DNA from: Bilabrum cf. latius
Taxonomy: Eukaryota
Assembly: GCA_965178125.1 (NCBI GenBank)
Contig: OZ237746.1
Location: 682,001-746,000, forward strand
Reading direction: 5' to 3'
Length of the DNA: 64,000 nt
Shown: positions 1 through 64,000 of the stretch, one piece after another
Layout: each line of letters begins with the position of its first letter
How positions within the stretch are numbered: the stretch's first letter is position 1
The notes under the pieces: generated by a model
The model's input: the letters and a program-made list of their open reading frames with translations, nothing else
Told to the model about the DNA's origin: nothing
The model's database searches: none
Position numbers and translations under genes: made by a program

Positions 1-2
1 AT

Positions 3-3000
3 CCGCAGTACGGTCAGACCGCCACCAGCGAGATCTTTGGGGCCGCGTTCGTGCTCGCACTCCCTGCCGTGTCACGTTGGCCGGATGGACTGTACAACGC
101 GTCCGACGGACTGTACAGTTCGGCAATTTCCAATCAGGTCGGGCTGACCCTGCCAGCAGGGAGGCAGGCTGTGGATCGGCTGCAATCGCTGTCGGGAACA
201 TCTGGGATCGTAAGGGACCCTGCAGTCATGCAGCCACTTGCCCTGCTTCAGTCGAATCACCGTGCGGATCTGACTAGCATGGTCACTGCCTCGTAGTCAC
301 CCGGGTCGTCACACCCACAGTATTCTCTCAGGACTGCCAGGTCGGTGTTTGCTCGACCGCGCAGCAGCGGTGTTGCAGATCCGGTGGCACAGCGCTTAGC
401 ATCTAGCAGCGAGTGCGACGGGGGCTCGTGGCAGACCTTGGCAGAACGCGACCCTACTGGCTACAACTTCTACACTGGCCTGGCCTCCGCAACCGCTCTG
501 GCCAATGGAACTGTACTGCTGACAGGGGGTGACAAGCGTCTGGGTGGAACCAGTTATTATGGCAACCTACTTCGGAGTGACGACTACGGTAGCTCTTTCT
601 ATGTGATGGGCGTCAACAACATTGGCGTAGATGCTGTTGACACCCACAGAAGCATCATTGCAGTGCCAGCGGAAAAAACCGAGCGCCATAATAGCTAGAA
701 TGTAACTATGCGCAACCGTGACACAATGGCCTCGGATCAGACCGTCTTGATCCTTGGGGAGGGTACAATCCAGTCGATTGCTAAGTTCTATTCCTACATG
801 GGGGGATTACAAGGACAATTCACGCAGACGGCAATGAATAACGTATACAAGCTTAATCATTTTGCGGTTGCCACGACGTGGCACGGTCCGGCGACGGCAC
901 CGTCGTTATATATGATGGGTGGATAGCAGCAAGGCGCGCCTGGCGACAGAGTGTACAAGAGTACGAACGGGGGTTTCTCCTGGAGCTAGCAGCAGGCTCG
1001 GCTACCCGGCAGGTGCAGGAAGAACGGAGGAGTAGGCACCTACGGGGGGATCCCAGTAGTGACGGGGTGCCTCAACGAGTTTTCCAGCGAATACGGCGAC
1101 TCTGACTCCTCCGCCACTGCTGCCTCCTTTGATAACGGCGTGTCGTGGACGGTCACCAGCCGGACGGTACACGCGCACACGAGGAGCTACTGGCCTCCGA
1201 GGAGGGTGACACGTTTAGTGGCGTTGCCAGACGACAGCATACTCCTGTGCGGAGGGAAAGACGAAGATTCAGGAAACAGTATCGGCGGTGGCAATGGAAT
1301 CTCTGGAGAGGATCTATTCGGCGACTGCTGGCGCTCTTGGGACCACGGCTTGCACTGGGAGAGGCAGCTGGCTCCCAACGGTGGATTCGACGTGTTTCCC
1401 GGCGGCAAGCCGCTGGCTGAGCACTCCATGGTCCATTTAGGGGGCGGAAGGGTGATTGCCATCGGCGGACGCACGTCATTCACGTCCAGTATCTACATTG
1501 GCGTGATCGGCGCGACGTTCTGCCTTCAGAGGCCGGCTCAGTCGCACGCTCTTCCTGAAGGCAAACACGGACCCTCATCAGATTTCGATCCCTGGCCCAT
1601 GCTGTGCCCCAGGGGCGCCAAGCGAGGCACCGCGGGATGCATGCTGCCCCTGCGAGTATCTAGTCAAAGCTAGGACGATCCTGTGAAGCTGCTCATTGAG
1701 TATTCCTCCTCACAGGCCTCTTTGCTGTCACACTGGGCCATCAACGAGGGCGGCTATGTGAGAGCACTCGTCACGCATCCGGACTCGATGTCCAATGACA
1801 CTGTCGTGCAGGTATCCGTTGAGCCTGCGGATCCGCATGATGGAGGCTTCACCAGCATGAGGAATCTGCACGGGGGCCACCCCTTGCACTTGTTCAAGGA
1901 TGTGCCCGAGACGCCGTCTGTCGATGCCCTGAATGCTGGCATGCAGGTGGACGGTCTTCCGGCTGCCAGCGGCAACGTGTACGGCCCCTCGATTGCGCAG
2001 CCCATGCGGCTAGTGCTTAATGTACCGCCGCGACTGGCTGGCCTGGATGTGCCCTTCCACAGCATCGGCAGCCCGCCGGCGTCCATCTAGCTGCAGAGGA
2101 AATGGACGACATGGACGACTATCGCGCGATGCACTGCTTGCCTAGGCCGCGGGGAGCTCTTGTTACCTCGTGCTGCCTTCCTGTCCGGGCCCAATGGGGC
2201 TGCTCTGCCCAGCGGTGCTACAACTGACTCGCTTGATGTGCAACAGGCAAGTACAGCCGGTTTTGAGGTGGTCATCAGGGGGGAGATGCCATTGGCTTCT
2301 ATGCGCAGGGGGGGCGCGCTTGCTTTCATTCAGGTGGGGAACAACTCGGATTGGAGGTCATGGGGTAAGCTGACCAGCCTAGATGGCAACACCCTGAGCC
2401 CAGCTGCCTACACCAAGGCAAGGACAGCGATCCTCTCGGCAGAAGCCAGTGATGTTGGCATGCCAGTGCCCCCGCGATCCTAGCTGGATTCCCTGAATCA
2501 GACCAATGGCATCCCAGACGCGCTCGGGTACCAGCTCGTGGCACAGTTCCCGCCAGTGCAGACGCAAGAGGTCACTGAGCTTCATGCAGCGGTGTGCGTC
2601 TTCTGGCCCGGCCTTCACCCCATCCCCAGCGGGCTGGCGGCCGCCCTGCCCAGCGACCCCTGGGGACCCATGGACACCCGATTCTTCTCGATTTACCCTA
2701 GTGACTCGCTGCTGGGCAGACGGGCCGCCTCTTTGATTGAACTGGAACGATGGGCCAGCGGGAGAGAGGACATGGCCTGCTCTATGGTCAGGGACTTTTA
2801 CGGGACTGGGCGGCCTGTAGTTCTGGCGACTACGAGCAATGCTACCATACCCTCGGTATTCTACGCACCTGTTGCGGTTCGAGCCGATTTCAATCGGAAT
2901 GGATTCAAGGTATTCGTTGCCGTGCCGAGAGAAACTATGACACGGATAGGATGGGTGGACGCAAATGGCGATATCACCGCATCATTTGAGCAAGGCATGC

Positions 3001-6000
3001 AGGTGGAGCTCGAGTACACGAATGGGGACGCAACGTTTTAGCACACCGTTGCCTCACTCATCACTGCGTGGGTGCAGCCGAGCGAAGCACTATCCTCTTT
3101 GCAGGCACAGGGAACTCTGCCCCGGATTGTACAGGCACTGGAACGGCGGGTGGGTTCCTCGCCCATATCGTACCAGGCAGGCACTCGTGCACCAGACCAG
3201 TTCCTGCTAGGTGTGCCGGTGCCTGGTGCCTGGAGCTCGATCGGCATCCATTCATTCGTAGTAAAGAGCGTGCAGTAGCAGTCGTCGGGATCTGCAGTAC
3301 CCCAGTTCGATGTGAGCTCTGCTTCCGGGTCAAGTGTGAGGGTGTTTCGCTTCGCACCATACGTGGAGCAAGCCGGTCTCCTCTCGCAAGGCACTATTCT
3401 TGGATGCGCTGCGGTGAATGATTCCGGATCAGCGTGTCCGGTGCACGTTCCAGACACCATTGGGGGCATCGTGACGGATGGAAACGAACCTGTAGGACCT
3501 GTGTAGCTCAGGCTGGCGTTGCGGTTGCACCAGCACGCTGCCGTTGGGTTTGATGGGGAGGATGTGTACCAGTAGCATGGCTCCATCTTCGGAGTCCCAT
3601 CCGTCGTCATACCACAGCGGCGCAGGCCAGACATACCGAGGGACTACATCATCGCTCCAGTAGACATTGTGGTGCCTTTGGCTGACATGCACGAACGGAT
3701 GAGTCAATACGATAGGGTCGAGCTGCACGCAGCAAGGTAGGCTCCCAATGAAACGATGCCGCCGCCGGGGAGCGGAAACTTTTGCTTCGGAAACCACACC
3801 ACCGCCCCCATGCAGCTCAGTACAGTGTATCCCAACCACACCATGGACATCCAGCTGCCTTACGTGGTGCCAGCAGTGCTCACGGGTAGGAGTGTGGAAG
3901 CGATTCAGCTGGCTCGCCATGGAACTTCGATCACAAGTGAGACGCCTCTGAGGGTAAGCAACTGGACGGGGCAGCCCTTGGCTGTGCGAGCTATCGGTAC
4001 GTCTATCTCGGGGCACTCTCGATCGAGCGACGTTCGGATGCTGGTAGGTGACTAGGTGTTCTCTCCCATCGCTCAGGGTGATGTTCTCGGTGGTGCAACC
4101 ATCGCAAATGTGTTATTTCTCCCGCGTGCGTATGAGCTTATTTCGGCAGCGGCGAGGAAAGCGGATTTCGCTGCAAGGGCGCACACGGCGCGCACTCAAG
4201 GGGAGCTGTACGGGTGGGATGGTGAGCAAGGTGAACTGGACGTGCGCCTGCCCATCCGGCTAGAGGCCGCCCCGTGCCTGGCTCCGTTTGGATCAGGGGC
4301 GCGAGAGGAGCAGATCGCCAGGCTTCCCATGCCCGCCGTCGGTGCACAATTGCGGCTCCGAGTGAATGTGACGGACAGCAGCTTTGTGCCGTAGTTCATG
4401 GAGAGACGTGTCCGTGCGGTGGAATTGCAGTCGAGTGTGCGGCATGTGATGAGTGCTTCGAGTGCTGCATCGGCCCGGCCGGAGCTTCGTGCAGCGATCG
4501 AATTCGCCTTCTAGCAATCGACGGGGCAAGAGGGTGAGCCTCGGCCTAGCACTTTCAACGGTTCGCCATACTTGCCGTACAACTCTACGGTGACGCGCAA
4601 GCATGCTACGCTGTAGATAGCTGGGCAGGGGCTTTCGCACTGGCCCGATGGTCGCGATCTGCTAGTCTCGGTCCAGGGTATGCCGTGCGAGATAGTCTTC
4701 GCCGGGCACGATATGGTCATTGCTTCGTTCCCTGCACAGACGCTCAGGAATATGGCGATATTGCACCTGGCACAGTAGGATTTAGGTGGTACACCATTCG
4801 GGTCCACCGTCTCGGTGGAAATGCCTGTGTCCTTATTCAGCATGTCCTCCTCCAATCCGAAGAGGTGGGACTGGGACCACAATCCTGAGCACAGCGGCTA
4901 CACACCACTGCCGATGGATTCCACGGCCAGACTTAGGCTTGACGTCCCAGTGCAGCTCATCCACCAGGTGATTCAGTTCAGGGAGCTGGCTCAGGTGAGC
5001 ATGTATCCATCGCTTTAGGGCTCACCTGGTGATAGCGTGGCTTTCAAGCCAGATGGATCAACGGTGCTTGAGACCCTGGCGCGGCAAGGCGAGACAGACA
5101 TCGCCGACGACTCCAGCCTGGGCGGGGTGTTTGCGGACTGGGGTGCAATCGCGACGAGTGTGAACAACGCCAATGGAAGTGGCATTGATCTACAGCGTGT
5201 GCAGGTGCAGGTGGAAATCCCTCAGGCGGTTAACAGCACGCAGCTGGCGGCAACCACCGCAGGACTGATTAAGCTAAGGTTGGATGGGACTGGCATGACT
5301 GCGAAAGCAGGTCGCGATGTGCTCGTCACACTCGGTGAAAGCTGCCCTGTAGTTCCGGTCTGGGACGAGACGGCACTGGATGCGTTCGTGGGCGTGGTAA
5401 CGAAGGACTGTTTGCGTGGAGCTCTTGAGGAACAAGGCGGGCTGACCCAGGCGACTGCTGAAGTGAGCATGTGGCATCTGGACGATGTGGACGCAACTGC
5501 TGAGGAGCTGGACGAAGGTCTGCAAGAGCACACGTACGTAAAAGTGCCGACTGCAACTAGCGCGAATATATCGGCTCTGGTGGTCGCAACCCCAACCGTG
5601 CAAGGCACTGTCCTGCAGTCGAGTGTGCGGTCAATCGTGGTCCACGCCTCAGTCGGCCGCGGCAGCACCCCGCATGAATTGAGGCCACCTGCTCCTGCTG
5701 ACTGGTTCCGCAAGGACAGGGGCATGGCGCCGCGCGATGAGGCCGAGGTCAGGATTGACCTCCAGCTGCCTGCACCGGACCAGTCCTCCCTAGCTGGGCA
5801 GGCGGATCCAGCCCAGGACGGCCTGGTAGAAGCTGCCAATATCCGGGCTGCGGCCAGCCTCGGGTACGAGGGGCCCCGCGATGCAAATATCTTCGCAAAT
5901 AGCACGAACATGTGGCTGCATGTGCGCGTGCCGGTGGTGGCTCTTCAGGTGCAAGCACTCTAGAGCGCTGTAGATCAGGCGACCAGGCTGTGGATTACAC

Positions 6001-9000
6001 CGCTCGAGGCGGGTGCAGGAGATGCAGTGCACTTTTGGGCGAATGGCGCAACCGAGCTGCCAGCAGCGTACAACGCAAGCAGCCTATGGTTACGAGGCGC
6101 CGTGCAAGTATCCGTTGAGCTTACCATTGGTGCTAAGTCGCTGCGAGCTTCCGACCGAGGCACAAGTCTCGGTTTTGGATCCCCCGTCACCTTGGGCGAG
6201 CTGGAGTCGTCCACCCGCGGGATGATCTGGGCATGGGTGCCTCCTCCATTGGCTGGACTCAGCCAGTCGGCACTGGAGACAATACTAAAAAGCGGCACTC
6301 CGACAGCCCCAGTGCAGATGCAGCCGCCCTTGCAAGCACTACAGGAGCTGTGGCCCCTACGAACCGACCTCCAGCTGGACAGCGCCCTGCAGATGATGCA
6401 GCTGGACGGCCCCACGGAGGCACAGGCAGACGGGGCTGCAGACCTGCCGGTGCATGTGACGAGTGGGTTTGAGCTACCGCCCGGCACGCACCAGGATATT
6501 CGAAGCACCGCGTTGGCTGTCGTGCAGACAAGCTATCAAGTCGATGAGGCCACAGGTGCCGTCACGCTGGTGCTGGATGGCGGGCCCGGCCTGTCGCCCG
6601 CTGCCGCGCTGCTGAGCCACGGGCAGGTGCTGCTCGGAGCAGGGGCACCGCATGCACTCGTCACATGGTCTGGCAGGTCGTTGTCCCTTCGCGACAGCCC
6701 CCTGCTGTCCCTCGGGCTGTACACGCTGCAAGGCAGAATAGCGCAGCTGAACGACTCCTCCACCGCACCGGACATAGTGCACAGCGGTAGGAGCAGCGAG
6801 GCGGTGTCAGTGGCCGTGATGCAGCGGCCGTTGGACGCATGCAGGTGGCCCAGTGGGGCCGCTCCCGCTGTGACGAGTGCATGGAGCTTGCCTTCGGGCG
6901 AGGACGCAGGGGACGTGCTGTCGGCTGGCTCGTCCTTCCAGTGTCCCGCTGTCAGGCCTCTGCCACCTGACTCTGGCAGCATTCGCGCATGCGGGCCCAG
7001 GGTACTAATCCGGACCACCGTGTGCGCGGGTGCGTGGCTCTCCGGAAACATGCACGACCAACAGGGGGTGCAGCCCACTGCGGTCCTCGGGGAGGTGCCG
7101 GGTGCGTCGGCTCACGCGCTGGGACGAGTGGCTCTCGGCTGGCTCCCTGACTAGGTCAATGTATCCGTTCAGTTTGTGGAAGCCATCGACCAAGCAGGGT
7201 CTGTATTGCATGATAATGTGTCGATTCGGGTGACTGGTCCATTGGCAGGGAGCGGGGCGGAGTGGACGGCTGGCTCTGTGGCGGCTGGACTGCAGGCCGG
7301 CATCGAACTGGGGGCAGAGGCAGAGGCCAGCACTGGTGGGATCCTTAGGGGGGCGGTTGCGTCTGCGACGGTGAAGCGGGTGGCAGCGGTCGGGGTGGCG
7401 GCCAGGTCGGCCGGAGCTGTTTCCGGTTTGGAGGTCGCGGGCTTCGTGCGCTCTGCCGTGCCGGATGGCTGGACCGCTGTCGATGACGCGAGCGTGCTGG
7501 TTGGGCTGCTTCCCACCAGCGCCAGGCCACCCGCAGGTGCTGACGCACTCGTTGGAATGGATTCCGGGGCTGCAGGTTGCAAGGGGGCAGTGTGCATTGA
7601 ACTGCAGCTCGGTGCCTCTGTGGTGGCCCCGCCTGGATAGATCGTGGGGGGCGGAGGCATGCGATTCGCGAGGGCAACCGCTTTGGCCACCTCATCAAAT
7701 GGCCCGAGCGTGGGAACATCTGCATCGTCGCAGCTGGGATCTCCTGCTGATTTATCACTTGCTCAATGTGATGCGGGGGCAGCTGCCGGGCCCGGCGCCG
7801 GGTCTGATAGCGGTGGATCGGTTAGCATCTTTGTAGACGACGAGGACGTGGCCGCTGCTGCTGCTGCCTCCAACCAGCACCCGTCCTCGGTGCGCGCCGC
7901 TCAGCTCCTGAACGCCCCTCCTCAGGTATCCGTTGAGTCTCCCTTCCCTGACGACGAGAGTGCTCTGGCCCTGCTCTCTGTCGAGGACCCCACCCTGGCC
8001 GTGGGGGTGCCAGTGCAGCCAGCGGAGGGCGAGGCACTGGTGGTGGCATGTCTGCCGCACTCGCTGAGGACCGGTCCCATGGGCGTGGGCGTAGGCGAGA
8101 GTAGAGGTGATGGTGATGGTGATGGTGATGCAGGTGCAGGTGCGGGTGCAGCGGACGGTGGTGCAGGTACACCGCCTGACGCATTCTCGGTCTGGCCCCC
8201 GGTGCAGGTGCTGGATGGCTCTGTGGACGAAGGGTGGGAGGCAGGAGGCGCGGCGAGGGCGGGCTTCGATATCGGGCTGGAGCTGCAGGACAGGCTGGAC
8301 CAAGCTCCTGCGGGCATGGGCCGCATGCGGGCATGGGTCGTGTGCGTGATCGTCAGCACGGAGCCTGGCGCCGCGCAATCCCTTGCGGAACTGACCCAGG
8401 GCCGCCTTCTGCCCAAGGTGCTCCCAGATGACCTGGCCCAGCTGCCCGGGCCTGTGCCACAGGGCAAGTACCAGATGCCGTTTGCAGTGGCCATGCCGGT
8501 GCGGGCCCAGCCGGTCCGCTGGCCAGCTGCAGCAGACGTGCTGATTCGCCTACCTGACGCTGTCTGGGGAACAGCGGAGGCCGGGGCGACTGACCTTGTG
8601 CCTGCTCCCGGATCCGCAGCGGATCTGCTGGGCAGAAGCAGCCGATACGTGTCTGCGTGGGGGTCGCAGGGCAATGCGGTGCAGACAGAGGTTGGAGATG
8701 ATGGTTCGGTTGAGAACAGGCGATTGGGATCCATTAGAACATCAAGCAGCTTGCCGCCCGTGGCCTCTGGCAAGACACAAAGGCGCGTTTTGGCATTCAA
8801 TGCCACTGATCCGGACCTTGCGCTGGCATTGGGCTCGGCTGGGTCATCGCCGAGCGCCGGCTCCACTCCCTGGGTGGGTCCCTCCATCGTGGTGAGCGGG
8901 TCTTCGGATGTGACGATTGCGTGCCCCGAGGCGCAGGGGCTGGCACTGGGCTAGGGAACAAGCAGAGTGCCCTGCCTGACCCCGGGCTCCCTCGTGTTCG

Positions 9001-12000
9001 TGGGTGGAGCCCAGGCCGATGTGCTTGCGGTGAGTGCAGGCATGGAGGCTGCCAGGGTGCGGGTGCCGCCTGCAAGGGAGGCGTGCAGGGGGACCCAGGG
9101 AACAAATGAAGGCGCGACGAGCTGTCCACCGCTTGCGGTGTTGATTGCCACTGCTCCCGCCAGGGGAGCAGACGGGCAGGCAGACCCGGGCGTGGTGTGG
9201 CCCCCGGACGTGACCAGCATTCTGGCCGGCATCACGGTGGATGTAGGGGGTGGTGGTGGCAGGAGGGTGCAGGGCACTGCGACGCAAGGCCCATCCCCGC
9301 AGGTTGCGGTAGACCTGAGGACGAGCACCCTGATGCGGTACATTTGCTCCTCCTCCTCTCGCTCGTCACAGTGGCTGCGGCTCGCGCGATCCGCAGTGGC
9401 CACCACCGGTGATTTGGGCGGGTGCGTGCTCCTGGGGCCTAGTCCTGCCCTTGAGGAGGTCGACGACCAGGACGGGGCTGCGAACGAGGCAGAGACAGGA
9501 GCCCAGCCCCCCAGCGGAACCGACCTGCTCCTGAATGTGCACGTGTCCGGAGCCGATATTGCGGACTCGGAATCCGGTATTGCCGCTCTCGTGCTGCGGG
9601 GAGGCATCGAGTACGTGTAGCAATGCGTTGGATTCCCGCCCCCCGGATCCTTGTGCGCGGACAAAGACGCGGTAGAGGCGGGGCTGGTGTGCGCCTTTGG
9701 TGCCGGGGAGGAATGCAAGTCGTGTCCTGCTGGAGCCGTGTGTCCCGGCGGGTTCAAGGCATAGCCTTTACCCGGCTACTGGGCCGAGTCGGAGGCCACA
9801 GGGGTGGTCCTGCGGTGCGAGCCCCCTGCGGAGGAGAGGTGCCTGGGCTGGGACGGGGGTCAGGCGCTGACCGTGTGCGGGGAGGGATACAGGCAGGGGG
9901 TCACTGGGTGCTCCAGGTGCGAGGACGGGAGGTATCCTGAAGCAGACGGCAGCTGCCAGAAATGCCCCGACTCGCCCTCTGCGTGGCTGCTGCTTCAGCC
10001 CATCCTCGTGTACGGGGGCGGAGTGGCGGGGGCGTGCCTGCTGCTCATGGTCGCGGTTGGGATCGTGGCTCACATGAGAGAAATCCCGCTGGGACTGGCT
10101 GCCAAACGGACGGCGCAGTTCACGCTGTATGCAGGCGCGTTGCTGCAGACTGTAGCGCAGGCTGGCAGGGCGGTGCAGCCGGGCTTGCCCCAGTGGTACT
10201 ACACGGTGGTGCGGATGCTGGACGTGTTCCGGTTTGAGAGCTCCGCGCTGGTGCACCCCGACTGCATCGGGGCGGTGAAATTGGCCCAAGAGATGCTGGT
10301 GCTGGGGATAGCCGTTGGGCTGGCTGGGCTGGCTTACGTGTGCTTCTGGGCTTCTGGGCTTCCCAACGGATCAGCAGCGGAGGACAGTGCCGGCGGGGAG
10401 CTGGGTCCTGCCAGGAGGAGGGTAGAATCGAGGCAGCGGGCACTTCACAAGATGATGGCGGGGCAGTCCCTGCATGGGGGCAAGCCTGTGGGTGTGGCTG
10501 CGGGCTTGTAGCCTGGCAGCGCATCTGTGATGACTATCGCCAACCCCATGTAGTAGCACAGTGTGTAGCCGACGGTGAATGCGAAGCCAACAATGCGGAC
10601 CCGCGGAGACGGCGTGTCGAGCTGTGGTGTGGCCTCGCGCGGATTCATGACGGCGCTGTCACTTGTGTATGCGATCGTGTGCACCACCGTGGTGCAGGTG
10701 CTGGATTGCCGGGCACCAGAGACGCTGGCTAGAGCCGCAGTGGACAGCGGGGTGGACGCAGTGGTCTTGCCCGAATCAGCGCTGGTGTCTGTGGCTGACC
10801 TCATCAATGGGACGATGAACGGCACCTCGGATTCAACGAGGAATGGGACCATGCCGGGCCCGGGGCTCTCGGGTGATCTAGATTCGCTGGACGACTCGCT
10901 CATTGCAAGGCAGGTGCTGGCCAGCTTCGGCCACAGCACGGATGACCTCGATGTTACCCTTCTGCTGGGAGACCCGACCGTGGTGTGCTTCCGAGATCCT
11001 GCCCATCGATCGGCGGTGGCTATTGCCGTGCTGGCCATCCTCGTCGTCCTTGTGGGATACCCTCTTGTGCTCCTCTACTGGGTCCTACCTGAGATCGACC
11101 GCACCGTCCGCAGCTCGCCCTCGGCCAAACAGCTCGACGCGGCCCAGCTGCAGCTGAGACAGGCAGAAGCAAACGAGAGGAGGCAGCAAGCGGCAGGCGC
11201 AGGAAGCTGGCTGCATGCCATCACGTGTGGCCTGCTATCGCCCAGCCAGGCCCAGCCATCCAAGCCTGATGAGTCCCTGACCTCTGGCCCCTTCTCACAC
11301 GTGGGTGCCCGAGGTACCATTCGCAGCCTGAGGCGAGCCTATGCTATGGACCAGCAGCTGGTGCAGGTGCGGGCCAAGCCGTCAAGCGGTCCCTCTTTGG
11401 ACACTTCGCCGCTGCAGTCGCCCGGCGTGACCTCTGGTGTGAGAATTAGCCCAACCATCGCTCAGAGCTTTGGATCCAGGGGTACGCCAGGGAACAAGGG
11501 TGGCCAATCACCGGCTCGCTCCCGCGCACGTAGCTTCACCTTCGATGAAGAAGACGTCAAGGCAGCAGAAGGCAGTGGTGGACAGAGTGCAGCCATCGCC
11601 GCCTCCCCTGCCAAGGGAGCTGCATCCCCAGCACGCAAGGCTGCTGCCAAATCCCCTCTGCCGCTGCTGCTGCAAAGTCCCAGCAGCGGTCCGTCGGTGA
11701 TTGCTGCGGACGAGGACGAGCGGGCGCTCGTGCAGGGGAAGTCCACAGGTGGATCGGGCAAAGGTGCCATGGTCGGCGTCACTGTGTCCGCCGGTTTGGC
11801 CAGGCACATCGTCGAGACCGTGCGGGACCGGTCGCTGATCCTGCGTCAGACGCACCGACTGGCGTATTTCGCGGACGGGGACTATCGCGCTTCCAGGGCC
11901 TGGGTGCGTGTGGTGGACTGGATGGTGCTGCTGTGCCTGGCCGGGCTGGAGAGACTGTGGGTGCCGAGCGACCCTGGGCGTGCAATGGCCGCTGGACTGA

Positions 12001-12722
12001 CGCAGGTGCTCGTGCTGCTGGTCGCGCTGGCAGTCATCGAGTCGGCCTCGCCCTTCCTCGAGGAATATGAGTGGAAAAGGGTGGGCAAAGTGGGGACTCT
12101 GCTGCTGTCCGCGCTAGCCGTGGGCCTCAATACCGTGTCGGCGCTGCAGTCGCAGCCGAGCATGCGGCCCAGGGAACACTCGCTGAGAGGCGCGGCGCTG
12201 GGGCTGACGTACGTGGTGGGAATCGGGAGCATCACATGCCTGTGCGTCCTCTTTGGACTCTTCTGGTGGACGCTGCTGCAGGAGGACCCGGAGAGCCCGG
12301 CGGCTATCCGGCGATCCAAGGAGAGAGATGTGCAGAAGCAGCTCGAGCTGAAGCAGCAGGCATCGAGGGGCGGGGTGTTTGGGGGAAAGGACGGGAATGG
12401 TGGCCTCAGCAGCGTGGTAAACCCGATGGCAGCGAGGCGACGCATCCATACCAAGCCCAAGCCAGAGGCAGAGGCAGAGGGAAACTAGAGGCGACCGTCT
12501 CATTCAGCTGGAGACAGGGCGCTGACTCCCTCGCATGACCGACCAGCCGAGAGCAAGCAGCTGCAAGAGCTCAACAATGCCCCGGGGCGATCCCCTAGAT
12601 CGCTGCTGGTAAGGGCAAAGAGCAGCAGCGAGGAAATGATGGCCGGGCACTTGCAGCCAAGCCGGAACCTGGCAGGCGGGCGGGGCCGCAAGGTGCGCCG
12701 AAAATCGCGATGGGAGACTTAA
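3..12722 (+). CDS. Giant cell-surface protein, 5'-partial, >4200 aa (TAG=Gln): BNR/Asp-box/kelch-like propeller region, long ectodomain, Cys-rich repeats, multi-pass TM C-terminus
   Basis: ORFs starting at 51, 345, 708, 1059, 1683, 2160, 2538, 3072, 3312, 3756, 4056, 4815, 5037, 6027, 7176, 7644, 8967, 9804 and 10575 share one frame and are separated only by TAG (~29). The first non-TAG stop is TAA 12720-12722, followed by AT-rich intergenic DNA. Asp-box motifs RSDDYGSSF, KSTNGGFSW, ASFDNGVSW, RSWDHGLHW; Cys-rich CPAGAVCPGG..PGYW..CEPP..ERC; several hydrophobic helices after 9990. Confidence 0.85.
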
Positions 12723-12907
12723 GTACGGACACTGAACGACTGCTACATATAAGAAGTACTTATAAATTAAAATCTCGCAAGGGTCAACCAGCAATCGAAC
12801 CGGACGCGTGATGAAGCCAAGCGCCGGCCAATAGGCAGTCTGTATTTCTTTATAACGTGCTGCACCAAATTGAAATTGTGTTGTAGGCAACCTTAACCCG
12901 GGAGGCA

Positions 12908-14845
12908 ATGTGCGTCGGGGGGTTGTTGGATGTGTGGCCCTGGTTGGCGAGGGTAGCACGCGACTTCAACCTGCCACACCTGCAGGTGGCGCTCAACCAG
13001 TGGGACCCGGCGGAGGAGGTCGGGGAAGGTGCGGCGGCAGGTGCCGGGGAGGCACCCCCTCTGCTGAACCCACTGCGAGGGCGCACCGCGCGCCTGAACT
13101 CCCTTGTGGACACTGTGATGACCGCAATCTCGAAGTACGGGAGACTCGTACAAGAGGGGAAGCAAGACAATTTCGGGATGGCTGGTTTCCCGAGTCCGTT
13201 GCTTCCACTTGTTCCGGAGGCTGACGTCCCCCCACGCTATGGTATGGTGTGGGACACAGCCCGCACTTCGGAACTCCTGGGCAGCCCAGCCGAGAAGGCA
13301 GCCCGTATGGAGCTGTGCGGTGGGGCCACTGAACCCTGGCGCCTGGAGGTGAAGGACCTTCGGGCATGGGTGACGAGGCAGCTGGCTGGGGAGCAGCCGG
13401 CACCCACCGCATCGCAGGCGGTTATTCGTTTTCTCGAAGGTGCCGCAGGAGGGCACAACCAGAGCCATGTGACGGCACTGGCTGAGCGAGTGCAGGTGGA
13501 GAGGCTCCTCTGGGATGCCTCATCTCCGCTTGCGCACGACAGACTCGCTCCAGTCGATGCAGTCACCAGAGAGTACGCAGGAGTGGCGCGAGCCACAATC
13601 CGCGCCGCCAGGTCCCAAGGAGCCGGGTCTTGGCTGCATGCGCCGCTCTCTGTCCTGAGCCGAGTCCAGCCTGAAGATGCCCGGGGCATGTTCTGCCAGC
13701 GCCTCGCCATCCCACAGCCGTGCAGCTGTCCCCCACAACCTCTTGGGGCAACGCACGGTGCATGTGGGGAGGCGTGGCGCGTCACGCAGATCTGCCCGGG
13801 GTGCCGGAAGCAGGGCAAGGTAGTCGAACTGATCTAGTCAGTTCGCCACGGTGCCACGTGCAAGGACAAGCGTGTCTGCGGAGGCCTTCCAGGCCGCAGG
13901 CACTTCCGGGTGCTCAACGTGCTCGAGCAGGTGGTCCGCGAGGCCACGGGCAGACGCCCTATCCGGGAGCCAGAGGGCCAAGTGGCCCGGCTGCCGGGTC
14001 GGCGCGGTCCGCTCGTGCCACGAGGCGACCTATTCTTTGAGCACGAGGGGACGGCTTATCTCATCGATGTCACGGTGGTTGATTCCACTGCGGCAACTTA
14101 CCGGTGGGACCGCTCGTCGTGGAGGATTGGCAGCGACTGGCAAGAGGGGTCTGCTCTGCGGGCCGCGCATGCCACGAAGCTGGCCAGCTACGGCAGGCCC
14201 GTCGACCTCGGAGCGCTCGGCGTCCGGATCGGAGGAGAAGACAAGTGGTGTCCTGGGACCGTGAGGACGCAGAAAGGGGCGGTACGCAGTGGCGTGCGGG
14301 TCGTACCCTTTGTGGTGGACGTGTTGGGGGGGATCGGGGAGAAGTCGGTCGAGTTCCTGTAGGTGCTCGATAAGCTGCGGAAGAAGAGGCAGGAGGACAA
14401 AGGGCGGCGGGTTCCGACTCGTCCGGCCAACGCGCGCCTCTCGTGGTCTTCCGTGGCAAAGGCTCGCCTCTCTGTTGCCGCCTAGCACCAGCACGTGCGC
14501 GGGGAACAGCGTGTGTACCACACTATGTACTCACGGGTCATGCAGGACCACTCAAGGATCCTCGATTTTGTCTCGAAGGGATCGAGGAGGGCTGCAGCGA
14601 AGGCCAAACGGGCGCTCGCAAGGGCGATCCGAGAGGACTTTGCCAGCCTGGCTGTAGGGGCAGCCGAAAACAACAACCTCGCCGTGGCGATCGCCAACGT
14701 CAAGGCAGGGTTGGCTCAGAACGGGCAGCAGGACGGGGTGCCGGCAGCGGGCGCCGGAGGGAACGTGAATGCTGACGCTCTCCATGGGGAAATGGGTCCC
14801 CAGGGTGGAGCTTAGGTGGTTTAGGCCATTGCAGCTGAAGCGTGA
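12908..14845 (+). mobile_element. 5'-truncated CRE-clade-like non-LTR retrotransposon ORF (CCHC zinc knuckle plus restriction-like endonuclease; RT absent)
   Basis: ORFs 12908, 13910 and 14495 share a frame joined by 5 TAGs and end at TGA 14843-14845. Motifs GAGSWL, CPGC-x-H-xxx-C, RH..V, REP, RGDL..IDVTVV, K.ASY, VPFVVDVLGGIG and RLSVAA(TAG)H match the C-terminal half of RLE-type non-LTR elements. No YxDD motif was seen. Confidence 0.8.
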
Positions 14846-15169
14846 AGTCTGGTAGGTCCCGGGCCCTCGTTCCAGATGTTTCTTCGTGATAGCGTGCGCT
14901 TTTGAGTTGAGTCCACAAAATATCAGATCCCCCCCCCCTGTAGGCAACATTTTGTGCGAACTGCACTTCCAAACTCCATTTGTTCTTGGTAGACGTGTAA
15001 GAGTATTGGCTGTTTCTGTAGCTATGTGCGCCAACTTGCAATCTACCACTAAAACATTCGTCAAACCTGCGACCATGCATATTCCGCCGCCTCAACGCTG
15101 TTGCTGCCGACGCTTCCTTCACTTGTTGCCTTGCAGACACGCGACAAGCTCCAGCTTGTGGGTCATTAA

Positions 15170-18100
15170 ATGCGAGTTTTGGCATGCCTGGCATGCCTCG
15201 CCGCTGCCGGTGCTTCTTCGATCGGTTCGCTCGCAACGCTCGCGACCCAACAGCTAGCCGAGCGGTCTGTGTCAATGTCGCACGCGTTTGAGCTCACCGA
15301 TGCACTTCTAGGGGGTTTAGTTTCCAACAGTTAGAAAGGTAGGTCATTGGCCGGTGGATCAACCGAGGACCTGCACAGACTAGCGCATGCTCGCCTTCGC
15401 ACAGTTCGGCACCTCGCCGCTGAGCCTGACCAGGCCAGCGATCTCATCCAGCTGCTTCGAACGAGCCACACGCGAATTCACGCTGCTCCAGAGCACCAGT
15501 AGTGGGATGGTGCGTCCGCCGTGCTGGAGAGAAGGCACGAGGGCCACGCTGCTTTCCCGATGGTGCACGCGTGCTTACCGTAGGAGCAAGAACCGGCGGT
15601 AGCGTGCTTACCCACCGCGCAAATCAGCCTGCAACTTGAAGGGGGGCATTCAAAGTACACGATGGTCCACGTGTCGGCACCCAGGGAGTCCCTGGATGCT
15701 CTCGCGAAGCTCAGCGGAAGTGACGTGCCGCTCAAGGTGCGTGGCTTTGTGATTCCCGGCACGCACGACAACGCGCCACCCGGGGATCAGGGCACCGATG
15801 ACGACACTCCAATTTTGGTCATGGAGCATTTCGAATCGACGGAGCATCACGAGAACGAAACGAGGATCGACCTATCGCTCGCCCCGGAGACCTTTGCGAC
15901 CAAGTCGGGCGCTGTTTTCCCGGGACGGGCCTCCCAGCATATGGGCGGAGGCGATGAAGAACCGCGCCCCCATGGCGGGGTTCATACACATCTCCTCCAG
16001 GGGACGCCAAACGCGCGGCGCCTGTTCCGCTACAGCGAGCCGGGCATCGACACCGGCGACCAGACGGTGGGCGTGGTTCTGCTCACCTGGCGGGACGCCG
16101 TGGAAAACCGGAACTACCGGTTCGCCAGCGACTCGGCGGCGCGGCAGCACATCAAGGAGGTCTGCGACAGGGTCACGAGCTACTGGAGGGATTGGTCCTA
16201 CGGGCGCCTGCGGGTTCCCAGCTGCAAGATCTACGGGCCGTTCGACATGGGCGACGTGCGGACAGACAACCGGAAAGGGGTGTACGGTCTCCTCTCGCAG
16301 CGCTTTCTGCAGTCCAGCTACAACCAGGAGGTGCAGCTGCTGGAGGAGCACACGTTCGCCATGTTCTGGAACGCGCCCAGGACGCTGGTGGGTGCCTCTG
16401 GGCTGGGCGCCTTAGGGGGCAGGACCTCTTGGTACAACGGAGTGTACTCGTTCCACTGGGGCGTGTTCGTGGTGGCGCACGAAGCGGGCCACAACTTTGG
16501 GTTTCATCACGCGTCGTACGCCGAGGCAGAGTATGGTGACTGCAGCGATGCCATGGGCGCCTGCGCCAGCCTCCCTTCGGACAGCCACCACTGCAACCAC
16601 AAGTTCTTCTCCAACTGGATCGACAGGGAACAACTGGCCATGGTAACTCAGGAGGGCCCCACGCCCGACTGTCCCTCCTGTCTTCCCGCTGGGCAGACCA
16701 TCCGCCTGGGACCTCAGGACATGCCCAGGCTCCCGCACCGACTCACCGACGACACGGCACCTGAGGACCTGGAGGCAGCGCGGGCCGAGGATTCCCTCGA
16801 CCTGTGCATCGCAGTGGCCCTCACACCCGACGGGTACAGGGCGCCTTCCTACTGGGCACGGCCCGAGACACCCTCGGGATTCTTCCGCGAGTGGCTGTGG
16901 ATCGGCACTAGGACCCAGGCGAACCAGGCGCAGCAGAGAGGTGTCGACCACCGTGGAGAGCTGCAGATGGTCACGCTTAGCTTCAGGGCGGTGCAGAGTA
17001 TCTCAAACTACATCAACACGGGGCTGGCGGAGGCTTCGGCCAGACGCTCGTTCGCTCCCAACGGCGTGCCTGTGGGCAGCGCGTACTTTTTCGATGGAAA
17101 CCCGTCGATTGAGGGGGCGCGGGAGAGCTACACGGGCCCGTACTTTGTGGTCTAGAACAAGGCCCAGAAGGGTTTTCCGCTGGACGCTTCGGCTGCTGTT
17201 GACAGAGACGGCGCGTATCCCGTGTCGGATGTGACGATTGAATACACGGACCGGTGGGGCGACAGCACCCACGGGATCGGCTGCAGCCTCTTCGCCTGCC
17301 AGGAATCGATCCGGGCAAGGCTGGAAGGCGCGCCGGTGCTGCCTGCCGACGCAAGCATCGACCGCGTGCTGTTTGCCACCCCGCTAGAGCACACGTTCAC
17401 GTGGAAGGTACAGCCGAGGCGGGAGGTGACCTTCGCCGTGACCACCTGCGGGGGTGTGACGAGCGAGGATGTGTCCGTTCGGCTGGCGCTCCACTCGGAA
17501 GACGCCCCCCCGATCGAGACGGTTGGGTACGGTGCCCCGGTCTACGCCCGCGCATCCCACAGGGGTGTTCCTTGCTCCTCCTCTGGGACAGGGAGAGATC
17601 ACGACGAGCTGCCTGCGGTGCAGCTGCAGGCTGGTGTCACGTACTTTCTGACGGTGGCTGTGCACGAAGCTGAGGACAGCATCCGGCCGGGGGAAGAGCA
17701 CGCCGTGCACCTGCGGTCCGCCTCCACCGAGCTGGCTTGCGGCTCCGTGTCTACACCCATCGGGATCATGAGGAGAGAGCCGGGCAGGATCTTGGGCAAG
17801 CCCCACTACAAGGAAATCGGGGGTTTCTCTACCATGCGGTACAACGGAGATGGGACGTGGAGCCTTTCCAAGGTGAGGAGCCCAGCTCTACCGCCCTCCG
17901 TGAGCACCATCCGGGCCGATTCGGTGTTCCAGGCAGGCGTCGTCTGCAGGTGTCCAGGGGACTCGGTGAGCGACTTCGAAGGGGACCGTGGATTCTGCGT
18001 GCCTTGCCCGGGGAACAGCACGGCCAAGGGGTACAGTGGCTCGCAGGAATCCTGCGTCGACACTACCACCAGCAGCAGCGGGGGTGGAACAGCACCGTCT

Positions 18101-21100
18101 GGGTCGCAGTCCATGGCGGGCGGTGGCACCGTCACGTCGACCGAGGCCTGCAGTGCAGTGCAGGTATCGGGGCTCAGCAATGACGGCTTGAACGGCAAGT
18201 ACGACCTGTTCAGCATCCCGCAGGACCAGAGCTTCCCCGTGTACAGGAAGATCTCCATGCTGGAGCACAAGGTGTACTACCTGTGGGGCCGGTTCGAGGA
18301 GGCCTCGAGGGCCACGCGGTGGTTCATCGGGGACACGCCCGGGGAGCTAGAGAGGATCGCGGCCGAGTGGATCGTGCCCGGCAGGGCGCCCCAGCCCCAG
18401 GCAGCCGCCACGGGCCTGGACTCGGAATCGAATCCCATCGCGGCAGGGGAGCGCGACTCCACGGCTCTGGACGAGGACAGCCCCCCGCCCATGGAGCCCC
18501 TGCCCGCCGGCCAGCAGCTGAGGGTGCAGTGCATCTGCCAGGAGGCGGTTCCCGGGGCGGGCTTCGGCCCATCCGGAGCCGGGTGCGTGTGTCCCGCGGG
18601 CACCGAACCTTCGGCGCCGAACTCCAACGAGGGTGGGCTGCAGATGGTGGCCGGCCTGGGCCAGTGCACAGCGTGCGGCGTGGACGAATTCGCCGCATTC
18701 GACGGTGTCAGGCCAGGGGAGTGCCAGGCGTGTCCCGTGGGTGACGGCGCTTTGGCCGGGTCCAATTCCGGCTCCGAGTCGTGCGACGTGCCGTCCTGTG
18801 CGGTGATGAGCATCGACTTCGGGGCGGGGCTGGGAAACCACTCGCGAACGTTCGATGGGGTGTACGAGCCCCACGCCCTGCCCGGCGTGGATGGCACGCA
18901 GAGCGCCTGGAAGATGCGCGGCGCCGGCGGTTCCGCAGTAGCGATCTGGCGCTCGGCTCGGGACGGCGAGTGGGTGGCCAGCCCCGATTTCGCGGCGTAT
19001 CAGGCGTTTCTGGAGGGAACTGCGGGTCACGAAGCGGCGTATCCCGTCCTGCGGTGCAGGATGGGAGGGGTGAGCCTGGCTGCAACATTCCAGGAAGCAG
19101 ACGACTGCTGGGTGCTGGAGGAGGCGCCGGCTGGGGAACAAGAGGACGACGACGGTCAGGGTGCGGGTGCTGGTGGCGTCAAGCTGACGGGCACCTCGCT
19201 GGCCTGCCTCTCCGCAGCGCCGGGGTTCTTCAAGCCGAACGGTACTGTGGTGGTGTCGTGCGGCGCCGCGCCCCCCGGCAGTGACGTGGACAGGCTGGGT
19301 TCCACAGAGGGGGCTACCAGCCAGGCCGAATGCGGGTGCCCCGAGGGAACCTTCGCTGACGCAGGGAACAACGGTGCGTGCGCGGCATGCGCGGCGGGCT
19401 CGTATTCGGCTTCGGTCGGCGCGAGCAGCTGCAGCAGCTGCCCAGCCGGCTCGTCCTCCCTGGCCGGTTCCGCCGTGTGCCACTGTGACGACGACGGGGA
19501 GACTTTCGATTCCGATTCCGGGTTGTGCGTGGACAAGGACCCTTGCGAGGCGGGAGGACCCGGGGATGTGTGCGAGCACGGGTGCGCGGTTGCAACCGGC
19601 GGTGGGTTCACGTGCGAGTGCCCCGCCGGGCAGCAGGCCTCGGGGGTGTGGCAGGCGTGCTCCACCTGCCCCCTTGGCACTTACTCGTCATCCTACGGCT
19701 CCGCGGGGTGCCAGGCATGCCCCGCGGGATCCGTTACGTTGGAGCCGGGGCAGTCGTCCGCTGAGAGCTGCACCTGCCGGCAGGGGCTTCGGCGGGACCC
19801 GGTGACGGGCGAGTGCGAAACACCAAACCGCGTGTATGTGTCAGTGCCGTCTTCTTCCTCGTCCGGGACTCGATCCAGGGAACAAGCGGCGGCGTCCCAC
19901 CTCGGAGGGTGGTACGTCAAACTGACCGTCGACGCAGCCAAAGCCGTGCTGGTGGCACAGGGGAGGCAGCCGCAGGCGGATGCGATCCAGAGGAATGCGC
20001 AGCATCCTCACGGCGGAGCATACGGCTACAACGGTCACCCCGTGTACGGTCAGGCGAGCTTCGCTTCGATGAACGGAACCTTCCTTGCCTACGAAGCGGC
20101 CGCGGAAGGCCGCACGGGCGTGTGGTCGATTCTGCATGGCTTGCCTTCGCACTCCACCTCGGCCCCTGGCGTGCGCGGCGCCTTCGCCGTGCTGAAAGGT
20201 TCCGCAGGTGCCAGCGAGCCCGCGAGCCAGGGAACACAGCGATGGGAGGTGTTCGAGCCTGCCACGGAGCGGTTCCAGCCCATCGCCGGCATGATGGCCC
20301 TGCAAACCTGCGCCCGGCTGGCAGCGTGCCCCGCGGCCCCTGCCATCGGCTTCACACCGGCCACAGCGGGTGCCAACGTGGTGAGGCTGGTGCGCCCGGG
20401 GAGCGCCGTCTGCCCCTCCACCGCCCGATTCGCCCACGCCATGGGCACCGTGCTCGAGCAAGTGCACGCGGTGCTGCACGGCGACGATTACGCGAGCCAG
20501 GGTGGGCCCCTGGTCCTGGACGCTTTGAGCGGGGCCGTGACCCAGACCCAGCTGTACGGGGTGATGGAGGCCGTGCTGGGCGGGTGGGAATCCGCGGGTG
20601 CCGTGCTGCTTCAGGCCTCGGACGATCCGATCGCGACGGTGACGCATCGCGCGGTGATCGCGCCGATGCTGGAGGGGTTGCGGCGGGCCCTCGAGGAAGG
20701 TTCGCAGGGAACCATCGCTGCGTGTCCCGCCGGTTCCGCGGTGATGCTGTCGGCACAGGCGGCCACGCGAGACGTGCTCGAGGCCGTCCATGCGGCAGCG
20801 TCGGGCGCGTATGCCTGCGATCCCGTGCTGGATTACGCAGCCCTGGCGGGACGTCTTGCCGATGTGACGAGTGCGATCGCGCTCGAAGCCGCGGGTTCGG
20901 ACACCCCAGAGGCCGACCGGTGCCCCGCTTTGGCCGCCTTCCATGCGAGCGTATCAGCCGCCATGACCGCCACCTCCGACTCCCTGGCTGCCAGGGCTGG
21001 CATTCGCCGTGCAGGGGACGACAAGGCCCAGCTGGAGGCCATGGACACGCTCTGCCTGGATCGGCCAGACGCGGGCGCCTCCTTCGGGATCGAGGGGGTG

Positions 21101-24100
21101 TACGGCGTGGCCTGCGGCGATCCGTCGGCCACGTTGGCCATCCGGGAGGAGATCTCCAGCGCGGTGGAGTGCATTGGGGTACGGTGCGGCGCCAACGGGC
21201 AGTGTCGGGCGGGCCAGTGCCAGTGTGACGAGGGCTACAGCGGCCTGTCCTGCGAGGTCGCGCCGGATCCGTGCGAAGGGGTCAGTTGCGGGTCGGGGGG
21301 ATAGTGCTTTGCGGGGCGGTGTGTGTGCGCTGCGGGATACCTGGGCCGGAGGTGTCAGATCGAGGAGTCCCGCATCAACCAAGAGGCTGCGGCCGCTTCG
21401 TGCGCGGGCGTGGACTGCGGCTCGAACGGTGACTGCCACGTGGGCAGCTGCTTCTGCCACGAGGGGTACTTCGGTCCCGCCTGCGAGCACGAGGTGAGCG
21501 ATGACACTCGGGTTGAGCTTGAGGACGGGTCGGTGGAGCTGACCGTGCACGTCCGGAGCTCCGATTTCGTGCGAGTGCAGAGGTACGCAGGGGACGTGGA
21601 ACGGCCCGGTGCCGTCACCAGCCTCCACACCCGTGCTCTGGACAGCAGCAACGTCCGTGATGTGGTGGGCATTGAGGTGCCGGGTGTGCGGCTGGAGGCA
21701 TGGTCCAGGATACAGAGCGTGCGGGTGGGCCTGTTGCAGGCACCTGGGTCAAGGACACCACCGGCGGGAAAGGGGGCTCCTGCCGTGGTGCGAGTGGCGG
21801 CGCATATCCTGCAGCCAAACGCCAGCGACTCGGTTGCGGTGGCCGCCGCGGATGCAGGTGCGTCGGTTCTGAACCAGGCCGCGAGCAGCCCGGGCGGACT
21901 TGCCGTTCCCTTGGTGCAGATGGGGGAGGCCTGTCATGGGGTGGAGTGGGCGATTCCCGAGTGGCCCAAGGACCACGGGTTCGGACGAGTGAGCACGCCG
22001 GAGCTCCGCAGTGCGGTGCAGCCCGCGCTGCAGCACCGTGAGTGGACCAACCAGAGCGCCTTGCTGCTTGTGTTCGAGCCCATTTCGGGTCAGGGAATCA
22101 GAGCTTTCCACACGACACCCATCGAGATCAAGATCAGGTACATGCCGCCCGTCCCCTGCAACGCAACGGCAGGTCCCGAGCAGTACAAGTGCCCCGCCAA
22201 CTGGCTCTATGACACCAGGCAATAGAGATGCGTCGCCGTCCGCAACGGGCAGTGTTCCGTGGGCAGGCTCAACACGACCACCCAGGAATGCTACGAGCCG
22301 AGTCTCGCCCCCGATTGTCCCGCGGGCCTGTACTACTCCGAGGAGCAGGGGGCGTGCGTCACCCGGTACCAGCGGGCCAGGTGCAGGCCGGGCTTCTTTA
22401 TCTCGGGGAGCAACCAGTGCAGGACACTGGCGGCTCTCGGGTATCCGCAGATGCCCCGGTGCCAGCAGGGCGAGAGCTACTACATCCCCGACACCAACGC
22501 TAGGATCAGGAGCTGCGTGACCGTGTGCGGTGGCAGCAGCGATTCTCGTCGCCTGTCCCTGCGGTCTGCAACCACGTCATTGCCTGGGCGTGGCATGGCC
22601 ATCGACGGCCCTGAAAGCTCTGCCGGTTCTACTCCTCCAGCTCCCAGCGATTTAGAAACCACACCCGCGCAAGCATCCAGGCAGGCCCAGGCCCAGGCCC
22701 AGGCCTAGGTGGATCAGAAGGAATAGGAGAGGGAGGAGCAGGAGGAGGAGGCGTCAACCAGTGTCGACGAAGAGCCCGCCGTGAGGGTGACGGCCACATC
22801 CAGGCATGGGTTTGAGGAGGTGCGTGAAACAATCGGAGCCGGTGGTGAGGCATCCGCACCGGCCGCTGCCTCGGCCAGCATCGAGATCGACCGGGACGCT
22901 GCCACCGTGGCCATACCAGCAGCCCTGCTGCAAGACGACGACGACGACGACGATGGCGAAAATCACAACCATGCCGCCTCAGGCAGCTCCCGCCACCGTC
23001 GGACCCAGGCGGGCGCTGGCACCACAAGCCCGCTGGAGCGCCTCACGGGCTCCAGCCAGCACGCCGACCAGTATCCCATCCCGATGCACCGGAACCCAGA
23101 CGCTGCGGTGGGGCACAAAACGTTTGCGGCCATTTTGGTGGACACCCCGGGCAATAGCTGGTACAACAACAGCTTGGGAAACGAGATCAACGTCACGGTC
23201 GAGACGGTCACCGCACACATGGAAGGCGTCATGACCGATTTCGCTGACGCTGTCAGGCTGTCATCCGGCGGCCGCATGACTGCCTCTGCCGATGTGCTGG
23301 GTCCGCTGGCGGTCCGGGCAGACGGCGGTCTCAACGGCTTCACCAACTGGTACTACGGCACGCTGCAGCCGAACAATCCCCAGGCGTTTCCCGAGGATCA
23401 CGAGGCCTGGTGGAACTACCCGCACGAGTTCAGCAAGGCCTTCTACAGGCAGCACGGACCCAGCTTCAACCTCTCCTTCGGGGACAGGTACACGGACCGT
23501 GAGTTGGACGAGGACGCCGCGTACGACTGGATCGTGCTCATCTTCCCCCCGGGGCAGTTCGACTCGGGCATGAACGAAAGGAACCAGTGGTTTCTTCGGT
23601 CCATGCGGGTAGATGCGGGCTACGTGGTCATCACCAACCAGCAGTCGAGCCACGACGTGCCGGATCGTCGCAGCATTTTCGGGTATTTCGGCAGAGAAGG
23701 CGTCGGGTCCATGCTCCCGTTCGTCAACGCAGGCGAGCTGATGAAGCTGTGGGGCCAGACCCTGGGCCTGTAGGGCGATTCCTGGAGGCACGAGGAACTG
23801 GGCCAGACCCTGCCATCCCCCATGAGCGTGATGGGAGGCAGCACCGCCCCGCGGGTGGATTCCGATTCCGGATCCATATCGGGGGGTGACTTGTCGGTTT
23901 GGGACAAGGTGCTCCTCAACTGGGAGAGTGTGGAGGACTCCAAGTTCGCCACTCTCGGGCCCCTGGCAGACTGCGGGGAGGGCAGGTGCGCCGGCCGGGT
24001 CAAGGCTAGGCTCGTGGTGCACGACGCCTACCAGCTCTCCCGCGCCGCGGCAGGCGCAGCCGCCAACGCGACGGCCGGGACAGCAGAGGCCGTTACCTCT

Positions 24101-27100
24101 ATCCAGATTGAGCTCATGGACGGTCAGCTGGCCAGCCACGCCCAGGGCGAGCTGGGCGCCCCCCTGCACGACAGGAAGTGGCACTCGATCGAGCTCGCCT
24201 CCAGGAACAGGGAGGGCAGGGGCACCAGCGGTCAGCTGTGGCCCGAGCAGCCGGTGGCGGGCATGGTAGTCACCACGGAGGGAAGGTTCGCTGGCGGCAG
24301 CGAACCCGTGAGCATCACGAGCGGCAGCACTTGGTACCAGGGAGCCATCGAGGGTGACGCCATGGCGACCTTTGAGTGCGTTCGGAACGGGTGGGTGCGG
24401 GAGAACGGCGACTGGGTGTACAAGTGTCTCGAGCGGCAGAAGTACGGGGTGTACCTCAGGGTCGAAGGAGGCAACGTGCCTGCATGGCCCGAGGGTGTGT
24501 CCCAGGCCAACTACAGCGAGACCGTGGTTAGGCCGGTATTCGAGCAGAGCATGGGCTTCGATGCGTCTGGTGGGGGTGGCGATGTGGATCTGGAAACCGA
24601 CCAGCAGCGGGGCATGGCAACTGCCAGCAGCCTGAGCAGCGGGCCGGGAGCGACGTACTCGTCACACGCCGACGCCATCCTGGGCGAAGGCATGCTCCCG
24701 GCCTACGACGTGCACGCACATGTCCTCCTGTCAGGATGGGGAGATCCCGCCCAGGGACGAGGGTGCAGCGAGCCGGCGTCGGGCGCCTAGGAATCCGCCG
24801 AGTGTGTGACGGAGTACACGGCCACCGGGGTGCTGGCGCAGGCACCCACTCTCGACGCGGCGGCCGCCTCGGCCCGCGCTTCCATGGGTGAGAACGATAC
24901 TGCTTACTCTGTCGGCGTGCAAGCCACCATGACTCGCGCGGAGCCGTACGTCTGGCGCAAGCTGACCGTGTCAGAGCCGACGACGGTCACTTTCCACACC
25001 TGCGACGACGCGAGCTCCACGTCGGGTGATCTGCCCCTGGGTCTGGCAATATTCGCCGAGGACGGCGAGCACGTGCCCGTGTGGCAGGCGCTCCGCATGG
25101 CAGTGCCCTACACTGACAACGCCCTGGGGCTGGACCGCGCCTGCGACGGTGCCGATGATACAGGCGCAGGCGCGATCAGCAGGCGCAGGCGCACTGCCGT
25201 GGCTTCGCTCACACCGGAGAGGGACGAGACGTCGGGGCAGGCTGTGCCCACCACTTTCGTGTTCCTTGGGTATCTTAAGGACTGGTACTACGAGTCGTCC
25301 GAAGCGAGCTACGAGCTGGACGCGACCGTGGAGATCAGGCACGGTGATGTGTTCCCTGGGTGCTCCCACGGGCTGTGGCGGATAGGCAGCATCAAGTATC
25401 CGTTCAGTATCATGCGGGGCCTGCACGCCCCCGTCAACACGACAAGGTATCAGCCGGTGGAGAGGGCCGGTGACATCAACTACAACCCGGATGCCATTCG
25501 GTACGACTACATCGCGGCCAAGGACTCGGGGACTCAGGCCAGGCTTGGAGAGTACAACGCAACGGATGGGAGCCTCCTCGCCACGGTGGGGTACTGGACG
25601 GCCCGCGCCCACCAGATCCGATGCTGGTGCGGAGAGGGGCTGGAGGACGCCACAGCGGCGGGGGATGATGGCGGTGACGGCGCCCCTATGTGTCGCGTGT
25701 GTCCCGCGGGGTCCTCCTCGGGCGACCTGGAGTCCGAGTGCGCCTGCGCGGCGCCGTACGTCCGCGGAACCGGTTCCGCAGAGGGAACGTGCGAGCTGTG
25801 CCCCGACACGCACTACTACGATGCAGATGATGACGAGTGCGAGCCGTGCGGTGAGGGCCGGAGGAACAGGGACACGGCGTCTCTCGATGGCCCCTAGCTA
25901 TGCACGATGCGCACGACGGCCGCAACCGCGTCAACCATCGAACCGCCCAGGACGATCGGTGCAGCCGCCACGCTGTACGTGAATGACGCCGACCAGTCCA
26001 ACGCGTGCAGCGCCGCTGGGCAAGCGAGAAGCGCGCAGGGCCAGTGCGAGTCATGCCCCATGGCACAGAGTCCCTACAGGGGACGGATCCCAGGGGGGGC
26101 TGCCGGCGTGTGCGGGAGTCCAAGCTGCTCCAAACTATCCGTTGAGTTTGACGCGACCACCCAGATGGCTCGTCACACGGGCACGTGGGAGGCCTACGAG
26201 ATCGAGCCGGCGAGAGCTGCCCTGGCCTAGGGGGTGTCCTTTGCCGATGCAAGGAACGGGAGCGGGCTGCTGCTGCGGGCCGCGGCCGGGTCTATCCGCC
26301 CCGTGGTGGGTTGGAGGCACCTGAGCGCGGGCACGTTCCGCTCCTTTGCATATCCGGAGAGCGATCGCAGGTGGGTGGTCCGTGCCCTTGAACACGACGC
26401 CGCTGTGCTCCTGGCGGAGTGCGATCTGGAGGCGGGTGAGGCCACGCTCGATTACACAGAGACGCTATCGACGGGTTGCTGGGTGGTGCCGGGTCACGAA
26501 GAGGAGCAGGACGGGGCTGACCTGCCGCAGGTCTCCTGCATCGCGGCGGCTGATGGATTTTACCTGGCCCCTGCAGCAGGTGGCTCTTCTTCGGTCCAGC
26601 AATGCCCCGAGGGTACCATGTCCCCGCCGGGCGCCACAGCGGCATCCCAGTGCACCGGGGGGCTCGTCACCCAGTCGGCGCCCGATTGGACCCCCACATG
26701 GTCCCACGCCAGGAGCAGGGACACGGGTGCTGACGAGTGCGAGCCGGGCAGCCTGGCGGAGATCGGGTGCACGGGTGGATGCGCCGGCGCTGGTGTGTGC
26801 TCCTGCCCTGCGGGCAAGGCGTACGTGTACGAGGACGGTCTGTGCGAGGTGTGCCCCGAGGGAACCTTCGCCAGGGAACAAGACCTTACCTGCCAATCGT
26901 GCCCGTTGCACTCGTTATCCGTGCGCGGGGCGGCGTCGTCGTTCGAGTGCGAGTGTGACGAGGGTTTCGTTGCTCGCACGGACGGCACCCCTGGCTGCGA
27001 GGTCCCCGTTGTGCTATACGTCACTGTGAGTGGGGGCAGCCACAGGCACCTGCAGGGCAGGTATGCTCTCGAGACGGTTGCAACCGCAGGTGAAGGTGCT

Positions 27101-30100
27101 GCAACGGAGCCCCGGCTGTTCCATGGCCGCCCCCTGTATCGCCAGGAAGTGTCGTCGCTCTCGCGGGGCGTGTACCTAGGGTGGGCAAGGCCGGAGCAGT
27201 CCGACCAAGGAGGCGAATGGGCCTTCTTCCGGTCTACCTCGGACCACTACGCGCGGTTTGCGAGCAGCGGCGCTGCAGCTGCCGCCGCGTTCTTGACCCC
27301 GGCGTCCTCTTGGAGCGCCTTCCGGGATACGACCTACTTTTTCGAGCCTGCCAGGATCGCCGTGTCCGCTTCATGCCCGGAGGGTGTTTTCTGCGGAGCC
27401 TCCTCGGATGCCCAGCAGCAGGCCACCCGCGCGTCCATCGTGACGAGTGCGATGGCCGCGGGCAGCTTCCCCGAAGATGCGTGCAGCTCTGACCCGAGCA
27501 CGGCGGACTTGATCGCGGCTTGGGCGGGTGGTCTGGCTGCCTTGGAGAGCCCCAGGGATGTGCTGAGGGGAGCCGCTTCATCGATCGATCGCCCGTGCAG
27601 CGATGTGGAAGCAGAAGCCACAGTGCTTCTCGCCGCGCTGAATGCAGCGAGCGGTGTCGCTTCTGCGGCGCGAGGCATGCAAGGACAGGCCTCGCTGGAT
27701 GCAGCGGCGGCTCAGATCGAGCGAAGGCTGGGCGGGCTCCGGGTCGGCGTGCTTGCCCTGCTGCGCGTATCTGCCTGGGTGACCGAAGGTTTCTCTTCTC
27801 CCCTGGTAGGTTCATGCACGGAACAGCAGAGCGAGGGTTTCCTGGCTTCCGCTGGATCGGCCGCGTATGCTGCAGCGTACCGGGCCTCTGGAGCCAACGC
27901 CACGCTGGCCTGTGGGTGGGCTGGGGGCAGAGAGGCGGCGGCGCAGGGGGGTCAGTTCCTGGGGCCCTCGCCTGTGTGGGCTCTTCTGCAGGGTGTGATG
28001 AGTGCGGTGGAGAGGGTGGCCAAAGACGTCGAGTCGTCGATGGCGACCGAGGTGCAGGCAGCCAAGACAGCCGCAGGCAGTGCAGCCGATGATGATGCTC
28101 GCTCAGCCGCACAGTCTCGTCTGGCGCTTGCCGGTGCCCTCGAGGGCACTGCCGGTTTGACCACCCTTGCTTCCGAGTCGGTCCGGTTCTCCACCAAGGG
28201 CAGGAGCGACGGTTCCATCGCCACTGCGGCAGATGCGCCATGCTTCGCCGACGCGGCCTGTCCGGCTGACGTGCAGTACGGCGCCGGTGCTCTCGTCCCC
28301 TCTTGCTTCCGGTTGTGCTCGGACGGTCCCACGCCTTAGCGAGCCCGCGCTGTGGAATTGATTGGTGTGATGAGTGCGCTGGAGCGGTGCGGCTCGAGCT
28401 GCATGAACGGGCGGTGCGACGCGGAGGGCTCATGCAGGTGCAGCGACGGTTTCTATGGCACTTGGTGCGACAAGCAAGGGGGTTCTTGCTTCGGGGTAGA
28501 CTGCGGGGCACACGGGACGTGCACTTCCCAGGGTACGTGCAGCTGTGACGAGTACTGGGCGGGAACGCGGTGCCAGCTGCGGGAGGCGGGCGTGGAATCG
28601 GAGCTGATCGGCACCTCGGAGCACGGGTCGAATTTCCCCTGTACGGCGGAAGAGGGCTTCTGCGGGCGGCACGGGAGGTGTGTTCCCTCGGGGAACAAGC
28701 CGTCCTGCCAGTGCTTGGACGGGTACTGGGGGCTTCTTTGCGAGAAACCGCCGGGCACCGCCGTGCACGCGCGGTCCACCGGTGGATTGGACCGGCTCGC
28801 GGCGGTTATCCTCAGCGAAGACGCGGTGGGGCTGCACGACCTACACTCTCTTGCCGTGGACCAGGGCTCTGTCACCAGTCTGCCCAATACACCCAGGCAC
28901 GTCGTGGGCGTGGCTGTGCCGAACGTTCGTGTGCCCCGCGGGTCCCAGGTGGCCGCTGCCCGTCTGTACCTGCATCCATCCGGCGTGCCATCAGACGGAT
29001 GGACGGACCCTCTGACCCTAACAGTGAGGCTGGCCGTAGGACCGCCGAGTTCCGATTCCGGGTCTTTTTCCTCCTCCGTGTCACCCTTCCTGCGCTCGGC
29101 GGACGGCCTGACGAGCCTCACACCCGTGTGCGGCAAAGTGCAGTGGCAGGTGCCCGCAGTGCAGGACGGGTCCAGCACCCTGTCCACGCCGGATCTGTCC
29201 GCACTCGTCACATCCCTGGTGATGGGTGAAGACTGGACCGCAGGATCCACCGTGGTAGCACTCGTCACACACGTCTCCGGCTCGGGCACCAGGACGATCA
29301 CGCGTTCCTTCGCCAAGCTCGACCTCCAGTTCAAAGCGCCCGCTGGTAGTGCTGATTCCGGGGCCGATTCAGGTGATGAGGAGAACGATGAAATCGTTGC
29401 GCCATTTTCGCCGATCGATGCGAATGGGTGCCCCGTGGACCAGCCTCTGGAGTGTCCCGCTGGCGAGGCATTCGACTCGGTGCAGGGGCAGTGCGTGCTC
29501 GTGCCAACGGACAGGCGCACCTGCGGCCCCGGGCTGCTCCTGGACACCGGGTCCCAGTCGTGTCTCCCCATTGTTCCCTCGGAGTCGTGGCCCGCGTGCA
29601 GCGCCCCCTCTTTGCTTGACACCATCAGCCTGGCCTGCGTGCTGCCAGAGGACCCGCTTCCAACCTGCCTGCAGGGGCAGGTGCTCAACCGATAGTTCCA
29701 GTGCGAGACACCGCCAGCTTCCGTCTACTGCGGGGCCGAGGAGATCTACGACCCGGAGTCGGAATCATGCCTCGCCATCTGCCAGTCCACGGCCCAGGCC
29801 ATGGGCACGGGGTCCAGCGGCGGACTCCCATCGGGTGCCTGCGCGGCGCTGGACGAGGCAGGGAGCGCGTGCCCCAGCTCGGAGGAGTACGGCATCAAGG
29901 TGACCGACGACAACGAGCAGCTGACGGTGGTGACGGAAGACTCGGATTTTGTGGTGTCGGGGGCGCTGTCCTTCCCGGGCCTGAACCTGGGGTCCTTCGG
30001 GCCAGGCATGAAGAACGCCATCAAGAGGAGCCTGGCGCGGGCCTCGGGGACGGATGCGACGCGGGTCGTGATCACGAACGTGTTCCGCAGGGATCGAAGC

Positions 30101-30763
30101 AGGCGCCGCGCACAGGACACTGCAGCTGGCGATGATGGGAATGGGATCGGCGTGAATTACGACGTGCTTGTGGAGGACGAGTCAGCCGCCCAGTCGCTGG
30201 CTCTGGCCATGGATCCCGCGGCCCGGGTGAACACCTCGTCGATCGGAGGCGGTGAGGCATTCGGGGCGGAGGGGCAGGAGGTGCTGTCCGTGGCTGACGT
30301 GATCGGTGCTCTGCTGGCCACTGAGCTGGAGGCGGAGGGGGTGCAGGTGCCGGCCGGTGCATTGGAGGTGCAGGTGGAGACCCCGGAGGCCATGCAGCGG
30401 TCGTATGCCGCGGGGTTTGTGGAGCCGTCGTCCGATGCACTCGTGGCGGAGGCAAGGGGCGAGCCCATCCCGCAGGAGGGGGGTAGTGGGGGTGGGGATG
30501 GTGGTGGTGGTGCGCCTGTGGCTCTGATTGCGGGCGTGGCGGTGGGTGCTGCCGTGGTGCTGGTGGGCGTGGTGTTGGCGGTGTGGTGGTTTGCGGGCAG
30601 GAGTGTGGGTCGGACGGTGGGACCACGCGTGAGCAGGGGTGATGGGGGTGGGCTAGGTGGGAATGGTGGTGGTGGTTCCGCAGCAGCAGCGGGGGCCAAG
30701 TACGGGAAGGCGGATCGGTTGGCGAAGGTGAACAACCTGGCCAATCCGGCCGAGATCGCGTGA
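15170..30763 (+). CDS. Giant type I membrane protein, 5197 aa (TAG=Gln): signal peptide, M11 (gametolysin-like) metallopeptidase, Cys-rich/EGF repeats, second degenerate M11 module, C-terminal TM
   Basis: ATG 15170 directly follows an in-frame TAA and opens a signal peptide, MRVLACLACLAAAGASS. One frame runs to TGA 30761-30763 with 14 internal TAGs. HEAGHNFGFHH plus EYGDCSDAMG Met-turn; EGF motifs CQCDEGYSGLSC, CFCHEGYFGPAC; TM ALIAGVAVGAAVVLVGVVLAVWWF. Confidence 0.9.
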
Positions 30764-31262
30764 CACTGGATACTACTAGATCTACCTTGTAGCCCCTACA
30801 CAATCCTATCTATTTAATATCACATTCACCGAGTAGAAACTCGGTTCTAGCCTACAAACCTGTGTCGCTCCAACTTGGATCGGATTGCATTCCCCAGCAC
30901 CGTGTACCGATGGCATCCGGATTCCGGAACCCGGATTCAGTTTTGCTCAAGCTTATCTTCCTGTTGATTCCCGAATCGTGGGACTGCACCACAGGCCTGC
31001 GCTTTTTCGCCTTCGCCAAGCGCTGCCCCCTCCTGCACTGGGTAGCCCAGCTATACACATTGTACTGCAGACCACCAAGCTCCCTAAGACCCTAGAGGAG
31101 ACAAGAGTGGCTCATATACGGCCGAGCAAGGTATGCCCGTATGCGAGAGGATGACTGTGTGCTCGAGCTAGTCGTGAGAAATCAAGCCAATCACAACAAG
31201 ATCTAGAGCCACCGGCAGCGCACCGCGTCTCGGCCACTCGCGGACAGTATGTTTACCTTGGC

Positions 31263-34200
31263 TCAAGGCCACCAGCTCTGCAACTTGGCAAGTACAGGCC
31301 TGGCTGCCTCAAAGCCCCTCTGCAACGCCGCCTCCATCGCACTAATCACCTCACCCTGCACATTCCTCGACTTGATCCAGGACCCGATGGGGCAGGTTTG
31401 TGTTTCAGCCAGGCACCCTAGAGCGCCTAACGCGTATTCCCGGCTTGACGAATCACAAAGAGCGGTTCCAGCCAAATTCTGTAGATTATCTTTAAGTGAA
31501 CTTTCTTCTTGTGCGATGGAAGCCAGCTCACGGTGATGCAAACATAAATTCCATAGAGAGCCGGCACCTAGTTCCGCTTGTTTGCTCTTGTCAGACCCCA
31601 GCAGTCGCACTAGCCCTGGCACAGCCCCGGCCTCCACGATGACATCTAGATGTGCATCCAATCCACTAGCTAGGTTGCAAAGTGCACAAGAAGACGCTTC
31701 CGCCTCCTGGCCCTTGTCAGACCCCAGCAGTCGCACTAGCCCTGGCACAGCCCCGGCCTCCACGATGGCATCACGATGTGCATCCGATCCACTAGCAAGA
31801 TGGACAAGTGCACAAGAAGATTCCACCGCCTCCTGGCCCTTGTCAGACCCCAGCAGTCGCACAAGTCCTGGCACAGCCCCGGCCTCCACGATGGCATCAC
31901 GATGTGCATCCAATCCACGAGCTAGGTTGCGTAGTGCACAAGAAGATGCGTCCGCCTCCTGGCCCTTGTCAGACCCCAGCAGTCGCACTAGCCCTGGCAC
32001 AGCCCCGGCCTCCACGATGGCATCACGGTGTGCATCCGATCTAACAGCGAGATGCAGTAGTGCACAAGAAGACGCTTTTGCCTCCTGGCCCTTGTCAGAC
32101 CCCAGCAGTCGCACTAGCCCTGGCACAGCCCCGGCCTCCACGATGGCATCACGATGTGCATCTGGTCCACGAGCAAGATGGAGTAGTGCACAAGAAGATG
32201 CGTCCGCCTCCTGGCCCTTGTCAGACCCCAGCAGTCGCACTAGCCCCGGCACAGCCCCGGCCTCCACGATGGCATCACGATGTGCATCCGATCTAACGGC
32301 GAGATGGAGTAGTGCACAAGAAGACGCTTTTGCCTCCTGGCCCTTGTCAGACCCCAGCAGTCGCACAAGTCCTGGCACAGCCCCGGCCTCCACGATGGCA
32401 TCACGATGTGCATCTGGTCCACGAGCAAGATGGAGTAGTGCACAAGAAGATGCGTCCGCCTCATGGCCCTTGTCAGACCCCAGCAGTCCCACAAGTCCTG
32501 GCACAGCCCCGGCCTCCACGATGGCATCACGATGTGCATCCGATTTAACAGCGAGATGGAGTAGTGCACAAGAAGACGCTTCCGCCTCCTGGCCCTTGTC
32601 AGACCCCAGCAGTTGCACTAGCCCTGGCACAGCCCCGGCCTCCACGATGACATCACGATGTGCATCCGATCTAACAGCGAGATGGAGTAGTGCACAAGAA
32701 GACGCTTCCGCCGCCTGGCCCTTGTCAGACCCCAGCAGTTGCACTAGCCCTGGCACAGCCCCGGCCTCCACGATGGCATCACCATGTGCATCTGGTCCAC
32801 GAGAAAGATGGAAAAGTGCCCACGAAGATGCGTCCGCCTCCTGGCCCTTGTCAGACCCCAGCAGTCGCACTAGCCCTGGCACAGCCCCGGCCTCCACGAT
32901 GACATCACGATGTGCATCCGATCTAACAGCGAGATGGAAAAGTGCACAAGAAGACGCTTCCGCCGCCTGGCCCTTGTCAGACCCCAGCAGTCGCACAAGT
33001 CCTGGCACAGCCCCGGCCTCCACGATGGCATCACGATGTGCATCTGATCCACGAACAAGATGGAAAAGTGCCCACGAAGATGCGTCCGCCTCATGGCCCT
33101 TGTCAGACCCCAGCAGTCGCACTAGCCCTGGCACAGCCCCGGCCTCCACGATGACATCACGATGTGCATCCGATCTAACGGCGAGATGGAGTAGTGCACA
33201 AGAAGACGCTTTTGCCTCCTGGCCCTTGTCAGACCCCAGCAGTCGCACAAGTCCTGGCACAGCCCCGGCCTCCACGATGGCATCACGGTGTGCATCCGAT
33301 CCACGAGCTAGGTTGCAAAGTGCACAAGAAGACGCTTTTGCCTCCTGGCCCTTGTCAGACCCCAGCAGTCGCACTAGCCCTGGCACAGCCCCGGCCTCCA
33401 CGATGGCATCACGGTGTGCATCCGATCTAACAGCGAGATGGAGTAGTGCACAAGAAGACGCTTGTGCCTCGTGGCCCTTGTCAGACTCCAGCAGTCGCAC
33501 AAGTCCTGGCACAGCCCCGGCCTCCACGATGGCATCACGATGTGCATCCGATCCACGAGCTAGGTTGCGTAGTGCACAAGAAGACGCTTTTGCCTCCTGG
33601 CCCTTGTCAGACCCCAGCAGTCCCACTAGACCTGGCACAGCCCCGGCCTCCATGATGGCATCACGATGTGCATCCGATCTAACAGCGAGATTGAACCAAA
33701 AAAGAAAAATTCCTGCCCCTGGTCCCGCGGACCCACTGGGCTTCACCCCGAACGACTGGTTCTTCACCGGTCCACCTGAATGCGGTATTCATCTGACACT
33801 ACGAATGTACACACCACTTTCCCCATGCACCCGACTGGCCTCGTCGCCACATGGCTTCCTGGTCCTGTTCCCCGCCCTAGGGACCGTGTGCTTTGCTCCC
33901 AGCATCGCCACCTTGGCCCTATCCTTTCAGCTTGCACGCGCCGGTCCTGGCCGACCTGCCGTGCGCCCCATCTGTCCACCCACCTGTTGGCCTTCTGCGT
34001 GCTGCTGGCCATGCAGTCCGCTGCCACCCGAGTCTCCCTCGTGCCTTGCACCTGGAGCCCCCATTCCTCCCGCTGTGTTCTCCCTGTTGACACCGCACTG
34101 TCGTCGCCTGTGCCGGTGTCCCCCTCTTCTTCTCCACCTCCTGTCCTCCCGCCTCGTCTTCCGTCTCACCTCTGCTCCCCGTTGCTTCAATCCTGATGTC

Positions 34201-37200
34201 CGAGTACATATAACAGCAGTAGTGCACAAGAAGATGCGTCCGCCTCCTGGCCCTTGTCAGACCCCAGCAGTCGCACTAGCCCTGGCACAGCCCCGGCCTC
34301 CACGATGACATCACGATGTGCATCCGATCTAACAGCGAGATGGAAAAGTGCACAAGAAGATGTGTCCGCCTCCTGACCCTTGTCAGACCCCAGCAGTCGC
34401 ACAAATCCTGGCACAGCCCCGGCCTCCACGATGGCATCACGATGTGCATCCGATCCACTAGCGAGATGGGATAGTGCACAAGAAGACGCTTTTGCCTCCT
34501 GGCCCTTGTCAGACCTCAGCAGTTCCACTAGACCTGGCACAGCCCCGGCCTCCACGATGGCATCACGATGTGCATCCGGTCCACGAGCAAGATGGAAAAG
34601 TGCCCACGAAGATGCCACCGCCTCCTGGCCCTTGTCAGACCCCAGCAGTCGCACTAGCCCTGGCACAGCCCCGGCCTCCACGATGGCATCACGATGTGCT
34701 CCTGATCCACGAGCTAGGTTGCAAAGTGCACAAGAAGACGCTTCCGCCTCCTGACCCTTGTCAGACCCCAGCAGTCGCACAAGTCCTGGCACAGCCCCGG
34801 CCTCCATGATGGCGTCACGATGTGCATCCGATCCACGAGCTAGGTTGCTTAGTGCCATAGAAGACGCTTCCGCCTCCTGGCCCTTGTCAGACCCCAGCAG
34901 TCGCACTAGCCCTGGCACAGCCCCGGCCTCCACGATGGCATCACGATGTGCTCCTGATCCACGAGCTAGGTTGCGTAGTGCCCTAGAAGACGCTTTTGCC
35001 TCCTGGCCCTTGTCAGACCCCAGCAGTCGCACAAGCCCTGGCACAGCCCCGGCCTCCACGATGGCATCACGATGTGCATCCGATCCACTAGCAAGATGCA
35101 GTAGTGCACAAGAAGACGCTTGTGCCTCCTGGCCCTTGTCAGACCCCAGCAGTCGCACTAGCCCTGGCACAGCCCCGGCCTCCACGATGACATCACGATG
35201 TGCATCCGATCCACGAGAAAGATGGAAAAGTGCACAAGAAGACGTTTTTGCCTCGTGGCCCTTGTCAGACCCCAGCAGTCCCACAAGTCCTGGCACAGCC
35301 CCGGCCTCCACGATGGCATCACGATGTGCATCCGGTCCACGAGCGAGATGGGATAGTGCACAAGAAGACGCTTCCGCCTCCTGGCCCTTGTCAGACCTCA
35401 GCAGTTCCACTAGCCCTGGCACAGCCCCGGCCTCCACGATGGCATCACGATGTGCATCCGATCCACGAACAAGATGGAAAAGTGCCCACGAAGATGCCAC
35501 CGCCTTCTGGCCCTTGTCAGACCCCAGCAGTCGCACTAGCCCTGGCACAGCCCCGGCCTCCACGATGGCATCACGATGTGCATCCGGTCCACGAGCGAGA
35601 TTGGATAGTGCACAAGAAGACGCTTCCGCCTCGTGGCCCTTGTCAGACCCCAGCAGTTCCACTAGACCTGGCACAGCCCCGGCCTCCACGATGGCATCAC
35701 GGTGTGCATCCGATCCACTAGCGAGATGGGATAGTGCACAAGAAGACGCGTCCGCCTCGTGGCCCTTGTCAGACCCCAGCAGTCCCACCAAGTACGCCAC
35801 ACCCCCTGCAGCCACCAATACACTGCGAAGATGCGGCTCACTTGCGCACACTTGGATTTTCTCCAATACCGTAGCGGTCTCTCCATCGCTGATCATACCG
35901 CGAATGCCGGCCGCGACCGCGTCCTTGTGGGCATCCGATCCCGAGGCCAACATGGATTCCAGAACCGCATTGGCAGGTCCTCGGGGCATGAAGCTTGCTG
36001 TCGGTTGCAATAGTCTCACAAGCCCTGGCACAGCCCCGGCCTCCACGATGGCATCACGATGAGCATCCGATCCACCAGCTAGGTTGCGAATAGCCTCGGC
36101 TGCATCGCGTGCTTCATCCCTCTTGTCAGACCCCAGCAGTCGCACTAGACCTGGCACAGCCGCGGCCTCCACGATGGCATCACGGTGTGCATCCGATCCA
36201 CCAGCTATGTTGCGAATAGCCTCGGCTGCATCGCGTGCTTCATCCCTCTTGTCAGACCCCAGCAGTCGCACAAGCCCTGGCACAGCCCCGGCCTCCACGA
36301 TGGCATCACGATGTGCATCCGATCCACCAGCTACGTTGCGAATAGCCTCGGCTGCATCGCGTGCTTCATCCCTCTTGTCAGACCCCAGAAGTCCCACCAA
36401 GTACGCCACACCCCCTGCAGCCACCAATACACTGCGAAGATGCGGCTCGCTTGCGCACACTTGGATTATCTCCAATACTGTAGCGGTCTCTCCATCGCTG
36501 ATCATACCGCGAATGCCGGCCGCGACCGCGTCCTTGTGGGCATCCGATCCCGAGGCCAACATGGATTCCAGAACCGCATTGGCGGGTCCTCGGGGCATGA
36601 AGCTTGCTGTCGGTTGCAATAGTCTCACAAGCCCTGGCACAGCCCCGGCCTCCACGATGGCATCACGATGTGCATCCGATCCACCAGCTATGTTGCGAAT
36701 AGCCTCGGCTGCATCGCGTGCTTCATCCCTCTTGTCAGACCTCAGCAGTCGCACAAGCCCTGGCACAGCCCCGGCCTCCACGATGGCATCACGATGAGCA
36801 TCCGATCCACCAGCTACGTTGCGAATAGCCGCGGCTGCATCGCGTGCTTCATCCCTCTTGTCAGACCCCAGCAGTCCCACCAAGTACGCCACACCCCCTG
36901 CAGCCACCAATACACTGCGAAGATGCGGCTCGCTTGCGCACACTTGGATTATCTCCAATACTGTAGCGGTCTCTCCATCGCTGATCATACCGCGAATGCC
37001 GGCCGCGACCGCGTCCTTGTGGGCATCCGATCCCGAGGCCAACATGGATTCCAGAACCGCATTGGCGGGTCCTCGGGGCATGAAGCTTGCTGTCGGTTGC
37101 AATAGTCTCACAAGCCCTGGCACAGCCCCGGCCTCCACGATGGCATCACGATGTGCATCCGATCCACCAGCTACGTTGCGAATAGCCTCGGCTGCATCGC

Positions 37201-40200
37201 GTGCTTCATCCCTCTTGTCAGACCTCAGCAGTAGCACTAGCCCTGGCACAGCCCCGGCCTCCACGATGGCATCACGATGAGCATCCGATCCACCAGCTAC
37301 GTTGCGAATAGCCGCGGCTGCATCGCGTGCTTCATCCCTCTTGTCAGACCCCAGCAGTCCCACCAAGTACGCCACACCCCCTGCAGCCACCAATACACTG
37401 CGAAGATGCGGCTCGCTTGCGCACACTTGGATTATCTCCAATACTGTAGCGGTCTCTCCATCGCTGATCATACCGCGAATGCCGGCCGCGACCGCGTCCT
37501 TGTGGGCATCCGATCCCGAGGCCAACATGGATTCCAGAACCGCATTGGCGGGTCCTCGGGGCATGAAGCTTGCTGTCGGTTGCAATAGTCTCACAAGCCC
37601 TGGCACAGCCCCGGCCTCCACGATGGCATCACGATGAGCATCCGATCCACCAGCTATGTTGCGAATAGCCTCGGCTGCATCGCGTGCTTCATCCCTCTTG
37701 TCAGACCCCAGAAGTCCCACCAAGTACGCCACACCCCCTGCAGCCACCAATACACTGCGAAGATGCGGCTCGCTTGCGCACACTTGGATTATCTCCAATA
37801 CTGTAGCGGTCTCTCCATCGCTGATCATACCGCGAATGCCGGCCGCGACCGCGTCCTTGTGGGCATCCGATCCCGAGGCCAACATGGATTCCAGAACCGC
37901 ATTGGCGGGTCCTCGGGGCATGAAGCTTGCTGTCGGTTGCAATAGTCTCACAAGCCCTGGCACAGCCCCGGCCTCCACGATGGCATCACGATGAGCATCC
38001 GATCCACCAGCTAGGTTGCGAATAGCCTCGGCTGCATCGCGTGCTTCATCCCTCTTGTCTGACCCTAGAAGTCCCACCAAATACGGCACAACCCCCGCAG
38101 CCACAACTATGTTGCACATTTCAATTCCTAGAGTACATTGTTTAATAGTCTAGGAGCTATATGCTGTATCTGCGCTGCTCATTATCTAGCGAAAGGCCAG
38201 TATGGCTGCTTCATTCAAAATGCCATTCTGAATAGTACGCGCCAAGCTCCGTAGATCAGGGCAGCCGACCAATTCCCTAATGGCGGTTGCCATTACAGTT
38301 AGTGTTTGCGCGGAAAATCCTTCACAAGTCGTTGAAATCCGTGATAGACACCGGGTCAAGTCCTCCCTTGCTTCAATGAGACTTGGGTGATCGACACCGC
38401 GCGCGCGAGCCAACAATTTCATGCGACTCAAGTGAGTCTCCATGGATTCATCTAGCTTGCTGGCCCTTTCCTACTCTCTGGCTAATATGCCCAATACAGC
38501 TATGTATCTGGGATGGTCCTTGCCCTTGCTAGTGGCCAGAGTGTCAGCTTGCAACTATAATTGCGCTAGACTTGGTTTGTCGTTGCCCTAGACTGAATTA
38601 GAACCGATTGCATGGATTTTATCCCGTTGGACACCAATGCAGCTCTGCATGACTTGTCTACCGAATTCATGGAGCCCTAACTCCTTGATCAATGCGCTCA
38701 CTGACTATATGCGGTCTCTGTCCTGCGTGGGTCTGTCACTTTGCATGGGAAAACCCAGCTATGTCTCGAGGCCGATGATCCTGACTAGAGCTTTAGCAGC
38801 AATGTCCTCAAATGCAGCCGCAGAAGCACCCAGTCGAGCCAATGCTAGTAATATATCTTTTTCCCCCGATCCACCTACCCGTTGCACATGCGCCAGCTCC
38901 CGCATCAGGGCATGCATGCTCTCCTTTCGGCGAGTCTCGTCGGTGAATCCGTCGACACCTCTTTTTGCAAGCCCTGTTGCTAGAGCCTGCCGTACGCCCA
39001 CGGCAGTTGACGCTTCTGTAGTAGATCTATGCTGTGTATCGACCTATTTGGTATCAAAATGATTGGGCAAAAAGGCGCGATCCAGGGGCAGCATCGCTCC
39101 CTTCGCTGCAAAGGCTCGCGCTGCCCCGGCAATTACAGCTACTTCCGCTTTGTCTATACCGAGGATGCGACCCATGGTATATTCGCATGCCATGAGTGCT
39201 TGTGCGCTGGGCGTACCAGGGGACGGGAGGCAGCACGCCCAGGCAACTCGCGACAGGGCTGCTTCTCTTCCGGATATCAAAGCCCCGATATGCCTCAGGC
39301 ACAATCCTCGCTCCCGAAGCACACTCTTTGCTGCCTAGCGTACCTGCAGCCAACTCGGGTCAGATCCACTGGCCTCATTCAAGTGGTCTACTTTATGTTG
39401 AAGCGCATCAGCGGCCTCATTGAGTCTTTTCGGTATCTGCAGTGTCTCGGTAACAAGTTTAAGGTTTGCCCTATGTGCCTTATTATGATCATGACCCTGC
39501 CTTAGCACACAGTCAGGGGCCACTCGTGGAAGGTCCAGCTCTTTTGCCACCTTCGCCGCCTCTGGTGGCATCATGCAAGTCAGGTGTGGGGTCCTGCCAA
39601 AATACCACCGAGGGCATGAGCACACAATCGCAAGCCGCTGTCCTCTTGATTTGCACCCCTCAAAGATAGCACAACCTGCCCCGGGGTGCTCCGCAACAAG
39701 TGATACGCCGGCAGAATCGATTTCTGCATCCGTACCTGCCTCGTGCATCAGCACCTCGGCCACAGCGGCCTCCAGTCTGCGGGCCTGCCGCTCCCAAACT
39801 GATTGCAGCCGGGCCCTAAATTGAAGCGAGTTTGCATGCTCCCATGTGGCGCCCTGCATTCGCTCCATGGCCCGTGTCCTCGCGGCACTAGGGAGCTCAA
39901 GAGATTCACGAAGCGGGACACCTGCTGCCATAATCGTACCAGTGAGTCCCGACTCAATGCTACCGGAAGAAGCGCTTCTCGCACCACGTCGGATTGCCCA
40001 GACTCGGGGCCTGCTTGCTGGGCTGCGATGATCCCACATCTTGCTGATCCAGTGCAGGTCAGGCATCAGCAGCCTATGCGTGTCCACCACGACCCCTGCA
40101 CCGCTTGGCAACTGGTGTAGCTCAACGTCGAACGGGAGTTGGTGCGTCACAGGCTGCCTCACCTATTGAGACGAGGTGTTGTGCATCACTTCTATTGCAT

Positions 40201-43200
40201 CCAAGCCAAGTATTGCTCCCTGCACCATAACATCTGACGCTCCTTTAGTTACGGCAGTGTGAGATGACTCGACGAAAGAGACAAGTCGTTCACGATCGGC
40301 CCGATAGCGCCTGTTCCGGCCCTACTCAGCGTCGCTCTGGATACCACCCTACTAACCCTATTGCCAAGTGCTTTGCCAGTTACGGTCCATGTCAAATATG
40401 CCCCAGATATTTGGCATTTGTGTCACAGTCCTCTGATACGAGTGCGACACTCTGGTAGTTGTGGCATCGTCTCGGCGCCACAGCAGCCCGATGGGCGCAA
40501 TGTGGAAGTGCTACGCCAGCGGCTCCACTACATCGCTCGTCTGCTCGTCATCCGTGTGCAGGGTCTTCGCACCATCGGAGGATCCAACACGGAGAGTATC
40601 TGAGCCTATTGGGAGCTTTGCCTACACCTGCACCCGCTGGATTGCATGATGCCCGCTCCCAGAAGCAGGACGGTAGGGCACATCCATGACGGTGGTGAGC
40701 GCGGCATTAACGTGCAGCGAGTCCAACTGATGCACCCATTCGGCTGCTTTTGCCTCGAGTTTCATGACCTTGGCCGCCATGACTGCGCTGCCATATATGC
40801 CATCTGGGTCAGGTGTCTTCAGGAAGAGCCCTCTCTGCTCATGGATCAGCTTGGCACCTCCTGCCACGCCACCCACAGCAGCACCCGCCCTCTTCAGTCC
40901 ATCGGCAAAGGTTCCTACTGTTTCCGTGTCATCACTTCGATGTGCCAGTCCGAGCACCTGTGGCACCAGCAAGGCCGTCCTCCTTGCATCTCTCACGAAA
41001 TCCTCGCCCACTCTCTCAATCGCCTCGCGCCGCTCCTACTGTTCATCGATGTACACGGCTACTCGGCGCTTTGCCTCGCTGAACAGCCTTTGGGGGTCCT
41101 TGGCGGGCTCTTCTTTCAATTCAACCGGGCGAGTGTCAGCGCTAGTGCTTGAAGAGACATCGGGTTCCGCTCTCTGGTTTGAAGCAGAGACAGCTTTCAC
41201 ATCGCCTCCGCCAGCACCTACCTGCGAGCCCCTCAACTCTGGATCGGGCCCTCCCGCCCCGCTCATAGGCCCTGGTGAACGCGGCCCACGGCTCGGGGCA
41301 TCTTTATGTCTCGAATCACTTAAAACAGATGAGTGCTTCTCGCCCGTCTCCTCCGTATCGCATACATGCGCCTGACCAGTTGCCATGCTCTTGGAAGTCG
41401 GTACCTCCACTTCGACCTGCAGCAAACCGAGCACTCGACGAAAGACTCCTGCCCCCGCTTGATCCACTTTGAGATACTCCTACAGCAATGACGGCTCCTT
41501 CAGCCCGTCAATAGAAGCATCGACAGCTTTAACAGCGTCTACAGCTTCTCTACAACCGCTGCAGGCCGTTCCAAGTGCCACCACAAGCATTCGAGCAATA
41601 TCGATGTCCGCGGACCCACCGGGGGCACCTGCTGCTGCAGCCGCATACACCCGTTCCTCTGTGTCCGAGGACCCACCGGGGGCACCTGCTGCTGCAGCCG
41701 TATACACCCGCTCCTCTGTGTCCGAGGACCCACCGGGGGCACCTGCTGATGCAGCCGCATACACCCGCTCCTCTGTGTCCGAGGACCCACCGGGGGCACC
41801 TGCTGATGCAGCCGCATACACCCGCTCCTCTGTGTCCGAGGACCCACCGGGGGCACCTGCTGCTGCAGCCGCATACACCCGTTCCTCTGTGTCCGAGGAC
41901 CCACCGGGGGCACCTGCTGATGCAGCCGCATACACCCGCTTCTCTGTGTCCGAGGACCCACCGGGGGCACCTGCTGCTGCAGCCGCATACACCCGCTTCT
42001 CTGTGTCCGAGGACCCACCGGGGGCACCTGCTGCTGCAGCCGCATACACCCGCTCCTCTGTGTCCGAGGACCCACCGGGGGCACCTGCTGATGCAGCCGC
42101 ATACACCCGCTCCTCTGTGTCCGAGGACCCACCGGGGGCACCTGCTGCTGCAGCCGCATACACCCGTTCCTCTGTGTCCGAGGACCCACCGGGGGCACCT
42201 GCTGATGCAGCCGCATACACCCGCTCCTCTGTGTCCGAGGACCCACCGGGGGCACCTGCTGATGCAGCCGCATACACCCGCTCCTCTGTGTCCGAGGACC
42301 CACCGGGGGCACCTGCTGATGCAGCCGCACACACCCGTTCCTCTGTGTCCGAGGACCCACCGGGGGCACCTGCTGATGCAGCCGCATACACCCGCTCCTC
42401 TGTGTCCGAGGACCCACCGGGGGCACCTGCTGCTGCAGCCGCATACACCCGCTCCTCTATGTCCGAGGACCCACCGGGGGCACCTGCTGATGCAGCCGCA
42501 TACACCCGCTCCTCTGTGTCCGAGGACCCACCGGGGGCACCTGCTGCTGCAGCCGCATACACCCGCTTCTCTGTGTCCGAGGACCCACCGGGGGCACCTG
42601 CTGCTGCAGCCGCATACACCCGCTCCTCTGTGTCCGAGGACCCACCGGGGGCACCTGCTGATGCAGCCGCATACACCCGCTCCTCTGTGTCCGAGGACCC
42701 ACCGGGGGCACCTGCTGCTGCGGCCGCATACACCCGCTCCTCTGTGTCCGAGGACCCCCCGGGGGCACCTGCTGCTGCAGCCGCATACACCCGCTCCTCT
42801 GTGTCCGAGGACCCACCGGGGGCACCAGCTGATGCAGCCGCATACACCCGCTCCTCTGTGTCCGAGGACCCACCGGGGGCACCTGCTCCAGTCTGACAGG
42901 CGCCTTCGCCTTCCTGCCCATTTTCACCTGCAACAATGCCTCTCAGCGGCAGGGTATCCACGATGGTATCTGCCAGCGTCATTCGGAATGCCCGGCCCTC
43001 CTCTGGCCAATTATCGCCGTCCTTGCCAGCCCCCAGCACCTCCATCGCCCAAGCAATGCAGCACACTGTTCGTGCACAGGCCATCCTCACTGACCTATCT
43101 CCGCCCCGCAAGCCAACGATGGCCGCGTCCAAAAGGCGCTGCCCCCAAGATACAGGCTCGATGCCTGCTTCGTGGGCCGCCATGGAGGCTGCAGTCCCGG

Positions 43201-43930
43201 CAGCGGCTTGGAAATCGTCCTCGTCAGGTGCCAGCACTGGCAGGTAGTCGTCATGCTCCTCCGTGATCTCACCATCAACCGGCTAGTACATGGATTTTCG
43301 ATCGCTGCCGTCCATGATTGCACCATAGCCGTAGTACGACACCGCATTCATGGTACTCCGCAGCCCAAACGAAGCGTTCAACAGCATGGGAAGCTCGAGA
43401 AGCACGCTCACGCAAGCATCGAGGCAGCTCGCGGACTCCGTCGGATGGTTTGTTGCCTGCCGTATACCGGCCTCAACAATATTTGCAGAATGCTGCAAGG
43501 CGCCACGCTTTGTAAGCGGGTGCTCGCAAAGCGCGGCTAGAAGTTGCCAGCTGTCGTCGACTTCATGGGAATCCGGCTCCTCTGAACAACGAGCAAGCAT
43601 ATCACCACAAATCCGCGATGCGACTTGATGCGTTCGTAAGTATACATTATCACCACTATTTGTGCCGGCATTTGGGCCTCTTAGCTCCCGTGTGAGCATT
43701 TCGGAGGCTTCCTCGACGCCTTCGGTACCGAGCTTCTCGAGAATGGACCTTGCAGCCTCAGCTGGAGCAATAGGAGCGATTAAAGTTGCGTCAATTGCAA
43801 GCATAGGAACATTAGAAAGCATCATAAAGCCAAAGTAGCGACAGTCAGTCTTTCGAATGGGCCAATGATCCTTGGATAGTCTGGGATCCTATTTTGCGTG
43901 GGGTTCCGGGGCGAGGGTGGCAAGAATCAT
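31263..43930 (-). CDS. Giant armadillo-repeat protein (~4050 aa after removing the 524-bp insertion; TAG=Gln) with a unique N-terminal half and a 19-aa tandem repeat
   Basis: Minus ORFs with 5' ends at 43825, 43237, 41467, 41011, 40162, 39322, 39001, 38443 and 38119 share a frame with ~20 TAGs and no TAA/TGA (gaps read by hand). The frame resumes after the 33692-34215 insertion and ends at TGA 31263-31265. ARM consensus AIVEAGAVPGLVRLLGS. Start uncertain: ATG 43930 preferred, 43825 or 43963 possible. Confidence 0.75.
31585..38085 (-). repeat. Tandem armadillo array: ~29 near-identical 126-bp units (31585-35790) plus a second subfamily interleaved with 5 copies of a ~77-aa module (35790-38085)
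   Basis: 126-bp periodicity of the cccttgtcagaccccagcagtcgcac...cacagccccggcctccacgatggcatcacgatgtgcatc block. Second block DKRDEARDAAEAIRN with LQPTASFMPRGPANAVLESM module x5. Confidence 0.95.
33692..34215. mobile_element. 524-bp insertion with TG...CA termini and no target-site duplication inside one ARM unit
   Basis: Removing 33692-34215 restores ctaacagcgagatgcagtagtgcacaagaa, identical to the intact unit at 32041. The insert starts TGAACC and ends TATAACA. Length mod 3 = 2 explains the frame change between ORFs 34187..38119 and 31263..33767. Confidence 0.75.
41605..42890 (-). repeat. Coding minisatellite, 57-bp unit (~22-23 copies) encoding AGAPGGSSDTEERVYAAA(A/S)
   Basis: Direct repetition of tccgaggacccaccgggggcacctgctg(c/a)tgcagccgcatacacccgctcctctgtg, in frame within the giant minus-strand gene. 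Confidence 0.95.
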
Positions 43931-44047
43931 TAAATTGCGCACCACAAAATCTGAATTAATCATTACTCCCAGAAAAAATATTCTTGTATTTTGGTCCCCT
44001 GTAGTACTTGAGAAGTATAATTACAACAAAAAGTCAACGTGCACCAT

Positions 44048-46432
44048 TCACGACAGGTCCTTGGCCACCTAGTACGTCGAGCTAACCCCAATCACCACCC
44101 CGCACACCAGCGTGCACCAAGCAGCCGCTCGCTCCCCGTGAGCCAGGATGCTCTCAGGATCATCCAGTGCATCGCTGCGCGCCAACGACCCGGAGCCACT
44201 GTCGACCTCATCTCTGCCATCTCCCACCTGCCACAACCCCTCTGCCTCGGCAGCGGTAGTCCCCCCTTCCTTCAATTCGTGCCGCAGCAGCAGGGGCACG
44301 CCTCCGCTCGTCGCACCCCCCACACTACCACTCGTCACACCCCCTGGATGCCTTCCTTGTTCCCTGGCCGCCCTCCACCTCCTTCTCGCGTCCAGCAGCA
44401 GAAACACCCCCGTGGGATAGATGAAGAACAGGTAGCACGCCCCAGTGGAGCCGAGCACCCTGAACACAACCGTGATGCTGGGCACGGCGATGGCAACTGC
44501 ATAGGCCAGCCCAAGCAGCACAAGAGAGATCCCAGCGCGCCGAGGCAGTCCCGACGTGCAGCTTTCCTCCTCCTCGTCCTTTTGGTTTTCTTGTTCCATT
44601 GCCTGACTTCCTTTCAAACTCAAGTCGCCTGGCTCCCCCATCGATTGCCCGGCTGCAGGTGGATTCGACCACCGCCCCAATCCACCGGTGGATCGATCTC
44701 CGGTGATTTCACCTTCAACGCCGGCCTGCAGCGACGGCGAGGACGACGGACCGCCGACCGGCCTCACACTCGTCACACCACCGGATGCAACGTGCACAGC
44801 CGCTGCCACGGCTGGCGGGCCCACCTGCAGGTCGGGAGGAGCGCCCGGTAATTGTCGCTCCGGATGATCCACCGGTTGCAACCTCCCCCCACCACCGGGC
44901 CCGTCACCCAGCAACCCTTCCCCCAGGTGACCCCTTCGTGACCCCAGGTGGGGGGATACCGCGAACCCCCAGAACCGCTCATCCTCCTGCGGGGCCACGA
45001 ACGTTCCACCACCGAGACTGCCGCTGCTCGCCCGGCGGGGTCCCATCCTCCCGGGGCTCTGAGCCGGAGCACCTGCTCCCCGGCTGGTCGCAAGCTGCAG
45101 GGTGCCACGCTCCGGGGTGCGTGGTTCCAGCAGCGCGTCTTCCCGGGCATATGAATGACCCCCTTCCGCCGATGCCCTCCCAGCAGCACTAGCACTGGTT
45201 GCAGCGTCCTGCGGTGCAACTGGATCACTCGTCACACCGCTTCCGGTCAGGTGCAGCGCAGGGGGGCCGCAGCACCTGCTCACGCAATCCTCCTCGTGTT
45301 GCTCCCCATCCCCACTCGTCACACCACTACCATCCCCACTCGTCACACTCCCACACGCCCCGTTCCTGACCCCAGTCCAAACCGCGACCGCTGCCGTCCT
45401 CGCCGGCCACAGCAAAAGCGGTTGCACCAGCAGTACGCTAAAGGCCAGCAGCAGCCTGCCAATGATGGAGCTCCAAGCCCTGTGCCCCAGCTCGCGGATG
45501 ATGTCCCCTTCAACGGGAAACGACCCCGGGAACCCCACCACGCCCGCCACGGAAAAGGTCCAGAACAGCCCGAAGCACGTGCTCACGGCAGCCACGAGAG
45601 TCACACGCGCGAACAGCCACGGCCGCTGCAGTGCCCTGGGCAGCTCGGCAAATATAGGCACCGCCTGCACTTGGCACCCGAGAGCGTACACGATTACCGG
45701 GGCGGCTGCCAGAAGACCTTCGGAGCTGAACGGGGACCACCGGCCCTGCTCACTCGTCACACCGTATCCACCGCTGTCACTCGTCACACCATCCGCGGTC
45801 GTTCTGCTCCTGGTGCGGAAGGCCCCCTTGTCCCCTGCGTGCTGGGCCCCCTCTGCCAGGACCAGGGACACCACGAAGAGAAGGGCGAGGAGGCTGAGCA
45901 CGCTGGAGTGCTGCAGCACGCTGATGGTCTTCACGGCGGAGAGGGGGAGTGCCACTGCTCCCATGGCTGCGGCGAGGATGATCTCGCTCTGTCCCAGCTT
46001 GGCTGGATGGTTCTCGTCGGTTTGCTCCGACGATCCAGAGTGGGAGAAGCGGTCACGCAGTCCGGAGATTCCGTCCGACAGACAGTCATGGCACAGAATG
46101 ACGAGAGAAGTAACGACTCCAAATAGAATGAGAGCGAGTATGAATTCGGTTGCGAGCCAGGCTCGTGCTCCGACCACGGCGCCGAGCTCCCCATACGTCC
46201 GGGCGCCACTAATCGAGGCGGCTCGAATCCCGAACCAAAGAGACAGCAAAGTAAGACCAACCGCACCGACAAGAAACATTGTAGCGGCAGCCAACCCTGC
46301 TTCTTGAAACGCGAGAGGAAGAGCAACTAAACCAGCCCCGATGGTCGAGCCCACAAGGGTAACAGCTCCATTCAGAAGCAAGCGCGTGCTGGGTCCACAG
46401 CATGGCTCCTACTCAAACGCCGTACTGTGCAT
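44048..46432 (-). CDS. Amino acid/auxin permease (Aa_trans, SLC38/AVT-like) with a long low-complexity loop
   Basis: TM1 motif STIGAGLVALPLAFQEAG, later PVIVYALGCQVQAVPIFAEL and VLGSTGACYLFFIYP. The nearest ATG upstream of TM1 (46432) is reached only through TAG 46409-46411. The C-terminus reads through TAG 44069 to TGA 44048-44050. Confidence 0.88.
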
Positions 46433-46575
46433 ACCCTGCGGTACTAGCTCCTGCAATAGTCCACCAGTTGCCTTTTGCTACTCCGATCGGAAATTCCAAT
46501 TTGCCTCACGACAACCGCTGTGGTGAAAATGCCACACTACGCGAGTGTTCGATGAACAAAAAACGAAAATTCACT
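46433..46575. promoter_or_regulatory. Putative compact bidirectional promoter
   Basis: 143-bp lower-GC spacer between divergent start codons of the permease (46432, minus) and P4H (46576, plus). Confidence 0.45.
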
Positions 46576-47889
46576 ATGAAACAAGTAGTATTACTGGCTG
46601 TACTAGTGCTGTTAGCAGAGTCGAGCTAGTCTTCCATGCTTGACGACAAGATTTTTAGTCTGCAGCTCTAGCTCGCGAAGCTACAAGCCGAAAAAGCCGC
46701 GATAAATCAGTCCAGCGTTGGCAGCACCGGGGACTCACGCCGTGGTCGTAGTGGAATACCCAGCATTCCGAGCTCAGTTACACAGGCTCTCGCGGGTGCC
46801 GGCGGCTATCCCGCGATTGTGTTTGAGAACGGAAGGGACGCCATCCACGCACCATAGCGTCTCGCTTACATCCCCAGGTTGTTCTCCGAAGACGAATGCG
46901 CGTATTTAATGCAAAAGGCCCAGCCAAATTTCGAAGCAAGCCTCGTGATGGGCTCCATGAAGGGCAAGGGGGACCGGCTCGAGGAGGTCACCAGGTCCTC
47001 GCAGACAGCCTACTTTGATGACGAGCGAGAGGATTAGACCCTGCGGCGGCTCATTCAAAGGATGCACTCCACGGCGACCATCCCCGTCCAATTCGGCGAG
47101 GACTTGCAGGTGACGCTATATCCGCCCGGCTCCAACTACACGCTGCATTTCGACTCGAGCCCCGGGGTGGGCCGGCTCGTCACGGTGCTCGTGTTCCTCA
47201 AAGACGTGGAGAAGGGCGGCCACACTGTGTTCCCCAAGTCGCGGGTCACCACCGTCGGCAGGCGGAAGCTGGACCTCATCGCTGCGGGCAAGTATGAGGC
47301 ACTGCTCCGATCGGATGGGACGGCCTCCAGTGTGGAGGAGCTGGACGAGGCGGAGCGATGGTGGGACGAGACCCTGGGGAACAGTGCGGCGAGGAGGCCG
47401 GCGCAGCTCGAGGCGGAGAAGGACTGGAAGTGGCGGTGGGCCCACAGACAGGGCAAGCGGGCCCAAGCGGAGAAGAATAAAAATGAGAGGAAGTAGAGAG
47501 GCATAGGGGAAGCGGCCAGCGATAGCGGTGTGACGAGTGATGATCCAGCGACAGCGCCACCATCAGAATTAGGGAATGCCCCGCTTCCAGAGCCCAAGCT
47601 CCCCACCCTGGGGAACCGCCCCAGCGCAGCGACACAGGCGGACATGGGCCCGTTCTGCGCGTCTCGTCGGGTCCTGTCGTTCGCCCCTCGACGGGGTGAC
47701 GCGCTCGTGTGGTACAGCCACAAGATGCAGCTGGAGATGGATTTCAACACGATGCACGGTGGCTGCCCTCCCCTTGAAGATGAAGAGAAATTCATCGCGC
47801 AGAGGTGGATGCGATGGTACCTCCCTGAGGACGGCAATTCCATGTACAGGCTGCTGAAGGAGTGCGGCGTGCTGCGGCCCGATCAGTGA
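46576..47889 (+). CDS. Secreted/ER prolyl 4-hydroxylase-like 2OG-Fe(II) dioxygenase, 437 aa (TAG=Gln)
   Basis: Signal peptide MKQVVLLAVLVLLA. Motifs LFSEDECAYL, RSSQTAYF, EDLQVTLY, HFD, GGHTVFP, RGDALVW, HGGCP and EKFIAQRW all lie in one frame across 5 TAGs, ending at TGA 47887-47889. Confidence 0.9.
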
Positions 47890-48186
47890 GCCAATGGCAA
47901 TTCCATGTACAGGCTGCTGAAGGAGTGCGGCGTGCTGCGGCCCGATCAGTGAGCCAATGGCAATTCCATGTACAGGCTGCTGAAGGAGTGCGGCGTGCTG
48001 CGGCCCGATCAGTGAGCCAATGGCAATTCCATGTACAGGCTGCTGAAGGAGTGCGGCGTGCTGCGGCCTGATCTGTGAGCCAATGGCAATTCCATGTACA
48101 GGCTGCTGAAGGAGTGCGGCGTGCTGCGGCCCGATCAGTGAGCCTATGGCAATTCCATGTACAGGCTGCTGAAGGAGTGCGGCGTG
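47833..48186 (+). repeat. 63-bp tandem repeat (~5.6 copies) duplicating the last codons and stop codon of the P4H gene
   Basis: Unit ggcaattccatgtacaggctgctgaaggagtgcggcgtgctgcggcccgatcagtgagccaat starts at 47833, 47896, 47959, 48022, 48085 and 48148 (partial). Confidence 0.95.
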
Positions 48187-48507
48187 CCGGGCAGGGTCAG
48201 CAGTTCGTTCGCGAACGTTCAGCTGATACTGGCGTGATCCTGCGATCGACCGGCGAGGGATCATTCCGGTTCGTGTCTACACTGGGAAAAAGAGAGATCA
48301 GCCACTGTGCTAGACATGCTTAGCACAGCATGTACAGACGCAGCGTAGTAGCCAGAAGCTTTCTTCTCTGACATGGCCGGGGGCACTGGCGGCGGCAGCT
48401 CATGACACAATCATTAGCCCGCAGCTTCAGAGAGACTTGGGTGACACGGCTACGCTGAGGCGGGCAGCCCTTGGGTGAGGCTGGCGTGGGCTAGCTCACT
48501 CCGTCCC

Positions 48508-48558
48508 CTGCTTGGCTGCTTGGCTGCTTGGCTGCTTGGCTGCTTGGCTGCTTGGCTG
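48508..48558. repeat. 8-bp microsatellite (CTTGGCTG)x6
   Basis: Direct reading of 48508-48558. Confidence 0.9.
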
Positions 48559-49022
48559 GCCCTGCCTGCCTGTCTGCTGCACACAGGCTCGGGGTGGATA
48601 TCGGGATCTACCTTAGAAAAAATTATCAATGAAGCGCAACTGTGGGCATCAGGTACCACTGCTTTTGGTGAAAAGCTTCATAGCATCCGCAATTCAAAAT
48701 ATATTTTCCGCATTAGGTCTGTTCGCGACCGGGACCACTGATGGCATCAGTTGCGACCGCCGGTTGCAACCGGATATCACACTCAGCGTTGAAAAAATAC
48801 TATCACCTTGTCTAGAGCCAACAATGGCGTATCGGGTATGTAGCGCTTAACAACTTGCTCAAACTCTTGTAATTTCGTGAATGTCGATCGGGTATCCTCA
48901 AGCAGAGTCCATTGAAGTAGCACGACCCGATTGCTTCCCACTAGCCGTTCCGTCGTTGTGCGACTTGCTCCATCCATCCCGCAACCTCACGTGCGCTTCG
49001 GCATGCTGCCTTATATTTGCAG

Positions 49023-52000
49023 GCTAATGATGGGTCCGATGGAGACAGCGATCACGGGGATGGGATGATGGATCACGATGCGCACACAGCGGTGAGAGAT
49101 TCAACGACTATGCCAAATGTGTTTGTACCGATTGCTAGGCCCAATCGCGTATGCCGACTGAAGAACTTCTGAGCAGTAGTGAATGAATGTAAGAGTTTGA
49201 GTTACTGGCGTCCATCGGCCCCCGCAGATGCTCACCGAGAACCAGCAGCGAGTGCTTTACCTGCTGTCGCTGCACTCGGCCCCCGCCGAATCCCAGGACC
49301 AGGCGGAGCGGTGGGTCCGGCACCAGGCCCTGATGGTACTGGTCTACGAAGGGATCGTCGAGAACGCGCTGGACTACGATTACGCGCCGGCCTCCGAGAT
49401 GGTGGAGGGCAAGCGAATGTTCGTGAACGTCTCCCAGGAAGGCAAGGCGGACATCGGGTACCTGAGGGAAGAGGGCCTCGTGAACGGCCTCAAGATCAGC
49501 TCCAAGGAACACCTCCCGGTGACCATGTACCAGATATCGCGCAAGGGACAGGAGGTGCTAGAGGGGGTCGAGCAGGAGGACAGGGACCAGGTCAACCGGT
49601 TCGCGCTGAGTCCCGCGAGGTCCGTCATGCAGGTGGAGTGGACGGGGGACGATTTCCAGCTTGTGGCCGCGGATGGGTACAGGAAGGCCAGCACGGTGCT
49701 CGCCGTGGAGGAGGTCTCCTATGTCAGCTCCGCGTGAGCAGCACTCGTCACACCGCGTGCTTCCCTCTCGTCACACCCCAGCCCGCCCACTGGCTCCCAT
49801 ATCGTCCTTGCCTTTTTCTTGTTCACTGTTCCCCGCAGCTACATCCCCGCCTGCCTTAGACACAGCGGGCGGCCGACACTCTCCAACGCCCATCGGGTGG
49901 GCGAGCTGACTCGCTCTCAGGGTGCAGACAACATCCGAGACGACCTCGAGGAGATCATCACGCTCAACAGCGTGTCGGTGATCGTGGGCGAGTTCATCCC
50001 CTTCGGGTCCAACCAGATGGTCGAGCTCAACCACACCATGGGCAGTCCGGAGCGGGTCCTCGGCGGGTTCTTCACGGCCGCCGTGCAGGACACGTCCAGT
50101 GCATCGAGTTTCCAGATGGAGCCGGGCTTGACGGCCATCCAGATCCTTGATTACGCTCTGGCAGGGCACGTGAATCTAGAGGCCGACATCAGGCTGCCGG
50201 AGCCCGACGGAGTGGTCCAGATCGAGACGTTCGGTGTGTCCTTGCACGCGGACGGCGGCTGCTTCTTCGGCTTGCAGCTGGAGGCAGTGCAGGACAGGGT
50301 AAAAGATGCTATCTCGCTGGACCACCTGTCCCGGCTGCTTGTGGACGTGCAGACGGACTCGAGCGAGATCGTGGAACCGTTGCTGAGCCCCGACCAGCGC
50401 AAGATGCTCGACCTCGTGTACAGGGGGGACTCCCCCAACAGGAATAAAGTGAACCTCATCATCGCGAACGAGATCACGCCGCACCTGACGGCGGAGGAAT
50501 ACATGGACAAGGGAGAGTATGAGAACGAGCTCAAGCAGGTGCTCGGTGACACGCGGGCAGCCTATGACGTCACCGACAGCGACACGCTCATCTTCGGGTC
50601 CAACGGCTTGCTCCTCGCCGGGCCCAACTCAAGGACCTACGAGCCCCTGCTGGCCTCGTACGTGCAGCTGCTGTCAATGGACCTGTTCGCGCAGAACCTC
50701 TTCAGCATCATCAAGGTCGCAGACGACGACATCAGGGCCACTGCACTGCAGTGCAGGCGGTCCAGACTGCACCCACTGGTGCTCCAAGAAGCGGTCAGCC
50801 GGCTGCCGTACCTGCACAGGAAGGTGTTGCTATTAGAGAAGGTCGTGGCCTTTATGGAGGAGTCCCTTCTCGCGACAGAGGTGCCCGAGCCTCCCATGAC
50901 GGCCGCCGGCCGCGCCCTCTACCAGCGGCTCGCCCTTCCCAAGCTGCAGGCCGAGATGGCTCGCAGAGTCACCGACCTCACGAAGTACGTCAAGGAGGCA
51001 AGGGAGGAGTTCCAAGTGCTGCAGCAGCAGGCCAGTCAGATCCAAAAGGCGCGCACGGAGAATTCGCAGCAGTCGATGGAGCAGCACGTACTGGGGATCA
51101 CCGACATGATGCGGGATAAGAAGGTGGGCCAGATCGCGAACGCGCTTGACGTGGTGCAGTACCTGCTCCTCATCCTGGCGTGCTTTGCATTTTTGGACCG
51201 ACTCACGGGCGACTGGACGGTGATGGAGTCGGACTGGTTCCGGCGGGTTGGAGAGGCACTCATCACAGGGAGTGCAATGGTGTGGTTCCTGATCACGGCA
51301 GTCGTGGCCGCGTGTGCCGTAGTGGGGATCTATTACCTGCAGGACTACCGGCTGTTCGTGCAGATGGAGGACGTGGTGAAGGTGTCGCTGGAGCCCAGGA
51401 GACGCATGAACCTCGCTGCCTTCAAGGCCTTTTTGAACCCCAAGAGGCTTCTGGACAGTGCCTGGACAGTCACGACAGAAGGGGACAGGGTGTACGTCAA
51501 GTGGCTGGAGGAAACCGACTACACCATCGACTGGGCGGGCGTGAAGCCCTCCATCGCCATCACCTACTCGGCACATCTCGAGCTCATGCTCACCATCGAG
51601 GTCGAGTACCACCGTGGGCTCACCACTGACAGCGCCTCTAGGCTCAGCGAGCAGGATCTGGCGGACAAGACTTTGGCCATGCTAGAAAGATACAACGTGC
51701 TGCTGGAGGACCCATCGGCCCCCGCGCTGACTCTCGGGCCGGTGGATCCAGCCAGCAGGAAGAACCCGAGGGTGGCCATCCACCGGATCACAGGGGCGGG
51801 GGCAGACGATCGCGAGGTTGTCGAAGAGGACGGGGCCGCGGGGGGCGCAGATGTCGGCTCGCCGGGGCTACACCCCGGCGGTGGGGAGGGGGCCAGCGGC
51901 GGCAACTCGGAGTCGAAGCAGGACCCGGGCACCGGTGCAGAGGGGGCTACAGCCGCTGTGCGCGTGGACGTGACGGACCAGGGCAAAGGTGGTTCGGCTG

Positions 52001-52095
52001 CTTCCTCTGGAGGTGCTTCGTCTGCGGCTGGTGCTGGAACCACGTCTGGTCGTGGGGCTGGAGATTCAGACGTAGGGGGGGAGAGCAAGGAATGA
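49023..52095 (+). CDS. Conserved-looking uncharacterised membrane protein (N-terminal winged-helix-like segment, helical/coiled region, two TM helices); spliced, true start not located
   Basis: Exons ~49023-49091, 49228-49733 and 49839-52095 (TGA). Splicing gives EEVSYVSSA|YIPACLR in frame. TM segments VVQYLLLILACFAFL and MVWFLITAVVAACAVVGIYYL. No internal TAG in the GC-rich exons. Confidence 0.75.
49092..49227 (+). other. Spliceosomal intron (phase 0, putative)
   Basis: GTGAGA donor at 49092 and cccccgcAG acceptor immediately before ATG 49228; frame is preserved. Confidence 0.55.
49734..49838 (+). other. Spliceosomal GT-AG intron, 105 bp
   Basis: GTGAGC donor, pyrimidine tract cctttttcttgttc, ccccgcAG acceptor. 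Removal eliminates the in-frame TGA and joins ORFs 49228 and 49819. Confidence 0.85.
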
Positions 52096-52717
52096 TTGAA
52101 GAGCGCGTCGCTCTGGTGATCGGATCCAGGATCAGTGGATTGCAATGGCCCAACAATCATCTCTTCCTCCACCCGCTTGGTGAACCACCCCCTCCCTGCT
52201 CCGCCCTCAACCCCCCCCCCTTTCCCCCCTTGCCCACCCCTAGCCGCCGTTCCTGCTCGTACCTCACTGACCTGGCCTCATAACCGCGCTCCCTCCTCCG
52301 TATCCGGACTTCTTCCCCGGCATCTAATCCTGCACCTCGAGGGGGTTCTGCGCCCAACCCGCTACCTCAATCTCAGAGACCTTGCTAGCCTCACCAACTA
52401 GCGTCCGAGTCATTCATTTAAGTGCTGAATTTATTAACAAACGACTATGGTAGTAGAGCGTGTATACCCGCTCGGCATCCGCCTAACATAGGACTCGTGC
52501 GAGTTGCGATCTGCCCCACTGGCACTGGCAGACGAGTGTGGTTTTCATCTTCTTCAAAAAAGTATGTGGTCGCAACCCTAATTTTTTAAAATGCTCACCT
52601 TTGCTCAGAACGCCAGTTCACACCAAGAGTTTCATCGCACGTATCGAGAAAAGGCTTTATCACTAGGGGGTTAACGCAAACGTGTTCCGTCATTACCAGC
52701 AAAAAAGAGAGCCTGAA

Positions 52718-53848
52718 ATGTCTCGTAGCAGGCTCAGCAAATTTGGTTCGATTCGTCATTTGCTGCCTCGCTGCGCGCACTGCGGTCTAGAGCTAGATCC
52801 AAGGGACCCTGAGCGGCCCGCACTATACATCCCAACTTGTCATTGTCGCTTATGCGAAAGCTGTTTCTGCCTTCGGCGAGTGCGCTGCCCGGTCAGGCGT
52901 TGCAACGAACGCGTCCGCGGCGACGACAAGGCAGTGCGCATCGATCTAGGAGTTTCTTCAGAGTACGAAAAGACGCCCCAGGGAAAGATTGTATTGCTAT
53001 CGTACCAGTTCCCTCAGGAGTTCAAAGAGGCGGCGGATTTTTGTCGCAAAACAGAGCAAAAGGCGCGCTCTGTACGAGCAGAGGCAGCCCAGGGGGGCGC
53101 AGAGCAGCCAACCGCGCACACCGCGCCAGAGGACCCATTCACAGCGTCGTGTCGTTTTACTAGTGTTAGCCACGTTGATGCAGTCCTAGGAGTGACTACC
53201 CGCTAGAACAAGCGCCGTTCTGGCCGAGATGCAACGCCCTGGCGATTCCCGCCCCCCCTTGCATCTCTCACGACAGGCGGGGGTGCATGGTAGCGTGTCG
53301 GCTCTAAAAGCAGCCAGGGCACCGCTGCAGATGCTTATGGAACCGGTAGATGGAAAGACACTCGGTCCCTCGGATCCGATTCGAAGGGAGCTGCGATGGC
53401 GGGCGGGCTCCGAAGAGGTGGCGAGGTCAGGGCATCGTCCTAGCCCCGCGTTGGGAAGGCAACACCAGCGGGCCGCTCCATGCCCATGCGGATAGTGGGG
53501 CTCCAGGCAGCGTCGGATCGTGCAGGTGTGACCGACTTGGGTGTGGCTGCGGCGGGCGCTGTGGACAGCTCGAGCAAACAGGTCGCCCTTGCCGATCGAC
53601 AGGAGCATGAGGCGGTTCCAAGGGGGGTTCGCGCGGGTCTGCCACAAGGACGGGTGATCTCAGTGATCAGCGCCGTGCATGGCCAGGAGCAGCCGCCCAG
53701 TGCGACTAGTGCTCGATCAGAGGATAAGGGGGGCTCGCGCATGAAGCGGTCTTCGGGAAGCGCCTTTAGTCCGCGACCCTCTGCGAAGTGTTGGCGCGTA
53801 GAGGACAGCGAGGCAGGCGGGTACTCAGGGCGCCCCCCAAAATCATGA
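52718..53848 (+). CDS. RING-finger protein with disordered C-terminus, 376 aa (TAG=Gln)
   Basis: CAHC-x-CHCRLCESC-x-CPVRRC pattern. ORFs 52682 and 53480 are joined via 3 TAGs and end at TGA 53846-53848. Confidence 0.7.
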
Positions 53849-54434
53849 GGCCCTGGTTGCCATCCGGTAGACGTACAATGCCAGCTTGATCCTGGTCCAC
53901 CTGTGCGATCTTCACCGACTCGTCCTCATAGGGCCGAGGCATCTCGCTGCTTCCTCCAACAGATGGCATCGCTGTCACTAGTGTCTCCGGACGTATTGCA
54001 CGGGATCTTTGGTTTCTCTTAATTATAGCGAGTGCATGCTAAGCGGGGTACGCCAATGTAACAAGTCAAATTAAACTGGCAGAAGCACGCAGGAGCCAAG
54101 AGCATCCGATTGACCCACAGCAGCCACAGAACTTACTGAATCACACTCGCCGGCCGCACTCTCTTTGGTGGGGCCCTTGCCGTAGTCTTATTGTCCTCCT
54201 CCTCCTTGACCATGCCCTTCAGCACCTCTTCGAGGGCGCCAAGCTGATCCATGACGCTGGGCCGCACTCCCTGCATGGCACCAAATACCTAATGCTCCTT
54301 GTAACCAGCAGACACTGTCTGAAGCGTGGGTGCTTCCATCAGCGGGTTGCGCCGCTTGCAAGGATCTGAAAGCCCATCGCTCCCCTCCTTGGCATCCACT
54401 CAAGCTCCTGAAGCTGACGTGCTACTGGACGGGT

Positions 54435-54552
54435 CAGAGACACCATCGCCATCGTGCCCGGGTCCCTGCCGCCCCCCCCCCCCCCCCAACGGGCCTGCCC
54501 ATAGACACCCGAATGGTGTCCACGCAGCTGGCCACAAATGCAGCCACTTGTG
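54435..54552 (-). pseudogene. Relic fragment of the LRR-paralog C-terminal domain
   Basis: Encodes QVAAFVASCVDTIRVSMGRPVGG..GRDPGTMAMVSL, matching 55150-55256, with an expanded poly-C run. Lies just past the stop of copy A. Confidence 0.75.
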
Positions 54553-54556
54553 CTAG

Positions 54557-57478
54557 TCATGACACCGTACACGGGCACCCAGACCCGGCGGCAATCACGG
54601 ACGCCTCATCGACAGGCGTATGGCCATCCATTTCAGCAACCGCTCCGCCCTGCAACGAACCTACATCACCCGCCACCGACTGCCTGGCAATCACCTCCTC
54701 CAGCACCTTCACGCACTCTCCATGACCGCCCAAACGAGCCGCCTCCAAGGGACCCACCATCGCCCCACCCTCCATCTCGCCCTTGATCTCCAGCCCACCC
54801 GCCAACCGACCCAGCCTCAGCCGCTTCCCCAGCTCCAACTGCCAACCCTCTCTCGCCGCCCGGAACACCCTGCCTGCGTCTCTCTTGGCATTCACTGCCC
54901 GGCGCCATAGCAGCACATGACTCTGTCGATCTGTCATTTTACCCGCCAGCGTCTCTCCGCACAGACAGGCCAATCCAGGATAGTCTGATTCGATTGCCCA
55001 TCGCTGCATGCTCCTCACGCGATCGAAGCAGCCGCCATCTCGTAACGCGTACCGTAACACAGGCACTACGTCCACCAATGGCACCCCATCCCGGTCCCTC
55101 TCCACCTCATCATACTCGGCCTTACACGCGTCTCCCATGCCCAGCACCAGAGACACCATCGCCATCGTGCCCGGGTCCCTGCCGCCCTCCCCCACGGGCC
55201 TGACCATGGACTCCCGGATGGTGTCCATGCAGCTGGCCACGAATGCAGCCACTTGAGTCAGGTCCACAGCCCCGCCCTCAGCAGCTAGGTGCATGGCGGC
55301 CACGGCGCGGCCAGCGAGCACCCGGGGGCTGGGAGCGGGCGGAGGTACAGATGCGGCAGTGCTTGGCCCACAATCGCTGGAATGTGCAATCTCTGTCTTG
55401 AGCTGTTGGTCCATCCACTTCCTGACGACCATGTGCCGCTGCATGCCAAGCATGTCCTCGGGAGTCTTTGTGCGTCCACCAACTGTCATTTCACTCATCG
55501 ACCCGGACTACATGGCTGCCTGCTGCATGCCCTCCAGGATAGCTTCACTCCAGCTGGACCTGGCGATGTCAACACTGAATACTTTGCATGTTCTGCTCGA
55601 TGCAATCGCAGGCAGTAGAGCCCGCGCGGCAGCTTCCGAGAGTTGTGAATAGGAGTCTAATGTCAGCCGACGCAAGGAAGCAGACTCGGAAAGCAGCCTC
55701 GCGACAAAGGGGGCAGATGCGGCAGACACGAGCTCATCCTTCACTTTCATATATTGCAGCGTGGGATGACGTGCAGCAGCCTCGAATAGCACACGACTTT
55801 CATCATCTAAGCTTTTGGTTGGCTCAGCGCTTATTGCCAACTCGTGCAGAGTTGTGTTCCTAGCGAGGCCGGCAGCCAGTGGCGCAACACACTCAGGCTG
55901 CAGGCCACATGCTAGAATTTCCAATCGGCGAAGAGCAATGCCTGGATTCTCGCCTAGTGCCTTCCCCAATGCAACGGGTGTCTATCCGCCGAGAGCCCAT
56001 TTATTGTGGCTCAGATTCAGATCTTCTAGCGTGCTGTTCGACTGCAGCCCGACCGCGATTGCATGCCCGCCCTCGCTTCCGACTTTTCCCCCGCTGAGGT
56101 TTAGCATGTTGAGAGTGGTGTTGACTGCCAGCGCATTGCCCAGAGCCACAGCGCCATCATCTCTTATTTTGCTGCCCATCAGCCCAAGTTTCTCCAACAC
56201 GCACGAGGGCCGGGACAGCCAGAGTGCAATATATCTGGCCCCATCGGATCCCACGTTGCAGCCTGGCAACAGTAGCTCCCTGAGACCACTGCCAGCGGTA
56301 GAATGTCCCTTCATTATGCTGGCAATCCCAAAACAAGAAATATCACAATGCTACAGCGCGAGCGTCTTGAGCGAGCATCCTCTTGGCGAAGCAAGTGCTT
56401 GCCCGAGCAAGGTCGCAAATTCGTCATTAGAGTCATCCGAGTCATCTGAGTCATCTGAGATATCCGATTTAGGCCAAGGCTCATTAACCAAATCATAAAA
56501 TTCATCCCTGTCGTCCCCGCATGGCTGACGCAATGATTTCTAGTCGAGTTGGCTCGCGCCAATGTACAGACTCTCAAGTCGCAGCGCCCCCGTTGCCGCT
56601 CCTTTCCGAATGCCGCGAGCAAGAGGCACCATATCGGCAATGCTCCCACGGGCCACAACAAGCTACAACTTGCGGAGGGTTGAGTTGGTCGCAAGCGCAT
56701 GCTCCCATGCCTCCATCGCACCATCATCAATCCGAATGGTCGCATACTGGATGCTTAGCTCTTCCAATGCATGATTATGCGGTAACGCTCTAGCTATCCT
56801 TACACTAGTACTCTCATCTGTTCGGTTGCGCAAGCTGAGCACGCGCAATGTCTTGTTAAATTTTAGCCCTGTGCACATCAAATCCGCAGACCTGGAATAG
56901 CGACTAGCAATGCTCAGCTCCGTAAGGCATGTGTTGCATGCGAGAGACTGAATCAAAGAAGTGCTCCTCGTTGCTAACGGTAGCGACCCCGGGACCAGCC
57001 TTGCCTTAAGCAATGAAAAACATCCATCGGCAGCTTCGGGGCCTGTCAGCGGGGTTTCGTACTCTCCATCGAGAGACTGCAAACCTGATCGCTACAGAAT
57101 GGCGGCTGCTAAATTGGACCTAACATATGTTTCGCCTCTGCCGCGGGTTACTAGCCTATCGGAATCGAGCACGAAACGTCGCAAAGGAGCTCTCGTTTTG
57201 GCGAGGCTGGTTGCAAGTACTGAATGACCGCTATCTTGCAGCTCGCATCGTTGAATATAGAATGACTATACAGATTCATTTGTAATAAATGCGTTTCCAA
57301 GACAAGCGTACTGTTGTAGCCCCAAGCTCGATCCTGCAACAGAAAGACGTACGAGACTGCTGGACCGTCCAATTGCTTTCGAGAGCGCATCAAGATCTCC
57401 ATTTAAGGAATTAAAGTTAATGCACAATCGGCGGCACCCGCTGTTTATCTGGTCGAGAATCCATGACAAATTGTCCAT
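54557..57478 (-). CDS. Ribonuclease-inhibitor-type LRR protein, copy A (~973 aa, TAG=Gln), C-terminal CaaX-like CTVS
   Basis: Six minus ORFs share one frame joined by 7 TAGs. LRRs such as ALAVNTTLNMLNLSGGKVGSEGGHAIAVGLQSNSTLEDLNLSHN; TGA 54557. Start assigned by similarity to copy B (MDNLSWILDQIN vs MDYSLLLIDQIN). Confidence 0.85.
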
Positions 57479-57956
57479 TTCGTCTACAATCTGGTTAAAG
57501 TAGTAGATGTGGTCGAGTGATCCGATCCCATTCGTGTCTGCTCCGATCACTCCCAATCTTCACCCATACGCCCCCACCTTAAACCAACTAGGTCTGTGCC
57601 CCCCTCATTCTATTCCCCGAATCAACAAGATTACTTCACCAATCATCTTCTCCGAGGGTCCACTTTTCTTTCACCTGCCTGCCAGTGGTGGAGCATTACA
57701 CCCCCATCCACGGGACGTGGTGTTCCATGATTCATGACCGCCGCAGCGGTGCCGCTCCTGCACATACCTCACTCGGCTGGCGCCATCAACCGCTCACTAC
57801 TACGCTATGCCTCATCTGATCTTATATCCTTCACGGGAACTGCACCCAACGTAGAGCGTCAATCACAGACACCTCATTGCCCTCGCCAGCGGACAGATCC
57901 TGTCCATGGCCCGTCTGGAGCGCTTGTTCATTGGATCCATCGACATTAGTCATGAC

Positions 57957-60900
57957 TCATGATACAGAACATCCGCATCCGCACCCAGGCCCCTATTCTG
58001 CTTCAGAGGTCCTAGTGTCTCGCAATGACACTTCATGCTCGCGTCGCTCTCGCTCCATCTCAGCTGCCCTGGCATATCGCAATGATGCTTCATGCTCGCG
58101 TCGCTGTCGCTCTATCTCAACTGCCCTGGCGTCACGCAATGACGCTTCATGCTCGCGTCGCTGTCGCTCCATCTCAACTGCCCTGGCGTCACGCAATGAC
58201 GCTTCATGCTCGCGTCGCTGTCGCTCCATCTCAGCTGCCCTGGCGTCACGCAATACCGCTGCGTCAAGTGTTGTCTCCGACTGCCTGGCAATCACCTCCT
58301 CCAGCACCTTCACGCACTCTCCATGACCGCCCAAACGAGCCGCCTCCAAGGGACCCACCATCGCCCCACCCTCCACCTCGCCCTTCATCTCCAGCCCACC
58401 CGCCAACCGACCCAGCCTCAGCCGCTTCCCCAGCTCTAACGGCCTGCCTTCACTAGCTGCTCGGAACACCCTGCCGGCGTCCCTCTAGGCCTCCACTGCC
58501 CTGCGCCATCGAAGCACATGCCTCCGTCGATCAGCCTCCTCCAGCGCCAGCGTCTCCCCGCACAAACAGGCCAATCCAGGATAGTCTGCTTTGATTGCCC
58601 ATCGCTGCACGCTCCTCACGCGATCGAAGCAGCCGCCATCTCGCAACGCATACCGCAACACAGGCAGCTCCTCCACCACAGGCACCCCATCCCGGTCCCT
58701 CTCCACCTCATCATACTCGGCCTGACACGCGTCTCCCATGCCCAGCACCAGAGACACCATCGCCATCGTGCCCGGGTCCCTGCCGCCCTCCCCCACGCCC
58801 ACGGGCCTGACCATGGACCCCCGGATGATGTCCATGCAGCTGGCCACGAATGCAGCCACTTGCGTCAGGTCCACGGCCCCGCCCTCAGCGGCTAGGTGCA
58901 TGGCGGCCACGGCACGGCCAGCGAGCACTCGGGGGCTGGGAGCGGGCGGATGTACAGATGCGGCAGTGCTTGGCCCAGGGTCGCTGGAATGTGCAATCTC
59001 TGTCTCCAGCTGTTGGTTCATCCACTTCCTGACGACCATGTGCCGCTGCATGCCAAGCCTGTCCCCGTGATTCTTTGTGCGTCCACCAATTGTCATTTCA
59101 CTCATCGACCCGGACTGCACGGCTGCCTGCTGCATGCCCTCTAGGATAGCTTCACTCCATCTAGGCATGACGACACCAACACTGAATACTTTGCATGTTC
59201 TGCTCGATGCAATTGCAGGCAGTAGAGCCCGCGCGGCAGCTTCCGGGGGTTGTGAATAGGAATCTAATGTCAGCCGACGCAAGGAAGCAGACTCGGAAAG
59301 CAGCCTCGCGACAAAGGGGGCAGACGCGGCGGACACGAGCTCATCCTTCACTTTAATATATTGCAGCGTCGGATGGTGCATGACAGCCTCGAATAGCACA
59401 CAGCCTTCATCATCTAAGCTTTTGGTTGGCTCAATGCTTATTGATAACTCCCGCAGAGTGGTGTTCCCAGCGAGGCCGGCAGCCAAAGGCACGACACCGG
59501 CGGGCTGCAAACTACATGATGCAATATCCAATCGACGAAGAGCAATGCCTGGATTCTCGCCTAGAGCCTTTCCCAATGCAACGGGTGTCTATCCGCCGAG
59601 AGCCCGCCCTGTCCAATTCAGATCCAGATCTTCTAGCGTGCTGTTCGACTGCAGCCCGACTGCGATTGCATGCCCGCCCTCGCTTCCGACTTCCCCCCCG
59701 CTTAGATCTAGCATGTTGAGAGTGTTGTTGACTGCAAGCGCCCTACCCAGAGCCATAGCACCATCATTTCTAATTTTGCTGCCCATCAGCGCAAGTTTCT
59801 CCAACATACAGGAGGGCCGGGACAGCTGAGCTGCGATCTGTATGGCCCCATCCGATCCCACGTTGCAGCCTGGCAAAAGCAGCTCCCTGAGGCCACTGCC
59901 AGCGGTGGGATTGCACTGCAGTAAGCTGTCGATGCCAACACGAGAAAATTCGCAGCCCTCCAGCTGGAGCTTTTTCAGAGAGCAACCTCTTGGCGAAGCA
60001 AGTGCTTGCCCGAGCAAGATCGCAAACCCGTCATTGAAATCATTAGAGTCATCCGAGTCATCAAAGTCATCCGAGTCGTCCGAGTCGGGCCAAGACTCAT
60101 TGACGTAGTCATCCAAGGCCTTCGTTGTTCGTCGATTTGGTGCACTGTACTCGCGTTTGCTCGCGACAATATGCAGGCTCTCAAGTCGCAGCGCCCCCGT
60201 TGCCGCTCCTTCCCGAATACCGCGAGCAAGAGGCACCATGCTAGCAATGCCCCTCTGGACCACGTCCAGCTTCAGCGTGCGGAGGGTCGAGTTGGTCGCA
60301 AGCGCATGCCCCCACGCTTCCATTGAAGCACCATGCATGGTCGCACCCTGGATGTTCAGCTCTTCCAATGCATGGTTATACAATAATGCTCTTGCAACAC
60401 TCGTACTAGTGCTGTAGTTTGTCGAACTACGCAAACTGAGTGCACGAAGCGTCTAGTTCGTGCTCAGGCTCGCGACAAGTTGTTTGGCGGACTCTTTATC
60501 GTGGCTGCCGACGACCAGCTCAGTCAGGGATGTATTCCTTGCTAAGGAGCGAATGAAAGGAGCAGTGCTAGCAGATCGACGCGGGGTACACGGCAAAAGT
60601 TGTGCCTTACGCAAAGACGATGATCCCCCGGCAGCTTTGAGGACCGGGTATATCAGCTAGTCGCTGTACGTTACGTCGACTGTCTGCACACCTGGGCGCT
60701 GCAAGACTGCGATTGATATGATAAACCCTGCCATTTCCATATTCTTGCAGTACTTGAACACGAAACGGCGCAAAGGTGCTTTCGATTTTGCAAGGCTGTC
60801 CGCAAGAAGGGAATGGCCGCTCTCTTGCAGCTCGCATCGTTGAAGGTCGAGAGACGTAATTGACCTGTTTGATACAAATGCGCTACCAAGGCAAGTATAT

Positions 60901-61067
60901 TGTCTCAGCCCCAAGCTTGATCCCGTAACCCTAAGACTGGAGAGACTGCTGGACATTCCAATCGCTTTGGAGAGACTATCAAGATCTCCTGAAAAAGCAT
61001 CAAAGTCAATACGCAAGCACCTACATCCTGTATTTATCTGATCAATTAGCAATAAGGAATAGTCCAT
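57957..61067 (-). CDS. RI-type LRR protein, copy B (~1036 aa, TAG=Gln), coiled-coil repeat and CaaX-like CSVS
   Basis: Minus ORFs with 5' ends at 61067, 60434, 59576 and 58469 share one frame with 5 TAGs. Reading through TAG 57993 gives GPGCGCGCSVS-TGA (57957), homologous to the end of copy A. Confidence 0.85.
58020..58255 (-). repeat. 57-bp coding repeat x4 (LRDARAAEMERQRREHEAS), charged coiled coil
   Basis: Repeat of cgcaatgacgcttcatgctcgcgtcgctgtcgctccatctca; present only in LRR copy B. Confidence 0.9.
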
Positions 61068-61236
61068 TGCGTCTATAATACAGACAGAAAAATGTAGATC
61101 TGTGTGGGTGAAGGCCTACTAGCTCCGGATCCATACTGGATGCAGGGGTGGTAATCGATTTGGCCAATTTGATTGAAATGCTCCAGCACAGTAATGTACA
61201 TACACACAATAGCGCCTGGTTATCCATATTGTCGCA

Positions 61237-64000
61237 TCATGCGAACCCGAGGGCCTCCACCAGCACCTTCACGCACTCATCATGACCGCCCAAACGAGCC
61301 GCCTCCAATGGACCCACCATCGCCCCGCCCTCCATCTCGCCCAGCATCTCCAGCCCACCCGCCAACCGACCCAGCCTCAGCCGCTTCCCCAGCTCCAACG
61401 GCCTGCCGTCCCGAGCCGCCCAGAACACCCTGCCCGCGTCCCTCTTGGCATTCACTGCCCGGCGCCATAGCAGCACCTGACTCTGTCGATCTGTCGTTAT
61501 ACCCGCCAGCGTCCCCCCGCACAGACCGGCCAATTCAGGATAGTCTGCTTTGATTGCCCATCTCTCCACCATCCTCAGACGGTCACAACAGCCGCCATCT
61601 CGCAACGCATACCGTACCATAGGCAGCTCCTCCACCACAGGCACCCCATCCCGGTCCCTCTCCACCTCATCATACTCGGCCTGACACGCGTCTCCCATGC
61701 CCAGCACCAGAGACACCATCGCCATCGTGCCCGGGTCCCTCCCGCCTTCCCCCACGCCCACGGGCCTGACCATGGACCTCCGGATGGTGTCCATGCAGCT
61801 GGCCACGAATGCAGCCACTTGCGTCAGGTCCACGGCCCCGCCCTCAGCTGCTAGGTGCATGGCGGCCACGGCGCGGCCAGCGAGTACTCGGGGCTTGGGA
61901 CTAGTGGTAGGTATAGATGCAGCAGTGCTTGGCCCAGGGTCGCTGGAATGTGCAATCTCTGTCTCCAGCTGTTGGTTCATCCACTTCCTGACGACCTTGT
62001 GCCGCTGCATGCCAAGCATGTCCTCGTGATTCTTTGTGCGTCCACCAACTGTCATTTCACTCATCGACCCGGACTGCATGGCTGCATGCTGCATGCCCTC
62101 TAGGATAGCTTCACTCCAGCTGGACCTGGCGATGTCAACATTGAATACTTTGCATGTTGTGCTCGATGCAATTGCAGGCAGTAGAGCCCGCGCGGCAGCT
62201 TCCGGGAGTTGTGAATAGGAGTCTAATGTCAGCCGACGCAAGGAAGCAGACTCGGCAAGCAGCCTCGCGACAAAAGGGGCAGACGCAGCAGACACGAGCT
62301 CATCCTTCACTTTAATATATTGCAGCGTCGGATGGTGCGTGACAGCCTCGAATAGCACACGACTTTCATCATCTAAGCTTTTGGTTGGCTCAACGCTTAT
62401 TGCCAACTCCCGCAGAGTGGTGTTCCTAGCGAGGCCGGCAGCCAGTGGCGCAACACTTTCAGGCTGCAGACCACATGCTAGAATTTCCAATCGGCGAAGA
62501 GCAATGCCTGGATTCTCGCCTAGTGCCTTCCCCAATGCAACGGGTGTCTATCCGCCGAGAGCCCATTTATTGTGGCTCAGATTCAGATCTTCTAGCGTGC
62601 TGTTCGACTGCAGCCCGACCGCGATTGCATGCCCGCCCTCGCTTCCGACTTTTCCCCCGCTGAGGTTTAGCATGTTGAGAGTGGTGTTGACTGCCAGCGC
62701 ATTGCCCAGAGCCACAGCGCCATCATCTCTTATTTTGCTGCCCATCAGCCCAAGTTTCTCCAACACGCACGAGGGCCGGGACAGCCAGAGTGCAATATAT
62801 CTGGCCCCATCGGATCCCACGTTGCAGCCTGGCAACAGTAGCTCCCTGAGGCCACTGCCAGCGGTGGGATTGCACTGCAGTAAGTTGTCGATGCCAACAC
62901 GAGATATTTCGCAGCGCTCCAGCTGGAGCTTTTTCAGGGAGCATCCTCTTGGCGAAGCAAGCGCTTGCCCGAGCAAGATCGCAAACCCGTCATTAGAGTA
63001 ATCCGAGTCATCTGAGTCGTACCCTCTCGCTACGGTCATATTGGGGTCGTCCGAGTCGGGCATAGGCTCATTAGCCAAATCATAAAATTCATCCCTGTCG
63101 TCCCTGCATGGCTGACGCAATGATTTCTAGTAGGATTGGCTCGCGACAATGTGCAGGCTCTCAAGTCGCAGCGCCCCCGTTGCCGCTCCTTCCCGAATAC
63201 CGCGAGCAAGAGGCACCATGCCAGCAATGCGCCCACGGACCACAACAAGCTACAACTTGCGGAGGGTTGAGTTGGTCGCAAGCGCATGCTCCCATGCCTC
63301 CATCGCATCATCATCAATCCGAATGGTCGCATACTGGATGCTTAGCTCTTCCAACGCATGATTATGCGGTAATGCTTTGGCTATCCTTACACTAGTACTC
63401 GCATCTGTTGGGTTGCGCAAGCTGAGCACTCGCAATGTCTTGTTATATTTTAGCCCTGTGCACATCAAATCCGCAGACCTGGAATACTGACAATCAATGC
63501 TAAGCTCCGTAAGGCATGTGTTGCATGCGAGAGACTGAATCAAATAAATACCCCTCGAAGCTAACGGTAGCAACCCCGGGACTAGCCTTGCCTTAAGCAA
63601 TGAAAAGCATCCATCGGTAGCTTCGGGGCCTGTCTGCGGGGTTTCGTACTCTCCGTCGAAAGACTGCAAACCTGGTCGCTACATAATGGCGGCTGCTAAA
63701 TTGGATCTAACATATGTTTCGCCTCTGCCGCGGGTTACTAGCATATCGGAATCGAGCACGAAACGTCGCAAAGGAGCTCTCGTTTTGGCGAGACTGGTTG
63801 CAAGTACTGAATGACCGCTATCTTGCAGCTCGCATCGTTGAATATAGAATGACTATACAGATTCATTTGTAATAAATGCGTTTCCAAGACAAGCATACTG
63901 TTGTAGCCCCAAGCTCGATCCTGCAACAGAAAGACGTACGAGACTGCTGGACCGTCCAATTGCTTTCGAGAGCGCATCAAGATCTCCATTTAAGGAATTA
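61237..64000 (-). CDS. RI-type LRR protein, copy C (5' end beyond window; TAG=Gln)
   Basis: Minus ORFs with 5' ends at 63669, 63120 and 62535 share one frame with 5 TAGs at positions shared with copy A. Ends EALGFA-TGA at 61237. Confidence 0.85.

Follow-up and report, generated by a model that had tools for sequence, protein, structure and literature searches.

In-frame UAG as a probable glutamine codon in nuclear DNA of a putative Cafeteria-related stramenopile

Long protein-coding frames that are broken again and again by TAG raise the question of whether this triplet still terminates translation in the genome from which the window (the whole stretch of DNA analysed here, 64,000 nucleotides) derives, and, if it does not, which amino acid it specifies. 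The in-frame TAG codons are conserved, lie within genuine genes and are absent from gene ends; they align preferentially with glutamine, and the same pattern is common to environmental relatives. Probably, the window comes from the nuclear genome of a heterotrophic stramenopile, GC-rich and poor in introns, near the Cafeteria (bicosoecid) lineage, in which UAG is a sense codon, most likely for glutamine, and UAA and UGA are the sole terminators. The original prediction that TAG is sense, with TAA and TGA retained as stops, is supported both in the window and in an environmental relative (L001/L002).

Under the standard code, the longest stop-to-stop ORF in the window spans 1,383 codons. Reading TAG as sense extends the longest ORFs to 5,198, 4,240 and 3,278 codons (frames of 5,197, 4,239 and 3,277 codons), and every long frame opens when TAG is translated as glutamine, the pattern of NCBI translation table 15. 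With TAA as sense the longest ORF stays at 1,383 codons, a change that brings no gain, and with TGA as sense it measures 1,841 codons. Frames announced at 12.7, 15.6 and 9.7 kb agree with the measured lengths of 12,720, 15,594 and 9,834 nt. Across the 12 frames (19,805 codons), we counted 100 in-frame TAG codons (~0.5% of codons), 94 of them downstream of the first ATG, together with zero TAA and zero TGA; these two zeros are a consequence of how the frames were defined, and the evidence is the length of the frames. In its two off-frames, this DNA contains 781 TGA, 290 TAG and 125 TAA triplets, and at this density the probability of a 5,197-codon frame free of both TAA and TGA is ~1e-52. The earlier hand count gave ~90 TAG codons, in ten of 11 genes broken only by TAG; there are 100 such codons, and ten of 12 frames carry them.

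Within the window, the gene ends comprise 11 TGA, a single TAA and no TAG; the TAA and the absence of TAG had been foreseen, and the TGA count had been given as ten. In the environmental relative L001, which has 20 in-frame TAG and no in-frame TAA or TGA, the ends are three TGA, one TAA and no TAG. UGA therefore remains a terminator, being found at 14/16 ends of the combined set and 0 times in frame versus 781 off-frame; TAA accounts for the other two ends and TAG for 0/16, in a tally that covers 16 ends only and uses frames defined with TAG as sense. The direct case for TAA as a stop, drawn from two gene ends and from its absence in frame, is thin, the sample being small.

Table 1. Protein-coding features of the window and selected codons, with coordinates counted from its first nucleotide.
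Feature	Position	Strand	Codons	TAG codons	End	Description
g1	3..12722	+	4,239	29	TAA	Giant membrane protein; 5' end cut at window edge
g1 end	12720-12722	+			TAA	
g1 codon 3206	9618..9620	+				TAG within conserved Cys-rich module
g1 codon 3254	9762..9764	+				TAG in region of conserved Cys-Pro-Gly-Gly motif
g2	12815..14845	+	676	6	TGA	ORF; no Pfam family
g3	15170..30763	+	5,197	14	TGA	Secreted/membrane protein
g4	31263..33788	-	841	0	TGA	Armadillo-repeat protein; Pfam Arm E=2e-99
g5	34187..44020	-	3,277	20	TGA	
g6	44048..46570	-				Amino-acid transporter (Aa_trans), Pfam PF01490 E=2e-27; ATG 46432-46430
g7	46363..47889	+		5	TGA	Prolyl-4-hydroxylase-like 2OG-Fe(II) oxygenase
g8	49022..52095	+		none in any exon		Conserved stramenopile protein
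g9	52487..53848	+		4 (3 past first ATG)	TGA	Cys-rich small ORF
g10	54557..57559	-		7		RNI-like leucine-rich-repeat (LRR) protein; paralogue of g11 and g12
g11	57957..61268	-		7		LRR paralogue
g12	61237..63999	-		5		LRR paralogue; 5' end cut at window edge

The frames are those of genuine genes (Table 1). Pfam domains flank TAG codons on both sides, and, as had been noted, the Pfam domains of g3, g7 and g6 are reached only across TAG from the signal peptides at 15170 and 46576 and from the permease ATG (46432-46430), respectively. In g3, whose ATG is immediately preceded by TAA, the signal peptide begins at the first codon and the protein continues through an M11/reprolysin-like peptidase motif and EGF-teneurin and ephrin-receptor-like modules to a C-terminal transmembrane segment. 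The g7 signal peptide starts at an ATG at 46552 or 46576, and in g6 one TAG (46411-46409) separates the start from the first transmembrane segment. All of the TAG codons of g5 fall in its unique N-terminal part, which is accompanied by a 17-residue tandem array and long armadillo arrays. The TAG-bearing C-terminal 1,200 residues of g1 retrieved 999 homologues at E<=0.001, and an orthologue of this gene is present on L001/L002. On L001, a frame for acyl-CoA oxidase extends over 1,038 codons only with TAG as sense, and otherwise over <=226.

A GC-rich heterotrophic stramenopile had been proposed as the source, and the conserved gene g8 agrees with this. The best named match of g8 is Cafeteria roenbergensis (64% identity), all its other named matches being oomycetes, diatoms or Tribonema at <=47%, and a quick tree of this gene alone, with 22 rows, unites it with Cafeteria in a clade at 100 SH-aLRT. 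On this gene, the host fits a Cafeteria-related (bicosoecid-like) stramenopile lineage; the genome has a GC content of 61%. Contigs of two RNA-like runs, X6 and X8, have two GT..AG introns of g8 (~49091-49227 and 49734-49838) spliced out, and the window is therefore nuclear eukaryotic DNA. Contig depth over g8 is ~200 versus ~6 at its neighbours in run X6; the one highly expressed gene of the window is without TAG.

Across the 11-kb segment 43001-54000, which has 14 in-frame TAG, run contigs from four studies show zero differences at these codons; the only differences listed there are three at 48243-48260, within a repeat. The TAG codons there are therefore not the result of sequencing error. 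TAG is also kept, with no joints, at seven sites in X6 and one in X8, at low depth; the RNA status of both runs is an automated guess, and contigs of low depth across genes with TAG may derive from DNA. These observations include the g5 TAG at 43283-43285, which is the same in contigs of both runs, and an X6 contig that crosses g7 from 46550 to 47861 with no differences and no joint.

As regards the amino acid, for which the original prediction gave no name, alignments suggest glutamine as the most likely meaning of TAG, with glutamate as the runner-up. At eight well-aligned orthologue columns, the partners of TAG are Q (4), E (2), P (1) and L (1). The L001 prolyl-4-hydroxylase has a TAG in a column that is glutamine in the window protein and in three distant homologues. 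Additional evidence comes from truncated homologues: five of the 150 HMMER matches listed, all from close relatives (57-77% identical), end within the aligned domain, and all five stop right before a window glutamine, at four distinct columns among the matches listed, glutamine making up 4.3% of the query. Since these fragments come from contigs of 1.2-11 kb, they were not cut by contig ends; one fragment cluster includes an L001 piece whose stop reads TAG at the DNA level, and the other four of the five fragments are known as protein ends only. A rough likelihood calculation with BLOSUM62 on 22 columns gave 0.997 for Q and 0.003 for E, or 0.93 and 0.07 once the fragment ends were left out. 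Leucine is the partner at one of the 22 columns, and serine appears only in poorly aligned columns.

A sense TAG that specifies glutamate, or another residue such as lysine, is unlikely in our view. Peritrich ciliates do read UAG as glutamate, and glutamate occurs at three positions: at g1 codon 3206 in both closest fragments (77% and 66% identical), in L001 at a well-conserved column opposite a TAG of the window prolyl-4-hydroxylase, and in 4/4 PDB oxidases shown at a TAG of the L001 acyl-CoA oxidase. In the wider family of g1, codon 3206 falls in a variable column (E 20, A 17, S 14 and Q 14 of 121); codon 3254 is His and Gln in the closest fragments and Trp in 95/144 of the wider family. The LRR paralogues, in which TAG is partnered by AAG (3), CAG (2), GAG, ACG and CCG (1 each), slightly favour lysine when taken alone. 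Against both residues, glutamine is the commonest partner overall, the four distinct fragment-end columns are 4/4 glutamine with no glutamate or lysine among the matches listed, and the L001 prolyl-4-hydroxylase TAG sits at a glutamine kept in four homologues; over the 22 columns, Q is favoured over E by a likelihood ratio of ~e^6. Few substitutions are commoner than that between Q and E, and a number of E partners would therefore be expected even if TAG encodes glutamine; moreover, as the Q, K and E partner codons are single-base neighbours of TAG, mutational proximity inflates all three alike. This mixture of Q, E and K could also point to an ambiguous TAG, decoded by near-cognate tRNAs for these residues with no dedicated suppressor tRNA, or acting as a terminator near some 3' ends as in Condylostoma; three TAG codons, in g2, g6 and g11 of the 12 genes, do lie 6-11 codons upstream of a TGA, that of g6 at a distance of six, and on a sample of 12 genes TAG may occasionally terminate. 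We consider such ambiguity a little less probable still, given that no gene end is TAG by the frames of the window and L001, and that 100 sites in proteins of up to 5,197 residues need efficient decoding. Moreover, the TAG of g11 at 57995-57993, which precedes the stop by 11 codons, has downstream of it a Cys-x-x-Ser C-terminal motif common to g10, and is therefore read through. A code of the Condylostoma or karyorelict type with all three stops ambiguous was rejected, TGA and TAA never being in frame and no gene ending in TAG.

It is very doubtful that UAA and UAG have both been reassigned to glutamine (NCBI table 6), with TAA merely rare through high GC. TAA is indeed the rarest stop triplet (125 off-frame versus 781 TGA) and closes only two genes; however, the CAA:CAG ratio of 161:546 predicts ~29 in-frame TAA in the window if it were sense, and ~13 would be expected in the less GC-rich L001, against 0 observed in each, and no long ORF gains from TAA as sense. 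Both TAA-terminated genes also argue for termination: read-through at 12720 would lengthen g1 by 342 nt and carry it across the first ATG of g2, and the TAA of the L001 prolyl-4-hydroxylase comes five codons beyond the C-terminal alignment, the window protein reaching its TGA after one more codon. Least probable of all, to the point of being scarcely credible, is that the TAGs go untranslated, as pseudogene lesions, consensus errors or triplets lost from the mRNA through editing or splicing; such a view could appeal to the bare presence of standard stops and to the weak, low-depth RNA evidence at TAG sites. It is contradicted by frames of up to 15.6 kb with no frameshift, TAA or TGA, by the absence of all of the ~61 companion nonsense codons expected, by identical sequence in contigs of the four studies and by the joint-free RNA-like contigs that keep TAG, as well as by conservation of TAG between paralogues and its presence in a relative at 57-60% identity. 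Decay by C-to-T change of CAG was likewise rejected: the observed rate predicts ~32 TGA (from CGA) and ~29 TAA (from CAA), and zero were seen.

The code that best fits the window, with UAG alone read as glutamine, is itself already known, and it is the lineage carrying it that is new. Its codon table is that of NCBI translation table 15 (TAG as glutamine, TAA and TGA as stops). In Iotanema spirale (Fornicata), as in the window, UAG alone is reassigned, apparently to glutamine, and UAA and UGA stay terminators; that code was likewise deduced from UAG codons within the frames of conserved genes (Panek et al. 2017, PMC5304391). In Iotanema, however, UAA is described as the primary terminator (PMC5304391), whereas TGA ends 11/12 genes in the window, at 61% GC; furthermore, Iotanema belongs to Metamonada and the window to Stramenopiles, which are separate supergroups. 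UAG-only reassignment, to glutamine, leucine and others, is also described in phyllopharyngean ciliates and Protocruzia tuzeti, in an account in which UAG as glutamine arose independently several times and UAG and UAA carry separate meanings (McGowan et al. 2024, PMC11687900); those ciliates belong to a group known for code changes, whereas the window lineage is a stramenopile flagellate. The wider change of UAR to glutamine (NCBI table 6) is listed for many ciliates, hexamitin diplomonads, oxymonads, ulvophytes and an aphelid (PMC11687900); there too glutamine captures a stop codon, presumably via a mutated tRNA-Gln anticodon, but TAA is not sense in the window. Other UAG-only changes in non-ciliate eukaryotes, to leucine in the rhizarian exLh and to serine in Scotinosphaera (PMC5304391, PMC11687900), differ in the amino acid. 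Certain phages, too, are predicted to use table 15 (PMC9523058), which is unrelated to the nuclear case.

Full-text searches of an open-access collection turned up no stramenopile with an altered nuclear code, so that the claim of an undescribed reassignment holds only as far as those searches reach, and such a rare change in the stramenopile nuclear code appears to be unreported. Phylogenetic distance to the known cases suggests an independent origin. By analogy with Iotanema and ciliates, UAG would be decoded by a tRNA-Gln that arose from tRNA-Gln(CUG) and bears the anticodon CUA, and eRF1 would no longer recognise UAG efficiently. No tRNA genes were detected in the 64-kb window or in L001/L002, no Rfam match was found, and the eRF1 gene is not in the window. 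If TAG encodes glutamine, it makes up ~12% of the glutamine codons of the window.

On balance, we lean towards this being the first non-standard nuclear code in stramenopiles, an independent change of UAG to glutamine with UAA and UGA kept, common to Cafeteria-related flagellates that form a clade and are widespread in the environment, in a GC-rich genome with UGA as the main terminator. Cafeteria itself is annotated with the standard code, and the UAG change would therefore, if true, be of recent date, with sequenced relatives on either side of it. In that case, the order of events, namely loss of UAG as a stop, gain of tRNA(CUA) and change in eRF1, would be directly testable.

Read with the standard code, the window, which has a G+C content of 61.4%, holds no stop-to-stop open reading frame (ORF) longer than 1,383 codons. 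Treating TAG as a sense codon opened ORFs of 5,198, 4,240 and 3,278 codons; the same treatment of TAA brought no gain, the longest ORF staying at 1,383 codons, and that of TGA yielded ORFs of at most 1,841 codons. With TAG as sense, we delimited twelve frames (g1–g12), ten of which contain TAG. Over their 19,805 codons we counted 100 in-frame TAG, 94 of them downstream of the first ATG, and neither TAA nor TGA. This absence follows from how the frames were defined, and the evidence therefore lies in their length: the off-frames of the same DNA carry 781 TGA, 290 TAG and 125 TAA, and at that density the probability that 5,197 codons in a row contain neither TAA nor TGA is ~1e-52. TGA ends eleven of the frames, TAA one and TAG none. 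The original prediction had described very long frames without frameshifts, and we indeed found no frameshift across 9.8–15.6 kb. Two signal peptides and the start codon of the permease g6 likewise reach their domains only through TAG, as had been proposed. The observation of TAG as sense is real.

The frames are genuine nuclear genes. Pfam assigned g6 as an amino-acid transporter, g7 as a 2OG-Fe(II) prolyl-hydroxylase-like oxygenase (P4H), g4 and g5 as armadillo arrays, g10–g12 as RNI-like leucine-rich repeat (LRR) proteins, and g3 as carrying an M11/reprolysin-like metallopeptidase motif together with teneurin-type EGF modules. When the last 1,200 residues at the C-terminus of g1, seven TAG among them, were compared with 1.84 billion representatives, 999 homologues were obtained at E<=0.001; a word-indexed homology search of g1 residues 1–1700 (18 TAG) against shorter proteins returned no match at E<=1e-8.

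Contigs from four public sequencing runs of four studies were compared with window positions 43001–54000. The contigs match the window at every TAG, and the only three differences listed fall within one short repeat (see table). Contigs of runs X6 and X8, two putative RNA runs, skip segments with GT..AG ends in g8, and contig depth over this gene is ~200 in X6 and 46 in X8, against ~6 and 0–3 over its neighbours; spliceosomal introns therefore exist, and g8 is highly expressed. The g8 exons contain no TAG. X6 contigs pass through five TAG of g7 with no change and no joint, and also cover one TAG of g5 and one of g6, while X8 covers one TAG of g5. Because these low-depth X6 and X8 contigs could be DNA, they argue only weakly for the presence of UAG in the mature mRNA.

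The same pattern was found in an environmental relative. A homologue of the g7 P4H, 60% identical, lies on the metagenome contig L001 (8,813 bp, 55.7% G+C), which is overlapped by a further contig, L002. Their acyl-CoA oxidase frame extends over 1,038 codons with TAG as sense and otherwise falls into pieces of <=226 codons. The four L001 frames contain 20 in-frame TAG, no TAA and no TGA, and end in TGA three times and in TAA once. The L001 P4H has its TAA stop five codons beyond the C-terminal end of the alignment, and g7 its TGA after one more codon. Together with the long window frames, which are open only in this way, L001 and L002 bear out the predicted code of TAG as sense with TAA and TGA as stops. 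Judged from genomic sequence, these comparisons show a pattern common to a clade, in which UAG would be decoded as sense and TAA and TGA would not.

TAA remains a stop codon, although a small sample of 16 gene ends from the window and L001 includes only two with TAA. CAA makes up 23% of the CAR codons in the window (CAA:CAG, 161:546), so that a usage of TAA matching that of TAG predicts ~29 in-frame TAA, against none observed. In the less GC-rich L001 (CAA:CAG, 39:60) the corresponding figures are ~13 expected and none observed. Reading through the TAA of g1 would add 342 nt and run beyond the first ATG of g2.

Decay of the genes and errors in the sequence were both considered as sources of the in-frame TAG and were rejected. 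C-to-T nonsense decay of CAG, having struck 100 of 646 sites, predicts ~32 TGA and ~29 TAA, as drawn from the 174 CGA and 161 CAA codons present, and none was seen. Neither error nor decay agrees with the conservation of TAG codons among the LRR paralogues, where one TAG position is common to g10, g11 and g12 and four are common to g10 and g12. The original interpretation of the code is thus supported, and the remaining question concerns the amino acid, for which glutamine, glutamate and mixed decoding were weighed. Conserved columns containing TAG being scarce in the window, several types of comparison were pooled. Between the window and L001/L002, we retained eight TAG columns in which 7 or more of the 20 neighbouring positions are identical, and their partners are Gln (four), Glu (two), Pro and Leu (one each); the 13 columns dropped for poorer contexts pair TAG with Q, Q, E, S, S, S, G, G, N, N, H, D and one gap. 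One L001 TAG falls at a position where Gln is conserved in the window as well as in three distantly related P4H homologues, and the columns of three window TAG in the P4H alignment are too variable for a residue call. Among the LRR paralogues, TAG is faced by AAG (three), CAG (two), GAG, ACG and CCG (one each), and a self-BLAST of the window proteins, leaving aside g10–12 pairs and g4 hits, revealed no further paralogous segment bearing TAG. Glutamate draws further support from the TAG at g1 residue 3206, which faces Glu in both closest fragments (truncated database proteins from close relatives; 77% and 66% identical), and from an L001 acyl-CoA oxidase TAG, which faces Glu in the four PDB oxidases compared, of nine matches. 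The TAG at g1 residue 3254 faces His and Gln in the two closest fragments and Trp in 95 of 144 sequences of the wider family.

The most telling comparison for residue identity is where the fragments end. Among the 150 HMMER matches listed, only five end inside the domain within 2 residues of the aligned region; all five are close relatives (57–77% identical), and each ends exactly before a Gln of the window, at four distinct columns. Given that Gln makes up 4.3% of the query, the chance probability of this pattern is ~3e-6. Contig ends do not explain the truncations, because the fragments sit on contigs of 1.2–11 kb, and one fragment cluster includes a piece of L001 whose DNA shows the terminating codon to be TAG. 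Over 22 columns, a crude likelihood based on BLOSUM62 gave 0.997 for Gln and 0.003 for Glu, or 0.93 and 0.07 without the fragment ends. Because each of CAG, GAG and AAG differs from TAG by one base, which this model disregards, we hold the Gln reading less firmly than the likelihood would suggest. TAG most likely encodes glutamine; glutamate is unlikely, as all four distinct fragment-end columns are Gln, and mixed decoding is less likely still. If TAG is Gln, it would account for ~12% of the Gln codons in the window.

The host was examined through g8. Of 8,000 candidates scored, 436 were homologues at E<=1e-5, and among those with a name the best match is Cafeteria roenbergensis at 64% identity; the other named matches among the 120 listed of these 436 are oomycetes, diatoms and Tribonema, all at <=47%. 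A quick maximum-likelihood tree with midpoint root was built from 22 rows picked from the 120, comprising all five top matches, named stramenopiles and a few others. It placed the window and two further sequences as sister to Cafeteria and another two, in a clade with an SH-aLRT of 100. From these matches and this quick single-gene tree, the organism is placed as a stramenopile near the bicosoecids and not Cafeteria itself, in agreement with the guess of a stramenopile host. The g8 gene is conserved across stramenopiles, is by far the deepest-covered gene in the RNA-like runs and has the only introns seen in 43001–54000. Its precomputed database families, PF27230 and PF27231, were not matched in our Pfam run, and in some sources its relatives carry the label 'WD repeat-containing protein 35'.

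Coordinates of features in the window and, in the last row, on contig L001
Feature	Coordinates	Strand	Observation
TAA ending g1	12720-12722		
g2	12815-14845		676 codons, 6 TAG, no Pfam family
Signal peptides	15170; 46576		
g4; C-terminal half of g5	31263-38100; 41600-42900	-	dozens of near-identical 42-residue armadillo repeats
TAG of g5 covered by X8	43283-43285		
13-mer GGTGTGACGAGTG	44329-49742		8 copies within 5.4 kb
ATG of permease g6	46432-46430		
Part of g7 spanned by X6 contigs	46550-47861		
Tandem repeat at g7 end	47833-48210		63-bp unit, six copies
Deep intergenic segment	48139-48505		X1 depth 485 (flanks ~15)
Repeat with run differences	48243-48260		
g8	49022-52095		
g8 segment skipped	~49091-49227		X8 contigs only
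g8 segment skipped	49734-49838		X6 and X8 contigs
Deep intergenic segment	52176-52542		X1 depth 443 (flanks ~15)
g10-12	54557-63999	-	three tandem RNI-like LRR paralogues, 70-88% identical
L001 acyl-CoA oxidase	1703-4819	-	

Several repeats and paralogue arrays were observed alongside these genes. The 13-mer GGTGTGACGAGTG, read as Gly-Val-Thr-Ser, has six copies on the g6 coding strand, in low-complexity inserts between the transmembrane halves, one in g7 and one on the minus strand within the g8 intron shared by X6 and X8; run contigs jump among its copies in several runs, with short-sided joints, which may point to a small element, dispersed or inserted, that is tolerated in frame. The 63-bp unit begins within the last 19 codons of g7, so that the coding 3' end is copied five more times past the stop, and the assemblies of all four runs break there. 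The two deep intergenic segments have contig depths ~30x their flanks in all four runs and are therefore high-copy genomic repeats; they showed no mutual similarity and no Rfam match at gathering threshold. The g4/g5 arrays, with ~25 copies of a 17-residue unit in g5, contain no TAG, and several other frames on both strands stay open across them. The tails of g10 and g11 are both Cys-rich and close with Cys-x-x-Ser, which we take to resemble a prenylation box, and g11 has an extra repeated Glu/Arg-rich segment ahead of its tail. The g2 frame starts 92 nt past the g1 end and has two TAG within its last 10 codons. In the L001 acyl-CoA oxidase, a low-complexity insertion of ~200 residues with three TAG separates the N-terminal/middle part from the C-terminal alpha domain, PDB oxidases aligning to residues 118–212 and 417–668 only; the insertion may be genuine or may represent an intron left unspliced.

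According to two sources, decoupled reassignments of UAG and UAA are rare, being confined to a handful of lineages, mostly ciliates, and UAG-only nuclear reassignments are described there for Iotanema spirale (Gln), a rhizarian from Lygus hesperus (Leu), Scotinosphaera (Ser), and Protocruzia with several phyllopharyngean ciliates (Gln, Leu and others) (PMC5304391, PMC11687900). The window code is of the Iotanema type (the pattern of translation table 15), a known variant, whereas the lineage here is a GC-rich stramenopile. Full-text searches of an open-access library yielded no nuclear code change in stramenopiles, bicosoecids or Cafeteria, only mitochondrial or unrelated papers; in PMC12152300, the one match to 'stramenopiles' refers to a labyrinthulean mitochondrial study. 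The suggestion of an undescribed reassignment is supported within the reach of that library, and no nuclear code change of any kind appears to have been described for this lineage before. By analogy with known cases, a tRNA-Gln(CUA) would read UAG as Gln, and an eRF1 with weakened UAG recognition would allow it to do so. ARAGORN detected no tRNA genes in the window or L001/L002, and no Rfam family matched the window at gathering threshold.

Each new origin of a decoupled UAG/UAA reassignment tests whether codon-capture, ambiguous-intermediate or tRNA-loss models account for changes in the meaning of stop codons, and a GC-rich stramenopile case, with TGA as the dominant terminator, would contrast with the mostly AT-rich cases; genome data exist for a close relative. 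Standard-code gene callers split these genes into pieces, and truncated fragments of this lineage are already in the database from several sources. For this lineage, both annotations and metagenomic protein catalogues are therefore systematically wrong as long as table 15 is not used.

Follow-up and report, generated by a model that had tools for sequence, protein, structure and literature searches.

In UAR = Gln codes (NCBI table 6), which are used by many ciliates, hexamitin diplomonads and some green algae, UAR is translated as glutamine. Codes that recode UAG and keep UAA as a stop are described, in two reports, for only a few lineages, comprising one fornicate, one rhizarian and some phyllopharyngean ciliates (PMC5304391, PMC11687900). 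The nuclear code of Iotanema spirale (Metamonada, Fornicata) assigns UAG to glutamine and uses UAA and UGA as stops (PMC5304391), and the phyllopharyngean ciliates Hartmannula sinica and Trochilia petrani are likewise described as reading UAG as glutamine (PMC11687900). Leucine is the residue given for UAG in the rhizarian exLh (PMC5304391) and in uncultivated TARA phyllopharyngeans (PMC11687900). Among viruses, crAss-like phages are reported to use genetic code 15, in which TAG encodes glutamine (PMC9523058).

The window, by which we mean the whole stretch of 64,000 nucleotides analysed here, comes from a GC-rich eukaryote, and we consider it very probable that the nuclear code of this organism reads UAG as glutamine and retains UAA and UGA as stops. 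The GC content ranges from 0.54 to 0.67 per 4 kb and the genes are giant and mostly intron-less, with GT..AG introns at 49091–49226 and 49734–49838 that appear as joints in contigs of sequencing runs X6 and X8. Twelve long ORFs of 453 to 5,197 codons each (19,839 codons together) contain 100 in-frame TAG, no TAA and no TGA, and the use of TAG as a sense codon in the window is thus far beyond chance. TAG is present in frame in 10 of the 12 ORFs and absent from the other two, and it lies within bona fide coding sequence, as judged from Pfam domains, paralogs or homologs. The ORFs with in-frame TAG, and one repeat, are the following.

3–12722, plus strand: giant ORF, open at the 5' end of the window, 4,239 codons, 29 in-frame TAG, ends in TAA
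12815–14842, plus strand: ORF without a Pfam match, 676 codons, 6 in-frame TAG
15170–30763, plus strand: giant ORF, 5,197 codons, 14 in-frame TAG, ends in TGA
22682–22708, plus strand: QA repeat of four CAG GCC units followed by TAG (22706–22708), with a second TAG at 22724
34190–44020, minus strand: ORF fusing a CLU (clustered-mitochondria) domain and armadillo repeats, 3,277 codons, 20 in-frame TAG
44051–46570, minus strand: amino-acid transporter (Aa_trans) ORF, 3 in-frame TAG
46363–47886, plus strand: 2OG-Fe(II) oxygenase (prolyl 4-hydroxylase-like, P4H-like) ORF, 5 in-frame TAG
52487–53845, plus strand: ORF without a Pfam match, 453 codons, 4 in-frame TAG
54560–57559, minus strand: leucine-rich repeat (LRR, RI-type) paralog 1, 7 in-frame TAG
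57960–61268, minus strand: LRR paralog 2, 7 in-frame TAG
61240–63999, minus strand: LRR paralog 3, which runs off the window, 5 in-frame TAG, all in common with paralog 1

When TAG is read as sense, the three longest ORFs span 5,198, 4,240 and 3,278 codons, and additionally reading TAA as sense extends them only to 5,286, 4,355 and 3,287 codons, a gain of 9–115 codons. Because TAA as a sense codon gives next to no gain in ORF length, TAG alone is reassigned. Indeed, TAA does not behave as a sense codon, with no in-frame occurrence although CAA is used 161 times, and the ORFs end in TGA or TAA both in the window and in its relatives, so that UAA and UGA still serve as termination codons.

Contigs of runs from four studies are identical over positions 44000–54346 and show no variants at any TAG; there is therefore no TAG-site polymorphism to use. 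Within this region, all five TAG codons of the P4H-like ORF are unchanged in run X6, where a collinear contig (46550–47861) carries no other letters at these sites. Run differences listed in 54844–63308 look like cross-mapping among the LRR paralogs. None of the runs is recorded as RNA, and three are guessed to be. With ARAGORN, neither the window nor any of the 14 metagenome loci described below yielded a tRNA, Rfam at gathering threshold returned nothing in the window and seven of these 14 loci, and no eRF1 gene was found in the window or the metagenome loci. A 40-base stretch of the window was absent from the viral contigs searched.

The proposal that TAG encodes glutamine was made in an earlier note on this DNA, which held that alignments internal to the window point to this residue. 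All five sequence observations cited there are present at the positions given. In the ORF at 15170–30763, the recognisable features are a signal peptide, an HExxH block resembling gametolysin (M11), EGF modules of the teneurin type, ephrin-receptor-like modules and a C-terminal TM helix; the four CAG GCC units followed by TAG at 22682–22708 do lie in its reading frame. This repeat shows that its TAG descends from CAG, but a low-complexity tract may tolerate any residue. The pairing of an EGF module reading CGSGG-TAG-C (21302) with a neighbour reading CGANG-CAG-C (21200) was also found; however, the column is not conserved, because the remaining three EGF-like modules have GAC, ACG and AGG at this position. 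TAG adjoins glutamine codons as claimed, in CAG TAG CAG (3273–3281) and TAG CAG CAA (924), both in the ORF at 3–12722, and glutamine codons account for 14 of the 200 codons flanking the 100 TAGs versus 7.1 expected (binomial p = 0.013), with Lys, Glu, Arg, Leu and Ser codons near expectation. No residue came out consistently ahead in a neighbour-composition likelihood, which compares the sequence surroundings of TAG with those of each residue.

The LRR genes are the only paralog set in the window that aligns well, and an all-against-all BLAST within the window found a paralogous partner for only 16 of the 100 TAGs, all in these genes. Across the LRR columns, the codons opposite TAG are AAG (Lys) in three cases, CAG (Gln) in two, and GAG (Glu), ACG (Thr) and CCG (Pro) in one each, in agreement with the three lysine sites and one glutamate site noted before. 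On the minus strand, AAM-TAG-SG of paralog 1 (55508–55510) aligns with AAV-CAG-SG and AAM-CAG-SG in alignment column 732, as had been reported. AIL-TAG-RSG of paralog 1 (57092–57094) does face AVL-CAG-RPG in paralog 2, and the third paralog also has TAG there (column 195). Column 574 keeps TAG in all three paralogs, and in paralog 2 two TAGs stand opposite AAG in both other copies. Paralog 2 also has a TAG 11 codons upstream of its stop; since its Cys-rich C-terminal end (…CSVS) resembles that of paralog 1 (…CTVS), translation appears to continue past this late TAG. When the 5,197-codon ORF is split into halves and these are aligned (~25–27% identity), TAG faces Thr, Gly and Ser, and one further site is poorly aligned. 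Because CAG, AAG and GAG are all first-base neighbours of TAG, recent paralogs of the LRR kind reflect mutational closeness no less than meaning. Our best test supports the conclusion in favour of glutamine, but the alignments within the window do not by themselves single this residue out. Glutamine comes out only with deeper homologs, namely the CLU-domain family formed by the window and its metagenomic relatives.

A metagenome scan identified 14 loci whose products are related to the CLU block of the window, 13 of them with 53–61% identity to it and one with 42%. None of the 14 stays open unless TAG is sense, and they end in TAA or TGA; locus L014, for example, comprises 1,989 codons with TAG as sense versus 247 without. 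The window and this set of related environmental sequences thus have in common that TAG, unlike TAA and TGA, is a sense codon. The genome contigs and viral contigs searched held no relative of the CLU block. Among 20 homologs looked up, the only one with a name, and the nearest named, is from the bicosoecid stramenopile Cafeteria roenbergensis (34% identity). Protein-database relatives are fragments of 70–480 residues, a pattern that fits standard-code gene callers cutting at every TAG, though many of these fragments lie on short contigs. Word-index protein searches returned one match for the CLU part and two each for the P4H-like ORF and an LRR paralog. Among relatives of the P4H-like ORF, the residues facing TAGs of the window are Pro/Pro, Val and Gly, and the close locus pair L010/L011 shows five TAG-TAG matches and no TAG-CAG exchange.

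The amino-acid profile of homolog columns at TAG, which the earlier note had proposed as a check, was run on 12 non-redundant TAG-using sequences and 17 long homologs that presumably use the standard code. Of the 137 TAG sites, 114 had at least six aligned residues and were scored with the family's own substitution matrix. Glutamine ranks first in this matrix test over the 114 CLU-family sites. With all references the next residue is Arg at -15.9 bits (glutamine best in 1000/1000 bootstraps), with only the 17 long presumed standard-code references it is Glu at -9.4 bits (995/1000), and with only TAG-using references it is Thr at -21.6 bits (1000/1000). As a calibration, samples of equal size were drawn from real Q, K, E, R, A, S, L, T, W and Y sites, and the true residue came back in 199–200 of 200 draws, a rate that is somewhat optimistic because the calibration sites come from the same alignment as the matrix. 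The residue profile opposite TAG correlates best with that of glutamine (0.55), and glutamine is enriched 2.86x opposite TAG versus 4.14x at real Gln sites. Nineteen TAG sites fall in columns with a majority residue, which is Gln in six, Arg in three, and Trp, Pro, Leu, Gly and Ala in two each; at real Gln sites the majority is glutamine in 34%. TAG columns are less conserved than real Gln columns and their mean log-odds for glutamine is negative. Nevertheless, the columns opposite TAG in the CLU family resemble real glutamine columns and are unlike those of any other residue. Glu, Leu, Trp, Tyr and Lys, whose dominance of conserved columns had been named beforehand as evidence against glutamine, fit poorly.

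The window itself contributes 18 TAGs in residues 780–1979 of the CLU ORF, 15 of them with at least six aligned residues. These 15 sites alone favour glutamine weakly, with 477 of 1000 bootstraps won by the matrix method, and the transfer of glutamine from the clade to the window assumes one shared reassignment. A simple column log-odds for the same 15 sites gives +9.7 for Gln and -5.9 for Lys, the next best. Restricted to the 17 long references, the simple log-odds is led by Arg (-56.0) and Ala (-65.4), with Gln at -65.6, in an uncalibrated variant whose order we take as a bias towards abundant residues in noisy columns. When the CLU part of the window is compared with 149 HMMER matches alone, Gln, Ser, Tyr, Glu and Lys are separated by a few bits only, and their order depends on the filters. 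The window TAG at 40624 (residue 1133) occupies the column RVQV-Q-A, where glutamine is found in 11 of 22 matches with at least 38% identity. Finally, hmmscan Pfam scores were summed with TAG read as different residues over WSC, GH3 and P450 segments of flanking genes, covering three of six listed segments, eight of 13 TAG sites and 10 of 20 residues, and gave Q 341.3, E 339.8, K 338.9, R 338.8, A 338.3, S 337.5, L 337.0, T 336.2, Y 335.4 and W 333.0.

Lysine is the residue that the recent paralogs would bring to mind, with AAG opposite TAG in three LRR columns. Moreover, three TAG positions of the window are occupied by Lys in P0024, the closest relative of its TPR-like part (59% identity), and lysine is enriched 1.47x opposite TAG. 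However, the enrichment at real Lys sites is 8.53x, lysine is 31.0 bits behind glutamine in the family-level matrix test, it forms the majority in none of the 19 TAG-holding majority columns compared to 65% at real Lys sites, and it is absent from the 52 residues aligned in the column of TAG 40624. The modest excess of lysine would be expected because AAG is a one-step neighbour of TAG, and UAG = lysine is very improbable.

We see a similarly slim chance that UAG specifies another residue, such as Leu, Tyr, Trp, Arg, Ser or Thr. Leucine has precedent in the UAG-only codes of exLh and some ciliates (PMC5304391, PMC11687900), yet in our data it is enriched only 0.87x opposite TAG versus 3.62x at real Leu sites, forms the majority in two of 19 columns versus 85% at real sites, and falls outside the eight best residues of the matrix test, so that the columns opposite UAG are not leucine-like. 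Tryptophan is the majority in two TAG columns, both strongly Trp-conserved and one of them in the window, but its enrichment is 2.18x versus 31x. One TPR column opposite a window TAG has Tyr/Leu in distant TPR proteins; in the Pfam sum, though, Leu, Tyr and Trp lie 4.3 to 8.3 bits under glutamine. Arginine, second overall in the matrix test, remains 15.9 bits behind and won 0 of 1000 bootstraps.

For glutamate, there is one LRR column in which both other paralogs carry GAG opposite TAG, and this residue comes second both with the 17 long references and in the Pfam sum, where it is 1.5 bits behind. With all references, by contrast, it trails glutamine by 17.1 bits, and with the long references it won 4 of 1000 bootstraps. 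Glutamate holds none of the 19 majority columns versus 48% at real Glu sites, and its enrichment is 1.09x versus 3.17x, which makes UAG = glutamate extremely unlikely.

Near-cognate readthrough inserts several residues. UAG could thus lack a dedicated tRNA and be ignored by eRF1, with near-cognate tRNAs inserting a mixture of mainly Gln and some Lys, Tyr or Trp. Such a mixture would match the profile opposite TAG, which resembles that of Gln in diluted form and has additional Lys and Trp, and the TAG-free ORF at 49738–52092 has the deepest coverage in runs guessed to be RNA. On the other hand, 100 TAGs in 19,839 codons, some in conserved columns, would be hard to sustain without efficient decoding, and a mutational origin of the Lys and Trp excess is simpler; we therefore regard a mixture as scarcely probable. 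That TAG is untranslated, through errors, pseudogene lesions, unrecognised introns or mRNA editing to CAG, has a negligible chance even though GT..AG introns do exist in this organism, given the identity of 44000–54346 across the runs of four studies, the ratio of 100 TAG to no TAA or TGA in frame, the retention of TAG in three LRR paralogs at one column and in relatives at Gln-conserved columns, and the unchanged state of five P4H-like TAGs in the contig of run X6, a run that has spliced contigs and whose RNA status is guessed.

With glutamine as the preferred assignment, decoding may follow the scheme suggested by other UAG-only codes, in which UAG would be decoded by a CUA-anticodon tRNA that glutaminyl-tRNA synthetase charges, and recognition of UAG by eRF1 would be lost or weakened. 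Most TAGs would then arise by silent C>T change of CAG, as the QA repeat and two LRR columns suggest, and some may be tolerated one-step replacements of AAG, GAG or TGG. Replacements from these three codons would account for the Lys, Glu and Trp seen opposite TAG.

The glutamine assignment bears on the correct translation of these contigs, as standard-code callers cut genes at each TAG. UAG-only codes also bear on how eRF1 discriminates UAG from UAA, and one more lineage, apparently an entire clade of environmental organisms, would be an additional independent case. Somewhat tentatively, and at a little less than an even chance, the window and the 14 loci may represent an undescribed clade of GC-rich, intron-poor protists with giant genes that separated UAG from UAA independently and assigned UAG to glutamine. 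If so, a UAG-only glutamine code would have originated outside the metamonads and ciliates for which the literature read describes it, and would extend across several environmental data sets. The literature searched, which included few subscription journals, yielded no GC-rich non-ciliate with this code, and the organism may already be described.

Most likely, the change of UAG to glutamine seen here is of a rare but already known kind and is common to the related environmental organisms. As described for Iotanema spirale, UAG alone is reassigned, UAA and UGA terminate, and glutamine is deduced from homolog columns (PMC5304391); unlike Iotanema, the organism behind the window is of another kind, GC-rich and with giant, mostly intron-less genes. 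It shares with Hartmannula sinica and Trochilia petrani a UAG-only change to glutamine found by mining public assemblies (PMC11687900), but its very large genes and high GC over 64 kb would probably set it apart from ciliate genomes, and it apparently bears no ciliate sign. The codes with UAG = Leu also split UAG from UAA, although leucine fits the columns of the window family poorly. In the UAR = Gln codes the residue is the same and the route, via a mutated tRNA-Gln, presumably so, whereas TAA is not sense here (0 in-frame TAA versus 100 TAG). Finally, crAss-like phages have the same codon table, but theirs are phage genes on bacterial ribosomes, while the window has eukaryote-type gene content and spliceosomal introns.

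When all standard stops apply, the longest ORFs of the window (GC content 0.54-0.67 in 4-kb steps) reach about 1,380 codons. Reading TAG alone as sense opens a few very large ORFs:

3..12722, forward strand: giant ORF of 4,239 codons with 29 in-frame TAGs, ending in TAA
15170..30763, forward strand: giant ORF of 5,197 codons with 14 in-frame TAGs, ending in TGA
34190..44020, reverse strand: ORF joining a CLU domain and armadillo repeats (CLU ORF), 3,277 codons with 20 in-frame TAGs

Besides these three giants, nine more ORFs open with TAG as sense, and the giant ORFs gain just 9-115 codons if TAA is read as sense as well. Our gene set for codon counts, 12 ORFs of the window with 19,839 codons, contains 100 TAG, 546 CAG and 161 CAA codons and no TAA or TGA. 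TAG is a sense codon with a Gln-like residue, and TAA and TGA are stops. The gene products look eukaryotic. In the product of ORF 15170..30763, a signal peptide and a TM anchor accompany a gametolysin-like HExxH block and modules of the teneurin-type EGF and ephrin-receptor-like kinds; others are an Aa_trans transporter, a 2OG-Fe(II) oxygenase (P4H-like ORF) and three tandem RI-type LRR paralogs.

Only two ORFs lack TAG, one (31266-33788, reverse strand) made purely of armadillo repeats and the other (49738-52092, forward strand) deeply covered and with the top GC3 (0.81). The low-GC3 ORFs are the densest in TAG, and the distribution resembles that of a rare, possibly disfavoured codon. About 60 tandem 126-nt armadillo units, 86-96% identical, span two adjacent ORFs (31263-38100, minus strand), and the N-terminal part of the CLU ORF carries about 22 copies of a 21-residue repeat (GAPGGSSDTEERVYAAA..); neither kind of repeat holds a TAG. 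Four TAGs lie within 13 codons at 40324-40360 (minus strand; CLU ORF residues 1221-1233), reading W-Q-TAG-G-TAG-TAG-G-G-I-Q-S-D-A-E-TAG. The stretch that holds them is inserted compared with most homologs and may represent a low-complexity, Gln-rich patch or else a short intron not recognised as such.

To find relatives, 1.84 billion cluster representatives were searched in full by HMMER with CLU ORF residues 780-1979 (18 TAGs), giving 149 matches. The top matches (45-60% identity) are short metagenome fragments, and the closest named full-length homolog, a Clu-domain protein at 34% identity, comes from Cafeteria roenbergensis. Set against these matches alone, the window TAG columns left Gln, Ser, Tyr, Glu and Lys a few bits apart, with an order that depended on the filters, and a single column stood out clearly. 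Opposite the window TAG at 40624 (column RVQV-x-A), Gln stands in 11 of the 22 matches with at least 38% identity and Lys in none of the 52 aligned residues; at three window TAG positions, however, Lys stands in P0024, the nearest relative of the TPR-like part (59%). A small alignment covering the conserved CLU block was scanned against a collection of metagenome contigs and gave 14 loci of 1-11 kb, with a CLU-block identity of 53-61% in 13 and 42% in one. In all 14 the gene is open only with TAG as sense (for example 1,989 versus 247 and 1,748 versus 373 codons), the ORFs carrying 1-22 TAGs each and ending in TAA or TGA, and reading TAA or TGA as sense brought no gain in any of them. Thus, a TAG-only code is common to these related environmental sequences, which are 28-77% identical among themselves and may represent paralogs, separate species or a mixture of the two. 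Flanking genes of three loci (L001:168-3113, L005:1-7531, L006:1-1794) also have in-frame TAGs, 3-9 each, and encode a GH3 protein with a WSC domain, a P450, an AAT-family protein, a PLD-like protein and GTP cyclohydrolase II, so the code is not confined to the CLU family. Beside the CLU-like gene of another locus (L012:667-1638), an ORF resembles the C-terminal part of the window LRR paralogs (shared pattern …RVFRAA.EGRPLEL.KRL…GGL…PLEAA..GGH.ECV), indicating that the LRR family is also present in relatives.

That the TAGs are artefacts, pseudogene lesions, introns or edited codons is extremely improbable. Across 44000-54346 the window agrees letter for letter with contigs from the runs of four studies, none of its TAGs showing a variant, and TAG is kept across paralogs and homologs. 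LRR paralog 2 has a TAG 11 codons ahead of its stop, and the Cys-rich C-terminus beyond this TAG resembles the end of paralog 1. A contig of the RNA-like public run X6, possibly not itself RNA-derived, agrees with the window at every letter across the five TAGs of the P4H-like ORF; the run also contains spliced contigs. Contigs of X6 and of a second such run, X8, lack two segments with GT..AG ends, 49091-49226 and 49734-49838, showing that the organism splices canonical introns. Both introns lie upstream of ORF 49839-52092, which lacks both a Pfam match and TAG codons and is covered about 15-30 times deeper than its neighbours in these runs.

The second intron contains two copies of a 13-mer, GGTGTGACGAGTG, found 17 times in the window at no more than one mismatch versus 0.09 expected. 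Its sites lie at 44329-45790 (minus strand), 47527-47539 (plus) and 49742-49777 (minus), with weaker copies at 6867, 17453, 20861, 27992, 28364, 29202 and 29259. Copies in the transporter and P4H-like ORFs are in sense orientation, reading G-V-T-S, and are often paired, 24-87 nt apart, within non-conserved inserts that about double the transporter length. The 13-mer may be an insertion element or a binding site. Contig joints between copies, with no more than about 20 letters on one side, look like assembly effects.

To identify the residue, we aligned the window CLU segment with the 14 loci and 17 long homologs, leaving identical duplicates (L003, L005, L012) out of the counts. The long homologs, hand-picked from the 149 matches, exceed 900 residues and are uninterrupted, hence presumed to use the standard code. 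At least six residues were aligned at 114 of 137 TAG sites from 12 non-redundant TAG-using sequences. The matrix method takes the conditional probability of an aligned residue, given a residue, from the CLU family itself. The earlier note had proposed a homolog-column profile as a check on its Gln reading; Gln ranks first over the 114 sites and is the best meaning in all three reference sets.

Matrix scores for TAG, in bits relative to Gln
All references: 114 TAG sites; next best Arg -15.9, then Thr -17.0, Glu -17.1, Lys -31.0; Gln bootstrap 1000/1000
17 long references only: 104 TAG sites; next best Glu -9.4; Gln bootstrap 995/1000
TAG-using sequences only: 87 TAG sites; next best Thr -21.6; Gln bootstrap 1000/1000

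In equal-sized control samples the matrix recovered true Q, K, E, R, A, S, L, T, W and Y in 199-200 of 200 draws and a log-odds variant each of the 20 residues in 289-300 of 300, rates that are somewhat optimistic since the controls come from the same alignment. The majority columns and enrichment profile agree with this ranking. Nineteen TAG sites fall in majority-residue columns (Gln 6, Arg 3, Trp, Pro, Leu, Gly and Ala 2 each), none with Lys or Glu as the majority; at real sites, such columns show their own residue in 34% of cases for Gln, 65% for Lys, 48% for Glu and 85% for Leu. Gln is enriched 2.86-fold opposite TAG versus 4.14-fold at real Gln sites, and Lys 1.47-fold versus 8.53-fold at real Lys sites; Trp reaches 2.18-fold, Glu 1.09-fold and Leu 0.87-fold. 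If TAG is Gln, the small Lys and Trp excess is the trace expected of one-step AAG>TAG and TGG>TAG changes. In an independent check against curated Pfam profiles, trying ten residues at eight TAG sites in WSC, GH3 N-terminal and P450 segments of the loci's flanking genes also put Gln on top of the summed scores, by a small margin (bits: Q 341.3, E 339.8, K 338.9, R 338.8, A 338.3, S 337.5, L 337.0, T 336.2, Y 335.4, W 333.0).

Several results count against Gln. At the window's own 15 usable CLU sites Gln leads by 15.6 bits in the log-odds variant and takes just 477 of 1000 bootstraps in the matrix variant. With the 17 long references only, the log-odds variant ranks Gln (-65.6) third, marginally behind Arg (-56.0) and Ala (-65.4). 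Columns at TAG sites are less conserved than at real Gln sites, and Trp is conserved in the columns of two TAGs, one of them in the window. Between L010 and L011, which are 77% identical, there are five conserved TAGs and seven unlike codons and no TAG-CAG exchange, and in two relatives of the P4H-like ORF the residues facing window TAGs are Pro/Pro, Val and Gly. None of these results singles out a particular other residue.

The earlier note had drawn Gln from alignments within the window. Its sites are as described: in the QA repeat, four CAG GCC units precede the TAG at 22706; LRR AAM-TAG-SG has CAG in both other copies and AIL-TAG-RSG in one; the EGF module CGSGG-TAG-C adjoins CGANG-CAG-C; and TAG adjoins Gln codons at 924 and 3273, Gln making up 14 of the 200 codons flanking all window TAGs versus 7.1 expected (p = 0.013). 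The window alignments do not suffice for the Gln reading, and Lys equals or exceeds Gln in the LRR columns. Within the window, a paralogous partner exists for just 16 of the 100 TAGs; these all belong to the LRR genes, whose copies are 70-88% identical.

Codons opposite TAG in independent LRR columns
AAG (Lys): 3
CAG (Gln): 2
GAG (Glu): 1
ACG (Thr): 1
CCG (Pro): 1
gap or TAC: 1
TAG in all three copies: 1

CAG, AAG and GAG are first-base neighbours of TAG, so pairs of recent paralogs show mutational proximity whatever TAG means. The EGF column is mixed across five modules (CAG, TAG, GAC, ACG, AGG) and therefore unconstrained. Aligning the two halves of the 5,197-codon ORF sets its TAGs opposite Thr, Gly and Ser, and matching the sequence context of TAG to that of each residue gave no stable best match. 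LRR paralogs 1 and 2 end in …GCPCTVS and …GCGCGCSVS (54560-54590 and 57960-58000, minus strand), Cys-rich ends that look like candidate CaaX or palmitoylation signals; the C-terminus of paralog 3 is unlike both.

Taken together, TAG is very probably read as Gln, with the support coming mainly from outside the window. By analogy with published UAG-only codes (PMC5304391), UAG would be decoded by a Gln-charged tRNA with anticodon CUA, pairing with UAG but not UAA, and the eRF1 N-domain would bind UAG poorly. Neither a tRNA(CUA) nor an eRF1 gene is present in the 64 kb window or about 72 kb of related loci, and ARAGORN found no tRNA gene in the window. The literature searched, mostly excluding subscription journals, yielded no GC-rich non-ciliate with a UAG-only Gln code, and the window code probably belongs to a lineage without an earlier report of one. 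UAG as Leu is known from one rhizarian and other ciliates (PMC5304391, PMC11687900). UAG alone is assigned to Gln in Iotanema spirale (PMC5304391) and in two phyllopharyngean ciliates (PMC11687900). The codon table of the window organism is NCBI table 15 and, as UAG-only reassignment to Gln is already on record elsewhere, its code is a further case of a known kind.
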